Assembly (NCBI RefSeq): GCF_020745735.1
Contig: NC_083409.1
Coordinates: 12,895,259-12,959,258, forward strand
Length of the DNA: 64,000 bases
Direction of reading: 5' to 3'
Origin: Hemiscyllium ocellatum
Lineage: Eukaryota
Below the pieces are notes generated by a model. That model searched no databases. It had not been told where the DNA came from and saw only the letters and a list, made by a program, of their open reading frames with translations. This document shows positions 1 to 64,000 of the stretch, piece by piece (positions within the stretch are counted from its first letter, which is position 1; the number at the start of each line of letters is the position of its first letter). A program made the position numbers and the translations under genes.

Positions 1-59
1 ACCGAACATAATGGAGTGCGCCAACTCAGGGAGTATTCAGAGCAGATTGGCTCATTGCT

Positions 60-480
60 GATGGACTGGCAATGGGTCTTTACACAGTTGGTCATTTTGA
101 ATGTGCCCTGGTCCAGGGAGGGCTGAGGACCAGGACAAGTTCACATTCACATTTAATGAACAACAATATTGGTGGAACTGTCTGCCCCTAGGGTTCCCCA
201 GTAGTCCCTCCATCTTTCAGCAGAGCATGGCACAGGGCTGTGAGAGTTCAGGTCAGTTCCCCCAACCAGTTTGGACAGAGTGTGCTTGACTTGCTGCTGT
301 TTGTGTGAACTGAGGAGGAGGAGGTGTCCGTTTGGGATGACAGAATTCTCAGGAGTTGCTTGGAAGGATCCAGATGTTGATCCCTTCCCTGGACTAGCAG
401 GCTCCTTGATGCCACACACCATCAAAGAGGCCTTGATGTCAAGTGCTGTCACTCTGCCCTCACCTCACTCACATGGTCAG
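60..480 (+). mobile_element. Decayed retroviral-type (ERV) pol fragment, reverse transcriptase to connection domain
   Basis: ORF 101-289 reads QDKFTFTFNEQQYWWNCLPLGFPSSPSIF, matching retroviral RT 'F.FTF...QY.W..LPQGF..SP..F'. It is followed by a degenerate QYVDDLLL (cagagtgtgcttgacttgctgctg) and TIKEALMSSAVTL (cf. LKQALMSAPAL). Frameshifted. Confidence 0.65.
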
Positions 481-1029
481 GGAGAGCTCACTGACTCACA
501 TTTATCGGAATGAATTCCATTTGTTACTGATCAGCCCATCTGACCCTCCCAGCCCATCTATATCCTCATGTCATCTTGTACTGCTTCGGGATACCCCCAT
601 TCGAGAAGGTCAATAAATCAAAAGCACGAAAATTTAAATTCAGATACTGAAGACAATTACTGGATTAATAGAGGAAGCCGTATCTTCCATTTGTAAGTGG
701 GATCTATATTTCTTTATTAAATTAAAATGACTCAGATTAAATACATCTGCAGTGAATGTATAAATTACAACAACTCCCACACAGGGTGTTTGGACTGGAG
801 GCTGTGTTGAAATAATTGGTGACACATCAGGGAGGTGCAGAGATACCTGGAGATCTTGTTCCAGAAGGAAGTCATAATCCTCAGGACCAGGCTGTCCCAT
901 TCCATATGTAGGAAGGGGCAGGAGGGTATGACAATGAGGAGGGCAGGTAAGGATTTGGAGCGCACTGTAGGACAGGAAAACCCCTCACTCTTGCTGTAGT
1001 TGTGGGTATGCTCACCGAGCTGGGAAGTT

Positions 1030-2150
1030 GATTTGTAGACATTTTGTCCCCTGTCTCAGTGACACCTTCAGAGCTTTGGAGCTTCCTGTGAAGCGCTGTT
1101 GTGCTGTGTCTTCTGGAATTTATTTGGTTCCATCCCTGCTGTTTCTGGTTGCTGGTTTGGGAATGTTCATTTCAGTGGTCGGTCTACTGGGTCTCGGTCA
1201 ATGTGTTTATTGATGGAGCCCATGGTTCTAGAAATTCTCTGGCTGCCCTCTGTTGAGCTTGTCCTATGATCATAGTGTTGGCCCAATTGAATTTGTGGTC
1301 CTTGTCATCTGTGTGTATAGCTACTCGGGACAGCTGCTCATGGGGTTTAGTGGCTCGTTGGTGTTCATGGATGTGGGTGGCTAGTTGTCTGGCTGTGTGT
1401 CCTGTGTGTTTCATGCAGGCTTTGCATGGAATCTTGTAAACTACATTTGTCTTTCACATGATTGGTTTTGGGTCTTTTGTTCTCACGCACTGTTGTCTGA
1501 GTGTGGCTGGCAGTTTCTGGGCAGTTTATGAGTGATTAGATTCCCTACAGTATGGAAACAGGCCCTCCGGCCCAACAAGTCCACACCGATCCTCCAAAGA
1601 TAACCCACCCAGACACAGTCCCCTACCCAATACTGACCTCAACTGATGCACCTAGCACTAGGGGCAATTTAGCATGGCCAATTCACCTGACCTGCACATC
1701 TTTGGATTGTTGGAGGAAACCGGAGCACCCGGAGGAAATCATTGCAGACACGGGGAGAATATGCAAACTCCAGACAGACAGTTGCTTGATGAGGGAATTG
1801 AAATCGGATCCATGCCACTGTGAGGCAACAGTGTTAACTACTGAGCCACCGTTCCATGATTGGACAAGTCTGGCTGTCAGTTCGGTGGCGTTTCTTTATA
1901 TACGGTAGCGTGGCTAGGAGTTAGGTTGTAGCATGTCCTCATCGTGTTGTTTGTCTGTTAGGTATCTGCGGATAAAGTTGCAGGAAAATCTGTTCTTGGT
2001 AAAGACTTTGTAGAAGTGTTCTTCTCTTCGCAGGTCGGGAGTGCTGCAGTGTGTTGTAGCCCTATTGAACAGGGGCCTAATGCAGCTTCTCCTGTGTGTG
2101 TTTGGGTGGTTGCTGTTGTAGTTCAGGATCTGGCTTTTCTGTCCACTTTT
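1030..2150 (-). mobile_element. Penelope-like element 3' portion (RT C-terminus, GIY-YIG tail, terminal repeat), interrupted by a SINE
   Basis: Minus ORFs read NHPNTHRRSCIRPLFNRATTHCSTPDLRREE and HEHQRATKPHEQLSRVAIHTDDKDHKFNWANTMIIGQAQQRAAREFLE. The same family occurs at 27783-28087. Confidence 0.75.
1534..1852 (-). mobile_element. HE1-like tRNA-derived SINE
   Basis: Shares the tRNA-like head, the 'ggaaaccggagcacccggagg' core and the 'gattagattccctacag' tail with copies at 11.5, 17.8, 32.9 and 62.3 kb. Confidence 0.85.
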
Positions 2151-5100
2151 GTTATACATTCACCATTCTGTGATGGATGAGAATGTGACATTGGAAGCAA
2201 AATCACATCAGCCATGGTCCTATTCATTGGTCGAGAATTTTGAAGGATTGAATGACCTAATTCAGCCACTAATTTGTAAGTTCAAAACAATTGAATGGTC
2301 TTTTCTCTGTACCCACTCGTACACACTCTCTGTGTGAAAGATTTCTTCAACGCTTCACCCTTTCTCATTCGTGTCTTAACCCTGAGCTCTCATTGTTGCT
2401 GGGAAATTTGAGAAGCAGATACATTCACTTGCTCATTCATTCCCTCCTCAGCCTCTCTTTATCTCCTGAAACTCCACTCAACACCAATCTGTTGGGTCAG
2501 GAGCAAGGCTCTCAGCTCAATGAATAAAGGAACCTTTTCTAGCACCAAGCTGGTGACAGTCAGCTGGAGAATAATGTTCCATTGCACATGCCTTCTTCAA
2601 AAACCAAGGTGTTCAGCTATTCTGTACATCCACGTTCACTCCTGAAGGGATCTGGCAGAGAGGAAGAGTCACTGCAGCCATTGTGCAACATCGAGTGTCG
2701 AGTTGTCCCATTTCCAATCCCACTGCAATGTCATTGTCTGCCCTGACACCAAGTAGATGCTCCCATCTCAAGAGGCTCCATGGCCCTGAGGACTGTGAGA
2801 GTAAGCCCTGTCAATTCAGCTCGATCATCAAGCTCCAGCCTTCCTGATGTGGTGGCAGCCAGGAGAACCCTGCCCATGGGAGATTCCACACACACTCCCT
2901 CCCTCCCTGCAGGGAAAGATGATTCCAAGGCCCTGCTTTCTCTCCAGACTGATCTGGATTTGAGTGTTGCTGAAAAAAAGAGACATTTTGTCGAAGCTTT
3001 TGTCTTGCACACATCAGGGCAATTTGCGAGAAATAGCACAGCAAAGGCAAACACCATGTAGACTGGAGACCCCAGCGGGTCAGGCATCATCCATGGAGAG
3101 AAAGCAAGGCAAAATGAAATGTTTTCATAAAAAGGACTTTCTCTCACTCAAGTTCCAGATTCTCAAATGACTGTTTGATCCTGATTTCCTCTTTTGCTTT
3201 AGACCTGTTGAAATTCTAAAAATCATTCTGTCCTTTTTTGAATGGAGCATTCAGTTTATACATCATTCATCATTAAATTCCGTAACTGCATCAAAATATT
3301 TTTCCTGATTTCCTTTCTGTACTTGGTATATGACTGGAGAATGTGTCATTTTGCCGCTCAGTTTGTATGCTCTGATGGTTAATATGTATTTTTTGTGTTC
3401 CTTTCTATAAGAATTTTTGAACATCAGAATACCCCCTCTCCACTGTCGAGATCCTGTTCTGTCCTTCATAGAATCATAGAATCATAGAATTGAGGAATCC
3501 CTTCAGTGTGGAAGCAGGCCACACAGCCCAGCAAGCTCATACCGACCCTTTGAAGACTATCCCACCCAGACCCACACCTCCCCTACCCAATCCCTGTAAC
3601 CCTGCGTTTTCCATGGCATTTTCCATTTGCTAGCCTGCACATCTCTTGGACATAATGAGTAATTTAGCACGGCCAATCCCCAACCTACACATCTTCTCTC
3701 AGTTTTGCAAATGAAACATCAGTTTTGATTTTTACGCTTTGGGCTAGATTTAGTACAGTTGGAAACATGACTCTAGGCAAACTTAATCATTCCAGTGGCC
3801 CATTTCAATGCCCCCAATGGCAGCAAATCTCTCCCAATGAATATCAGGATAGAAGTAATGAACTGAAATTCTCAGCTACCATCAGACGATATCAACTTGA
3901 CTGAGGAGCCAATTGACCCCTAAATTCTTGAATCTATCCTGATTATATGGCAGCTCAGGGATTAAATCGGCTTGGCTGTCCCACAATTTGTCTAATCAAT
4001 GGACCAAGCTTCAGATGATGTCCTCATGTTAAACTGCCACCCCTCTCATGACCCACATCTGCTTTTAGTTGCATTTGATCAGGGATTCCATAATAAGCCA
4101 AGGTCTCCAGTGAGAGCCTTGTCTCCAACAAGCATTGCTCTGCTCGCTCCCAACTGGGGACCTCCCCAGGAACCAAAAGGAGCTCCCCGGCAGTTCTGTC
4201 ACTGATGGGTGAGATTGTTGTTGACTCACCTTAGAGTGGACTGAAGCCAAACCTTTCTGACTCCATGGAAGGAGTTCTAACAACTTAGCCAAGGCTGATA
4301 CTTTAAAAAATCATAAAATATGTCAATAATTCATACTGTCTTTGTGCAAGGTCAGAGTTTTGAGGTTTTAACGTGTTCTTTTGGAATGCAATGAAGTGTT
4401 ACCATGGAGAATGTTGCTGCAGGACAAGAACAGCCAACTCTGCCCAAAACGTCACCGCAATAATTAATCCATTACCATCCAGTCGAATGCTTTCTCACAT
4501 TACTTTCCCTTTATTATTCCTCTTTTTCAGGTTATTAAATGCCTTTTAAAATAGTACACACATGGAAACACCATCACCTGCAGGGTTTTCCCCAAACCAT
4601 TCATCATCCTGACTAAGAAATATATCCCTGTTCCTTCACTGTCACTGGGTTATTATCAAGAAACAAGTACCTTGTTTATTTTGATTTCTCCTGGGATGGG
4701 CGGGCACAAAAGTGGCAGTTATTTGTTGCCCTTCCCAAATTGTCCTGGAGAGGGCAGTAGTGAGCCATGTAATATCTGGGAAGGAAGGCGCTGGGATCTG
4801 AACCAAGAAAAACCCATGCAACTCAATGTCATGTTCATGAATGTAGTTTGGACAAGGGAACCCAGTCATCACCCGGTCTGTGACTCCAGTCCCATAGTGA
4901 CGTGATTCATTCTTAACGGCCCCATAATCTGGCTCAGAACTCAGTCCGAGTAACTAGAGATGGGCAATAAATTTGAGGTTTAATTTACAATAGTTTATAA
5001 AATAGTTCACTTTAAAAACTATTTAAATAGTTAAATCTATGTTAACCTGAGTGTACAAGGCATAATTTCAAAATTTGCTGAGGGTATGAAACTTGGATGT

Positions 5101-5199
5101 ATTATGGCTCATGAAGAAGATAGTGTCTAACTTCTATATATATATATAAGTGATTGGGATGAGCAGATGGTTGTGGATAGAATTTCATGGAAAGAGCTG

Positions 5200-5640
5200 T
5201 CACTGATTCATTTTGGAAGGAAAACGTGGAGAGACAAACAAAATAATGGGTACAAATATGGTTGGGTGTAGAGGCAGTAGGACCTGGATGTTTATGTGCA
5301 TCAGTCACTGAAGGTGGCAGGATAGGCAGCTGTTCTCATGGGAGAGCAGCTGATTAAAGCAGATGCCATATCAACATGAGCACAGAATACAGCGTGGATG
5401 TGAAAAGAATGCTTCCTTTTCAGGGAGACTATAAAACTAAAATAAGTTCCCTCATTTAAGACCGTGATAAGCAGGTTTTCTTTCTTTCTTAAGGTCATAG
5501 ATCTTTGGAAATCTTCTTCAAACATAGAAATGAAACCTCTGAATGCTGGTAGTGAAGAAGTAGATAGCTATTGTTTATCATAAATCTATTGGAGTGAGGC
5601 AAAAATGTGGAATAATCAGGTCAGCCATGGGGAGCAGGCT
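5200..5640 (+). mobile_element. CR1 LINE 3' fragment
   Basis: Degraded CR1 RT C-terminus and 3' UTR (gatcagccatg...gaatg motif), similar to the many other copies in the window. Confidence 0.65.
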
Positions 5641-5830
5641 CAAGAGGATGAATCTCCTTCATTTTTGTCCCTAATTCGTATGATCGTGTGTCCAGTTCCA
5701 CCGTTGAAAGAACAATGCCTTAAAGTTTGTGGTTTTCAATAAAGCAGCTGAAGTGGCTGCTGGTTTGTGTGGGCGCGAATGGAAGGGGACTTTACCCATA
5801 ATCCTCAGCAGCAGTGCAAGCGCTCTCTCG

Positions 5831-5844
5831 CCACTAGAGGGCAG
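5831..5844 (+). promoter_or_regulatory. Candidate CTCF-binding site
   Basis: CCACTAGAGGGCAG matches the consensus CCASYAGRKGGCRS at 14/14 positions. It lies in apparently non-repeat, CpG-retaining sequence 8.3 kb downstream of C. Confidence 0.55.
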
Positions 5845-5919
5845 CTGCTTCAATGTCCCTGATCAGTAAAGTGGGACTCTGCTTGGAACTAACAGGCTCA
5901 ATCTGTAGAGACACATGAA

Positions 5920-6040
5920 GTTCCTGAAGAAGGCAACGTCGATTCTCCTGCTCATTAGATGCTGCCTGACCTGCTGCGCTTTTCCAGCAACACATTTTCA
6001 GCTCTGATCTCCAGCATCTGCAGTCCTCACTTTCTCCTCC
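5920..6040 (+). mobile_element. PLE family-1 terminal repeat fragment
   Basis: Contains gatgctgcctgacctgctgcgcttttccagc...ctccagcatctgcagtcctcacttt, with a partly deleted hammerhead-like motif at 5924-5940. Confidence 0.7.
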
Positions 6041-8199
6041 AGACACATAGAGTGTACAGCTCTAGAAGCAGGGTACTTATCACACCACAATGGAAATATC
6101 CCCTGTGAGAAGAAAAGTACTTTGATGTGACTTTTGTTTGTCTTCACAGTGTGCTGTTTTGCTCATTCTGTGATACACATAGACAATGTCAGTACTGAGT
6201 GGCACAAAGTATATTTCCTCCTCTAACCCCTTTCCAACACACCCTCTCCATCTTGCTTTACTCTCTATTGACTCTTCTACAATTACCCCTGCTCCCTCCG
6301 TCCCAGTCTCAGAATTGATGGTTGGAGTTCATGACCCCGCACTGTGTGAAGGTTGGTGTGAAGTGAGGCCAGTGTGTTGGAGCTTGGGCTCCTGCCTCAG
6401 GCCCAGGTGTAGGGGCCTGTTCAACAATCTGTACATTGTCCTTTTTCTCTTTCTGACCGTACTGGAGTTTTCAAGCTGCAGTAACTTGCTGGCAACAAGG
6501 TGTCTTGTCTAAAATGTTCCCAGCACTGGACAGATCTCTGCTGTTGATTTTTTTTCTCTCTCTCAGGAGCCTGCTCTGTATTCAATGCCTGTTATCATGA
6601 GTTTGTTGGAGTTCATATGTCAACTGCTGCTTCCTTGCATAGAACTGAAAAAAAGTCATCAATACCTCTTGAGTTTTAAATACTCCATCTTCATGAAAGT
6701 GGTTGGCAGACTTTTTAACATCATTTAACCCTCTAATTATGTGAATGCATCAGTGTTATTTATGGCTGGGAGCATTTAACATCATGGTCCTAGTTTTTAA
6801 TGGATCCTCACTCGTGTTAATACAGTTTGCAATGTTTCGCTCCCCTTTTGGGTTATTAAGAAGCTTGCAAACTTATTATGATGAGGACAATGCAACTTCA
6901 ACACTGTTTGAGGGAGTGGGTGGCTGTTTGAATTCTCATCTCATTATCATACAGCTTTCGAAGAAAATGCTGTAGTCTCTGAAATTAGATTGTACTCAGG
7001 TTTTATTGCATATTGTGTTTTTATTTAATTTTGGAATGCCAATTTGTCATAAAAATATCCTGTTCAGTTTTGTAGCTCAATAGTTGTGTTTGTTCCCGAG
7101 ACACTGGAAGTTTACACAACACTCCATTTGCCTGTGACCCAGTTACTGGCCAAAGCCTCTGGTTGTTCGGTGAGTCCAAGCCATTGCCTTGCTCTCTGCA
7201 GTTATACCATCAACTTGGTTTCTCAGTGTGAGCCAGGAGACCACTGCATGGTGACTTCCTGTTCCACTGTCGGGGTAAAGGCAAGTGGGAACTGTCGAGG
7301 TTAATCCCATCATGAACATCAGAACATTATAGTCAGCTGGAACAACATCCACTGACTAATTTCTTTGGCTGCCATTGCAGGAAAAGCAAATCCTTCCCTT
7401 TTCTGGCACAAAGAGAAAGTGCCCATCAGACTCCCTGGTGTGTGATGGTTTAGCCCAATAGGAGCAGCTCTGGTAGATCATGCTGTATCAGCCTGGACAG
7501 AAACCTGGGCAAACTCCAAATGAAAACATGTCCTTCAGTAGATCTGCTGCTACACAAAATATTGAATTGGAATCCTTGTTCCCGAATCACCTCATCAAAC
7601 CTAAATACAATTGAGAAAATATAAACCAAACCAATTTCCCAACGACATATGTCACAACAAGAAAGTGGGGAGCACACAGTTACTGTTCGCCTGTCTCTGG
7701 GGAGCGTCACTTTTCCTGTCTCCTCTCTCTTTGTGGGTTATCATTTTTACCATCCTTTTTTGTATGAGAATATTACTGTTCCTGTCCCCACTCTCTTGGA
7801 GACAGTGTGTGGGTCTCATTTACCCTCATGAAATGTGTAATCCCTGCTTCACTATGTATGTGAGCCATGTGTGAAAGCCCAGCACAGCTAATCCTTCACT
7901 TCAATCAGATTACAGGGTCCGAGGTTGGTCTGTACTATCTGGACCCAGACAAAAACACTGACTGACTGGATCACGATCAAGATAACCCAAATCAAGTTCC
8001 AGTGAGACTGCTGTTGACCTTCCCCCTCATAGCCCACTCAGGAGGTGGTCATTAATCCCAGTGTTGTCATAGATTAAGTTCTCCCAGAGATTCATGATCC
8101 ATTCTAGATTTTACACAAGTGTGTAATGTTTTCAGGCGACAGCTGGGAGACATGGAGATAAAATATAAAAGGAGAGAGAATTATATGTGAGTTATACGT

Positions 8200-8760
8200 T
8201 CCTTGAACTTAGGATGTTTGGAAATATTTTACAGCCAATGGAATACTTCCGAAGTCCAGACATTGTTTTGATGTGGGAACTGTGACAGCCTGGGCAAGGC
8301 AGATCATTTGGCAGCACCACCCAGAGACTGGAGGCTGTTACTGCAGGCATGCTCCAACCAGCTCTGCTGTGAGGGAAGGACACTGGAGCACACAAGGCCA
8401 TGAGAAATAGGAGCAGGATGAAGCCTCAAATAGCTGACCATCCTTTCTTAAATACAGGGACCAAAATTGCACACAATACTCCAAATGCAGGCTCACTAAC
8501 ACCCTTGATAGTTTTATCAGGATTTCTCTACTTTTAAATTCCAACCCCCAGCAATAAAGGTGAAAATTCAATTGCCTTCTCAATTCCTTGCTGTACCAGC
8601 ACGAACTTTCTGTGTTTCATGCACAATACTACCCAGATCACTCTGTACTGCACTTTGTTGGAATCTCTCACATTTAAATAATAGTCAACCTTTAGATTAT
8701 TCCGACCCAAGTGCATGGTCTCACACTTTCTTACATTAAATTCCGTCCACTGTGTATTAG
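8200..8760 (-). mobile_element. CR1 LINE RT fragment
   Basis: Minus ORF reads SREILIKLSRVLVSLHLEYCVQFWSLYLRKD, the CR1 RT C-terminal motif. Confidence 0.75.
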
Positions 8761-8789
8761 TGTTTTATTTCCAGTTTGGTCTTCTCTTT

Positions 8790-11400
8790 GTGATTGGCTG
8801 TCTCAATGCAACTGTCTGTAGCATGCCCCATTCCCATTTGTTGATGGCCCTGACACTTGATGATCTAACCTTTTCCTGCTGGTTCCATTCATGACAGGCA
8901 GGAGGTTGGAAGAACACAGCAAGTAGGCAGCATGAGGCAGTGTAGAAGTTGATGTTTCGGGTGTAAACCTTATTCAGGAATGGGGTTAGGTGACGAGAAA
9001 GCTGCAGACAAAGGGGGTAGTGGGGACAGTATGATGAAGTGAGGATAGGTGATGACAGGTAGATGGTACAACATGGATGGTCAATGGGAGGAATGAATCT
9101 GGTTGGTGGCACGCAGGAATGGAAGGGAGGGAGAGGGGCTGGGAAGGGAATCGGGGGAAGGGAATAGTAGTTATTTGAAATTGGAGAACTTAATGTTGAG
9201 TCATCTGGGCTGTAGGCTGCCCAGATGGAAGATGAGGTATTGTTCCTCCAATTTGTGATTTGGTTCATTGTGACAATGGAGGAGGCTAATGATGGTCATC
9301 TCGGAAAGGGAATGGGAAGGGGAATTGAAATGGGTGGGGACTGAGAGGTCTCGTCGGCCCCTGCAAGCCTGGCTGAGATGCTCGGTGAAACATTCCCTAA
9401 GATTATATTTAGTCTTCCCAATGTAGAGAAGACCACATCGCAGGCACCTGATGCAGTGAAATAGGTTGGAGGAGAAGCAGGTGTACCTCTGTCTCACCTG
9501 GAAGGACTGTTTAGAGCCTGGATGGAGGGGAGGGATTGGTGTACCAGCAGGCTTTGCATTGTTTTGGGTTGCAGGAGGGTAGGTGGGCAAGTGGCACAAA
9601 CCAAGAATTGTCAAATGGAACAGTTATTGTGGAAGGCAGCCAGGGGTGGGGAGAGGAAGATGTTCTTGGTGGTGTGGTCTAGTTGGAGTTGGTGGAAGTG
9701 TTTAAGGATGATGCGGTGCATATGAAGATTGGTAATAGTTGAGGACAATGGAACTCTGACTTTATTGCGTTTGGAGAGGGGGTGGTTTGAGAGCAATAGA
9801 ATGGGAAATGGAGGTGGTGCAGTGAATGACAGAACGAGGAAAAGCACGTTGTTCATAACAGGTGGACATCTGTGATCAGTGGAATGTCTCCTCATCCGAG
9901 CAGATCGAGCGGAAGCAGATGAATTGGGAGAATGGGATGGAGTTCTTGGATACTGGTTGAGAGGAGGTGTAGTCCAGGTAGTAATGGGAGTCTGTGGGTT
10001 AGTAGTAAATGTCTGTCTGAAGATTATCGCCAGAATTGGAAATGGAGAGGTAAAGAAAGGGCAGGGAGGTGTCTGAGATGGATGAAGTGAAGTTGAGGAC
10101 AGGGTGGAGATTGTGGGGAAATTGTATAGTCACTGAAGAGGGACTGGTGAACATAGCTCAACCGGGTGCCCATGGGCACCCCCTGGACCAGTTTGGCAAA
10201 GCTGAGGAATGGATTGGTGGAAGGGGACTGGACGGGTCTGTTGCAGAGGTAAAGGTGTTGGGCCTGGAGGCCATCCTTGTGGGGTATGGACATATGTAAG
10301 GGCTGCACATCCATCGTGGAGATAAAGCACTTAGGGCTGTGGAACTAGAGGTTACTGAAGAGATGGAGGGCATGGTTGGTGTAGCCGATGTAGGTGGGCA
10401 GTGCCTGAACCAAGGAGGAGAGTTGAGGTAGGATGAGAGGAGTTCGGTGGGGCAGGGGCATGCTGAGACGATGGGTCAGCTGGATAGTTGGGCTTGTGGA
10501 TCTTAGGGAGCAGATAGAACTGGGCAATGCAGGGCTGGGGGACTATGAGGTTGCAGACAGTGGAGGGGAGATCACTGGAGGCAATGGGGGCACTGACAGT
10601 GCGAGTGATTTTGGCCTGATGGGTCACCGCGGGGTTATGGGCAAGGGGGAGGTAGGATATGGTGTCTGAGAATTGGGGCTTGGTCTCTGTGACATTTAGG
10701 TCAGTTCTCCAGACTAACACCACCCCACCTTTTTCAGTGGGTTTGATGATGAACCAAGGGTTGGCGCAGAGAGAGTGGAGTGCTCGATCGGAGGGGGTGT
10801 GGTTGTAGTGGGTGAGGGGAGAAATTGAGGCGACTGATGGCACATCAATAGTCAGCAATGATGAGGTCTAGGGTGTGTACACAGCTGGTGGTGGGAGGTT
10901 GGGGGGGTGACCAATTGGAGGAAGAAGGTTGGAGGTGAGCGAAGGGGTCCTCAGAGGGAGTTTGGGAGTTTTTATTAAAGAAGAAGACACGGAAGTCGAG
11001 GCTGCGGAAGAAGAGCTCCGCATCGTGGTGGGTGTGGGACTTTTTGAGGTGGGGTCGGGCGGGAATGACTGTGAGCCCTTTCCTGAGGATAGACCTTTTG
11101 GCCTCAGAAAGTTCGAGGTCAGGGGGGATAGTAAATGTGGTGCAGGGCTCAGGGGTGAGGTTTTTGGGGGGGTCAAAGTTGGCTGAAGGAGGGGAGGGGA
11201 GAAGGATGATTGCATGTGGTGGGTGAGGGTTGGTTGTGATGTTGCATGGGGAATGGGTGTGGGAGAGAAAGGAGTTTGGGACGGAGGTGGGTTGTGGAGT
11301 GAGGTGGGGGAGTGGGGAGGTGGGGATGAGGTGAAGAGGGAGTAGTAGAGGGATAGGGTGCACTGTGGGGGTGGATAGGTGAGGAGGGAGAGCGAGTGTG
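8790..11400 (-). mobile_element. Long decayed Penelope-like retroelement, family 1 (RT plus GIY-YIG endonuclease)
   Basis: Minus frames give IIKPTEKGGVVLVWRTD, FYLLPKIHKP, MDVQPLHMSIPHKDGL, GVPMGTR and CIRCLRCGLLYIGKTKYNLRECFTEH...EEQYLIFHLGSLQP. A terminal repeat with a hammerhead-like motif lies at 8951-8977. Many frameshifts and stops. Confidence 0.85.
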
Positions 11401-11517
11401 CTGGATGGCTGCAGGTAGACAGTTGGACTCAGGCTGTCTCTGCGAAATGCAGTCTGAGTCTTGGTTGCAGAGTGGGTGGGGCCAGAAGTGGAGGCAGAAG
11501 CTGGAGCGAAGTCAAGG

Positions 11518-11830
11518 CCAGTCTGACCCAGGTTCAATTCCAGCCTCAGGCAACTGTATGTGTGGAGTTTTCATATTCTCCAAGTGTCTGTGTAGGTTTC
11601 CTCTGGGTGCTCTGGGTTTCCTTCCACAATCTAAAGTCGTGCAGCTTTTGTGAATTGGCTGTGCTAAGTTGCCCATAGTGATCAGGGATGTGTAGGTTAG
11701 GTTCATTAGTCAGGGCAAAAGTAGAGTAATGGGATAGGGGATTGGATCTTGGGTGGGTTACACTTCCAAGGATCAGTGTGGACTTGTTGGTGAAAATGGC
11801 CTGTTTCCTCACAGTAGGGATTCTATGACA
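11518..11830 (+). mobile_element. HE1-like SINE
   Basis: B-box-like ggttcaattcc, 'gggtttcctctgggtgctctgggtttcc' core and tail 'cagtagggattctatg'. Confidence 0.85.
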
Positions 11831-12507
11831 GTCCATTCCAGATTCCCACCACCCGCTGAGTGAAAACATTCTTCCCCAAATCTTATTTGCGGTGTCCATG
11901 ATGAAACCTTTCAAACTATTCATTTTGTCTCGTGTCGTTTAGCTCTTGAGCTCCATGTTCAATAAATGTTTATTCTTTTTGATAAAATATGAGTTCTCTG
12001 ACAGGGACAGTTAAATTTGTCCAGTCAGGGAATCTTACCGACAGATAAAAAAGGGAGTGTCAGAAGGACTGATACTCTGGGACCTGACTCTGAATAACAA
12101 CCTGCCAACCAACCCCCTCCTTCTGTCACCCTCAATCTCCCCATGCTTACTCTTGATGCCACTTCGATCCAGCCTGTGCTGGCTTTGGGAGAGGTTGGCC
12201 TTCCCTCCATCACCCAGGAATGTGGTCATCATCCCAGAGAAGTCACACTTTTAACCTGAGGGTCATCACAGCTGGCGCAGGGGGAGAGAAGGTGGCACCT
12301 TCATGGTGGTCATACCTGTCATTAATCCACCGCAACCTCTCTTGGGGCTGCAAGAATTCAACCTCCCTCCCTCACCAGCTCCCCTCCCTGGAAGGTAATA
12401 TTGCTGCACCTTGTTTTGGGTTAATTAACCACTGAAATATGACTATGGGTAGCCAGCATTGGCTGGGCAGGCAGCCATGACTGCTCTGACCCTGGATCCA
12501 GTAATTC

Positions 12508-12535
12508 CTGAAGAAGGGTTTATGCTCGAAACGTC
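12508..12535 (+). ncRNA. Minimal type I hammerhead ribozyme motif in a PLE terminal repeat (repeat spans about 12500-12640)
   Basis: CTGAAGA-a-gggt-ttat-gctc-GAAA-CGTC: both core boxes are intact, stem II has 4 bp, helix III is the palindrome ACGT and the triplet is GUC. Stem I pairing is poor, so activity is unproven. Confidence 0.5.
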
Positions 12536-12654
12536 TATTCTCCTGTTCCTCGGATGCTGCCTGACCTGCTGCGCTTTTCCTGCAACACATTTTCAGCTCT
12601 GATCTCCAGCATCTGCAGTCCTCACTTTCTCCTCCAGAAAATCCCCTCGGACTT

Positions 12655-12890
12655 CGGCAACACATATGAGAGCACAGTGCCCACTGCCTCTGAAATCCCT
12701 CCCTTACTGAGAATACACTCTCAGAATTCACTTTTTTCAGCTGCTATCTGAATTTGCTATAAATTCTGTGCCCAATGATCCTGCCCCTCCAGCTACCTAA
12801 TGAAGGGGCAGCACTCTGAATGCTTTTACTTCCAAATAAACCTGCTGACTATAACCTGATGTTGTATGTTTTTTTAACTTTGGCTATCTG
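12655..12890 (+). mobile_element. PLE family-3 3' end
   Basis: Ends ...ctaatgaaggggcagcactctgaatgc...ccaaataaacctgctgactataacctg. A minus-strand copy lies at 32640-32790. Confidence 0.6.
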
Positions 12891-13018
12891 AATGAGCTGC
12901 CTCTCAGTCTGAATCAGATTAACCTTTTTTCATTCATGATTTGAGAAGATTAAAGCCTGATCTTCAATCCCCAGCACAAAGCCCATTCTCAATCCATCGC
13001 TTGGAGACACAGACCTCA

Positions 13019-13243
13019 GAGAGACACCTACAGGCAGCACAGAGTAACACACTCACACTGAGAGAGACACCTACAGGCAGCACAGAGTAACACACGCACT
13101 CTGAGAGACAGGCTGCACTGAGTCACATGCTCACACTCCATGCTGCCTGAAGGTGTCTCCGAATGTGGGTGCGTTACTGAGCGCTGCCTGTGAGTGTGTC
13201 TCTGAGTAACACGCCCACGCCCAGAGAGACACCTACAGGTAGC
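13019..13243. repeat. Local direct and inverted repeat cluster downstream of C
   Basis: GAGACACCTACAGG(C/T)AGCA occurs at 13021, 13064 and about 13226. Inverted copies lie at 13141-13159 and 13173-13203. Confidence 0.85.
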
Positions 13244-13639
13244 ATTAAGTTGAACAATCACACCAAGAGAGACAGAGCCGGCAATGTCTGTGAATGGCTG
13301 ATGATTGTTTCATCGGCTGTCTGACATACAGCAGAGATTGCACAGTTCGATCCCATCAGCTGGGCCGGGACCAACCGAGTGAAGAGGGAATGCATCAGAT
13401 TGTACTTATTGAGTCCCAACAACTTTCAGTTTCTGTTCTTTTTGGAATCTTGTAACCTACACAAATCCCTGATCAAAGGGATCATTTGAAAACGATTGAT
13501 GATTGAAATTGATTGACAGGCCAAGTAACCAATTGTGACAAGGATCTGCTGAAATACAGCCAATCAACTGAGGGGTTTGGGGGTGGGGTAGAGGTCTGTT
13601 ATTTCCAAAGCAGACAGAGACAGAGACTGAATCTTCACC

Positions 13640-13645
13640 TTTATT
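13640..13645 (-). terminator. Probable polyadenylation signal (AATAAA) of the kappa transcript
   Basis: First AATAAA I found on the minus strand after the C stop codon, about 490 nt downstream. Confidence 0.55.
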
Positions 13646-14134
13646 CCCTTTTCCACATTCACATTGACAGAAAAAGAAACAACTGCAATTAACAGCCCAG
13701 ACAGAGGAAGCTGTTGAAATTCACAGCCACAATGGAGCTTGAGGAAAACATTTGGAGAGATTTTCTCAATAACACGAGAATCCTGTCCCTTCAAACAGTG
13801 ACAAAACCTTAAATTGGAACTGGTGGCTGAGCAGGAAGGAGATCTGGTTTACTGAAGCAGAGACTTCTGAGGTTCACATTGTTTTTTGCAGCTAACATCA
13901 CAAGGCAATCCTGTCCCCATCAAACACTTCCAGGACAGTATGAGTTTTGACATGGTGTAAAGTTCTCTCACCACTATCCCAATGACATGCTTTAACATCC
14001 AAACCTCAGATGTTTCTCTGAGCAATCCTGAGAAGGAAGGAAGAGAAATTCAGTGCTGACAATGACCTTTGTCCTGCCAGCTCAGCCCTGTCCTATTTAA
14101 AGTTGTGTCTCCTCTGTGGACTGTCTCCAACACT

Positions 14135-14463
14135 CTACACACATTCTGATCTCCTGATGCTCTTGCTGAGGGGAGAGGGGAGGGTCACGTGGGTGAGGGC
14201 ACAGGAGAAGCGAGCGTTGGACTCCCAGTCAGACCCAGAGAGGGTCAGCAGGCTGCTGACACTGTAGGTGCTGTCCGAAGCTCGCAGGTAGTTGCTGGTC
14301 TGAACCCCGTCTGAAATGACTGCACCATCCTTCTTCCACTGCACCTCCAGCTCATCGGGATAGAAGTGATTGGCAAGGCACACCAGGGTGGCAGTGCCCT
14401 TGGCATTGACCTGCTCCAGGGAGGGGGGCAGCAGTGTCAGCTTGGGCTGTGAGTTGTCATGGC
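14135..14463 (-). CDS. IGKC: Immunoglobulin light-chain constant exon, kappa (shark type III/NS4-like), intact
   Basis: Acceptor tttctcttgtctttcag|gc. Translates (S)HDNSQPKLTLLPPSLEQVNAKGTATLVCLANHFYPDELEVQWKKDG...YSVSSLLTLSGSDWESNARFSCALTH...SIRRSECV*. C1-set Cys/Trp/Cys and the penultimate interchain Cys are present. Confidence 0.97.
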
Positions 14464-15959
14464 CTGAAAGACAAGAGAAACAATTTTAATTCCTACCACT
14501 GAAAGGGAATTCAAACTTCCCAATATTCACTGGCCATTCAATCTTTTTGAACATTTGTAGTCAATACAGAATAAACCCCATAAAAGGACAGGGCCTTTTA
14601 AAATTGTTTCTTGGGATGTGAGTGTCACTGGCAGGGCCAGCACTTATTACCCATCCCTAGTTGCCCCTGAGAAGGTGATGGTGAATCAGCAGAGAGAGAA
14701 GGGACAGTTTTGGATCATTGTTTATAGAATAAATGTGGGCAGCTGGAAAGGCTATCAATGGGGGAGCATTTCAGTGGCAGTGATCAGAACACAGTGAGCC
14801 TGAGAGTAGGGATGGAAATAAAGAAGCATGGAGCAAGTGTAGAAGTTTTCATTTTACTAAACTGTGTGGTGCTTTGGTAAAAGTGGACTGGAAGCAGTGA
14901 CATGATGGGAAATCAGTGTCAGGGCAGTGGGAGCCCTCGAAGGATGAGACAGAGATCGTTCAGAATCTGCTCCCACAATGAGTAAGGGTGGGACTTCCAG
15001 GTCTAGACTGAATGAACAAGAGGATTGGGGGTCATGTACTGACATGGATTGGGAACTGGTTGGCAGACAGGACAGAAGGAGTGAATCTTTTTCTGAATGA
15101 CAGGTAGTTACAACTTCGTGTACCACACGTGTCAGTCCTTGGTACTCAGTTATTCATAATATAATACAATCGAGTCATAGAGTCAGAGAGACCCAAAGGC
15201 CGATTGTGTCCATACTGGTCAAAAAACCACAACTCAATAATTCTCATCCATTTTACCAGCATGGTGGAATTAGATGCAGTATGTGTTCAATCAAGAATTA
15301 GATATAGTTCTTTGGATTAAAGGGATCAAAGAATGTGGGGAGAAAGCAGGAACAGGGGATTGTGTTGGATGATCAGCCATGATCATATTGAATGGTGGAA
15401 CATGCTGGACCGGCCGAATGGCTTACTGCTACTCCTGTGTTTGATGTTTCTATCTGTTTCTCAGATAATGAAGGAATGTCTCTCATCAGTTTGAAGCTGG
15501 AAGTCAAATGTGTGTGGAGGTGGAAGATGTGGCCACGGTGATTACTGAATACAGATCAATGAGGTGGTAAGAAGACACATGGGATAAACTGTTCTTCATT
15601 TTCCCTTGATGGAATGAGGGCATTGCTGGATCAGCAGCATTTATTGCCCATCCCTAATCACCCAGAGGGCAGTTTAGAGTCAACCACATTGCTGTGGGCA
15701 TGGAGTCACATGGTAAGGATGGCAGTTTCTTTACCGAAAGGACATTAGGGAACAGATGGCTTTTTTCCTGACAATCAACAATGGTTTCATGGTCGTCATT
15801 AGACTCTAAATTGCAGATTTTTAAAATTGAATTTGAATGCCACCATCTGCTGGATTCTAACCCTGGTCCCAAGAACATTACCTGGATCTCTGGATTAACA
15901 GCTCAGCAATAACACCATTAGACCATCACCTCCCTTATCTCATTTTTGGTTGACTGTGA

Positions 15960-17600
15960 AAGCAAAGAGTTTGTTTATTCTGGAACTGTATAAAACCCCA
16001 GTTAGAGCACAGTGAGAGAACTGTGTACGGTTCTGGTCACCACATTACAGAAAGGATGCGATTCCATTAGAGACGGGGACAGAGGAGGAGTTTGTCTGGA
16101 ATGGGGACTTTGAGCTTTGCGGAATGATTGGTTTGGCTGGGAGTGTTTTCTTTGGAACAGAGGAGGCTGAGGGAAGATTTGATGGTGGCGTGTAAAATGA
16201 TGAGGGGCCTGGACAGAGTGGGTAGGAAGGACTGATTTCCACCAGCACAGAGGGCAATAACCATGGGGAGAGATTGAAATCAGTTGGGGGCAGGATTAGA
16301 GGGGAGTTGAGGGTATTTGTTTTCACCCAGAGGCTGGTGGGATGTGGGACTCACTGTCTGAAAGAATGGGAGAGGCAGAAACACTCATCACATTGAAAAA
16401 ACACTTGGATATTCATTTGAAACAGTGAACCCTCTAAAGCTATGGAGCAAGAGCTGGAAAGTAGGATGGAGCTCGATAGCTCTTTAACAAATCTCCGATC
16501 ACCCACAGATCAGGAGAACTTTGTCCAAGAACGTTGGAGCAGACTCGGATCCACACACTTTGGGAAAGAGTCACATTGGGGTGTCTGTGTAGAAGGTTCT
16601 AGATTACAATTCAAACCTTGCTGCACACTGCTGGGCTGAGGGTCAAGGGTTCGGCTGCAAAGAGTCTCAATGTCCTGGGGTCAGACAGGGTCACTGCTCC
16701 TCATGACCCCATGACTCCTGGAGGGTGAGAGTGCGCAGGCAATGGATGAGGACCCGGATCAGGAGACTCCAACCTTAAAGAAAGACTTGCATTTGTGTAG
16801 CACCTGTCCCCAACTCAGGATGTCCCACTGGATCTTTCCAGCAGGCTGTGCACAGAGAGATTCCAAACACAGTATGACAATTAGCAGCGAAATAGATTTT
16901 TAGTGATTTTGCCTGGGGGATAAATATTGATCAGGGACAACAGGGGGAACTGCCTGCTCTTCAACCAATCGTGCCATGGAATGGCACCTTTCACAACTGA
17001 AAGACTCTCAGTTCATCCAAAAAACGAAGAAAAGTTCCCTGAAAGTGGAGTTGCAGGTAGGTAGCGGGATGACGAAGTCATTTGGTTTGCTTTCCTTTAT
17101 TGGTCAGTGCATTGAGTATTGGAGTTGGGAGCTGTTGCAGCTGTACATGACATCGGTTCGGCCATTTTTGGAATTCTGTCTGTAATTCTGGTCTCCCTGC
17201 TGTATGAAAAATGTTGTGAATCTTAAAATGGTTCAGAAAAGGTTTACAATGATGTTGCCAAGGTTGGAGGGTTTGCGCAAAAGGGAGAGACTGAATTAGG
17301 CTGAGGCTGTTTTCCCTGGATCATTGCAGGTTGATGGGTGACCGTATAGAGGTTTATAAAATCATGAGCGGGATAGATAGGGTGAATAGAGAAGATCTTT
17401 TCTCCAAAGTGGGGGAACTGGAGGGCATAGTCTGAAGGTGACAGGGGAAAGATTTAAAAGGGACCTAAGGGACAACGTTTTCATTCAGAGGGCGTTAAAT
17501 GTATGAAATGAGCTGCCAGAAGAAATGTTGAAGGCTGGTACAATTACAACATTTAAAAGGCATGGATATGTGAATAGGAAGATGTTAGAGGGATATGGGC
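15960..17600 (+). mobile_element. CR1 3' fragments (about 15960-16490 and 17030-17600) with an intervening L2-type tail, in the J-C intron
   Basis: CR1 RT C-terminal motifs, e.g. SFIGQCIEYWSWELLQLYMTSVRPFLEFC. Confidence 0.7.
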
Positions 17601-17777
17601 ATCAATCCAGCCCTTAACATTTCAGGCTCTTCCAAATACATTTACAGACAGCTTTGTTTGACAAGCTACACTGTCGCAATGTCAGGAACGTGGCAGCCAG
17701 TTTCTACACTGCAAGATCCAAGTAGAAGCACTGAGATCAAAGAGCAATAATGATGTTGGATTAATGATAAATATTGC

Positions 17778-18095
17778 CCTGATTAGATTCCCTCTAGTGT
17801 AGAAACAGGCAGTTCAGCCTGACAAGTCCACACCAACCCTCCGAACAGCAGCCCACCCAGGAACATTCCATACAGCTACTCCTGAGCTATTTCACCTAAC
17901 ACTGTAGGAAATTTATAACAGCCAATTCACCTAGTCTGCACATCTTTGAACAGTGGGAGTAAACTAGAGCAACTGGGGGAAACCCAGGGACACAGAGAGA
18001 ATGTGAAAACACTACACTAACAGTTTCCCAAGGACAGGAATTGAAGCCAGGTCCTTGATGCTGTGAGGTAGCAGTGCTAACCACTGAGCCACCGT
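17778..18095 (-). mobile_element. HE1-like SINE
   Basis: Same head and tail as other copies (gattagattcc... to ...gtgctaaccactgagccaccgtgcc). Confidence 0.8.
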
Positions 18096-18479
18096 GCCTG
18101 AAGGTAACCCAAAGCGAAAGTAATTTGGTTCAGTTGGATGGAAAATGAGAAAACGGAAGGTGAAGAAGAAGGTAGGATTGTGGTTAGTGATGGGATTGAT
18201 TGTTACCAGAAAATAAAAGGTGGGGACGGAAATTTCAAAATCAAAGGAACCAAAGAAGTGCCGGGAAAATCAATAATAGAATAAACTTAAAGAGTTTGTA
18301 ACGAAATGCACGAAGCATTCCGAGTAAGGTAGACAAAGTGATGCCACAGATCCAGGTAAATTAAGTTTCCAAGGAATTTAAACTAGCTAAAGTGGAGGAG
18401 GGCTCAGGGGAGATTATTGAAGTTTCTCGAAGATGTAAAAGGACAGAGAGGGTGGAAAGGACCGGGTATCGAACGTAAA

Positions 18480-21310
18480 GCACAGCAGATAAGAGAACAA
18501 TGATGAGAAGGAGGGCAGTCAATGCAGGACTGAGGGTGTTGTACTTTAATGCACACAGTGTACACAACGAGCTTGTAGTGCAGATTGAAACTGGCAGGAA
18601 CGATGTTATGGGTATCACAGAGACATGGCTGTAAGGGAATTCGGGCTGGGAACTAAATATCCAAGGATACATGTCCCATCAAAAGGACGGGCAGATGGGC
18701 AGAGGGGGAAGAGTTGCCTTGTTATGTGAGAAATGAAATTAAATCAATAGCAAGAAGTGATGTGGAGTAAGAAGGTGTAGAATCTGGGTGGGTAGAGTTG
18801 AGGAACTGCAAGAAATAAAGAATCTGATGCAAGTTATGTCCAGGTCTCCAAGCAGTAATCAGAGTGTGGGGAAGGAAATCAATCAGGAGACAGAGAAGCC
18901 TGACACAAAATGTCAGGGCAGACCTCAATGAATAGGTGGACTGGGTAGTGCGTCTCAAGGAAAGGATTTCATGGAATTCAAGGAGATGTTTTTTTGGAGC
19001 AGCTTGTGGTTGAGCCATGATGGAACAGGCAGGTCTAGATTCAGTGATGTCTAATGAGGCAAACTTGACTAGTGAGTTTAAGGTGAAAGTATTCCTGTGG
19101 ATAAATGACCATAATATGATCGAATTCCCCCTATAGTTTGAGAAGGAGAAACTGTAATCAGATGGAACAGTATTTCAGTTGAGTAAAGGTAACTGCAAAG
19201 ACATGAGGAAGGAGCTGGCCAGAGTTGGTTGTAAGGGGAGCCGAACAGGTAAGATGGTGGGGCAGCAAACAGCAGAGTTTCTGGGGGTAATTCAGGAAGC
19301 AGAGCAGGAACTCATCCCAAAAAAGAAGAAACATACCAAGGGGAGAACAAGGCAACCATGGCTGATGGGGAAGGTCAAGGACAGCATAAAAGCAAAAGAA
19401 AAGGCAGACAATATGGTGGAGAATAGTGGGAAGCCAGAAGGTGAGGAAGTCTTGAAAAACCTGCAGAAGACAATGATAGAAGCATTAAGGATGGGGAAGG
19501 TGAAATGTGGGGGTAAGCGCACCAGTAATACAAAAGAAGATCGTCAGTTTTATCAGATATATGAAAAGGAAGAGGGAGGCAAAAATAGACATTGGATCAC
19601 TGGAAAATGAGGTTGGAGAAAGAATAATAGAAATAACAAAGGAATTGAATAGATACTTTGCATCAGTCTGCACCATGGAAAACACCAGCAGTGTACCAGT
19701 AATTCAAGACTATCGGGGGCAGAGGAGAGTGTAGTGGCCATCACTAAGGAGGAGGTACTGGGGAAGCTGGAAGGTCTGAATGTGGATAACTCACCCAGAC
19801 TGGATAAACCTCATCACTGTGTTCTGAAGGAGATCGCTGAGGAGATTGTGGAGGCATTGGTGATGATCCTTCAGGAATCAATGGAGTCGGGGTGTGACGG
19901 TGGAGAGGGATTTGGTGGGGGCAAGGAAATAGAAAATGGCTCCAGTAACAGCCCTGTTTCAGAAGGGAGGGAGTTGGAAGATGGGAAATTATAGGCCAGT
20001 TAGCCTGGACTGTTGTTGGTAAGGTTTTAGACTTCAATTTAAGGATGAAATTGCAGAAGACTTGGAAGTGCAATGGTAAACTAGGGCTGAGTCAACACGG
20101 CTTCATCAAGGGGAGGTCATGCCTGGCAAATCTGTTAGAATTCTTTGAGCAGGCAATGAGCCAGTCAGAAAAAGGAGTGTCTGAGGAAGTAATCTATTTG
20201 GATTTTCCAGAAGGCCTTTGACATAAATTAAGTGCCCATAGTGTTAGGGGCAATGTACTGGCATGGACTGAGGACGGACAGGTTGGCATAAAGCCGAGAA
20301 TGATGAAAGATGGCTGCTGGTGACTAGTAGATTGCTGCAGGTGTCAATGTTGGGACCATAACTATTCACGTTATACATGAACAATCTGGATGAAGGAAGT
20401 GAAGACATTGTTGCTAAGTTTGCAGGTGACATGGGGTAGGTGGAGGGACAGGTAGTGTTGACGAAGTGGGAAGGCTGTAAAAGCTCCTGGATAGGTTCGG
20501 AGAGTGGGCAAAGAAGTGGCAGATAGAATACAATGTGTGACAGTGTGAGGGTATGTACTTTGGTAAGAAGAAGAAATATAAAGACTGTTTGCTAAATGAG
20601 GAAAGCCTCTGGAAATCTAAAGCACAAACCTCATTCAGGTTTCCCTTCAGGTGAACAGGCAGGTCCAGTTTGTGCTTGAGAAGGCAAATGAAATGTTCGC
20701 ATTCATTTCAATAGGGCCAGAATACAAGAGCAGAGATGTACTGCTGAGGCTGTGTAAGGCTCTGGTCAGACTGCATTTGGAATGTTGTGAACAGATTTGG
20801 GTCCCAAATTCTAAGAAACAATGTGCTGTCATTGGAAGAGTTTACAAGAATGATCCTGGGGATGAAAGGCTTGTCATATGAGGCGTGTTTGAGGACTCTG
20901 GGTCTGTACTCGATGGAGTTTAGAAGGATGAGGAGGGTTCTTATTGAAATTTACAGAATACTGATCAGCCTGGATAGAGTGGATGCAGAGAAGATTTTTC
21001 CAATAAGAGGAGAGACTCGATAACCAAGGCACAGCCTCAGAATGAAGGGCCGACCATTTGGAGTTGAGATGAGGAGGAATTTCTTCAGCCAGAGGGTGGC
21101 GAATCTGTGGAACACGTTGTTACAGAGGGCAGTGGAGGCCAAGTCACTGAGTGTATTTAAGACAGAGATAGATAGGTTTGTGATTATTAAGGGGATCAAA
21201 GGTTCCTGTGGAGTAGGCAGGAGAATGGGGGTGAGAAGCATATTTGCCAAGATCAAATGGCAGAGCAGATTCAATGGGCGGAATGGCTGATTTCTGCTCC
21301 TATTTCTTAA
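18480..21310 (+). mobile_element. Near full-length decayed CR1 ORF2 (endonuclease plus RT) and 3' UTR
   Basis: LYFNAHSV and GITETW-like endonuclease motifs, KGNCKDMRKELA, HGFIKGRSCLANLLEFFE RT motif and the CR1 3' end. Many stops. Confidence 0.9.
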
Positions 21311-21419
21311 AGTCTTCTGGAGAGTTTCCCCAAAACCCTGGAACACTGAATCCACTGGACTGTGAGCCCTGCTAGAGCTGTTTGTCATCAGAACTTTGCC
21401 AAGAGATAACCAAAGAGTG

Positions 21420-22330
21420 AAGAGAGTTTTAGGATTTTAGGATACTTTGCAGTTCCTGGAATGCCATGATTACAGGAAGTGTGGTCAGTGACAGCAGTTG
21501 GAGCTCCGGGTTTCGGAGCTTGAGCAGCAGCTGGTGTCAGTGCGGAGCGTCCGTGAAGCTGAGAGCTCCGTGGAGAGCACGTTTCTAGATGTGGTCATCT
21601 GCAGCTTCAGAGTATGCAGGGAGAGAGGGAATGGGGGAGCAGCAGACAGTCCAAAAGAATCAGGCAGCTAGTACAGAAATCCCCTGAGTGCATCCCACTC
21701 TCCAACCAGGATTCAGTTCAGAATCCTAATGAGAATGATGGTTAATCTGGGGAGTGCAGCCAGAGCTAAGTCCCTGGCAGCATGTGTGGGTCAGATGAAG
21801 GGGGGGGGGGGCACAAGAAGACTGGAAGAGTGAGAGGAGAGGAGATTCGAGAGTGAGGGCAATCGATAGGTGTTTCTGCAGCTGCAGATGGGAATCCAGG
21901 ATGGTGTGTTGTCTCCCTGGTGCCAGGATCAAGGATGTCACTGAGTGGCTGCAGAGCACATTGAGGGGAGGGGGGAACAGGCAGCAGTCATGGTCCACAT
22001 CGGTCCCAGTGACAGTGGGAGGAAAGGGATGTGATCCTCCAGTCAGAATTTAGGGAGCTTGGGAGGAAATTAGGAGTAGGAGCTAAAAGGTAGGAATCTT
22101 CAGATTACTCCCATTACCCCATGCAAGTGAGAAGACGAACAGAAGGGGAACACAGGTGACTGTGGAGCTGGAGACAGGGTCCAGGAGGGAGGGCTTTACA
22201 TTCTTGGGACATTGGGAATAAGTCTGGGGGAGATGGCACCTGGACAGACCAGACAGTGTTGCTCCTGAACAGAGCTGGGACTGAGTTCCTTTGGGGTGAT
22301 TTACTAGTGCTGTTGAAGAGGATTTAAACT
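21420..22330 (+). mobile_element. CR1 5' region (ORF1, esterase-like)
   Basis: GDS...RAIDRCFCSCRWESRMVCCLPGARIKDVTEWLQ, typical of CR1 ORF1. Confidence 0.8.
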
Positions 22331-22599
22331 AACTTGGCAGGGCTGTGGGAGCCAGGGGGAATATCAGAGAGGGACATCAAGGTCCACAGAATTCTCAGTG
22401 CAGTCAATAAGTCACCACCCAGTGGGAAGGATGTGGAAGAATACAAATGCCAGGAATTTACAGAAACCTGCAAATATGATAAAATGGTTATAAATGCGGG
22501 GAAGGGATCTTTAATTTCTGTATATAAACTGGGATAGTAGCAATGTAACGGGCAGAGAGGGGCCAGAGCTGTGAGACTGTGTTCAGGTGAATTTTCAGG

Positions 22600-24090
22600 T
22601 GGCATCGTGGCCAGTGAAAAAGGCTGTCTAAGAGTACAATGGGATCTTGACCAACTGGGCCAGTGGGCTGAGGAATGGCAGATGGAGTTTAATTCAGATA
22701 AATGTGAGTGCTGTATTTTGGTAAGACACAGGAGATGGGTGAGATCCTAAACAAATATTTCAGGTCAGTATTTATTGTGGAGAAGGACATGAATGCGACG
22801 GAATTTGGAAAAAATAGTGATGCTTTCAACAAGTCCACAATACAAATGAGGAGATGCAAAAGGTCTTAAAACATATAAAGGTAGATAAATCCCTAGGACC
22901 TGATCAGGTATATCCCAGAACATTGTGGGAAACGAGGGAAGAGATTGCTGGGCCCCTTGCTGAGATATGTTTATGATCGACAGCTACAGGTAAGATGTTG
23001 GAGAACCAGAGAGGTTGGCTAATGTTGTACCATTATTTCAGAATGGCTATAAGGGAAAAAACAGGGAACTATAGACCAGTGAGCATGATGTCAGTGCTGG
23101 GTAAGATGTTGGAGTGGATTCTGAGGGACAGGATTTCCATCCATTTGGATAATCAATGTGGTTTTGTGCGTGGAAAATTGTGTCTCCCTGATTTAATTGA
23201 GGAGGTGACAAAGAAGATTGATGAAAGCAGAACAGTAGACACTGTCTGTATGGACTTCAGTAAAGTATTTGATAAAGTTCCACATGATAGACTGGTTAGT
23301 AAGGTTAGACCACATGGGATCCAGGGGGAGCCAGCCATTTGGGTAAAAAAATTAGCTTGAAGATATGAGAGAGGGTGTGGTGGTAAAGGGTTGATTTTCA
23401 GATCGGAGATCTGTGAATAGCTGTGTGCCGCAAGGAGTGGTGCTGGGTCCGCTGCTTTTGGTCATTTAAATAAATGATTTCACTGTGAATATAGGAGTTA
23501 ACATAAGTTTGCAAATGACATCAAAATTGGTGGGACGGTGGATAGTGAAGAACACTATCTCAGGGTACAGTGGGACCTTGATCAGATGGGGCAATGGGCA
23601 GAGGAGTGGGAAATGGTGTTCAGTTTACATAAATGTGAGATGTTGCACCTTGGAAAGGCAAACCAGGGCACAAGTTATACAGTTAATTGTAGGGCCTTGT
23701 GGAGTGTTGCTGGACAAAGAGGGTGAGGGGTGAGGGGTGAGGGGTGAGGGGTGAGGGGTGGGGGTGAGGGAAATGTACATTATTTCTTAAAACTGGATCA
23801 CAGGGTGATAAAGAAGGTTTTGGGAACGTTTGCCTTTATTGGTCACTGTATTGAGTATCGATGTTAGGACATCATGTTGCAGCTGTACAGGAGATTGGTG
23901 AGGCCACTTTGGGAATAATGTGAAGAATTCTGATCATTCTGTGATTGGAAGGATGTTGTTAAACTTTTAAAGGGTGCACAAAACGATTTACAAAGATTTT
24001 GCTAGGAATTGGAGGGTTTGAACGATAGGGAGAGGATGAATTGGAACATCGGAGGCTGAGAAATTTATAAAATCATGAGGGACACAGATA
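22600..24090 (+). mobile_element. CR1 RT fragments
   Basis: GNYRPVSMMSVLGKMLE and CMDFSKVFDKVPHDRLVSKV motifs. Confidence 0.85.
23720..23770 (+). repeat. (GAGGGGT)n heptamer tandem repeat, about 7 copies
   Basis: gggtgaggggtgaggggtgaggggtgaggggtgaggggtgggggtgaggg, inside a CR1 copy. Confidence 0.95.
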
Positions 24091-24169
24091 ATGTGACTAA
24101 TTCAGGAAGCATGTGAATGTTTTGGATAGATGACAAATTATATTCCCAAAGGTCATTCCAGGGAATGAG

Positions 24170-24612
24170 GAACATCAGTTATGAAGATCTACTGGAGAAT
24201 TTGGGACCGTCTTCTTTGGAGAAGGCTGGAAGGAGATTTATTTGAGGAATTCAAAATCAGAAGGGGCCTGAACAGAATAAATAGGGAGAAAATGTTCCCA
24301 ATTGAGAAAGGATTGAGACCGAGAGAACACAGATTGAAAGTAATTGGGAAAAGTAACAAAAATGAGATGAGGAAAATCATTTTCAGCCAGTGAGTGGTTA
24401 AGGTGTGGAATGCGCTGCCTGAGAGTGTGGTGGAGGCAGCTTCAATTGAAACATTCTGAAGGGAATGAGACTGTTATTTGAAAAGGAACAATGTGCAGGG
24501 TGACAGGGAGAAGGCAGGAGAATGACACTCAGTGAATTGCTCATTCAGAGAGCCAGTACAGACAGGATGGGTGGAATGGCCTCCTTGTGCACTGTAACAA
24601 TTCTGTGATTGT
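24170..24612 (+). mobile_element. CR1 3' fragment with tail
   Basis: RT C-terminus followed by gaatggcctcct...ctgtaacaattctgtgattgtgtgatt. Confidence 0.8.
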
Positions 24613-25057
24613 GTGATTGAGCAGAGTTAAAGCTGGGGGAGGTGGGAGCTCGGTGTCTCACTGTGCTGCTGCTGCTGCTGCTGAGGTCAGTGAGATCAGA
24701 GACTGGGACAGGGAGCCAGAGCTCACATCAAACTCTGCCTGTGTCTGTCACACTGAGACTGGCAGGAGGCTACTCACTGATTTCACTCCATGCTGCAGGA
24801 ATGGGACCACAGGCTGCAAATGGACAGAGCTCCTCCACACGGTGAGTAAAACTTACTGACTTATATCTTGCATTTTTTAAAGAGGGCATGAAAGTAAAGA
24901 AATACAGCTGGACACCCTGTTAGACACAGTGCTCCTCAATCAACCATTTCATTCACTGCAGCTCCCCACTAACACCTTCAACAATTCAGCAACTGTATTT
25001 TAGAAAGTGTGTTTCAGTATTGACAGGGTTAATAACAGAGGATTGAGGTTTACTTAC

Positions 25058-25092
25058 TCAGTCTGAGCTTGGTTCCTGGACCGAACGTGAAC
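25058..25092 (-). CDS. IGKJ: Immunoglobulin kappa J segment (single J)
   Basis: g TTC ACG TTC GGT CCA GGA ACC AAG CTC AGA CTG A|gtaagt gives FTFGPGTKLRL(S), with the FGxG motif and a consensus donor. Splice phase matches C (A+GC = Ser). Confidence 0.97.
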
Positions 25093-25131
25093 CACAGTGA
25101 GAGCTCCCAGTGCAGGGGCTGTACAAAAACC
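25093..25131 (+). promoter_or_regulatory. J recombination signal sequence, 23-bp spacer
   Basis: CACAGTG (25093-25099), 23 nt, ACAAAAACC (25123-25131). Perfect consensus. Confidence 0.98.
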
Positions 25132-25497
25132 TCTAATCTCTGCTTCCTTCTGTCACTTTCAACCTCTCCCTCATTTATGTCTTTCTTCATCTCTGTTTCT
25201 CTCATTCTGTTTCTCTCTCTCAGATGACATCTTTTTCGATGTTAAATCATGCAGCCATTCTTCACATGTGGCCATGGAGTGTAAGAGGGAAACTTGAGGC
25301 TTTCAGTGAGCGGTGGACACCACAGGGACTGGAGTGTGTAGGGGACAGTGACAATTCCGGCATGGGGTAATTTGTTCAGTTTCATTTGTATATCACTGTG
25401 TTGGTATCAGTGACAGAGGTAGGGCTGTGTCTCTATTATTATGTATAACATATAATTATGAATGTATCAGTATAGGAGGTGGTGCTGTGTGTATTGA

Positions 25498-25525
25498 GGT
25501 TTTTGGACGGCTCTGTATCACTGTG
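25498..25525 (-). promoter_or_regulatory. V recombination signal sequence, 12-bp spacer
   Basis: CACAGTG-atacagagccgt-CCAAAAACC (nonamer 8/9). V-12/J-23 polarity is kappa-type. Confidence 0.97.
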
Positions 25526-25822
25526 AAGGCCAGCTGTTACGTTGCTGACAGTAATAGTCAGCGACATCCTCATTCTGAACGTTGCTGATTGTCAGGGTGA
25601 AACTGGTCCCTGATCCACTGCCGGTGAATCGCTCGGAGACTCCTGTGAATCGATTTGTTGCATCATAGATCAGGAGAGAGGGTTTCTGACCTTCTCGCTG
25701 CTGGTACCAAGCAAGGTAGCTGCTAATGCTTTGACTGGCCTTACAGGTGAGTGTTGCGGTCTGGCCCAGTCCCACTGACAGCACCGGGGGAGACTGAGTC
25801 ATGATGATGTCCCCACTGATAC
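25526..25822 (-). CDS. IGKV: Immunoglobulin kappa V exon, intact and unrearranged
   Basis: Acceptor ctctctgacccctcag|gt. Translates (G)[98 protein letters not shown]. Conserved Cys, Trp and YYC; CDR1 serines use AGC codons (AID hotspots). Confidence 0.98.
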
Positions 25823-26007
25823 CTGAGGGGTCAGAGAGAAACACAGTGAAGTCAGAACTGTCACAGAAAGAGCCTGTCAAATGAGAGATTGTTGGAGACA
25901 CTGAGCATTCCTCTGGTTTCAACATTTTCCCTTCAATCACAAGTCAGTGGAATTGGAGTGAAATGGAGAGCAACTAAAGATCAAGGTGGAAGGAGAGAGA
26001 TTTGTAC

Positions 26008-26056
26008 CTGCGACACAGAATGCCAGGGGCCAGATCAGCTGGATGTGTGAAATCAT
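26008..26056 (-). CDS. IGKV: Kappa leader exon (signal peptide)
   Basis: ATG...gives MISHIQLIWPLAFCVA(G)|gtacaa. It is 49 nt, phase 1, with a 185-bp intron to V. Confidence 0.95.
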
Positions 26057-26116
26057 GGTGTGTGCTCCTGTCCCTGTGCCTGGTTCCTAATAAACTCTCC
26101 CTTCACTGGGCTCTGC

Positions 26117-26213
26117 TTTATAAAGCTGCAGCCTGTGAGAGTCTGACTGGGTGTTCCTCAGTATGTAAATGGCATCAGGCAGAGAGAGCCACGTCAGCCC
26201 CTCACACTTCCTC
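26117..26213 (-). promoter_or_regulatory. V promoter: TATA box, variant octamer, CRE-like and PU.1/Ets sites
   Basis: TATAAA (26122-26117), ATTTACAT (26170-26163; consensus ATTTGCAT), TGACGTGG (26196-26189) and GAGGAAGTG (26213-26205). Confidence 0.7.
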
Positions 26214-26329
26214 TTCTCTCTCTCTCTGTCTCCCCATTCTCCCTCTCTCTCTCTGTCTGTCTATCCTAGAGAGACATTGATGTGAACTGTGCTGAATTAG
26301 ACCATTTGTCCCATTGTGTCTGTGCTGGA

Positions 26330-27205
26330 CAACAAAGACCTTGACAAACTAATCCCATTTTCCCGCTCTTGGTCCATAGGCCTGGAAGCTACAGCAACAC
26401 AAATGTATATCTAAACACTGCTCCAATGTCACGAGAGTTTGTGACTCAAACAGCCTTTCAGGCAGTGAGTTCCAGACTCCCACCACCCTCTGGGTGAAAA
26501 CATTTCTCCTCAACTCACCTCTCACTCTCTAAGTCGACTGGGCCTGAACTCACTTGAGTTCAGTAGGATAAGAGAGGATCAGATTGAAATGTATAAATTT
26601 CTAACAGGGCTGGGCAGGGAGGAGGTTTCCCCTGGTTGGGAATTCTGGAACCAGGGGACCCAGTCTTGGGGGATACAAAGTTGACCATTTAGGACTGAGA
26701 TGAGGAAACATTTCTTCACTCAGAGGCTAGTCAACCTGTTGAACTCTGTACCTACGATCCTGACAGCTATGGAGGAGAGAGAATTGAATATGTTCAAGAT
26801 TATTGTTCTGCCTTTTCACACCATGAATGGAATGGGGAGAAAGCAGGAATATGGCTTTGAGATGGAGGATCAGCCATGATCATACTGAATGACAGAGCAG
26901 AGTCAAAGGGCTGAGTGGGCTACTCCTGTTTCTGTGTTTCTGTGTTTCTGTTACCCTCAGTTTCTGACCCTAGTTTCTGACACCTTTATCCATGTAAAAA
27001 GTGCCTTCCTGTCGAATTTAAATGTGCCCCTCATAATCTTACAGTCCTCTGTCAGGTTTCCTCTCAACTTTCACTGCTCCAAGGAAAACAACCCCAGTCT
27101 TTCCAATCTTTCCTCATCACTCAGACCCTACAGCCCAGGCAGCATCCTGGGAAATCTCTGCACCCTTCCGAGTACAACCACTTCCTTCCCACAATGTGGT
27201 GACCA
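26330..27205. mobile_element. Three CR1 3' fragments of mixed orientation
   Basis: CR1 3' motifs on minus (26330-26530), plus (26540-26940) and minus (26950-27205). Confidence 0.7.
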
Positions 27206-27209
27206 GATC

Positions 27210-27492
27210 CTGTCTCTCTCTCTCTCTTTATCACTTTCTCTCTTTATCACTCCCATTCTGTCTCACATCTGCCAACTCTTTCTCTCTATCTCTCTCTTTG
27301 GCACTCCTAATCTCTCCCATTCTCTCTCTCTCGCACTCTGTCCCATCATCACTCTCTGCAACTCACTCACACTTTCTCACTCTGTCTCATAATCTCTATT
27401 TCTCCATCTCTCACTGTTTCCCTCACTTCCTCCCTTTCTTGTTTCTTATCTATTCTTTCTTCTTTCTCCATCCTTCCTCTCCACCTATCTGG

Positions 27493-27523
<31 letters not shown>

Positions 27524-27715
27524 CCCCCTTAGTCACACTATCTCACACCCTATTTCTTTCCCCATTTCCCTCAACCTCACCATCTCTACTTCCATCTGCA
27601 TCTCTCTCGCTCCCTGTACACATCTCACACTATCGCAGACACACCTCCCTCTCTCTCACACACACATGCTCTCCCTCCAACTCTCATTCTGTATCTCTTC
27701 CCTCTCTTTCCCACA
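27210..27715. repeat. CT-rich low-complexity tract
   Basis: Imperfect (CT)n. The inverted paralogous GA-rich tract is at 52500-52790. Confidence 0.9.
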
Positions 27716-27782
27716 GTATCCCAAGTGGTGACAGTTAATTGCAGGTCAAATCTCCCTCTGCTCTGGCCCACTAATGGATGTT

Positions 27783-28087
27783 TGACTGGGACAGCACTAC
27801 TATTATAGGACAAGCCAAACAGAGAACAGCCAGGGAATTCCTAGAGGCATGGCACTCATCCACAGATTCAATCAATAAGCACATCGACCTGGACCCAATA
27901 TACCAGCCACTGCAGTGGACAGCTGGAACTGACAACTGGAAGCAGCAGAGACAAATCACTATAAATGCCGGAGGAAAGATCACAGAAGCGCTTCACAGGA
28001 GGCTCCCAAGCACTGAGGGTGTCACTTAGACAGGGGACGAAACGTCTGCAACACAAATTCCCAGGTCGGCGAACAGAACCACAACAG
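27783..28087 (+). mobile_element. 5'-truncated PLE (family 2) insertion with apparent 8-bp target-site duplication
   Basis: FDWDSTTIIGQAKQRTAREFLEAWHSSTDSINKHIDLDPIY. Flanked by TGGATGTT (27775-27782) and TGGATATT (28088-28095). Confidence 0.85.
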
Positions 28088-28499
28088 TGGATATTAACTC
28101 TTAACCTCAGAAGCATGTCTTCTCCTGAAGTAAGGCCCCATTTCCCACATTGACCAGGCATTAGCCTGTCTCAAGATGATGGACAGATTCTTGTTAAACG
28201 AAGACAGTTCTGTGCTGTTGGCCTATTCTCACTGGGGACTGGTTTGGACACTCATTCCATGAAATCCCAGCAGAGAGAGGAGATCCTCAGGCCATCAGTG
28301 TGAGCTGGAGGGACAGGACAGGCTCTGACCCACTGACCCATCCTGTCCATTCACAACATGTTCCAATCCCTTCCCCTCTCCTTCCCCTTCCACAGTCAGG
28401 CTCTGAGTCAAGGTGTTTTACTGGGATGAGGTCAGGGCCATCACACAATTACACCAGAAAGGAACTGAACCCCACACCCACCATGATATCCATGACCCA

Positions 28500-28845
28500 C
28501 TGGGACTCTCCAATGGAGACCAGTAAACATAGGCCTCCTTCCCAATGGATGTCCAGCAGAGACCAGTATATATGGATCTCCATACCATTGGATCATCCAA
28601 TACATATCAGTAAACATGGACCTCCATTACACTGGGCCTTTCAATAGACACCAGTAATCACAGGCCCACAGCCCACTGGATGCTCCAATAGACTCCAGTA
28701 AACATGGGTCACCATCTCACAAGATACTTCAGTTGAGGCCAGTAAACTAGGGCCTTCTTTCCCCTGAACTTTACAATAGAGACCAGTAGGCATGCATCCT
28801 GTTCCCACTGATCCTCCAATAGAGACCAGTCAACATGGGCTTCCA
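28500..28845 (+). repeat. Degenerate minisatellite with a unit of about 40-45 bp
   Basis: Recurrent ccaatagagaccagtaaacatgggcc...cccactg. Inverted paralog at 50490-50575 and 51855-51960. Confidence 0.8.
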
Positions 28846-29429
28846 TGCCACTGCACCCTTCAGTATCTGAGCTTCAAACCGCACATCCTCTCCATCACGT
28901 GGGCCTCTTTTCTATCTCCACAACATTGTCTCTCTGCACTACGTCAGCCCCTTGTTTCTTATCTATTCTTTCTTCTTTCTCCATCCTTCCTGTACACATT
29001 CCTGTTCATTATTCCTGTTCATCCCACCTCCTAACTCCATAATCCTGATGTCCTCTCCCACCTTCCTTCCACCCGCTCCATAAAGCCCAACTGTCTGAAA
29101 TGGAGTGGTCCCTTCCCTGTCTCACACCAAGGAGGAGATGAACAGATATTTAATGAGTAATGGGTTAAAGGATGATGGAGAGTGAGCAGGAAAGTGGAGT
29201 TGAGTCTGAGATGGGATCAGCCATGATTGTATTAAATGGTGGAGTGGGCTTGAGGGGCTGAATTGCCTGCTCCTGCTCCTAGTTCTTATGTTCCTCCACC
29301 CTCTCCCCCATCCCTCTTACTGCAACTTTGTGAACCATCTTGGAATGTTTTGGATATTGAAGGTGCGATGTGAATTCAACATTTGTGTTGAATTAATGTG
29401 GGGACAGAATTGTCCAGAGGCTGTGAAAG

Positions 29430-31400
29430 CTCCTGTAGTTGAATATCCTGCTGGCAGGCTTCAGCCTTCCACATACAGAATGGGAAAGTCGGGGAGGTCA
29501 GAATGTGATGTTGGGATCCTTGGCACTGTCCCCCAGCAATGTGGTTGACTCTCTATTGCCCTGTGAAATGGCCCAGCAAGGCTCTCAATTGTATCAATTG
29601 TGACGACCTCTCAACAAAGAAATGAAACCGGACGGACCACAGGCATCGATGCAGAGACAGTAAAGGTATTGACATACCTGCTCCATCCTCCTTACTGACA
29701 TCTGGGAGGAAGTGCCAAATTCAGGAGAGCTGTCTCACAGACTAGTCAAGCAACAGCTTGACACAGCCATACTCACAGAACCATACCTTACAGACAATGT
29801 CCCAGACACCACCATTACTGTCCCTGCATGTATCCTGTCCCACAGAAAGGCAAACCCAGCAGAGCTAATGACACAGTGGTCTACAGCCAGGAGGGAGTTA
29901 CAGTGAGAGGCCTCAAAGTTGATTCCAGACCCCATGAAGTCTCATGACTCCAGCCTAAACATGGGCGAGGAAACCTCCTGGTGATTACAAGATATCTTGC
30001 TCCCTCGGCTGATGAATCAGTCTCTCCTCCATGTTGAACAACATTTGGAGGAAGCACTGAGGGTGATGACAGCACAGAATGTACTTTGGGTGGTGGGGGC
30101 GGTTTCAATGTCCACCACTGAGAGTGGCTTGGCAGCAGCATTACTGATCGAGTTGGTTGGTTCCTAATGGGTGTAGCTGAGGGACTGGCTCTGCAGCTGG
30201 TGGTGAAGGAACCAAACAGATGGAAAAACGTACTTGACCCCCATCCTCACCAATCTTGTGGCTGTAGATGCATCTGTCCTTGACAGTATTGGTAAGAGTG
30301 ACCATAACACAGTCCTTGTAGAAACAAAGTTTGACCTTCACATTGAGAATACCCTCCATTGTGTTGTGTGGTACTATCACCGTGCTAAATAGGACAGACT
30401 CCAAACAGATATTGCAACTCAAGGCAATGATCATGAATAGGGAGCATTGCCAATGAGTGCACAATCTCAACATCTCATATACTGAGACAGTCCATGTTCG
30501 ATTGCAGCAATATCTGCACAATATCCAATTTCATCTGAGAAGCAATATTTTCGATTGGTGCCTTGCAAATACCAGCCAATGACCATCACCAATAATAGAC
30601 AATCTAGCCATCGTCCCTTGACAGTCAATGCTATTACCATCACTGAATCCCCACTATCAACATTCTGAGGTACTATTGACCAGAAACTCAACTGGACTCA
30701 CCCCAGAAACACAGTGATTACATGAGCAGGTTAGAGGCGAGGAATACTGTATCGAGTAACTCACCTCCTGATTCCTCCAAAGCCTGTCAACCAAGTCAGG
30801 AGTGTGATCGAATACTCCCCACCTGCCTGGATAGGTACAGCTCCAACAACATTCATAGAATAATGGTGTCACAGCATCATGCAGCACAGAAACAAACCCT
30901 TAAGCCAAACTTCTATATTCTGACCAGGTTTTCTGAAGTGAACGAGTCTCATTTGCCTGCATTTGGCCCATATCCCCCTAATCCATTCCTGTCTATGTCT
31001 ATCATATCCTATGTCATTCTTATCCACTCAGAAAGCTTGATACCATCCAGAGCCAAGCAGCCTCCTTGATTGGCATCACATCCACAAAGCATCCACTCCC
31101 ACCAGTGCTCCATAGCAGCAGTGTGTATTATTGATCAGATGCTCAGCAGAAACTCACCAAAGATCCTCAGATAGCACCTTCCAAACCCATATGGGAAAAT
31201 AGAAATTGCACAAAAAGCTCAGCAGATCTGGCAGCATCTGTGGAGAGAAATCAGAGCACAAAATGTTAACATTGATTTCTCTTCACAGATGCTGCCAGAC
31301 CTGCTGAGCTTTTCCAGCAATTTCTATTTTTGTCTCAGATTTACAGTCCTTATGCTTCCCTCCTAAACCCACGTCCACGTCCATTTAGAACAAGAGCAGC
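29430..31400 (+). mobile_element. Decayed L2-clade LINE (endonuclease and RT 3' parts)
   Basis: PNSGELSHRLVKQQLDTAILTEPYLTDNVPDTTI endonuclease motif; 3' region matches the L2 at 57839-59920. Confidence 0.75.
31196..31330. repeat. 58-bp inverted repeat (hairpin) built from PLE-type termini
   Basis: Arms 31196-31253 and 31273-31330 pair at 53/58 positions around a 19-nt loop. Confidence 0.9.
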
Positions 31401-31768
31401 AGATACATGGGAACACTTCCCATGAGTGAATACTTAAAACCAAATGAAGTGTTCCTCAGGAGGGGAGAGGGAATGTTCAAGATCCTGAGCTCCATTTCCC
31501 AGCCCAGGCAGTTTGTCTCCCAATGAATGTATGAGATGCCAATTTGAAGCCCAGCTTCAGAGCAGTATCACTCTGTGGACATGAGGTCCATAAGAGGGAA
31601 TTGGAGATTGAGCTGTAAAGGAAAGATTTGCTGAGTTATGGGGAGAGAGCAATGGGGCTAATTGAGTAATTCCAAGGCATGATGGGCTGAATGGCCGCCT
31701 CCTGTGCTGTCAGATTCCAGGGAGAGCAGATGGTTCACAGTTTTCTCCCATCTCAGTAACAAATACCC

Positions 31769-31922
31769 AGCTGCTCCGAGCTCCTTCTTTCACTTCCTCT
31801 CTTGGTGAAGTTTCAACCTTGCGATCTGACAGTCTTTGCAGTTATTTTTTACACTGGGGCTTTCTGCTGTGGTCAGAATCTCTAATAATTTGTGTCCGAT
31901 CAGTGACAATCACAGCAGCTAA
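31769..31922. promoter_or_regulatory. Conserved duplicated non-coding block (copy A), candidate lymphoid enhancer or promoter
   Basis: 151/154 identical to the reverse complement of 48411-48564. Contains EICE GGAAGTGAAA (minus, 31797-31788) and RUNX TGTGGT (31868-31873). Confidence 0.5.
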
Positions 31923-31929
31923 GAGCAGT

Positions 31930-32620
31930 CAGGACTGAGGAGCCAGGCTCACTGGGAAACACATTAGGAAGATCAAAGCCATCCTCTTCAGCTCCTGGTA
32001 CAAGCTCCATCCCTCTCCCTGAGCACTGTCTGCTGCTCAACCAGGCTCTTTATAACTTTGGCCTCATCTTTGAGGCTGATTTGAGGCCCAAGTCCTCCAC
32101 ATCACAATTATCAGCCACTGAAAATCTCAACCATGTTTTTGAGACTCCAAATGTGACAATTCCAATGTTATCCAGGCCCACGTCACAGCCACTGCCTTCC
32201 GTAAATATCAGCTCATCCCAAACTCTGCTATCGTTGTTCCAACTCACACCAAGTCCACCCCACACCCCCGTCCCTATCTTCCGTCCCACCATGACCACCA
32301 CAATCCTCACTGACCGACATCAGCTCCTGGTCCAGCAACACCTTGATTTTCAAATTCTCATCCTTGTTCTTAAACCGCTCCCTGTCCTTCCATCCTCCCT
32401 ATCTCTGTGACCTCCTCCAAGCCACCTCAGTGTGGTTAGCAATCTTGGATATATGGCTCTCTGTTTCTTCATCCAAGTCATTGAGAAATATCGTGAAAAG
32501 ATGAGATCCCAGCACAGATCCCTGGCAACACCACTACTCACATCTGGCTCATTGGAACACATACACATTATCCTTCCTCTCTGTCTCCTAGACGGACCCA
32601 TTTCTGACACAAGGTAAATA
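31930..32620 (+). mobile_element. L2 RT 3' fragment (arm A of the inverted duplication)
   Basis: L2-like RT C-terminal sequence, homologous to 47730-48400 on the minus strand. Confidence 0.7.
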
Positions 32621-32914
32621 CATTTCTCAAATTCCAACCGATTCCATGATTTGGAGGTGCCAGTGTTGGACTGTCGTGTACAAAGTTAAAAATCACAGAA
32701 CACCAGATTGTAGTCCAACAGGTTTATTTGGAAACACCAGCTTTCTGAGCGGTGCTCCTTCATCAAGTAATTGTGGAGCGCAAGATCTGATTCCATGTTT
32801 CTTTTGTGGAATGTTCTTAAATGTCTTCTGGAATTCCCTATGGTCAATAGCCATCGACATTCCCTTAAATCCCACATTAGGGACCTCCTAACAATGTGTA
32901 ACCTCGTTAGTTAA

Positions 32915-33205
32915 AGATTCGATCAGATTCCCTACAGTGTGGAAACAGACCCTGTGGACCAACAAGTCCACGCTGACCCTCCGAAGAGAAACCCACCCAG
33001 ACCCATTTCCCTCGGAACTAATGCACCTAACACGGTGGGCAATTTAGAATGGCCAATTCACCTGACCTGCACATTTTTACACTGTGGGAGGAAACCCACG
33101 CAGACACAGGGAGAATGTATAAGCTCTACACACATCCGAGGCTGGAATTGAACCTGGGCCCCTGGTGCTGTGAGGCAGCAGTGCTAACCACTGAGCCACT
33201 ATATT
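32915..33205 (-). mobile_element. HE1-like SINE
   Basis: Runs from gatcagattccctacagtgtggaaac to gtgctaaccactgagcc. Confidence 0.85.
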
Positions 33206-34014
33206 GAACCTTCAATGTCTGAACCTTTGTAAATCCATGCTGATTCTCTCAGACCAGTTCATATTTGTCCGTTATTCTGTCTCTAAAACCAGACTCAATC
33301 ACTTCCTGACAACAAACATTCAACGGAGATGTTCATTGTGAATGAGGTTACTAAACCGCTAGCACTGACATGAGTGGCTGAAGAGCCTCCTTCTGAGCTG
33401 GAGCCTTCTCTGTCTCATTGATGGGAATATTTTACAGATTAAAAATTAAAGACTAACAGCAATTTTTTAAAAAACATTAAAAACTCCTCAAATAATTCCC
33501 ACATACAGGGCCGGGCGATGTGTAGTAATTGTACGATGGGGAAGCTGGTGGAGCCCATTGTAGCTCAGAGTGACCACATCTACAGCAAGTGTTGGTTGCT
33601 CAAGGCACTCCAGCTCAGAGTTGATGAGCTGGAATCTGAGCTTCAAACACTGCGACACATAGGGGAGGAGGCGAGTTACCTGGACACTGTGTTTGGGGAG
33701 GCAGTCATACCTTGTAGGTTAAATACTTCAAATTATAGTCAGTGGTTAGGGACAGGAGGGTGTGACGATAAGTGAGCAGGTCGATGCAGCCTGAATGTAG
33801 TATTGCAGGAGTCTCAGCTCATTCTCCAACAGGAATGAGGTACATGCTCCCTGTGTCAGTGAGGGAAATGTTTGTTTGGAGAATGGGCAAACCTAGTGTA
33901 AGCATTTTGGTGATAATGACCATAACTCTGTAAGTTTCAAAGTCATCATGTAAAGAGATAAAGATGAAGCAAAAATTAAACGTGTAAACTGGGGGATATC
34001 CGATTTCAACTAGG

Positions 34015-34390
34015 CAAAAGTGAGGACTGCAGATGCTGGAAACCAGAGTTTAAATCAGAGTGGTATTGGAAAAGCATTGCAGGTCACGCAGCATCTGAGG
34101 GCAAGAAAATTGACATTTTGAGCAAAAGCCCTTCATCAGGAATAGAGGCAGGGACTCTCCAGTGTGGAGAGATAAATGGAGGTGGTGGGTGGGGAGGGGC
34201 GTGTTTAGGGAGAAGGTAGCAAAAAGTACAATAGGTGAATGGGGTGGGGATGGAGGTGATAGGTCAGAGGGGAGGGTGCAGCAGATAGGTGGGAAGGGAG
34301 ATTGGCAGGTAGGACAAGTCATGAGGACAATGCTGATCTGGAAGGTTGGAACTGGGGTAAGGTGGAGGGAGGGAAATGAGCTCTTCAACC
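34015..34390 (-). mobile_element. PLE family-1 terminal region
   Basis: aaagtgaggactgcagatgctgga..., with a hammerhead-like motif at 34112-34139. Confidence 0.75.
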
Positions 34391-34639
34391 ATGTACTGAA
34401 AGAGACGCGACTTCACCAGTTTCCTCATTTCCCCTATGATTGTACGATTCCATGTGGTTGTCTGTTAACTGCCCTATGGGCAGTAAATATTGGCTTGGTC
34501 AGAGATGCCCATATCCTATGAATGAATGAATGAAAACATGCATCATGGTCCAGGAGGCCATTCAGACTGGGGGAGCACAAAGGAAAGAGGAGGATTTGAT
34601 AATGAGGGGGACTGATAGCATCCTTTGTGAGCAGGATTG

Positions 34640-36890
34640 AGAGTCCCACATGGTGTGTTGCCTGCCTGGTGCTCAGGTAAGGGGCATCTCGAACCAGCTT
34701 GAAAGGATATTGGAGTGGGGGCGGGGAGGAGGATCCAGTTGTTGTCGTGTTGAGACCAACAACATTGGCAACATAGGCTAAAGGTCCTATTTGGGCAATA
34801 TCAGGAAAGCTATCAGAAGGATATTGATTAAACGGATGGAGAGAAATAAGAAAGAGATGAATACAGTATCAGTGCTGAGGAACAGATTCCAGTGAATGGA
34901 CCAAATGAGAGTTCTATATATGAATGCACGGAGCGTAAGGAATAAATACAATAATCTGCGGGCACAAATTCAAATTTAAGATTATGCTGTAGGATCAATT
35001 ACTGAGACATATTTGCAGAATAGTTAAGATTGGGAACTAAATATATCGGGTTAGAAGGTTCACAGGATGGGCTTGGGGAAATGACAGAAGAGGTGGAGCA
35101 GCTTTATTCATTAGAAACAAAATTACTTCAATGGTGAGGGAGGTTAAAATGAGGGGAAAGCATTCAGTGGAACTGAGAAGCAGGAAAGGATCTAAAACTG
35201 TAATAGATGTTGGATACAGACCCCCCCTGGCAGCAGCTCTGAGGTGCTGGATTGTATAAATGTAGGAATTAGGCAAGTGTGCAGCAAAGCCAGTGTATTA
35301 TTAATGGGGAAGTTTAATTTTAACTTAGATTAGGAGAGAGACAAGCCCTCTGTCAGAAAGGTAGTGAATTTCTGGAGGGTATCCGGAATAGTTACCAAAA
35401 GCAATAGGTCCTGGATACAACAAGGGGACAAACAATATTGGAATTAGTAATGAATAATGAACCAGATTTAGTTGGTAACTACTTGTACATGAACATTTAT
35501 CAAATAGTGATCATAACATGATCGAGTTCAGTGTCACATTTGAAAGTAAACAGCATGAATCAGCTGCTAGAGTTTGAGATTAAGGTAAGGGCCGACTTTA
35601 ACGAGATGCGACAGAGACTGTCCACAGTAAACTGGGAAAATCTGCTCATGGGTAAAACAACTGAAGAACAGTGGGGGATGTTTAAAGAAACATTCAACAT
35701 AAAACAAAACCAGTTTATACCTGAGACGGGAAAGCTCCACTTCTTCGAACAAACAGCAATGGACAATAAAGGAGATTAGGGAAAGAATAAAACTAAAACA
35801 AGGGCTTACAAAAAAGCAAGTAAAATGACATCATCTGCTGAATGGGAAAGATACAAAGGGCCACAAAGCAGCTTCGAAGAGCTACCAAAAGGGATTCTGA
35901 AAGGAAACACGTAAGGGATATCAAAATCAATAAGGAGAAATGTTTCAGTTCCATAAAAGGGAATCTGGGAGGTCAGGAGCAATGTTGGTATTAAAGACTG
36001 AAAGTGGGGGATATTGTCAGTGACAATGGGGAAATGACAGCCATGTTAAATAAATACTTTACCTCAAGATTTGCAGTAGAAAAGGAGGAGGACTTGCCTG
36101 AAGTCCCAAAAGAATTAACGGGGATTAGGGACAGGGACTGAATAAAATTAATGCCAGAAAAACATCTGTAATGAGGAAAATAATGAAAATGAAGAGTGAC
36201 AATCCCTCAGGATCTGATATTCTCCATCTGAGGGTGATAAAGGTAGCAACAGACCACATTGTAGACACTCTGACTATAATCTTTCAGAGTTCCCTGGATA
36301 CAGGAGTCGTACCTTTGGCTTGGAAATTTGCAAACGTCACTTCACGTTTAACAAGGATTTGAGAGAAAATCCAGGGAATTACAGGTCACTCAGCCAGCGT
36401 TTGTAATGTGGAAATTGTTGAAGTCTATAATCAAGGATGGGGGTAACTGAAGACTTTGAAAATGGTCAGTTATTCAGGGAGAGTCAGCATGGATTCATGA
36501 CAAGGTGGTCATGGTGAAAAACCTCATTGAACTTTTTTGAAGAGGAGACTAACGTATTGGACACAGTAATGTCAATGGATGTTGTTTATTGGGACTTCCA
36601 GAAGACATTTGATAGTGTCCTATGTAAGAAAACGTCAACTTCGATAAATGTCCACAGAATTGAGGCTAAAATACTGGCACATTGGAATGCTGGTTGAGTG
36701 ACAGGTGACCGAAAATAGGGATAATGGGTAAGTGCTGAAATCGGCAGGATGTGACGTGTCCAATAGGAATGTGTGCTCACAACTCAGTTAGTTACATTAT
36801 TTATCAATGACTTGGATAATGGCACAGAAAGTCAGATATTTCAGTTTGCTTATAACACAAAGTTTGGCAGCATTGTAGACAGTGTCGACA
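34640..36890 (+). mobile_element. Decayed CR1 (ORF1 remnant, endonuclease, RT)
   Basis: VCCLPGA, YMNARSVRN, YRPP, KADFNEMRQRLSTVNWENLL and RT motifs, with stops. Confidence 0.8.
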
Positions 36891-37095
36891 GAGTCAGAGA
36901 GTCATACAGCATTCAACCAGGGCAGTCTTTAACAGAGTATAATTTATCTTTGATATACAACTCCTTGAACTCCATCTCTCTCTCTCTCGCTGTATCCTCC
37001 TCCTCCCTCTCTACCTCAGCTGCATGGATCTTACTCTGATTTTAATCCCTCTTTTCTCTCTACAAGCTCCATCTCCCTCTCTCTCAAAGCTCCCA

Positions 37096-37126
<31 letters not shown>

Positions 37127-37150
37127 GAGCTCCATCCCTCCCTCATTCAG

Positions 37151-37224
37151 AGCTGCTGGGTGCCCAATCTGAGCCAATGCCAGTGAATCCCACAGAGAAC
37201 AATGATGGGATATTTGGCGTGTAA
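37151..37224 (+). pseudogene. Apparent terminal coding exon remnant of an unidentified gene (copy 1), with AATAAA at 37339-37344
   Basis: Acceptor-like ccctccctcattcag|ag, then LLGAQSEPMPVNPTENNDGIFGV*. The last nine codons and stop differ from copy 2 only synonymously. Confidence 0.5.
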
Positions 37225-38009
37225 GCTTGATGATGTAAATGTGAACCATTGCAGCAAAGACATTACAGATGGTTTGTACAGACAGCAAAGCCCAAACCAG
37301 AGCATTGTGTCAATCAACACAGAACTAATGAAAGCTTCAATAAAAACAATTATTAATGTGATTCTCAGAGATGTGTCATTATTCTCATTACAAATGGCTG
37401 TTTCCCAGTGAAGGTCCATCCTGCTGAATATTAGATACAGCTGGGCTTTGAAGTGTAATGTGGGGAAGTGTGACCTTGTTCACTTTCACGAAAATCATTC
37501 AAATGTGACTGGCGCACACTTAAGTTCAAATGGCAATTGGGTATAATCCTGAAGGTGTAAGAGAGGCAGAAACTCACATAGTTCTAGTTATCAATGAGGT
37601 CTTATCAACACCCGTTTCACAAATCAATTTTAGGAAAGAATAATACACTTCCAATCTTATCTATGCAATCTTCTCGTCTGTGAATAGGGAATGAATCTGG
37701 CTTTGGGACTATATTCACTTTCTTAGAGTCTACACAGAATCAAATTGAACAGTTTGGTTCAGGAACCAATGTTACAGGAGATCTCCAATTACTCTGACTT
37801 GGTTCAATCAACTGATTCTCCAACATGGAAGCCCTTTGTTATGTTGGCCTGTTTCTGTTGGTTTTTTTTTTATTGTGTCAGTCCCAGAAACATACAGACA
37901 GATGTTTCAGAACTTACAGAAACAGCCTGGACAAACATCTACTGAGTTTGAGACGGTGAGGTAGCAGTGCTAACCACTGAGCCCCCGTGCCACCATGGTT
38001 AGCTTCAGA

Positions 38010-38330
38010 ACAGAGTGCTGATGAGGAAGTGGAGACCGCCTCATGGACCCCTAGATGAAGAATGGTTGGTTAGACATTGGCTAGTGGTCCCACCCAGCTA
38101 TCAGAGGGAACTAGTTCAAGGAGCACATGAGACTCCCATGGCAGATCACATGGGGATTTGGAAAACATTGGCATCCAGAAACAGGCATTTTACTGAGCTA
38201 CAATTGGATAAAGATGTGGTGCAGTTTTATAAAACCTGTCCTACTTGTCAAGTTGTAGGTAAACCTCAATACAAAACAAGTATCCTTAATTCCTCTCCCA
38301 GTATTTGAGGAACCATCGTGTCATGTACAG
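38010..38330 (+). mobile_element. Gypsy integrase H2C2 zinc-binding fragment
   Basis: LMRKWRPP...LVVPPSYQRELVQGAHETPMADHMGIWKT...FYKTCPTCQVVGKP. Confidence 0.85.
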
Positions 38331-38359
38331 ATTTGTCAAGTAGTGAGTATAATGGAGAT

Positions 38360-39480
38360 GGGGATGACCCTTCCTCCTTTCCATAATAACTATGAATCTT
38401 ACGGACGTATGTTCACTATCTCCAAAATGCTCACCCACTGACTCTTCAACCATTTGACTGGCTTCATTACCAAGGATTGAGTCCAGCACTGCCCATGTTT
38501 AGAGGGACTACCGATGTACTGGCACCAAAAGCTCTCCTGTGGGCTTTAAAATTTCTACCATTCACACAAAGGCAATCCCAGTTCATGCTAGAGAAGTTGA
38601 AATTCCCCACTAATATAACCCTATTCCTCTCACACCTCTCTGTGATTTACCAACATATCTGCTCCTTTCTCTCCATCTGACAATTGGGAGGCCTGTAGTA
38701 TAATCTCAGCAAAGTGATTGTCCTTTTGTTATTTCTACCTTTACCCAGATGGCCTCATTTGAAGAGCCTTCCAAGAAATGCTCCTTCAATCTTGCAGTGA
38801 TGGTCTCCTTTATCAATAATGCAATACACACACCACTCTTGCATTCCCTCTATCCCACCTGAGACTTCTCTACCCTGGAATGTTGAGCTGCCAGTCCTAT
38901 CTTTCTTCAATCATGTCTCAGCAATTGCAACAATTGCAGACATTCCCACGTGCTGGTCAATGCTTTCAGTTCAACCATCTTACGAGTCAAGCTCCTTACA
39001 TTAAAATAGATACAGTTCAGCTTTCTGGTCTTCATGTGTTCCTGATCCTGTCCTAGTGGTTACCCAGTGGTTTTCTGTGTCGCCCTTACTCTCCCATGAA
39101 GGGAAACATCCAGCATTTCCCCTGTCAAGCCCCTTAAGGATTTGATACATTTCAATAAGATTCCCTCTTATTCTTCTAAATTCCAGGGATCAGATTCCTA
39201 ACCTGTTTGACCTTTGCTCATAAGACAATCGCTCCATACCAGGAATCAGTCAAGGGAATCATCTCTGAACTACATCCAATGCAGCTCCTGTCCTTTCTTC
39301 AATAAGGAGCCTGATACTAGACACCATATTCCAGATGTGCTCTCACCAAACCCCTAACCCTAACAGCTGCAGTAAAATGTCCCTGCTTTTAGATTGCATT
39401 CCCTTTATAAGGAGCAACAACACTCCATCTGCCTCCGGATTCACTTGCGGTAGCTGCGTTCTAACTTTGTGATTCATATC
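38360..39480 (-). mobile_element. CR1 composite (3' RT fragment joined to endonuclease fragment); inverted paralog of 53100-54270
   Basis: Same fragment junctions and the same (TTAGGG)2 insertion in both copies. Confidence 0.75.
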
Positions 39481-39663
39481 CCCCACATTACACTCCATCT
39501 GCCCAATATTTCTCCAAAGCCCAGCTTTATCGAATACTCAGCAGGATGGACCCCATTCACTGGGAAAAAGTCATTTGTAACAATGCTCTGGTTTGGGTTT
39601 TGCTGTCTGTACAAACCATCTGTAATGTCTTTGCTGCAATGGTTCACATTTACATCATCAAAC

Positions 39664-39861
39664 TCACACTCCAAATATCCCATCATTATTCTCCATGGCT
39701 GAAGAATATGGCCCTGGCTGATCCTTTCCCTGCAGCAAGGAACCCAGTGGAATGTCATCATTGGAATTGATATTTGAGAGGAACAGGTCCACTCCGGATC
39801 TGGATCTCAGGTTTGGGAATGTGCGGCGATGCTGGATCAGAGGATGGAGTCTCTTCCAGAA
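39664..39861 (-). CDS. Apparent terminal coding exon of an unidentified gene (copy 2); functional status unknown
   Basis: Acceptor ttatattttcccag|, then a 65-codon open frame FWKRLHPLIQHRRTFPNLRSRSGVDLFLSNINSNDDIPLGSLLQGKDQPGPYSSAMENNDGIFGV*. The 3' UTR is homologous to copy 1 but the AATAAA segment is deleted. Confidence 0.5.
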   Translation of the reverse strand, partial: FWKRLHPLIQHRRTFPNLRSRSGVDLFLSNINSNDDIPLGSLLQGKDQPGPYSSAMENNDGIFGV

Positions 39862-40834
39862 CTGGGAAAATATAACAATGAGAATCCAATCAGACAGACC
39901 CTTGTCAGGGAGGGAGGGAGGGGGATGTCAGTGCTGGGCACAGTAAACCAGCTCATGGTGTCCAAGAGGTCGAGTGGTCAGTTTCTGGTTAGAAATTGAA
40001 GCTTCTGCAGCTTCTCCTGGCTTCCAGCTCCATCATTAAATCAGGAGCAGTTTCAGAGAGGAACTCCATTTCTCATCAGCACACACTGACACCATCAACA
40101 GAACAGAAGGAATCGGGTCAGCAGGAGGCCATTCAGTCCCTCCAACCTGCTCCACTAAACCCCAGGGAGTAATGTCAAATAGACTCCATTTGGCCTCATC
40201 AGAGTATCCCCTTATGCCAGGAATCAGCTTCACGAATCTTTGCTGCACTCCTTCCAGGTAGAGTCTGGGTGAGTCTATCCTTCCATCGGGAAGGAAATCA
40301 AAACTGGACCCAGTGCTGCAGGTGCGGCCTCACCAAGGTCTGACATAATTGGAATAAGACTCCTTCCCTCAGACATGGACAACAGCTGGCTCCCAATAAT
40401 TGGCTCCCTCTCCGTCTCTCTCTTTCTCTCTCTCTTTTTTTTCTCTCTCTCTCCCCCTTTCCGTCTCTTTGTCTTCGCATCACCCCATCTCTCCCTCTTT
40501 CTCAGTCTCGATGCTGACTTCTACCTCTGAAGGGGTTCTCTGGTGGTCAGTGTTTAATAGAAGCGGCTGCGTGTCAGTATATTTTCGATGCTGTAGGGTT
40601 TATGAGCATGGGGGGAGGGGGTTCAGGCTCCGTTCTTTGATGTCAGGCAGTGATGCCTGTCCCAGTGGGTCAGACTGTGATGCTGCTGTTTGCTGGCACT
40701 GACACTATGATATGGATTGCAATGTCACTCAGTGTGACAGGAGGTTACATGGCTTGATCAGTGGCGGGGAGGAGCAGACTGAACAAGGAGCTGCAATCAT
40801 CAGTCACTGCTGAAACCCTTCACACAGCCCTCAC

Positions 40835-40890
40835 CGTTCAGAAACTTCATCACCAAAGATTCTTTCAGCTCCTTCATGACAGCCCTGGAG
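40835..40890 (-). other. Candidate 56-nt internal exon
   Basis: Consensus-like splice sites tctttctctgtttccattttcag| ... aacg|gtgagg. Two frames are open (SRAVMKELKESLVMKFLN or LQGCHEGAERIFGDEVSE). Confidence 0.3.
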
Positions 40891-40959
40891 CTGAAAATGG
40901 AAACAGAGAAAGACATCTTTTCAAGATGCTCCTGGACACAATGTACACTGTGTATTCCC

Positions 40960-42240
40960 CACTAATGCATGCAAAATCATGTCTTACAAACTTGATTGAG
41001 TTTTTGAAGAAGTAACAAAGAGGATTGATGAGGACAGAGTATTAGACGGGATCTGTGTGGACTTCAATAAGGCATTCAACAAGGTTCCACATGGGAGACT
41101 GGTTAGCAAGGTTATGTCTTATGGAGTACAGGGAGAACTAGCCATTTGTATGCAGAACTGGCTGAAAAGTAGAAGACAGCAGATGGTGATGGAGGGTTGC
41201 TTTTCAGACTGGAGGTCTGTGACCAGTGGAGTGCCACAAGGGTTGGTGCTGAATCCACTATTTTTCGTCATTTATATAAATGATTTGGATGTGAATATAG
41301 GAGATATAGTTAGTAAGTTTACAGATGACAACAAAATTGGTGGTGTAGTGCACAGCGAAGAAGGTTTCCTCAGATAACAATGGGATCTTGATCAACAGGT
41401 CCAATGAGCTGAAGAGTGGCAGATGGAGTTTAATTTAGAGAAATGCGAGGTGCTGCATTTTAGCTAAGTAAATCTTAGCAGGATGTATGTACTTAATGGT
41501 CAGGTCCCAGAGAGTGCTGCTGAACAAAGACACTTTGGAGTGCAGTTTCATAGCTCCTTGAAAATAGAGTCACAGGTAGATAGGATAATGAAGAAGGCAT
41601 TTGGTATGCTTTCCTTTATTGGTCAGAGCACTGAGTACAGGAGTTGGGAGGTCATATTGCGGCTATACAGGACATTGGATAGACCACTTTTGGAAAATTG
41701 TGCACAAGTGCGGTCTCCATCCTATCAGAAGAATGTTGTGAATCTTGAAAGGGTTCAGAATAGATTTACAAGGATGTTGCCAGGTTTGGAGGATTTGTGT
41801 TATAGGTAGAAGTTGAACAGGTTGGGGCTGTTTTCGCTGGAGCATCAGAGGCTAAGGGGTGACCCTATAGAGGTTTATAAAAGTATGAGGGGCATGCATA
41901 GGATAAAGAGATAAGATCTTTTCCCTGGGGTTGGGGAGTCCAAAACTAGAGGGCATAGGTTTAGGGTGAGAGGGGAAAAATATAAAAGAGACTTGAGGGG
42001 GCCAATGTTTCACGCAGAGGGTGGTGTGAGTGTGAAATGTGCTGCCAGAGGAAGTGGTGGAAGCTAGTACAATTACAACATTTAAAATGCATCTGGACAG
42101 GTATATGAATAGGAAGGGTTTCGATGGACATGGGCCGGGTGTTGGCAGGTGTACAAGATTGGGGTGGGATGTTTGGTCGGCATGGATGGGTTAGACTGAA
42201 GGGTCCGTTTCTGTGCTGAACATCTCTATGACTTAATGAC
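40960..42240 (+). mobile_element. CR1 RT 3' half with tail
   Basis: MDFNKAFNKVPHGRLVSKV, SGVPQGLVLNPLFFVIYINDLD, KFTDD. Confidence 0.9.
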
Positions 42241-43099
42241 TCCAGGAGGAGGTTGTTCAGCCCCTCGTGTCAGTGCTATCTGTTTACTAACCTCACTCAC
42301 AATGAACATCTCTGATGAATGTCTGTTGTTGGGAATTGATTGAATCTAGTTTTAGAGACAAAATGTCTGACAAATCTAACCTGATCAGAGTAAGTCATCA
42401 TGGATTTAAAAAGGTTCAGACATCTTCAACTAATCTGGTGACATACTATAAAGAGGTCACTAATGTGTGAGATAAGGGAATGTGTTGTTTATATGGAAGT
42501 TCAGATGACATTCAAGGAAGTTACACACAAATGTTATAATGTTATAATTGAAACAAAGAGATGACAGATAAACATATTCTGGATCTTTCTTCACAAATGA
42601 ATTCTCAAATATATCTTAAAAATGTTGGTGAACCCAGGCTGTTATCAGAGGAAGGAACTAAAGGAATCAGTTTTTGTAGGGAAATGGTTCTGGGAAAATT
42701 AAAGTATGTTAAATCAGCAGGGACAAATAATCTATTTTCGGGAGTACTTCAGGAAGTGGTTGTAAAATACTGGAAACACTGACAGTTATCTGTTTGTCGG
42801 CTGTGGGATAGGTTCTAGAGAGTGGAGGGCAGCTAATTTAACACAACTATTGAAAAAGAGAGAGAGAGGGAAAATAAGGAATTTGAGACCAATTAACCGG
42901 ACATTAGCAGTGGAGAAACTGTTCAAGATCAGTCTAAAATATTTTATAGCTTAGCACTTTGAAAACAGTGACAGAATTGGACAGAGTCAGCATGGATTGT
43001 CGAAAGGGAAATCATGCGTAACAAATCACCTGGAATTGTTCAAGGATGTAGCAAGTGGATGTGATCATGTGGATCCCACGGATATGGTTTATTTGGACT

Positions 43100-45600
43100 T
43101 TGTAAAGGGGGAAGGCAGATGATTCTGTGGTCAAAAATGAGACTTCTGAATAGCATGTTGCCTCCGAGGTGCACAGGTCAGGGATGTGTCAGATCAGCTA
43201 CAGGACATTCTGAAAGGGGAGGTGAACAGCGAGCTGTGATGGTGAATGTAGGTACAAATGATATCAGTAATAAATGGGATAAGGTCCTACAAGCAGAATT
43301 TAGGAGGTAGGAACCACGTTAAAAAGTTGAACCTCAGAGGTAGTAATCTCAGGATTGCTACCAGTGCCACGTAGCAGAAATGAAAAAAAAAGGCAGGATG
43401 AATGCGTGACCTGAGAGATGGTGTAGGAGGGAGATGCTCAGATTTTTGGGACATGAGGACCAGTTCTGGGGGAGGTGGGACTATTACAAATCAGATGGTC
43501 TACACCTGGGCAGGACTGGAACTAATGTCCTCTGGGGTACTTTTGCTCATACTCTTGGGGAAGGTTCAAGATAAGGTAGCAGAGGGATGGCAAGATTAGG
43601 GAACCCTGGATGACAGATGAAATTGTGAGACTAGCTAAGAGGACAAAGGATGCGTACATAAGGTCTCGGTGGCTGTAAGCATATAAAGCTTTGGAAGAAT
43701 ATCGCAAAAGTAGAACAGATCTGAAATGAGGAATTAAAGGGGATAAAAGGGGTCATGAAATATCATTAGCAAACAGGGTTAAGGAAAATCCCAAAGCCTT
43801 TTATTTATATAAAAGAAGCAAGTGGGTGACCAGTGAAAGGGTTAGCCCACTCAAGCACAAAGGAGGAAAGTTAGGTGTAGAGTCAGAGAAAATGGGAGAG
43901 TTCTTAATGAGTACTTTGTTTCCGTATTCACCAAGAAGAGGGAAAAGATGGATGTTGAAATTGGGGATAGATCTTTGATTACTTTAGGTCAAGTCGGTTT
44001 AAGGGTGGAGGAAGTGTTGAGTATTCTAAAAGGCATGAAGGTGGACAAGTCCCCAGGTCAGGATGGGATCTATCCCAGGTTACTGAGGGAACCGAGAGAG
44101 GAAATAGCTGGGGCCTTAACAGATATCTTTGTAGCCGCCTTAAACGTGGCAGAGATCCCAGAGGACTAGAGAATTGCTAATGTTGTCCCCTTGTTTAAGA
44201 AGGGCAGCAAGGATAATCCAGGTTATTATCAACCGGTGAGCCTGACATCAGTGGTAGGGAAGATGCTGGAGAAGATACTGAGGGATTGGATCTATTTACA
44301 TTTGGAAGAAAATTGACTTATCAGTGATAGGCAGTATGATTTTGTGCAGGGAATGTCATATCTTACTAACTTAATAGAATTCTTTGAAGAAGTGACAAAG
44401 TTGATTGATGAGGAAAGGGCTTTTTGTGTCATATACATGGACTTCAGTAAGGTGTTTCACAAAGTTCCCCATGATAGCCTGATGGAGAAATTAAAGTCAC
44501 ATAGGGTCCAGAGTGTACTCGCCAGATGGATAGAGAATAGGCTGAACAACAGGAGGCTGACAGTGGTAGAGGAAGGGAGTTTCTCAAAATTGAAAACTGT
44601 GACCTGTGGTGTTCCACAGGGATCCATGTTGTTTGCGATATACATAAATGATCTGGAGGAAGGTATAGGTGGTCTGGTTGGCAAGTTTGCAGATGACACT
44701 AAGATTGGTGGAGTAGCAGATAGTGAAGGGGACTGTCAGACAATGCAGCAGAATATAGATAGATTGGCGATTTGGACAGAGAATGGGACAGATGGAGTTC
44801 AATCTGGACAAATGCGAGCTGATGAATTTTGGAAGATCCAATTCTAGAGTGAACTATACAGTGAATGGAAAGTCCTGGAGAAAATAGATGCACAGAGAGA
44901 TCTTGGTGTTCAGGTTCATTGTAACCTGAAGGTGGCAACACAGGTCGATAGAGTGGTCAAGAAGGTATGTGGCCTGCTTTCCTTCATCGGGTGGACAACT
45001 GAGTACAAAAGTTGGCAGGTCATGTTAGAATTGTATCGGACTTTGGTTTGGCCACATTTGGAATACTGCCCACAGTTCTGGTCGTCATATTACCAGAAGG
45101 ATGTGGATGCTTTGGAGAGGGTGCAGAGGAGGTTCACCAGGATTGCCTGGTATGGAGGGCACTAGCTATGGAGAAAGGTTGTGTAGATCAGGATTATTTT
45201 CATGAGAAAGTTAAAGTTTGAGGGGAGACCTGCTTGAGATGTACAAAATCATGAGAGGGAGAGACAGAGTGGATAGCACAAAGCTTTTTCCCAGAGTGGG
45301 GGACTCAATTACTCAGGCTCATGAGGAAGGTTAGAGAGAAAAGTTTAAGGGAGAAATGCATGGAAAGTTCTTTACACAGAGTGTTGTTGGTACCTGGAAC
45401 GTATTGCCAGCCAAGGTGATAGAGGCAGGCATGATCACACCATTAAAGATGTATCTAGACAGACACATGAATGGGCAGGGAGTAAAGGGATAAAGATCCT
45501 TGGAAAATTGATGACCAGTTTAGGTAGATGTTCTGGATTGGCGCAGACGTGGAGGCCCGAAGGGTCTGAGTCTGTGCTGTAATTTGTTTTGTTCTTTGAA
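43100..45600 (+). mobile_element. Internally deleted CR1 (ORF1 esterase remnant plus RT)
   Basis: VMVNVGTNDI, DKSPGQDGIYPRLLRE, YMDFSKVFHKVPHD, KFADDTKIGG. Confidence 0.9.
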
Positions 45601-45609
45601 CTGACGAAG

Positions 45610-46890
45610 CTCAGTGGCACAGAGTGATCTTGGGGTACTTGCCCACTGATCTCTGAATGTGGCAAGACAGGTTAACAGAGCAGTTATGAAGGCACTTGCA
45701 TTTGTCATTCAGGTAATTGCTATAAAAGCAGGAGGATATGTTGCAGTTAAGCAGAACATTGGTTAGGCCACAGCTGGAGTACTGTGTGCAGTTCAGGTCG
45801 CCACACTGTAGGAAGGATGTGATTGCACTGGATGGGGTGCAGAGGGGAATCACCAGGATGTTGTGTGGGATGGAACCTCTTAGTGATGAAGAGAAATTGG
45901 AACAGCTCGGTTTGTTTTCTTCAGAGCAGAGAAGGTGGAGGGGGGACCTGATCGAGGTGTATAAGGTTATGAGGGGAATGGACAGGGAGGAGAGAAAGCA
46001 GCTGTTCTCCTTTGTCGAGGGGGGTGGGTGGGTGGAGGCTCAATAACAAGTTGGTTCACATTCAGTGTGAAAGGTAACAGGTTTCAAGATGTTTTGAGGA
46101 AATTGTTTTTCACCCAGAGGATGATGTGGTTCTGGAATGCACACCGTGGGAAGGTAGTTGAAGTGGGAAACCTCATAAACCTTAAAAAGTACTTGGGTGA
46201 GTAGTTGAAATGTCATAACATTCAAGCAATGGGCCTTGTGTTGGAAAATGAGACTGGTGTAGGTTTAGTGTAAATTGGCTGGTACACAGTTAATGGGCCA
46301 AAGGGCCTCCTCTGTACGGTGTGATTTTATGATTCTATTGTGTGCAGTTTTGGGCTCAGTATCTGAGAAATGATGTTCTGGCTGTGGAGGGAGGGAAATG
46401 AAGGTTTACCAGACTGATCCCTGGGACGACAGCACTTATATCTGTTGAGAAACTGGATCAGTTAGGACTATATTCACTGGAGGTTAGAAGATTGAGAGGA
46501 ACCGCACTGAAACCTTTAAAATCCGAACAGGACAAGACCGGAAAAACACAGGAAGGATGTTCCTAATGACTGGAGAATCCAGAACCAGGAATTAGTTTAA
46601 AGAAAAGGGAAAGGCCATTTTGGACTGAGATGAGGAGACATTTCTTTAGCCAGAGAGTGGGAAGTTGGTGGAATATTCTGTCACAGAAAGCAGTTGAGCC
46701 CAAACCATTAAATGTTTTCAAGAAGATGATAGGTACAGTTCTTGGGACTGAAGGGATTAAGAGTTATGGGGGAAAATGGGAACGGGGGCTAAGTTGAATA
46801 ATCAACCCTGGTCATGTTGAATGGTGGAACTGACTCAAAGGACTGAATGGCCTCCTCCTGCTCTTAGTTCCTTTGCTTCTATGTTTGAGA
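45610..46890 (+). mobile_element. Two tandem CR1 3' fragments
   Basis: LVRPQLEYCVQFRSPHCRKD and CR1 3' UTR motifs, each present twice. Confidence 0.8.
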
Positions 46891-46919
46891 GACTGTTCAT
46901 AAACATGGAAACAATGGAA

Positions 46920-47730
46920 TTATAGAGTCACAGAGTCATCGAGTCCTACAGCACAAAGACAGGTCCTTTGGCCCAAACTGGACCGTGCTGACCAAAATGT
47001 CCATCCACACTAACCCCATTTCCCTGCACTTGGTCCATATCCTTCAAATGTTTTCCTATCTATGTATTTGTCAAAATGCTTTTTAAATGTTGTTAATGTA
47101 CCCCCCTCAATCATTTCCACTGCAGCTCATTCCATTTGCGGATGACCCTCTGTACAAATGCTGTCCCTCAGGTTCTCTTTTATTCTAACCTTAAACTGAT
47201 GCCCTCTACTCCTTGATTCCCCAACTCTGGGAAAAAGACTGAATGCATTCACTCTATCCATGTCTCACATGATCTTTTCTACTTCTAAAAGATCCCCCTC
47301 AGTCTCCTCCGCTCTAAGAAATGAATCCTACTTTGTCCAACCTCTCCCTGTCACTCAGATCATTGAGTCCAGGCAACCTCCTTGTACATTTCCTCTGTAC
47401 TCTTTGCGATTTAATAATATCCTTCCTTTAACAAAGTGAACAAAACTGAACACAATACTCCAAGTGAGACCTCACCAACGTCCTGTACAATTTAATATAA
47501 CTTCCCAAATTCTATACCCAGTACCCTGACTGATGAAGGCCATGACACCGCTTCTTGTAGTGTCATCTGCAAACTTACTAATCATGCTTTGCAGATTCTC
47601 ATCCAAATTATTGATAGAGATAACAAACAGTAATGGGTCCAGCACTGAACCCTGAGGCACTCCACAAGTCACTGGCCCCCAGTCAGACTAGCATCCTTCC
47701 ACTATGATCCTCTGCTTCCTACCATTAAGC
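46920..47730 (-). mobile_element. CR1 3' fragment
   Basis: CGVPQGSVLDPLLFVISINNLD...KFADD on the minus strand. Confidence 0.8.
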
Positions 47731-48410
47731 CAAAGAGAGAAAAAATATCTGTCTTTGGTGAGGAATTCATTTGGGTGTAGGCGGCTTTTGGATGTAGGGG
47801 ACAGAGAAGAGGGATAATGTGTGTGCTCTCCAATAATGTGAATATTGGTGTCCCCAGGGATCTGCGCTGGGACCTCAGCATTTCATGATATTTCTCAATG
47901 ACATGGATGAAGGAATAGCGAGCCATTAATCCAAGATTGCAGACCACACTGAGCAACACAGTTTGGAGGAGGTTACAGAGATAGGGAGAGTGAAGGACAG
48001 GGATGGATTTGAAAACAAGCATGAGAATTTGATGACCGAAGTGTTGCTGGTCCAGGAGCCAATGTAGACATGGTGTGCAGGGGATTGGGGGAACAGACGT
48101 TGGTGCAAGTCTGGACATGGGCAGCAGACTTTGGGAAGAGTGAGTGCAGTGGCTGTGATGTGTGCAAGCACAACATTAGAATGCCCATGTTTGGAGTCAC
48201 AACAGGATGGCTGAGATTTTCAGTGGCTGATCTTTGTGATGTGGAAGATGTGGGACTCAGATCAGCAGGAAAGATGAGGCCCAGGTTGAAAAGAGTCTGG
48301 TTGAGCAGCAGACAGTGCTCAGGGAGAGGGATGGAGTTTGTACCGGGAGCTGAAGAGGATGGCTGTGACCTTCCCAATGTGTTTCCCAGTGAGCCTGACT
48401 CCTCAGTCCT

Positions 48411-48564
48411 TTAGCTGCTGTGATTGTCACTGATCGGACACTTATTATTAGAGATTCTGACCACAGCAGAAAGCCCCAGTGTAAAAAATAACTGCAAAGA
48501 CTGTCAGATCGCAAGGTTGAAACTTCACCAAAAGAGGAAGTGAAAGAAGGAGCTCGGAGCAGCT
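48411..48564. promoter_or_regulatory. Conserved duplicated non-coding block (copy B)
   Basis: AAAGAGGAAGTGAAAG EICE (GGAAGTGAAA 48536-48545), RUNX ACCACA (48460-48465) and MEF2-consensus TTATTATTAG (48442-48451). Confidence 0.5.
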
Positions 48565-48639
48565 CACAAACACACACACCTGCACTCGGAGATCAGAAAC
48601 AAAATCCAGCAGCAGCTCTGTCTCCAAGCTGTGAAACCT

Positions 48640-49250
48640 GCACAGAATTGTTCCCTCATTCAGTTTTTAACTGGCGGGATAGACCAAGCAGGGGAGGCAA
48701 CACAGTGGTGTGTACAGTCGGAAGGGAGTTGCCCTGGGAGTCCTCACCATTAACTATGGAACCCATGAAGCCTCATGACAGCAGGTCAAACATGGAGAAG
48801 GAAACCTCCTGCTGATTACCACATAGCACCGCCCATCCCTCCAGCCTCAACTGAGCAGTCAGTCCTCCTCCATGTTGAACAACACTTGGAGGTAGCACTG
48901 AGGGTGGGAAGGATGCAGGATATACTCTGAGTAAAGCACTTCAAAGTCCACCATCAAGAGCTTCTCAGAAGCATCACTACTGAGCAAGCTGGTCAAGTTC
49001 CACCTGATTCAGCTGCTAGACTGGACCTGGGGCAGGTGGTGAGGGAACCAACAAGAGGGAAAAACATACTCACTATCACCCTCACCAATCTGCCTGCTGC
49101 TGGTGTAGCTGTCCATGACAATATCAGTCAGAGTGACCACTGCACAGTCCGTGTGGAGACAAAATCCTGTCTTCACATTGAGAATACCTTGCATTTTGTT
49201 GGGCAAGAGATATGGGATATCAGGAAGGACTTTGTTTTTAGCAGCAATTG
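48640..49250 (+). mobile_element. L2 endonuclease fragment
   Basis: VREPTRGKNILTITLTNLP...ISQSDHCTVRVET. Same orientation as, and diverged from, the L2 at 29.8-30.4 kb. Confidence 0.75.
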
Positions 49251-50574
49251 GCAACGACTTCAAAATTAGTGCCCATTCAGGTGAGGCAAGTGAAGACACT
49301 CAGGGATTGCAATGGCAGATTGGATGGGCTCTTGATGGAAATAAACCTGCAAGGCCCTGGGGGTCGAGTAGGGGAGGGGGTGGGACTGACTGGATTGCTC
49401 CATGAAATGACAGCATTTACCTGACAGGCTGAATGTTCTCCCCCTGTGCTGGAAATAGGTCTCACTCAATGAGGGGTTCACAAATAGAGAGTTTGGATGC
49501 AGTAAATACAGGAAAAAATGTTTCTCCAGGCAGGAGGGTCAGTAACCAGAGGGCACACATTTCAGAAAGGGTCTGAAGAACAAGAGCGAAGATAGGAACA
49601 TTTTTTATCCAGCGAGTTCATGATGACTGTCTGCAAGGTGAGTGGAAGTGGATTCAACAGCAACTTTCAAAAGGGCATTTGGAGAAATAGCTGAAAAGGA
49701 AACCATTACAAGGTTATACAGGAAGGGCTGGGGAAATGGGACTCATTGAACTAATTTGACTAACAGTCACAATAGGCCCAGTGACCTCTGTCTGTGCTGT
49801 ATAAGAGCTTACACACACTTAGTCTCACCTTTACACAAAACCTGGGAGAAACAGACAACCCAGTTTACAGACAAGTGTTTTCTCAAGCAAAACGCTCTTG
49901 AACAAACTCAGAAAACAGGCCAGACTAGATTTACTGGACTATATCAGCAAATCAATGGCAAGTGAACAGTGAACCAAAAGTAATGGCACTCAACAGTATA
50001 TTCAATAGCACAACAATTGAGAGGGGAGGGATGAAGGGCAGGGGGTCAGAGAGCTCTAGGGGTCTGAAGGCTCTGCTGTCAATGGTGGGATGGAGGAAGC
50101 AGCAATGCGCAGGAGACCAGCGAGAGAAGATGGAAGGGGGAGGGAGAGAATGTGAGTCTGCAGCAGGGCACAGAGTGATGGAGGAGGGAGGCCATGGAGG
50201 CAATTGGCTGGCAGTGAGGTCAGGGTTCATTCTGGAACAACACATGGAAAGACAGGGAAGAGACCACGCCATATCAGACAAGCTGGCGTTTATGGAATTT
50301 GGCATCAGGAAGCTGGGAAAGGACATTGGAATCATATAGTTAGAAGGCAGGACAAACAGGAATTAGGGTTTCTGTGGTCAAGGGGCTGAGGTAGTGCAGA
50401 GATGGAAAATGCCGTTAAGACTGAAATAAGAGACCTACGTGATGGAGAGGATGTAGGGTTTGCAGCTCACGTATTGGACAGTCCCGAGGGAAAGAGGCCC
50501 ATGTTTACTGGTCTCTTCTGAAGCATCCAGTGGGAAGGAGGTCCATGTTTACTGGTCCTATGGGAAGATGGACC

Positions 50575-51810
50575 ATCATCATAGAGTTATGGAGGTTTAC
50601 AGCATGGCATCAGGCCCTTCAGCTCTACTCATCCATGCCGACCAAGTTTCCAAAACTGAACCAGTCCCATTTGCCTGTGTTTGGCCCAAATCTCTCCGAA
50701 TCCTTCCTATCCATGTTCCTGTAAAAATGTCCCGGAAATGTAGTAATTGTACTCACCTTTACCACTTCCTCTGGCAGTCATTGCACATACACGCCATCCT
50801 CTGTGTGAAAAGGTTGCCACTCAGGGCCCTTCTAACTCTTTCCCCTCTCAACTTAAATCTATTCCTTCTAGTATTGGACTCTCCTACTCTGGGGAAAAGA
50901 CGTTGAATATTCATCTTATCAATGACCCTCATGATTCTATAAACCTCTATCTGGTCACCCCTCAATCTTCTGCATTCCCTGGAAGAACATCTCGGCCTAT
51001 CCATCCTCGCCTTATAATTCAAACCCTCCAATCTTGGTAACATCCCTGTTAATCTTTATTTTATCCAAACCAGTGTAATAACTTCCTTCCTATAGCAGGG
51101 TGAGCAGAAATGTGCACAGTGTCCAAATGTGGCCAAATCAATGTCTTATACAGCTGTCACATGATGTCCCAGCTCCTGTACTCCCTGCTTTGACCAGTGA
51201 AGGTGAGCGTGTCAAATACCTTCTTCACCACCCTGTCTACCTGTGACATCACTATCAAGGAACTATGTACCTGTACCCCTCAGTCTCTCTGTTCAACAAC
51301 ACTCCCCATGGCTCTACCATGAATTGTGTAATTCCTGCCCTGGTTTGTCTTACCAAAAGGTAACTCCTTCCATTTATCGAAATTAAACTCCATCTGGATT
51401 TGTTGACCCACTGGCCCAGTTGATCAAGATGACATTGCACTCTTGGATAACCTTCTTCCCTGTCGACGATGCCAACAATTTTAATGTCAGCCACAAACTT
51501 ACTGACCATTCCTGCTATTTTCTCATCCACATTGTTCATATAAATGAAGACCAACAGTGGATCCAGGATCATTTCTTGTGGCAGACGGCTGGTCACTAGC
51601 CTCCAGTCTGAAGAACAACTGTCTCTCACCAGCCTCGGCCTCCTACCATCAGGCCAATTTTATATCCAATTGGCTCGCTCTCCCTTGATCCTATGTGATA
51701 TAATCTTACTGAGCATGGTGGGGGGAACCTTGTCTAAGGCCTTGCTAAAGTTCATGTAGAGAGAGTGTACTGCTCTACCTTTATCTACCTTCTTGATTAA
51801 TTCTTCAAAA
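50575..51810 (-). mobile_element. CR1 RT 3' half inserted into the minisatellite of arm B
   Basis: SRLPQEMILDPLLVFIYMNNVD...KFVAD. Minisatellite units lie on both sides. Confidence 0.85.
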
Positions 51811-53099
51811 ACTCAGCCATCCACTCATCTCTGTTGGAAAGTCCAGTTCTTCGGAGCCCCATGTTTACTGGTCTCAATTAGCAAGTTCAGTGGGAAGGAG
51901 GCCCATGTTTTCTGGTCTCAATTGGGAGGTTCAGTGGGAAGGAGGTCCATGTCTCTCCATTGGGCAGCCCCGTGAACTGAATTCAATGTTTGTTGGTCTC
52001 TGTTGGAGTGTCCATTATATCATGGACACCATGGTTGGTGTGGGGCCAGTTCCCTTCTGTTGTAACTGTGATGCTCTGAACATCATCCCAGTGAAACACG
52101 TTGACTCAGAGACTGATCATGGAATGGGAAGGAGAGGGGAAGGATTTGGAACATGTTGTGAATGGACAGGATGGGTCACTGGGTCACAACCTGTCCTGCC
52201 CCATCCCTCCAGCTCACACTGATGGCCTGAGGATCTCCTCTCTCTGCTGTGCCTTCATGGAATGAGGTTTGTGTCCAAATCAGTCCCCAGTGAGAATAGG
52301 CCAACAGCACAGAACTGCCCTTCATTTGACAAGAATCTGTCCATCTTCCTGAGAGATGCTAAACCTTGGCCACTGTGGGAAATGGGGCCTTACTCCAGGA
52401 AAAAAAAAATGCTTCTGGGGTCAAAGGTTAACATCCATTATCGGGGCAGAGCAGAAGGAGATTTATTCTGCATTCAACTGTCATCACCTGGGACACTGTG
52501 AGAAAGGGAGAGAAGCGAGACAGAGAGAGAGAGAGAGTTAGAGGGAGTGTGTGTGTGTAATCGAGGAATAGAGGGAGGAGCATCTGAGACAGATGTGAGA
52601 TATGGCAGGGGACTGAGAGAGATAGAGGGAGGTAGAAATGGTGTGGTTGATGGAGAGAAAGAGAGAGAGAGAGAGAATATGAAAGAGAATATGAAAGAGA
52701 TGAAAAGTGGGAGAGAGACAGAGAGGTAGAGAGAAAGAAGTGGCAAATGTGAGTCAAAAAGGAAGATAGAGAGAGAGGTGGACAGGTCGTGGTCACCACG
52801 TTCTGGGAAGGATTTGATTGTACTTAAGAGTGTGCAGAGATTTACCAGGATGCTGCCTGCAATAGAGAGTTAGTTATGAGGAAAGATTGGAAAGGTTGAG
52901 GTTGTTTTGCGTGGAGCAGTGAAGGTTGAGAAAGAACCTCATTGAGGGGTATAAGATTATTCAAGGCTGTGATATGGTGGGTAGGAAATAAAAGCATCAA
53001 TAAAACAGTTATTAATGTGATTCTCAGAGATGTGTCATTATTCTAGTCACAAACAACTATTTCCCAGTGAAGGGGTCCATCCTGCTGAATATTAGATAC

Positions 53100-54830
53100 A
53101 GCTGGGCTTTGGAGAAATATTGGCAGAATGGAGTGTAATGTGGGGGACAAGAATCACAAAGTTAGTACACAGCTACAGCAAGTGAATCCGGAGGCAGATG
53201 GAGTGTTGGTGCTCCTTGTAAAGGGAATGCAATCTAAAAGCAGGGACATTTTACTGCAGCTGTACAGGGGTTAGGGTTAGGGGCTTGGTGTGGGCACATC
53301 TGGAGTATGGTGTCCAGTATCAGGCTCCTTATTGAATAAAGGACAGGAGCTACATTGGATGTAGTTCAGTGATAGTTCCCTTGACTGATTCCTGGTACGG
53401 AGCGATTGTCTTATGGGCAAAGGTCAAACAGGTTTGGAATCTGATCCCTGGAGTTTAGAAGAATGAGAGGGAATCTCATTGAAATGTATAGAATTCTTAA
53501 GGGGATTGACAAGGGAAATGCTGGATGTTTCCCTTCTTGGGAGAATAAGGGCGACACAGAAAATCACTGGGTAACCACTAGGACAGGATCAGGAATGCAG
53601 GAGGACCAGAAAGCTGAACTGTATCTATTTTAATGTAAGGAGCTTGACGAGTAAGGAGGTTGAACTGAGAGCATTGACCAGCACGTGGGAATATCATATT
53701 GCTGCAAATGCTGAGACATGATTGAACAAAGATAGGACTGGCAGCTCAACATTCCAGGGTAGAGAAGTCTCAGGTGGGATAGAGGGAATGCAGGACAGGT
53801 GGTGTAATGTAGTATTGATAAAGGAGACCATCACTGCTGGATTTAAGGAGCATTCCTTGGAAGGCTTTTCAAACGAGGCCATCTGGGTGAAGCTAAAAAT
53901 ACAAAAAGAACAATGACTTTGCTGAGATTGTACTATAGACCTCCCAATAGTCAGATGGAGAGAGAGGAGGAGATATGTTGGCAAATCACAGAGAGGTGTG
54001 AGAGGAATAGGGTTATGTTAGCAAGGAGTTTCAACTTCTCTAACATGAACTGGGATTGCCTTTGTGTGAATGGTGGTATTTTTAAAGTCCATCCAGGAGA
54101 GCTTTGGGTGCCAGTATGTAGATAGTCCCTCTAAACATGGACAGTGCTGGACTCAATCCTAGGTAATGAAACCAGTCAAATAGTTGAAGAGTCAGTGGGT
54201 GAGCATTTTGCAGATATTGAACATAAGTCCATAAGTTTTATAATTATTATGGAAAGGAATAAGGGTAGTGCAGAAAGGTAATTGTCTAAAGTGAGGCAAA
54301 GCCAATTTCAATGTTATGAGACAGGATCTGGCAAATATCGACTGGGAGCAGCTACTTGCAGGTCAGTCTACATTTGGAAAGTGGGAAGCTTTTTAATGTG
54401 AGACATTGAGAATTCAAGGCCAGCTCAGAAAGAAAAGCAAGGGCAGCAACTCCTGGGATCCTGGATGTCGAGGAATATGGATAGTTTGGGAAAGGAAAAG
54501 AAGGAAACCTTTGTCAGCGACAGAGCATCAAAAACAAGAGAGGCCCTTCAGGAGGAGAGAAAGTGTGGGGAGGTGCTTAAAAAAATAGGAGGGCAAAGTG
54601 GAACCATGAAATATCTTTGGCAGCCTGAGCCCCTCACCCCAGAATGCTTAAGAAAAAGTGGCACTAGAAAGAATAGATGCATTTGTGGTCATCTTTCAGA
54701 ATTCTAGACTCTGGAGCAGTTCCTATGGATTGGAGGGTGGCTAACATAACCCCACTATTTAAGAAGGGAGGCAGAGACCGGTTAGCTTGACATCAGTAGA
54801 GGGAGAAATACTGGAGTCCATTATAAAAGA
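53100..54830 (+). mobile_element. CR1 composite (3' fragment plus endonuclease/RT fragment)
   Basis: LYYRPPNSQMEREEEICWQI. The first ~1.2 kb is paralogous to 38360-39480. Confidence 0.8.
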
Positions 54831-55304
54831 TGTGCAGCAAATTTTGTTGTAACCTGCACTTTATGAACTAGCACTCTTGACAAACCGGCAGAAGTTATAT
54901 TCCTCAAATGCCACAAAGTTTAAGACATTAGTCTGTCCAATTATTATGCATTTATCATGTAATAATTCCAATGTAAACATACTTGTTGTTTAATTGAATA
55001 TCCACATGAAATATCAACAGTTGATTCAATTTTGAGTCAATTTCTCCTCAAACACGGTGACCTGCCACGATGTCTGGGTAATCAGTTGAGAGTGTGAGTG
55101 AGAAGGATAGGGAGAAAGTGGACTATTCGAAATACAAAGCATGATGGAGGGTTGTCTTTGTGATTGGAAGCCTGTGATCAGTGGTGTAAGACAAGGATTG
55201 GGGCTGGGACCCTTTCTGTTTGTAATGTACATTAACAAATTGATTGTGATTGCATAATTAGAAAGCTTTCAGATGCCACATAAATTGGTGGTGTTGTTGA
55301 TATT

Positions 55305-56045
55305 GATTTGATTTTTATTTTATTGTCACAAGTGTTCAAGCACAAAAGTATAGGAGTGCAGTGAAAAGTATGTATTGTCGCATCACAAGGTACCATCTTA
55401 CGTACAAGGACCTAGGTACAGAATCTTAAGAACAAGATAGAAAGAAAGAATAAAGTTAAAAGATACCCATTACAGATTAATTTTAAGAAGAAAATAAAGT
55501 AACAAATCTGAAAGTTCAATCATTAGTCTTTCCTAAGCACTTAGCTACCATGGGATCATACTGCGAGTCGTTACCCTGAGACCAGAAGTCCATGCTGAGG
55601 CCGTGCTGGGCTGAGAGAACACCAAATACAGCAAAAGATCACCCTGTGGGCTAGAGACAACCACACTGGGCCACTGAGAGATGGCCATGCTAGGCTGAGA
55701 GTCCATCACGCTGGGCTGACAGTCCAGCATGCTGGGCTGAGAGGCCACCACATTAAACTGAGAGGCCTCTATGTCATACCGAGAGTCTGCCTTTCTGGGC
55801 TGGGATGTCTCCCTGCCAGGCCAGGACACTGCCACACAAAGCTGAGAGGCCATATCACTGGGTTGCACTGGTCAGAGACCAGGTGTCTGAGGCCGCGAGT
55901 CTGTGGCTGGGAGAGAAAAGATGAAACAAGGACAAAAGAAAAACACAAAAGAAAAGAAAAAAAGATTGAAGAAAAACAGGAAAAGGAAACAGTTGGAGCA
56001 GGTGAACTCGGTTTGAAGAGTCCTACTCTGCTGCCATCTTGGATT
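55305..56045 (-). mobile_element. Non-autonomous LINE-derived element (Rex/Babar-like ends) with an internal 21-bp minisatellite, inserted in a CR1
   Basis: 5' end ccaagatggcagcagagtaggac; 3' end aataaaataaaaatcaaatcaat; 21-bp units (ctgggctgagaggccaccatg-like) at about 55600-55890. CR1 RT resumes on both sides. Confidence 0.5.
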
Positions 56046-56059
56046 ACCGGGTCTCAGGC

Positions 56060-56890
56060 TACAGTCTGATATTGATCAGCTGGTAAATTGGGCAGATCAA
56101 TGGCAGATGGAATTTAATCCTGATAATTACGAGGTGATCCAATTTGGGAGGTCTGATAAGGGAGTTATATACAAAATGCAAGGTATATGCCTTGGGTGTC
56201 CTTGTGCATGGATCACAGAGGGCTGATCTGCAGGCACAACAAGTAATTAGGAGGGCAAATGGAATTTTGTCCTTCATTGCAAAAGGGATTGAGTTTAAAA
56301 AGCAGAGAGGTTATGTTGCAGCTGTACAGGGTGCTGGTGAGGCCACACCTGGAGTACTGCGTGCAGTTATGGTCTCCTTACTTGTGGAAGGGTGTACTGG
56401 CACACAAAGGGGTGCAGAGAAGGTTCACTAGGTTGATTCTGGGGTTGAGAGGGTTGACCTGTGAGAGGAGAAACTGAGTAGACTGGGATACATTCACTGG
56501 AACTTAGAAGAATGAGGGCGGTGGGGGATCTTATAGAAACATATAAAATTATGAAGAGAATAGATAAGACATAGGACGTTTCCACTGGGAGGTGAAACTA
56601 AAACAAGAGGACAGAGTCTCAAAATTAGGGGGAGCAGTTTTAGGACCAAATTGAGAAGGAACTTCTTCACCCAGAGGTCATAAATCTCTGGAATTCCTTG
56701 TCCAATGAAGTAGTCGATGCTACTTCAGTAAACGTTTTCAAAGCTAAGATTTTTTTTGAACAGGAAAGGAATTAAGAGTTACAGTGAGATCGTGGGTAAG
56801 GGGAGCTGAGTCCATGAAATGATGAGCCATGATCTTATTGAATGGCAGAGCAGGCCTGAAGGGCCAGAATGCCCACTCCTGCTCCTAGTT
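56060..56890 (+). mobile_element. CR1 3' fragment
   Basis: SREVMLQLYRVLVRPHLEYCVQLWSPYLWK and the 3' UTR. Confidence 0.85.
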
Positions 56891-57189
56891 CTTCTGTTCT
56901 TATGTTCCTTGGGAGTAGTGAGGAACAAAGGGACTTTGGTGTACAAGTCCATCAATCCCGGAAGGTATCAGCACTGCTAGGCAGGGTGCTGAAGGAGGCA
57001 TATGGGATGCTTGCCATTACTAGCCAGGGTGTAGAATATAGGAACAAAGAAGTCTCGTTGTTATTTTACAGAGCATTGATTAGGTCATATCTGAAATATT
57101 GTGTATCGTGCTGGTCATTACACTGTGAGAAGGTTGTGATTGGACTGGAGAGGGTGTAGAGGAGATTCACCAGGATGTTGCCTGGGATT

Positions 57190-60015
57190 GTCGGAGTGGG
57201 GAAAATATTCCCTGTTGAGGGAGTCGATTTCCTTCTAGAGAATAGTTTGTCAGGACTAAAGGCAGTAGCTTCCCCAATAATTACAGAATGTCCAAAGGAG
57301 ATCCAAGAAACAGAACAATGACAGGAACAGGTTCCTGGTCTCTCTCCTTCATGTGAGGTAACCAGGGCAATGGTTAAACAAAATCCATCAATAAGGGTTG
57401 ATGTGACACCACAGCAAGTGAAAGGATCGCTGAAACATTCCAAAAGGGTGAAGATAATCCAGGTGGAGTGTTTGGTATGATGTCCCTAATTACAGCAGAT
57501 CCAAGAAGCAGATCCTAAATGAACTAAATGAACACAGTCAGCTCATACTGAGGTCGTGGCTGGAGGGGTTTCAGGGTATTATTACCTTCAGAATGGAGCG
57601 CTGATGAGGAAGTGGAGACCTCCCCCCCACCCCCACCATGGACCCACAGATGCAGAATGGTCGGTTAGACATTGGCTGGTGGTCCCACCCAGCTATCATA
57701 GGGAGATATTGTGGGGAGCACATCAGATTTCCATGAGAGGACCATAGTGATTTGGAAAACACAGGCATCCTGAATCATGTGTTTTACTGAGCAAAAATTG
57801 TTTAAATATGTGGTGCAGTTTAAAAAAAAATGTCATACTGCAGCTGGCGGAATCCGCCAGCTGCAGATGCATCTGTCCTATGCAGTATCAGTCAGAGTGA
57901 GTGTCGCACAGTCTTTTTGAAAGCCAACTCCTGCCTTCCACTGAGAATAGCATCCATCATGTTGTGTGACACTATCAACACGCTAACTGGGACGGACTTA
58001 CAACCAATCTCACAACTCATGACTGGGCATCCATGAGGCACTGTGGGCCATCAACAGCAGCAGAATTCTGCTCCAGCACAATCTGAAACATAACAGCCCG
58101 GCGTATCCCCCACTCAACCATTACCATCAAACCAGGGGACCAACAATGGAGAATTCAGGAGGGCATGCCAGGAACAGCACGAGGCATGCATTAAGATGAG
58201 GTATTAACCTGGCGAAGCCACGAAAGAAGACTCCTTGCATACCAAACAGCATAAGCAGCAAATGATAGACAGAATTAAAGAATTCCATAACCAACGGATC
58301 AGGTCTAAGCACTGCAGTCCTGAAACATCTTGTCATGAGTGGTGTTGGATGATTAAACATCTCACTGGAGGAGGAGTCTCCACAAATATCCACATCCCCA
58401 ATGATGGAAGAGCCCAGCACAGCAGTGCAAAAGATAAAGCTGAAGCTTTTGCAGCAATCTTCAACCAGAGGTGCCAAGTGGATGATCCATCTTGGCCTCC
58501 TCCAGTGGTCTCCAGCATTACAGATAAAAGTCTTCAGCCAATTCGATTCACCCCACATGATGTCAACAAATGGTTCGAGGTCCTAACAAAACTGGAATCA
58601 CTGGGTATCATTGGCAAAATCTTTTGTATTTAGAGCCATACCTGACACATAGGAAGATGGTCATGATTGTTAGAGGTCAGTCATCTCAGCTCCAGGACAT
58701 CTCTGGAGGAGCTCCTCAGGGTTGTCTCCTTCGCCCAACTATCTTCAGCTGCTTCATCAATGACTTTCCCTCCACAAGGTCAGAAGGGGTGATGTTCACT
58801 GATGATTGCACGATGTTCAGCACCATTTCCAACTCCTCAGAGATTGGAGCAATCCAAGTTCAAATGCAATAAGATCTGGATAATATCCAGGCTTGGGCTG
58901 AAAAGTGATAAATAACTTTCATGCCATACAAATGCTAGACTCTGACTGTCACCAATAACAATGTGGCCAAACAGTTCTTCAAGTCCACTCTGCCATTCTA
59001 TCATAGTTGATTTGTTTGTCAACCCCATTCTCCTGCCTTCTCTGTTACCCTTGATTGGTTTACCAATCAAGAAACTATCTATCTATACACTCAATGACTT
59101 GCCCTCCACAGCACTCTGCAGCAATGATTAATCCACAGATTAACCACTCTCTGGATGAAAAATCTCCTCCTTATCTCAGTTCCAAAGGATGGCCCCTTCC
59201 TTAAGAAACAATCTAACCAGTGTCCCTTGACATTCTGTGGTGTTACCATCAATGCGTCCCCCACTATCAACATCCTGGGAGTTGATAGCCAGCTGAAACT
59301 CACCAAATAAACACAGTGGCTACAAAAGCAGGTCAGAGGCTAAGAATACTGCAGCAAGTACCTCACCTCTTGTCTCCTGAAAGCCTGGCCACAATCTACA
59401 AGGCACAAGTCAGGAATGTGATGGAATACTCCCCACTTGCCTGGATTGGTGAAGCCCCAACAACACTCAAGAAGCTGAACACCATTCAGGGCAAAGCAGC
59501 CGCTTGATAGGCACAGCATCCACATGTAACCTTGCCCTCTACCGCCGACATTCAGCAGCAGCAGTGTGCACTATCTACAAGATGCACTGCAGAAATTCAC
59601 CAAAGATCCTCAGACAGCACCTTCCAAACACAACCATTTCCATCTGGAAGGACAAGGGCACCAGATATATGAGAACACCATTACCTTCAAGTTCCCCTCC
59701 AAGCCATCTTGACTTGAAAATGTATTGTGTCCCTTCACTGTTGCTGGCTCCAGATCCTGGAATTCCCTCCCTAATGGTGTTGTTGGTCAACCCACAGCAG
59801 GTGTACTGCAGCAGTTCAAGAATAGCTCAAGGGCCTTCTCAAGGGCAACTAGGGATGAGCAATAAATGCTGGCCAGCCAGCGATGCTCACATTCCACAAA
59901 ATGAATACATTAAAAAAAAACTTGTCAAGTTGTAGGTCAACCTCCACACATTATGAAAGCAGCATCCTTAATTCCTCTCCCAGTTTTTGAGGAACCATTC
60001 AGTCGTGTAGAGGTG
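57190..60015 (+). mobile_element. Gypsy pol (integrase zinc-binding region) split by a 2.1-kb L2 insertion
   Basis: YYYLQNGALMRKWRPP...LVVPPSYHREILWGAH up to tgtcatac (57838). It resumes at ttgtcaagttgtagg...LIPLPVFEEPFSR (59922-60010). Confidence 0.8.
57839..59920 (+). mobile_element. L2-clade LINE, 5'-truncated, with A-rich 3' end
   Basis: HEWCWMIKHLTGGG...KDKAEAFAAIFNQRC, SGGAPQGCLLRPTIFSCFINDFP, MFTDDCT, IYKAQVRNVMEYSPLAW. Ends aatgaatacattaaaaaaaaa. Confidence 0.85.
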
Positions 60016-61520
60016 TGTCCAGCACTGAGTGTAGCAGAAAGGGGATGAGAAAAAGTTTGAGAGCCAAAGAGAATTGGTCAATTCTCAAAGTGAACTTTCT
60101 CCTGTGAGGTGAACAGACTCAGAGGCATTAGAGAATTCAGATACTGCATTTTTGTATCTGGAGAAAGATTAACAGAGGGACAGAGGGAGATTGCTCAGAG
60201 AATACAAAGAAGTTTGTCTGAGGAGTGGTTGAGGTCTGTACTCGATCAGTATTCGATGGAGTTGAGAAGGATGAGTGAAAATCTCAGTGAAACATACAGT
60301 ATACTGAGAGGCCTGGATAGAGTAGACATGGAGACGATGTTTCCACTTGGCAGAGAGACTGGGACCAGAGGGCACAGCCCCAGAAGGGGCCATCCTTTGG
60401 AACTGAGATGAGGAGGAGATTTTTCATCCAGAGAGTGGTTAATCTGTGGATTAATCATTGCTGCAGAGTGCTGTGGAGGGCAAGTCATTGAGTGTATAGA
60501 TAGATAGGTTCTTGATTGGTAAACCAATCAAGGGTAACAGAGAAGGCAGGAGAATGGGGTTGACAAACAAATCAACTATGATAGAATGGCAGAGTGGACT
60601 TGGTGGACTGTTTGGCCACATTCTGCACTGATACATGGTCTTTAAAAGATACACTTGGATGCACCACATTAATTGAACATGATGTGGAGATAGATAATTC
60701 AGACCCAATAAAACAAAACCCATTTTGGCTAAACCCAGAGAAACTGGCCAAAGTGACAAAGGAAGCTCAATGTTTGTTGGAAAATCAATTGACTGAACTG
60801 TCAGAGTAATTGGAGTTCTCCCGTGTAGGATTGAGCAAAATTCCCTATTCTCTAAAACCCTGGATTTTTAAAAACCTTTTAAAAATAAAGAGACAGCTGG
60901 GCTGAGCTCTGGGAAAAACACAGAGACACGGAGATGGCTGCCTGGAACCATTGTTCTGCCTGGAATTCCAGTTCACACCTCAACCCTTAAAGAGCACCAA
61001 CCAGAACTCATTCTCCAGACTGAACCTCACTTTTACAACACAGACATTTTGGAACCTGTACAGATACTGGACATTCAACACAATCAATACTTACTCACAG
61101 GGATATTGGGCATTCAACATCAATCAAGATACATTCATCCATACTCTTAACTGTCAGGAAGCCAACTGACCCTAAAGGGAACACCAGAAACACATTGGAC
61201 AATACAGATCTGAGGGGAGATAAAGGGACACCCAGCCTGTGTAACAGCCAGCCCTAATCTGAGGATGAGCCTTTTCAACAACAAGTTTCTGCAGGAACAG
61301 CTTCAGCAAGCCCCAACAAGCAGCTTCAGAACCAAGAACTACAGAGGCTGAACAGAGAAGCCGAATCCAGAAATCAAACCAAGAGCATCATCGCAACAAA
61401 GGACACCCGAGAGCAGGAACACCAACCAAACGCTATCTGAACAAAAGCTTCCAGAGTCAGGCCTGTTCTGAACACATTCCCAGATTCCTTCGCCCCAGTC
61501 TTACCTCCACTCTCCACCGC

Positions 61521-61521
<1 letters not shown>

Positions 61522-61556
<35 letters not shown>
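61522..61556. repeat. Poly(C) run of 35 nt
   Basis: Uninterrupted C homopolymer just upstream of a PLE terminal repeat (about 61560-61725). Confidence 0.95.
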
Positions 61557-61557
<1 letters not shown>

Positions 61558-61954
61558 CCACAGCCATTTATCTCTCAGCTCTCAGCCCATAGGCCTTATT
61601 CTTGATGAAGGGCTTATGCCCAAAACGTTGATTCTCCTGCTCCTCGGATGCTGCCTGACCTGCTGTGCTTTTCCAGCACAACACTCTCAACCCTGATCTC
61701 CAGCATCTGCCGTCCTCACTTTCTCACAGACCTGTCCTGAGCCAAGAGAACCGACAGCGAGAACCTCACCAACAGGACACATATTAAACCTGTATTTTCC
61801 TCGATGCTGAGCTGAAAACCCTGAGACCCCAAAGTTTCCCTCTGAGCTCGCAGGGAGGGGATGGTGGGTGGTGGCAGTGCATTGGGACCCAAGGGTAGGG
61901 AGCCTGATTAAAGTTTGTGTGACTCAAACTGTTTTGCTTCGAATAGTAGAAAGT

Positions 61955-63120
61955 GAGGACTGCAGATGCTGGAGGTCAGAGTCGGAAAGTGAGGCTCTGG
62001 AAAAGCGCAGCAGGTCAGGCAGCATCCGGGGAGTAGGAGAATCAATGTTTTGGGCAGAAGCCCTTCATCAGACATGTTGGGAAGGACGACTTGCGGAACA
62101 TTTCTGGGACACATGCACCAAACAACCCCACCACCCTGTGGCCGGACACTTCAAATCCCCCTCCAACTCTGCCAAGGACATACAAGTCCGGGGCCTCCTC
62201 CACTGCCAACTCCAAGCTACCCAAAATCTGATCAGATTAGATTAGATTCTCTACAGTATGGAAACAGGCCCTTCATCCCAACATGTCCATACCAACCCTC
62301 CGAAGAGTAACCCCACCCAGACCCTCTCCCCTACCTAATATTTACCCCTGACTAATGCACATAACACTATGACAATTTAGTATGGCCAATTCAGCTAACC
62401 TACACATTCTGATTAGATTAGGTTCCCTAGAAATTGAAAACAGGCCCTTCGACCCAACCAGTTCGTACCGATCCTCTGAAGAGTAACCCAATGAGACCCA
62501 TATCACTCTGACTAATGTACCTAACACTGCGGGCAATTTAGAACGGCCCATTCACCTGACCTGCACATCTTTGGACTATGCACCCAGAGCACCCGGAGAA
62601 AACCCGGACATGGGGAGAACGTGCAACCTCCACACAGACAGTTGCCGAGGGCTGGAATCGAACCTGGGTCCCTAGTGCTGTGAGGCAGCAGTGCTAACCA
62701 CTGAGATACTATGTCTGGAAGAAGAATGCCTCACTTTCCACCTTGGGACGCCCCAACCACACGACATCAATGTTGTTTTCACTAGTTTCGTTATCTCCCC
62801 TCCCCACCCCCCAACGAATATCCAATCCTCCAACTGGACACCACCCTCTTGAACCTTCCAAATCTATCCATCATCCATCCCACCTATCTGCTCCACCATC
62901 CCTTCTGAACTATCACTATCACCTCCCCCCCACCTGCATCTACCTATCTCCTTCCCAGCTACTTTCCTCCACCCCCTGCCCCACCTTCCTATTGATCTCT
63001 CAGCCCCATTCCACTCCCACAACCTTCACGATGAAGAGCTGATGCCCGAAACATCGATTCTCCTGTCCCTCAGATGCTGCCTGACCTGCTGTGCTTTTCC
63101 AGGGCAACACTTTTCCACTC
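61955..63120. mobile_element. Nested PLE family-1 termini (61955-62230 minus; 62730-63120 plus) and two HE1-like SINE pieces (62235-62710 minus)
   Basis: HFWDTCTKQPHHPVAGHFKSPSNSAKDIQVRGLLHCQ (GIY-YIG tail), gattagattagattctctacag SINE tails and PLE terminal motifs. Confidence 0.75.
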
Positions 63121-64000
63121 TAGCTCCTAGTAGTGTATAACCAGTGTTTAATTTGATAGTGTATTTAATTACTGTTCTCTGTATAATGGATACTGGTAAT
63201 TTCACTGTTTATTACATTTACATTTGCTCCTGTATTATACTTACCTTTTGTATTGAATAAACCCAGAGATTCCTTTGCCCTGAAACACCCATCTACTGCC
63301 CTCTTCATTTGACATTTTTATGTAAATCCAGCAGCAGAACCAGGGATCTGGGCTAGATTCAAACCATCTAAAAATCCGCAAATTACTGATCATAAACTGG
63401 ACAGGGTACCCTGATTGCACTGTAAGAGTAATTGGAGTTCTCTTGTAGTGTTGGTTCTGAAACCAAATGTTTCAATTAGATTCTGTGTAGACAGTTGGAA
63501 AGTGAATGTAGTCACAAAGATGGATTTGTACCCTATTCCCAGGCCAGGAGATTGCATTGATAGGGTAGGTAGTGTGTCATTCTTATCCAAAAGTGATTTG
63601 TTAAAAGTACCACTGACAACACGCGCAAAGGAAATTTCTGCATTTGCTGCATTCTGGATCTTTGTATACAATGGAAAACTCAAATACGTTCTAAACATTT
63701 TGGGATGACAGGGTGTAGACTGATAGCAGCACTGAAGAAAACTAGTTTTATTCACGAAATGGTTTTGGAAAATTTATGGGATTAAATTCAAATAAATCCA
63801 CAGGATCCAATAGTCTACACCTCAGATTACTTCAGGAAATGCCCAAAATGTTTGGAAACATTGATGTTCAAGATTCTATACATTCTGGGATAATCCCCAC
63901 TGACTGGAGAGTTGCTAATGTAACATCACTATTTAAAATGGAAGGGAGAGAGAAACTGGACAACTTAGACCAATCAGCCTGAAAATACTCGAGTCTATTA

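What the first reader, a model, noticed from the sequence alone, without database searches (positions are those of the whole stretch)
27050..52970. About 26-kb degenerate palindrome upstream of V: inverted arms enclosing a tail-to-tail gene-end pair
Seen: 27050-29130 matches 52970-50250 and 31769-32620 matches 48564-47730 in reverse complement. They share CR1, CT-tract, unique block, minisatellite and L2 junctions, so this is segmental duplication rather than independent insertions. Near the centre, 37151-37470(+) and 39861-39470(-) form a further inverted pair. I found no second V, J or C in the window. Inference: either (a) an inverted duplicate of a non-Ig gene lying head-to-head with the kappa V, or (b) the upstream region of a second, divergently oriented kappa cluster whose V is lost or lies beyond 64000.
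Basis: partly seen in the sequence, partly recalled or inferred. Interest (0 to 1): 0.7.

Follow-up and report, generated by a model that had tools for sequence, protein, structure and literature searches.

The report
Orphan mirror-image flank of shark kappa gene
The "palindrome" is two old, oppositely oriented copies of the standard upstream flank of shark antibody kappa light-chain gene clusters. The left copy still leads into a working-looking V-J-C gene; the right copy has no gene within the window, yet keeps its enhancer-like core almost unchanged.

Summary
The inverted matches are real and close to the stated coordinates. They are segmental copies, not chance and not independent insertions.

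- **What the arms are.** Each arm is the stereotyped 5' flank of a shark kappa (NS4/type III-like) V-J-C cluster. The same blocks, in the same order, lie upstream of V in 5 of 5 Chiloscyllium punctatum kappa loci that I fetched. The enhancer-like B module is present in both loci that have enough gap-free upstream DNA.
- **Left arm.** It runs into an intact-looking split cluster on the minus strand.
- **Right arm.** It stops at 52986, about 0.86 kb short of where a leader exon should start, exactly where a dispersed LINE-like repeat begins. No V, J or C follows up to 64000.
- **Age.** The arms are about 83% identical, no closer to each other than to bamboo-shark flanks. The duplication is therefore ancient and not an assembly artefact.
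- **Centre pair.** The central "gene-end pair" belongs to a three-copy dispersed repeat on a different axis. It is not a gene end and not the palindrome's centre.
Reading (a), a non-Ig gene, is rejected. Reading (b) is supported, but whether the partner V is lost or lies beyond the window stays open.
- **Orphan core.** The orphan arm's 154-bp core (Ets-IRF plus RUNX sites) has 1 lineage-specific change where about 14 are expected.

The scan has already noted head-to-head kappa pairs and this upstream module elsewhere in this genome.

The parts
14138..14485 (-). C-kappa exon of the left (intact-looking) cluster
   Evidence: Pfam C1-set, E 8.5e-22. It is 95.7% identical to the C exon of C. punctatum locus L004.
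25058..25131 (-). J segment (25058-25092) with its 23-bp-spacer RSS (heptamer 25093-25099, nonamer 25123-25131)
   Evidence: Read directly from the sequence: GGTTTTTGT, 23 bp, CACTGTG, then FGPGTKL and a GTAAGT splice donor.
25498..26056 (-). Leader exon (26008-26056), V-kappa exon (25526-25822) and 12-bp-spacer RSS (25498-25525)
   Evidence: Pfam V-set, E 2.3e-17. The sequence was read directly. The closest proteins are nurse-shark NS4-type (91%), Hemiscyllium (89%) and Chiloscyllium (88%) kappa chains.
27033..27780 (-). Left arm, block A-outer: an old LINE-3'-like fragment plus a CT-rich tract
   Evidence: Inverted match to 52960-52430 at 72-73%. Collinear matches lie upstream of V in L001, L003, L004 and L005.
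27781..28093 (.). SINE-like insertion private to the left arm
   Evidence: Absent from the right arm and from L001 and L003-L005. It has a copy at 999-1285. Summed word depth is about 840,000 against about 54 for single-copy contigs.
28094..29122 (-). Left arm: block A-unique (28094-28470), degenerate 44-bp minisatellite (about 28490-28860) and A-inner (to 29122)
   Evidence: Inverted matches to 52431-51862 (79%; core 85-91%) and to 50561-50250 (75-76%). A-unique is 84-89% identical to L001, L003, L004 and L005 (73% to L002) upstream of V. 10-13 diverged paralogous contigs lie on it in the species' own reads.
31436..32634 (-). Left arm: pre-B (31436-31768), B core with Ets-IRF and RUNX sites (31769-32068), and B-rest (32069-32634). 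B starts 5.7 kb upstream of the leader ATG.
   Evidence: Inverted match to 48564-47795. The first 154 bp are 151/154 identical between the arms. TTTCACTTCC lies at 31788 and TGTGGT at 31868. L001 3264-3549 matches at 95%, and L002 matches at 4844-5510. Contigs of two other organisms span 31436-32140 at about 88-90%.
32635..46039 (.). TE-rich spacer between the arms
   Evidence: RVT_1 ORFs at 41000-41374 and 44317-44844. Integrase_H2C2 at 38003-38305. At least 54% matches repeats elsewhere in the window or in the loci. No block here matches the kappa flanks of L001-L005.
37195..37453 (+).
   Evidence: 95.6% to 39693-39580; 89% to 52987-53114.
38367..39693 (-).
   Evidence: 90% over 1226 bp to 54266-53046. 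Weak scattered matches lie at non-syntenic places in L001 and L002.
46040..48564 (+). Right arm, inner part: block C (46040-46926), LINE fragment (46922-47732), B-rest (47787-48264) and B core (48265-48564)
   Evidence: Block C matches L001 1656-2472 and L002 3595-4134, just upstream of B in both. B is the inverted match of the left B. TTTCACTTCC (rc) lies at 48545 and TGTGGT (rc) at 48465, with the same 80-bp spacing as on the left. Only 1 lineage-specific change falls in the 154-bp core.
48582..50561 (+). Right arm: block D, a unique stretch, and A-inner with part of the minisatellite
   Evidence: 48612-51358 matches L004 8327-11069 at 87.4% over 2.8 kb without a break. D also lies beside the second, inverted B of L002 (L002 893-29, 72%).
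50579..51815 (-). LINE inside the right arm's minisatellite; absent from the left arm
   Evidence: 69% to the RVT_1-bearing LINE at 40997-42239. Collinear copies lie in L004 and L002.
51853..52986 (+). Right arm, outer part: minisatellite (51853-51964), A-unique (52045-52431), A-outer (52432-52986). This is where the arm ends.
   Evidence: TRF finds a 44-bp unit. Inverted match to the left arm. Homology to L003 ends at L003 1299, 861 bp before that locus's called V-gene start (2160), and to L004 at 13372.
52987..54266 (+). Copy Y' of the dispersed LINE-like repeat, abutting the truncated end of the right arm
   Evidence: 90% to 39581-38367. Alignment. No V, J or C lies to its right up to 64000.

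Best explanation
**What it is.** The window holds one complete, split (non-joined) shark kappa light-chain cluster on the minus strand: leader, V with a 12-RSS, J with a 23-RSS, and C.

Upstream of V lies the cluster family's standard 5' flank:
- A blocks within about 3 kb.
- An enhancer-like B module 5.7 kb from the ATG. It carries a perfect Ets-IRF composite site and a RUNX site.

About 13 kb further on lies a second copy of that flank in the opposite orientation: C, B, D, LINE, minisatellite, A. It points to the right, as if it led into a plus-strand partner cluster.

**What it is not.** The structure is not a device. It is the footprint of the head-to-head arrangement in which this gene family was amplified.

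**Age.** The two flanks are old paralogues, about 83% identical. They are no closer to each other than to flanks in another shark species.

**The missing partner.** The right flank is cut off at 52986, about 0.86 kb before the expected leader exon, at the edge of a LINE-like repeat. Its V-J-C is absent from the window. I infer that it was most likely lost (about 60%) rather than pushed beyond 64000 (about 30%).

**The orphan core.** The orphan flank's 154-bp B core has stayed under purifying selection. This is shown only as a rate contrast. Whether the core still regulates anything is inference.
For: **Shown: the arms are real.**
- The inverted blocks are collinear with E-values down to 0.
- Each arm has private TE insertions.

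**Shown: the cluster anatomy.**

**Shown: the blocks are kappa flank.**
- A-unique, A-outer, promoter and V lie in that order upstream of V in 5 of 5 C. punctatum kappa loci.
- B lies 6.4 kb (L001) and 4.5 kb (L002) upstream of V.
- Block C lies upstream of B in both.
- L002 has a second, inverted B plus D only 3.3 kb from the first. That is a head-to-head module pair in another species.
- Right arm 48612-51358 is 87.4% identical over 2.8 kb to the flank of L004, which runs on into a complete V-J-C.

**Shown: copy number fits a gene-family flank.**
- 10-13 diverged contigs lie on A-unique and pre-B in the species' own reads.
- Summed depth is about 840-2650 against about 54 for single-copy contigs.
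- This fits the roughly 50 NS4 genes estimated in nurse shark (PMC2193156).

**Shown: the arms are old.**
- Pairwise identity on 516 shared columns is 83% between the arms and 82-84% to L001 and L003-L005.
- On 1033 columns the right arm groups with L003 and L004 (99/99), and a clade of the two arms is rejected (p-AU 0.0016).
- The LINE and D insertions are shared by the right arm and bamboo-shark loci but are absent from the left arm.

**Shown: the partner is missing.** No V, J or C lies right of 52986.

**Shown: the orphan core is conserved.** It has 1 lineage-specific change in 154 bp against 35 in 394 bp of B-rest (binomial P 1e-5).
Against: - I could not read beyond 64000, so loss of the partner V-J-C is inferred, not shown.
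- Notes of the scan place an Ig C exon 29 kb beyond the window's end and a '3' boundary' 39 kb beyond it (unchecked). A plus-strand cluster therefore exists to the right and could be the partner.
- With strict columns the tree is a star, and a clade of the two arms is not rejected (p-AU 0.065). 'Older than the species split' rests partly on gappy columns and on shared insertions.
- L004 shows no B within about 10 kb upstream of its V, though it has an 884-bp gap there. The module is therefore not proven universal.
- Only five loci of one other species were sampled, chosen by which assembly files were readable.
- The summed depths are, as the tool says, not copy numbers.
Confidence: 0.8

Rival explanations
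1. The partner cluster is intact but was pushed more than 11 kb away by nested transposon insertions. It lies beyond 64000, so the structure is an ordinary complete head-to-head kappa pair seen through a window edge.
For: - 52987-64000 is TE-rich: at least 56% matches repeats, and it holds LINE RT ORFs.
- The right arm ends exactly at the edge of a LINE-like copy.
- The scan's notes place an Ig C exon 29 kb and a cluster '3' boundary' 39 kb beyond the window's end (unchecked).
- The intact state of the right B core would then need no special explanation.
Against: - After the LINE-like copy and the next element's 3' end (about 56,906), no flank, promoter or V homology resumes within 7 kb.
- The last 616 bp of the window match the far-upstream end of bamboo-shark locus L001 at 92% in plus orientation. 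This hints that the next cluster brings its own complete flank, which would leave the right arm orphaned.
Confidence: 0.3
2. The right flank was originally in tandem (same orientation as the left). It was flipped by recombination between the two inverted 90%-identical repeat copies Y (38367-39693, minus) and Y' (52987-54266, plus), which bracket it exactly.
For: Y and Y' are inverted, 90% identical over 1.2 kb, and flank 39694-52986, which contains the whole right arm. This is the classic substrate for inversion by non-allelic recombination.
Against: - Undoing the inversion would put the expected V just left of Y, and no V remnant is there.
- A head-to-head B pair exists independently in C. 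punctatum L002.
- The scan's notes report many head-to-head pairs in this genome (unchecked).
Confidence: 0.08
3. The shared blocks are pieces of one dispersed composite transposon, present at many unrelated loci. Two copies happen to lie inverted here.
For: - The blocks are multi-copy in the species' reads.
- They contain old TE fragments: a LINE-3'-like piece in A-outer and a SINE-like stretch in B-rest.
Against: - In all five bamboo-shark loci, which were fetched through kappa V or C proteins and not through the blocks, the blocks sit in the same order and orientation directly upstream of V.
- Copy number is tens, like the gene family. True TEs in the same stretch reach depths 100 to 10,000 times higher.
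- There are no terminal repeats and no coding capacity.
Confidence: 0.03
4. One reading: the arms are an inverted duplicate of a non-Ig gene lying head-to-head with the kappa V, with terminal exons near the centre.
For: - Long ORFs of 167 and 145 aa are kept in the same frame in both B copies.
- A short ORF end is shared by copies X and Y.
Against: - The ORFs have no Pfam family.
- Differences are even over codon positions (12/15/16), with 22 non-synonymous against 10 synonymous codons.
- No reads from a poly-A single-cell RNA run of a close relative lie on A-unique or B.
- X and Y belong to a dispersed repeat with a third copy outside the mirror position.
Confidence: 0.02
5. Assembly artefact: a false fold-back duplication.
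For: Nothing beyond the general risk in repeat-rich regions.
Against: - The arms are only about 72-91% identical.
- They differ by a SINE, a LINE, block D and block C.
- Each has closer structural relatives in another species.
- Artefactual fold-backs give near-identical arms.
- Independent contigs match the left arm with 1-8 differences (records 3 and 4).
Confidence: 0.02

Closest known systems
Multiple V-J-C light-chain clusters of cartilaginous fish (nurse-shark NS4 / horned-shark type III, kappa-like)
   Same: - The left part of the window is such a cluster: leader, V with a 12-RSS, J about 400 bp away with a 23-RSS, and a single C1-set exon.
- The V is 91% identical in protein to a nurse-shark NS4-type chain.
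- The family has about 50 members in nurse shark (PMC2193156). This matches the tens of copies of the flank blocks.
   Different: - The published clones cover 2-3 kb around V-J. In the papers I could search, neither the 5-7 kb upstream flank nor the relative orientation of neighbouring clusters is described.
- The J-C intron here is 10.6 kb, swollen by LINEs.
Head-to-head kappa cluster pairs noted elsewhere in this genome by this scan (e.g. s1-223295, s1-216823, s1-207263)
   Same: Two kappa-cluster flanks face away from each other around a TE-filled middle. The arms are old and decayed.
   Different: Only one side still has its V-J-C in view here. The right flank is cut about 0.86 kb before the expected leader. 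I did not check those other windows myself.
Oppositely oriented IgL clusters of teleosts (zebrafish, catfish; PMC3014032)
   Same: Light-chain genes are organised as many small clusters, some in opposite orientation, which allows inversional events.
   Different: - In teleosts it is V segments within or between clusters that are inverted and used for rearrangement.
- Here the evidence is only for duplicated 5' flanks, with no sign of inter-cluster rearrangement.
Mammalian light-chain enhancers with PU.1/IRF4 composite elements (kappa 3' enhancer, lambda enhancers). From my own knowledge of the literature, not checked here.
   Same: A perfect GGAAGTGAAA composite site lies beside a RUNX site in a sharply conserved non-coding island next to a light-chain gene.
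   Different: - It lies upstream of V, not downstream of C.
- There is one per small cluster.
- No binding or activity data exist. Resemblance of motif content is not membership.
Large palindromes maintained by arm-to-arm gene conversion (e.g. sex-chromosome palindromes)
   Same: Inverted arms around a spacer.
   Different: - The arms are about 83% identical, not above 99.9%.
- They are no closer to each other than to paralogues in another species, so there is no sign of ongoing homogenisation.
- The 98% core is equally conserved in a bamboo-shark paralogue (96-97%). That points to selection rather than conversion.

Membership tests
5' flank of a cartilaginous-fish kappa (NS4/type III-like) V-J-C cluster | Lies directly upstream of a kappa V with leader, RSS, J and C in cluster arrangement | tested here: met
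   Left arm: V-set and C1-set exons, 12- and 23-RSS. The flank is contiguous with the promoter, as shown by the unbroken alignment of 24826-26891 to L003. Right arm: not met within the window.
5' flank of a cartilaginous-fish kappa (NS4/type III-like) V-J-C cluster | The same blocks recur, in the same order and orientation, upstream of other kappa V genes | tested here: met
   A-unique and V in 5 of 5 C. punctatum loci, with A-outer detected between them in 4 of them (not L002). B in 2 of 2 loci with more than 6.5 kb of gap-free upstream DNA. Block C upstream of B in both.
5' flank of a cartilaginous-fish kappa (NS4/type III-like) V-J-C cluster | Copy number comparable with the gene family (tens), not with transposons | tested here: inconclusive
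   10-13 diverged contigs; summed depth about 16-49 times the single-copy contig depth, against 100 to 10,000 times more for neighbouring SINEs. The tool warns that summed depth is not a copy number.
Local inverted segmental duplication (palindrome formed in one event) | Collinear inverted arms that share junctions between unrelated components | tested here: met
   Six collinear inverted blocks on one axis. The junctions LINE-fragment / CT tract / unique / minisatellite are shared.
Local inverted segmental duplication (palindrome formed in one event) | The two arms are each other's closest relatives | tested here: not met
   83% between the arms against 82-84% to bamboo-shark flanks. A clade of the arms is rejected on 1033 columns (p-AU 0.0016) but only nearly so on 516 strict columns (p 0.065). 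The right arm shares the LINE and D insertions with L004 and L002, not with the left arm.
Dispersed composite transposon | Terminal repeats or coding capacity, and presence at unrelated loci | tested here: not met
   No Pfam domain in the block ORFs and no terminal repeats bounding the arms. All five outside copies lie upstream of kappa V.
   Differences at codon positions 12/15/16; 22 non-synonymous against 10 synonymous codons. No Pfam hit.
Lymphoid light-chain enhancer with an Ets-IRF composite element | GGAANNGAAA composite site with partner sites, conserved well above its surroundings | tested here: met
   GGAAGTGAAA and TGTGGT lie 80 bp apart in both arms. The core is 151/154 identical between the arms and 148-149/154 to L001, while B-rest is about 82%.
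Lymphoid light-chain enhancer with an Ets-IRF composite element | Binds PU.1/IRF-type factors and drives B-cell-specific transcription | not testable with these tools
   No chromatin or reporter data. The poly-A scRNA run of a relative shows no reads on the module, which is neither for nor against.
Known structured RNA | Match to an Rfam covariance model | tested here: not met
   No match at gathering score anywhere in the window.

The most novel reading that the evidence does not exclude
The right-hand module is a true orphan, its own V-J-C being gone, yet it is still under selection. It has 1 change in 154 bp where about 14 are expected. By contrast, the partner module in bamboo-shark locus L002 has decayed to 78% and lost its Ets-IRF site. 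This would mean that these per-cluster enhancer-like modules can act at 15-22 kb on neighbouring clusters. The paired modules in the middle of head-to-head clusters would then form a shared, bidirectional control region rather than two private switches.
Probability: 0.25. Interest if true: 0.6.

Novelty: new member of a known kind. Interest (0 to 1): 0.35.

Why it matters
- **Amplification unit.** The result shows that the unit amplified in the shark kappa family is not just V-J-C. It also includes about 7 kb of ordered upstream flank, with a sharply conserved enhancer-like island.
- **Orientation and age.** Such units sit head-to-head. The flanks are older than the split between two orectolobiform-like sharks.
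- **A natural experiment.** The orphan flank carries a candidate Ig enhancer that has lost its own gene but not its sequence. If the partner gene is really gone, this locus is a good place to ask whether shark Ig miniloci are regulated autonomously or share control elements.
- **Otherwise ordinary.** Apart from that, the structure is an ordinary evolutionary footprint, and the scan has already seen similar pairs in this genome.

Tried and rejected
- **Rfam over the whole window.** Nothing found.
- **Pfam on 30 ORFs.** Only V-set, C1-set, RVT_1 and Integrase_H2C2 hit. The ORFs in blocks A and B and in the X/Y repeat have no family.
- **Protein Atlas on the Y' ORF.** Only a weak lead to an endonuclease family (score 0.87). 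I do not rely on it, so 'LINE-like' for X, Y and Y' rests on its dispersed copies and on my reading of the ORF, not on a test.
- **RNA evidence.** The 'RNA?' runs look like genomic DNA in their repeat profile. The one true RNA run (poly-A single-cell, a related species, 2% read) has no reads on the conserved blocks. Transcription is therefore neither shown nor excluded.
- **The search of earlier findings by sequence.** Blank.
- **Fetching DNA for other shark kappa loci.** Hemiscyllium and Scyliorhinus loci failed because the files are too large. The comparison rests on one other species.
- **A second kappa gene on the L002 scaffold.** I looked for one to see L002's partner V. None is annotated.
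- **Literature.** I found no paper describing the orientation or upstream flanks of shark kappa clusters.
- **Gene conversion as the cause of the 98% core.** Rejected as the main cause, because a bamboo-shark paralogue is 96-97% identical over the same 154 bp.
- **Continuation of the arms inward.** The pair 33215-33395 / 42423-42243 (83%) has no counterpart in the bamboo-shark flanks. It is left unexplained.

Full report

| Left | Right | Identity |
|---|---|---|
| 27033-27351 | 52960-52648 | 73% |
| 27473-27782 | 52737-52430 | 72% |
| 28088-28660 | 52437-51862 | 79%, E 7e-136 |
| 28776-28954 | 50561-50379 | 76% |
| 29011-29122 | 50363-50250 | 75% |
| 31769-32590 | 48564-47795 | 79%, E 0 |

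The blocks keep one order and one axis; coordinate sums are 79,300-80,500.

Alignments show what interrupts them:
- A 313-bp element at 27781-28093 is present only in the left arm. It has a copy at 999-1285. In the species' own reads its summed word depth is about 840,000, against about 54 for single-copy contigs.
- A LINE at 50579-51815 is present only in the right arm. It is inserted into a 44-bp minisatellite.

The arms share junctions between unrelated components: an old LINE-3'-like fragment, a CT tract, a unique block and a minisatellite. They are therefore related by segmental descent. The window has no N.

**2. The gene next to it.**

On the minus strand lies a complete, split kappa-type cluster:
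- leader 26008-26056
- V exon 25526-25822, followed by CACAGTG, 12 bp, CCAAAAACC
- a J at 25058-25092, preceded by GGTTTTTGT, 23 bp, CACTGTG
- a C exon at 14138-14485

The V is closest to a nurse-shark NS4-type chain (91%) and to Hemiscyllium and Chiloscyllium kappa chains (88-89%). There is no second V or C in the window by tblastn. No inverted counterpart of 13500-27033 lies anywhere right of 52900.

**3. The centre pair is something else.**

- 37195-37453 (plus) and 39693-39512 (minus) do match: 95.6% over 114 bp and 87% over 69 bp.
- The minus-strand copy runs on to 38367. It has a third, plus-strand copy at 52987-54266, 90% identical over 1226 bp. The axis of that pair is near 46,300, not 40,000.
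- The family has weak, scattered matches at unrelated places in bamboo-shark loci.
- Between the two central copies lie fragments of a retrovirus-like element (Integrase_H2C2 at 38003-38305).

This is a dispersed repeat in a transposon graveyard. It is not a pair of gene ends and not the centre of the palindrome.

**4. What the arms are: a test with another species.**

I fetched five Chiloscyllium punctatum loci through their kappa V or C proteins, not through the blocks. I then compared them with the window.
- In 5 of 5 loci, A-unique lies upstream of the promoter, leader and V in the same orientation, with A-outer between them in four (L002 gave no A-outer hit). A-unique is 84-89% identical in four of them and 72-73% in L002.
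- The B module lies 6.4 kb upstream of V in L001 (core 95%) and 4.5 kb upstream in L002. In the window it starts 5.7 kb from the ATG.
- A further block, C (46040-46926), is present only in the right arm. It lies just upstream of B in both L001 and L002.
- L002 also has a second B in inverted orientation 3.3 kb from the first. Beside it lies block D, which in the window sits next to the right-arm B (48582-49462). This is a head-to-head module pair in another species.
- Right arm 48612-51358 (D, a unique stretch and the start of the LINE) matches L004 8327-11069 at 87.4% over 2.8 kb without a break. In L004 that flank runs on into a complete V-J-C.

In the species' own reads, 10-13 diverged contigs lie on A-unique and pre-B. 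Contigs of two other organisms span 31436-32140 at about 88-90%. Tens of copies fit the roughly 50 NS4 genes estimated in nurse shark (PMC2193156). The depth sums are only a rough guide.

The blocks do recur, and they recur beside kappa clusters, not at unrelated loci.

**5. Where the right arm ends.**

- Its homology to L003 stops at L003 1299, 861 bp before that locus's called V-gene start (2160). Its homology to L004 stops at 13372.
- In the window this is 52986, and the LINE-like copy starts at 52987.
- The left arm continues through this point into its promoter; 24826-26891 aligns to L003 without a break. The boundary of the palindrome is therefore a truncation of the right arm.
- Nothing to the right, up to 64000, matches the promoter, V, J, C or introns of the left cluster or of L001-L005. 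At least 56% of that stretch is recognisable repeat.
- The last 616 bp of the window match the far-upstream end of L001 at 92% in plus orientation.
- Notes of the scan place an Ig C exon 29 kb beyond the window and a cluster boundary 39 kb beyond it (unchecked).

I infer that the next cluster to the right probably brings its own flank, and that the right arm is an orphan. This is not shown.

**6. Age.**

- On 516 columns present in all seven flanks, the arms are 83% identical to each other and 82-84% to L001, L003, L004 and L005. The tree is a star, and a clade of the two arms is not quite rejected (p-AU 0.065).
- On 1033 columns the right arm groups with L003 and L004 (99/99), and the clade is rejected (p-AU 0.0016). 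Those extra columns include gappy, CT-rich sequence.
- Independent structural markers point the same way. The LINE in the minisatellite and block D are shared by the right arm and bamboo-shark loci but are absent from the left arm.

The arms are old paralogues of two sub-lineages of the family, at least as old as the split of the two species. This excludes an assembly fold-back and a recent local duplication. There is also no sign of arm-to-arm homogenisation.

**7. The conserved island.**

- Within B, the first 154 bp are 151/154 identical between the arms and 148-149/154 identical to L001. B-rest is about 82% in all three comparisons.
- Both arms keep GGAAGTGAAA and TGTGGT 80 bp apart.
- Counting changes private to each of the three lineages, the right (orphan) arm has 1 in the core, 5 in 137 in the shoulder and 35 in 394 in the rest. 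About 13.7 were expected in the core (P 1e-5).
- The long ORF across B is not coding: differences fall 12/15/16 on the codon positions, and there is no Pfam hit.
- Other agents of this scan have described this module upstream of other kappa clusters. Here I confirm it for this window and for two bamboo-shark loci.
- I add that an apparently gene-less copy is as well kept as a gene-linked one. The inverted partner module in L002, by contrast, has decayed (120/154, Ets-IRF site broken).

**8. How it most likely came about and works.**

- Shown: there are two anciently diverged copies of the kappa 5' flank, head-to-head, with one cut off.
- Inferred: the family was amplified in units that include the flank. 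Units were placed, or copied, in divergent pairs with the enhancer-like modules in the middle. Transposons then inflated the middle from a few kb (as in L002) to 13 kb. The right-hand V-J-C was later lost or separated at a break now occupied by a LINE-like copy.
- Still open: whether the orphan module still serves a neighbouring cluster. Either the loss is recent, or the module acts at a distance.

**9. Novelty.**

Multi-cluster light-chain genes in sharks are textbook knowledge. Inverted segmental duplications are common. The scan has already noted head-to-head kappa pairs and this module in this genome. I found no paper on the orientation or flanks of shark kappa clusters. The finding is a further, slightly unusual member of a known kind. 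Its one interesting feature is the intact orphan module.

Noticed in passing
window 63383-63998: Matches the far-upstream end of bamboo-shark kappa locus L001 (1-614) at 92% in plus orientation. This is far above the 65-80% seen between other TE copies. It may be the start of the complete 5' flank of a plus-strand cluster just beyond the window. The stretch has a retrovirus-like RT-type ORF (63415-63705) with no Pfam hit.
   Followed up: partly
window 38367-39693 (minus) and 52987-54266 (plus): Two inverted, 90%-identical repeat copies bracket exactly the segment 39694-52986 that holds the whole right arm. They are a ready substrate for inversion by non-allelic recombination, so orientation polymorphism is conceivable.
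   Followed up: partly
window 28094-28470 and 52045-52431: A second conserved island, A-unique, lies about 2.1-2.4 kb upstream of V. It is 84-90% identical between both arms and four of five bamboo-shark loci, while its neighbours are 70-78%. It is a possible promoter-distal control element.
   Followed up: partly
window 58960-59199 and 60383-60622: An inverted repeat 98% identical over 240 bp, with arms 1.2 kb apart. Both arms resemble a LINE 3' end (20879-21265, 72%). It is a young local inverted duplication or hairpin-like insertion.
   Followed up: no
window 31196-31330: A self-complementary element (81% over 144 bp) of extremely high copy number (summed depth about 390,000). Many contigs of four runs break at it. 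It is probably a MITE- or SINE-like foldback.
   Followed up: no
window 33215-33395 and 42243-42423: An inverted pair, 83% identical over 181 bp, on yet another axis (sum 75,638). It has no further copy in the window and no match in the five bamboo-shark loci. Unexplained.
   Followed up: partly
L002 982-1559 and 4844-5510 (C. punctatum BEZZ01000502): A head-to-head pair of B modules only 3.3 kb apart, with an inverted pair of SINE copies between them. The partner module has lost the Ets-IRF site (120/154 in the core). No partner V is annotated on that scaffold.
   Followed up: partly
window 14486-25057: The J-C intron is 10.6 kb, far larger than in the classic 2-3 kb shark clones. It is filled with LINE copies. 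The insertion around 21473-23402 is shared at 83-85% with bamboo-shark loci L003 and L004, so it is old.
   Followed up: partly
L004 11074-11197 (C. punctatum BEZZ01001156): A 124-bp piece of A-unique lies in inverted orientation about 1.1 kb upstream of the full A-unique copy. This is a small local rearrangement inside that flank.
   Followed up: no

Follow-up and report, generated by a model that had tools for sequence, protein, structure and literature searches.

Results

A kappa V-J-C cluster and an old inverted duplication

We analysed a window of 64,000 nucleotides from the shark Hemiscyllium ocellatum (NC_083409.1, positions 12,895,259 to 12,959,258). Its minus strand holds a kappa light-chain cluster whose V, J and C segments are all intact, with 12- and 23-RSS (Table 1). 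After the V exon come CACAGTG, a spacer of 12 nt and a nonamer. Neither tblastn with the V and C proteins nor blastn with the V-J and C regions detected a second kappa cluster within the window.

Upstream of the leader lie the two arms of an old inverted duplication, which align as collinear inverted HSPs and are 76-84% identical outside the unit described below. This unit is an element duplicated in inverted orientation within an old segmental duplication of a shark kappa light-chain region. The same locus carries other recent duplications (pairs 90-98% identical within the window). The leader ATG lies 5.7 kb from copy A of the element and 22.4 kb from copy B, in agreement with the 5.7 and 22 kb of the original prediction. 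That both copies are situated upstream of V holds directly for copy A only, because the side of copy B has no V-J-C cluster within the window. No V was found on that side within 15 kb either, an observation that tells against an enhancer. The flank beyond the unit, which the original prediction had called L2-derived, had no further copy in the window and was low-copy in reads at a likeness of at least 85%; from about 32300 on it resembles what we take to be an old LINE tail.

Table 1. Positions of genes, duplicated sequences and motifs in the window (position 1 is its first nucleotide)
Feature	Position	Strand	Remark
Intact kappa C exon	14135-14455	-	about 10.6 kb downstream of J
J kappa segment	25055-25132	-	23-RSS; GTAAGT splice donor
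Kappa leader, leader intron and V exon	25527-26056	-	leader ATG at 26056; V exon 25527-25827
AGAGGAAGTG in the V promoter	26205-26214	-	about 150 nt upstream of the ATG
Arm A of the old inverted duplication	27033-32590		collinear inverted HSPs with arm B
Arm B of the old inverted duplication	47795-52960		collinear inverted HSPs with arm A
Full unit, arm A	31769-32044		276 nt: block, 8-bp insertion and 114 nt
Full unit, arm B	48297-48564		268 nt, lacking the 8 bp
154-nt block, copy A	31769-31922		3 differences from copy B
154-nt block, copy B	48411-48564		inverted relative to copy A
Ets-IRF composite element GGAAGTGAAA, copy A	31788-31797	-	motif match
Ets-IRF composite element GGAAGTGAAA, copy B	48536-48545	+	motif match
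NF-kappaB-like site GGGGCTTTCT, copy A	31856-31865	+	9/10 of GGGRNWYYCC; found post hoc
RUNX/CBF core TGTGGT, copy A	31868-31873	+	copy B: ACCACA at 48460-48465
MEF2 consensus YTAWWWWTAR, copy B only	48442-48451		consensus match

The conserved unit extends beyond the 154-nt block

The two blocks form a gapless 154-nt pair with 3 differences (copy A/copy B: C/T at 31801 and TT/AA at 31890-31891), as had been claimed for the same coordinates. Given the 21.9% divergence of the arms past 32045, the binomial probability of at most 3 differences in 154 nt is about 4e-13. An ATG is absent from both strands of either copy, again as claimed. Each copy has 3 CpGs, and their observed/expected ratio is 0.41 versus 0.06 in the next 270 nt. 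The claim that all CpGs are kept is correct for the two copies but not for the contigs of three other organism codes, in which 31897-31898 is CpA.

The original prediction took these 154 nt as the unit. The block is real, but its limit is set by an 8-bp indel and not by a drop in conservation: copy A contains an insertion at 31923-31930, and the 114 nt that follow (31931-32044) are 95% identical between the arms, a level statistically indistinguishable from that of the block (Fisher p 0.18). A maximum-likelihood change point was located at 32044, and the sliding identity profile gave the same boundary. Mismatches amounted to 9 of 268 positions inside the unit versus 109 of 498 beyond it (p 1.7e-13), corresponding to 96.6% identity between the arms over the full unit and 78% from 32045 on. 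The natural conserved unit measures 276 bp in arm A and 268 bp in arm B instead of 154 bp, and within this conserved non-coding element of about 276 bp the block is the stretch that is kept best.

Motifs in the two copies

Both copies carry the predicted perfect Ets-IRF composite element and the RUNX site. The composite 10-mer GGAAGTGAAA equals the mouse lambda-B site in all 10 nt (PMC4872103), and the pattern GGAANNGAAA has 7 matches in the window versus 4.0 expected. Two of the three differences between the copies decide the fate of a MEF2 site, which is intact in copy B only, as originally noticed; its counterpart in copy A (31882-31891) is broken by the TT. Since contigs of three other organism codes carry AA, like copy B, the intact site is probably the ancestral state. 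In copy A, which neighbours the gene, the MEF2 consensus has been lost, and this too speaks against an enhancer.

The NF-kappaB-like sequence GGGGCTTTCT lies 2 nt from the RUNX core and has its counterpart at 48468-48477 in copy B, but is a near match only. In the part common to both copies, the unit contains no CANNTG, hence no CASSTG E-box, and no consensus NF-kappaB site; a CAGCTG at 31768 is confined to copy A and straddles the unit edge. Among nine preset kinds of B-cell motif, copy B has three, a number reached by only 0.7% of the 154-nt windows of the whole stretch, while the gene-proximal copy A has two, reached by 9.5%. The choice of motifs was made post hoc, which also tells against an enhancer. 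The V promoter contains AGAGGAAGTG, a 10-mer that also makes up the Ets half of the composite site of copies A and B, with 5 matches in the window versus 0.21 expected (2 of the 5 inside transposon copies).

The block is better conserved than its flanks

We then compared the block with sequencing runs filed under other organism codes. Runs of six other codes contained 23-85% of its sampled words and none of those of the adjoining 154 nt. By code, 85% of the sampled 31-mers of the block were present for A-D, 77% for E, 61% for F and 23% for G; 31-mers of the adjoining 154 nt occurred only in code E runs (15-39%). Contigs from three of the six codes covered block and flank sequence. In contig X1, 3 of 154 positions had diverged in the block versus 23 of 255 outside (p 0.003), in X16 3 of 100 versus 27 of 218 (p 0.007), and in X10 3 of 154 versus 18 of 307 (p 0.06). 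The block is thus 2-3% diverged where the same contigs outside it are 6-12% diverged, a 3- to 4.6-fold difference within single contigs whose power is limited. In X16, divergence also rises at 32045. The comparison uses one contig per run, with uncertain orthology. In the contigs of all three codes, then, divergence is lower within the block than in the flanks of the same contig, and this contrast argues for constraint and not for gene conversion alone. The original prediction would have been refuted had the block been absent or unconserved in relatives; it was present in the other codes and better conserved than its flanks.

Copy number, RNA and coding potential

Each run yielded one contig spanning the block, at a depth of 4.6-10.7, compared with 1e4-2e5 for nearby repeats and about 1e5 for a SINE 1 kb away. 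The X1 contig continues collinearly from the block into the left flank of copy A. Within the window no third copy was found, even with 7-nt seeds. Low contig depth and the missing third copy rule out a young high-copy repeat, the identity that had been named as fatal to the original prediction. An exact 28-mer across the composite site had no match in public metagenome contigs.

An Rfam scan of 26000-55000 (E at most 1) gave no match on the unit; the sole matches were miRNA-like, far below threshold and inside a high-copy repeat (31204-31322). Folding z-scores of -0.38 and 0.02, with both strands considered, indicated no more stability than in shuffled sequence. Without an Rfam match and with fold energies equal to those of shuffled controls, a structured non-coding RNA or known RNA family was rejected. 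None of the runs on record as RNA contains the block. The X16 run, guessed to be RNA, behaves like DNA because repeats and intergenic sequence are covered alike. In a polyA single-cell RNA run about one read fell on the block, which is no proof of silence. A coding exon was likewise rejected, as the 38-codon plus-strand frame is expected by chance and lacks RNA support. The unit is probably non-coding.

Discussion

A candidate upstream B-cell enhancer

The original reading of the block as a B-cell enhancer or promoter is partly supported, namely by motifs, position and conservation. We hold with about as much confidence as doubt that the unit is an upstream B-cell enhancer, that is, a lymphoid cis-regulatory module near the kappa V-J-C cluster. 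It would act from 5.7 kb upstream of the minus-strand cluster at 14.1-26.1 kb. A PU.1/SpiB-type Ets factor and IRF4/8 would jointly bind GGAAGTGAAA, RUNX would bind TGTGGT, and a MEF2 factor may occupy the AT-rich site that copy B and other species keep intact. Together, the bound factors may open chromatin and activate the V promoter, which has the same Ets 10-mer, and the presumed outcome would be transcription, rearrangement and perhaps hypermutation of this cluster in B cells. Copy B would represent this module in the partner arm, with a partner cluster outside the window. The light-chain enhancers known so far are situated either in the J-C intron or 3' of C. The position of the unit 5' of V differs from theirs and counts against an enhancer.

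Alternative explanations

The unit could also be a functionless patch of about 270 bp, copied between the arms or between cluster paralogues by gene conversion or recently duplicated, in which the motifs would be coincidental. We regard this as unlikely, though it fits several observations: identity changes in a step with a single sharp edge, the tract has a length typical of conversion, both copies in the window have G at 31898 in contrast to the A of three other organism codes, and the window contains the composite motif only about twice as often as expected by chance. The other pairs at 90-98% identity point the same way, and with such recent duplications at the locus conversion plausibly contributes to the identity of copies A and B. 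Conversion does not, however, slow divergence between species, and yet the block differs by 2-3% there against 6-12% outside. Six other organism codes keep 31-mers of the block but not those of the adjoining stretch, and the step at 32045 recurs in X16. The high paralogue identity expected of a neutral conversion tract is present, but the block is also less diverged between species than its flanks, which speaks against such a tract, within the limited power of that comparison. The gene-conversion alternative raised originally can account for the likeness of the two copies, to which it may have contributed, but not for the likeness between species.

Equally unlikely, with all its variants taken together, is some other functional type of conserved non-coding element: a promoter or first exon of a sterile transcript or lncRNA, a boundary, a DIVAC-like element with little enhancer activity, or a regulator of a non-Ig neighbour. 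Such an element would share the conservation evidence cited for an enhancer. It would also suit the lack of a V near copy B and the distance of 19 nt between the Ets site and the sharp edge, an arrangement also seen in TATA-less lymphoid promoters. In chicken and human lambda enhancers, DIVAC function requires this set of MEF2, PU.1-IRF4 and CBF sites (PMC3972084). The polyA single-cell run with its one read or so, and the absence of the block from all runs on record as RNA, speak against a transcript, and homology stops just after the Ets site, so that no common first exon is expected on that side. Low-copy, old transposon-derived sequence travelling with a duplicated kappa cluster unit, without function, seems improbable. 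The block ends form a 7-nt inverted repeat (AGCTGCT...AGCAGCT), the flank resembles a LINE tail, and contig depth summed over 31700-31899 amounts to 2-3 times the depth of the one contig that spans the block, which suggests a few extra similar copies per genome. Depth is still 3-4 orders of magnitude below the real repeats of the same stretch; target-site duplications and any other copy in the window are lacking, and the better keeping of the unit than of its co-duplicated flanks would be left unexplained. Least credible of all is a terminal coding exon on the plus strand of copy A, with 38 codons from the AG at 31769-31770 to a TAA at 31883 and a hydrophobic tail. Its frame is open from the exact homology edge, an AG precedes it in both copies, the in-frame difference at 31801 is synonymous and the remaining differences follow the stop codon. 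But in most stretches of 154 nt chance alone should leave 38 codons open in one of six frames, the copies have unrelated sequence before the AG, which makes a poor acceptor, high identity runs 160 nt beyond the stop, and there is about one RNA read and no splice joint.

Comparison with known light-chain enhancers

Returning to the B-cell enhancer that we favour, among its closest counterparts are the Ig lambda enhancers. Those of human, mouse and chicken have MEF2 and PU.1-IRF4 sites in common, and each is, like the shark unit, a short module beside a light-chain gene; in these enhancers and in the shark unit the motifs are more conserved than the intervening sequence (PMC3972084). The mouse and human enhancers (E-lambda 2-4 and 3-1) have a PU.1-IRF4 site, lambda-B, whose mouse 10-mer equals the shark GGAAGTGAAA, and their lambda-A MEF2 site may have its counterpart in the shark MEF2 consensus about 90 nt from the composite element in copy B and in other organism codes. 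In contrast, the lambda enhancers lie downstream of C and the shark unit upstream of V; the shark unit has no CASSTG E-box and an NF-kappaB-like site of only 9/10, and its gene-proximal copy is without the MEF2 consensus. The mouse Ig kappa 3' enhancer (PU.1/NF-EM5, the latter being IRF4) shares with it the Ets-IRF class GGAANNGAAA and the association with kappa, whereas spacer bases and locus position differ. Mammalian kappa is a single translocon locus, while the shark has a V-J-C cluster with its own upstream element. The chicken Ig lambda 3'Core/DIVAC elements, with CBF (RUNX), PU.1 and C/EBP-like sites within about 200 bp, overlap the shark motif set (PMC3972084). Hypermutation targeting by the chicken 3'Core/DIVAC was demonstrated by assay, while the shark likeness is known from sequence motifs.

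Implications for shark antibody genes

Sharks have many separate Ig clusters, and an open question is how one or a few of them come to be activated in each B cell. A 2008 paper on heavy-chain exclusion proposed infrequent formation of promoter-enhancer complexes and named no enhancer (PMC2435157), and in the literature we found no described enhancer for any cartilaginous-fish Ig cluster, light-chain clusters included. A short conserved element with the PU.1-IRF composite of mammals and birds is a concrete candidate sequence. More tentatively, and with clearly less confidence than in an enhancer as such, we suggest that a grammar of MEF2, PU.1-IRF and RUNX sites may go back to an ancestor shared by sharks and bony vertebrates, and may stand upstream of every kappa V-J-C cluster as a switch for transcription and rearrangement and for the targeting of hypermutation. 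Were this true, the unit would, as far as we could find, give a cartilaginous-fish Ig cluster its first defined cis-regulatory element. If the unit works, its enhancer grammar would be as old as the antibody genes of jawed vertebrates themselves.

Results

The two copies of a 154-nt block, at 31769-31922 (copy A) and 48411-48564 (copy B), are reverse complements of each other that differ at three positions (31801, C/T; 31890-31891, TT/AA), the near-identical inverted pair described in the original prediction. Its motif claims held as well: an Ets-IRF composite and a RUNX core are present in both copies and a MEF2 consensus is intact in copy B alone, copy A having lost it through the TT/AA difference. 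ATG is absent from both strands of both copies, as had been stated. Each copy contains three CpGs, so the claim that CpGs are kept is right for the window; one of them is not kept elsewhere, because position 31898 reads A in X1, X10 and X16, contigs assembled from one sequencing run each of three other organism codes. That is, every factual element of the original observation was confirmed, while the boundaries had to be corrected.

Sequence features of the kappa cluster and of the duplicated block
Feature	Position	Strand	Remark
Leader ATG	26056	-	
V exon	25527-25827	-	heptamer, 12-nt spacer, nonamer (12-RSS)
J segment	~25055-25093	-	23-RSS, GTAAGT donor
C exon	14135-14455	-	intact; beyond ~10.6-kb J-C intron
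V promoter Ets 10-mer AGAGGAAGTG	26205-26214	-	~150 nt upstream of ATG
V promoter CRE-like TGACGTGG		-	
V promoter octamer-like ATTTACAT	26163-26170	-	one mismatch to ATTTGCAT
V promoter TTTATAAAG		-	
Ets-IRF composite GGAAGTGAAA, copy A	31788-31797	-	sequence match
Ets-IRF composite GGAAGTGAAA, copy B	48536-48545	+	sequence match
RUNX core, copy A	31868-31873		
RUNX core, copy B	48460-48465		
MEF2 consensus, copy B	48442-48451		

The block as reported stops at 31922 because of an 8-bp indel (31923-31930, copy A alone), beyond which conservation continues. The next 114 nt (31931-32044) contain six differences, a rate not significantly different from that of the block (Fisher p 0.18), and only from 32045 to 32590 does identity drop sharply to ~78% (109 differences in 498 aligned columns). 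The maximum-likelihood change point lies exactly at 32044 (identity contrast p 1.7e-13). On the opposite side, homology ends abruptly at 31769/48564. The natural unit is therefore wider than the block and comprises 31769-32044 in arm A (276 nt) and 48297-48564 in arm B (268 nt), with 96.6% identity. The stretch that adjoins copy B at its sharp end (48565-48600) opens with a short (GT)n-like run, followed by DNA unrelated to the copy A flank and then by a transposon in opposite relative orientation to the arm A copy at 29871-30366. Homology beyond copy B thus breaks off where DNA of arm B has been rearranged or inserted.

Comparison of the window with itself placed the unit within an old inverted segmental duplication, whose arms (A, 27033-32590; B, 52960-47795) are collinear over five patches of 76-84% identity. 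These patches are low-copy in the sequencing runs, which argues for a real duplication and against a chance row of transposons. The best-kept low-copy patch outside the unit (28088-28530/51986-52437, 84% identity, with a 72-nt core of 92% identity at 28251-28322) may represent a further conserved element, weaker than the unit; its arm A member is found ~2 kb upstream of the V leader. Arm B terminates at 52960, directly against one member of a second inverted pair (38367-39581/53046-54266, 1.2 kb, ~90% identity) with a symmetry axis different from that of the block-holding arms; small additional inverted copies lie at 37195-37450. A further inverted pair of 240 nt (58960-59199/60383-60622, 98% identity, 1.2 kb apart) probably arose recently by local inverted duplication of part of a transposon, since one of its arms is a member of a LINE-tail family that has four copies in the window.

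On its minus strand the window contains a single kappa light-chain cluster, whose J-C intron is packed with LINE reverse-transcriptase fragments. The cluster (14135-26214) is apparently complete and functional. Copy A lies 5.7 kb and copy B 22.4 kb upstream of the leader, in agreement with the distances originally given. Copy B is oriented opposite to copy A, and no V, J or C segment was detected on its side through the window end.

We then examined the block in other organism codes. A k-mer search of sequencing runs detected 31-mers of the block in seven codes (85% of the sampled 31-mers in codes A-D, 77% in E, 61% in F and 23% in G). For the adjoining 154 nt (31931-32084), used as control, only runs of code E contained any (15-39%), a contrast that is partly a threshold effect, as evenly spread differences destroy 31-mers and three clustered ones do not. 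Contigs of three runs (one per run) were aligned over 27900-33899. Within the block, positions 31890, 31891 and 31898 are the only ones at which X1, X10 and X16 depart from copy A. X1 shows 3/154 differences in the block versus 23/255 outside (p 0.003) and X10 3/154 versus 18/307 (p 0.06), both counted without differences private to the respective contig; for X16 the values are 3/100 versus 27/218 (p 0.007). Divergence of X16 steps up at 32045, the same point as between the window copies. X1 runs gapless from 31682 to 32090, through the left flank peculiar to copy A as well as its extra 8 bp, and, judged by this alignment, is an apparent orthologue of copy A. At 31890-31891 each of the three contigs carries AA, so the intact MEF2 site of copy B is probably ancestral and TT a change found in copy A of this genome alone.

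Discussion

What keeps the unit so similar? Gene conversion would account well for 97% identity over ~270 bp between copies lying in 80%-identical arms, and the locus is dynamic, with other pairs in the window 90-98% identical. However, conversion does not lower divergence between species, yet divergence in the contigs of other codes is three to almost five times lower in the block than in the flanks of the same contigs. We therefore favour what these alignments suggest, purifying selection on a functional element, to which conversion possibly contributes. A young or high-copy repeat was rejected. The block is low-copy and kept across codes, and so withstands two of the grounds for refutation named in the original prediction, membership of a young repeat family and lack of conservation. 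Each of the three runs covers it with one spanning contig (depth 4.6, 10.7 and 8.6), values similar to those of other low-copy contigs or two to three times as high. Elsewhere in 27900-33899, depth reaches up to 1e5 for a SINE at 32900-33300 and 1e3-1e4 for other repeats. No third copy of the block was found within the window, even with 7-nt seeds.

A coding exon was rejected as well. A 38-codon plus-strand frame leads from the homology edge to a TAA at 31883, but an open frame of this length would be expected by chance, high identity runs well beyond the stop codon, the DNA upstream of the AG is unrelated between the copies, and the frame is without RNA support. In a polyA single-cell RNA run about one read fell on the block, which is evidence neither for nor against transcription from an enhancer or promoter. 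The unit matched no Rfam family, and neither of its strands folded better than shuffled sequence. Far-sub-threshold Rfam matches (mir-4782, MIR847) at 31204-31322 on the minus strand lie inside a high-copy repeat (contig depth ~1.7e4) and most likely mark a repeat hairpin, not a microRNA gene. The very high-copy tRNA-derived SINE region at 32500-33300 (summed contig depth up to 2e5) is abundant in reads of the polyA single-cell run, with poly-T loose ends, indicating that SINE-containing transcripts are common there.

Some function of the unit is, in our view, likely. A B-cell enhancer, as originally proposed, is the best single reading, to which we give about even chances. That interpretation is supported in part: conservation and low copy number stand, and from the composite site, the motif set, the motif score and the Ets 10-mer of the V promoter we infer the enhancer function. 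Cartilaginous fishes possess PU.1-family, IRF4/8, RUNX and MEF2 factors. In gene orientation, the unit presents, in this order, predicted MEF2 (ancestral state), RUNX, 9/10 NF-kappaB-like, Myb-like and Ets-IRF composite sites. In the mouse lambda enhancer, the lambda-B site printed in PMC4872103 has exactly the sequence of this composite 10-mer. E-box, NF-kappaB, MEF2 and PU.1-IRF4 sites are common to the human, mouse and chicken lambda enhancers, the chicken 3'Core carries E-box, CBF, C/EBP and PU.1 sites, and mutating these sites impairs function (PMC3972084). Among nine preset kinds of B-cell motif, copy B contains three (reached by 0.7% of the window's 154-nt windows) and copy A two (reached by 9.5%). 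The Ets 10-mer AGAGGAAGTG of the unit recurs in the V promoter; it has five matches in the window versus 0.21 expected, two of them within transposon copies.

Several points weaken the case for a B-cell enhancer: all motif evidence is post hoc, the composite pattern alone occurs seven times in the window versus four expected, the shared unit is without an E-box, the gene-side copy (A) lacks the MEF2 consensus, and copy B is without a gene on its side within the window. To our knowledge, the place of the unit upstream of V is unlike that of every known light-chain enhancer. In the literature searched, we found no enhancer described for any cartilaginous-fish Ig cluster. On purely computational evidence, the unit is a concrete, testable candidate for this long-missing regulatory element.
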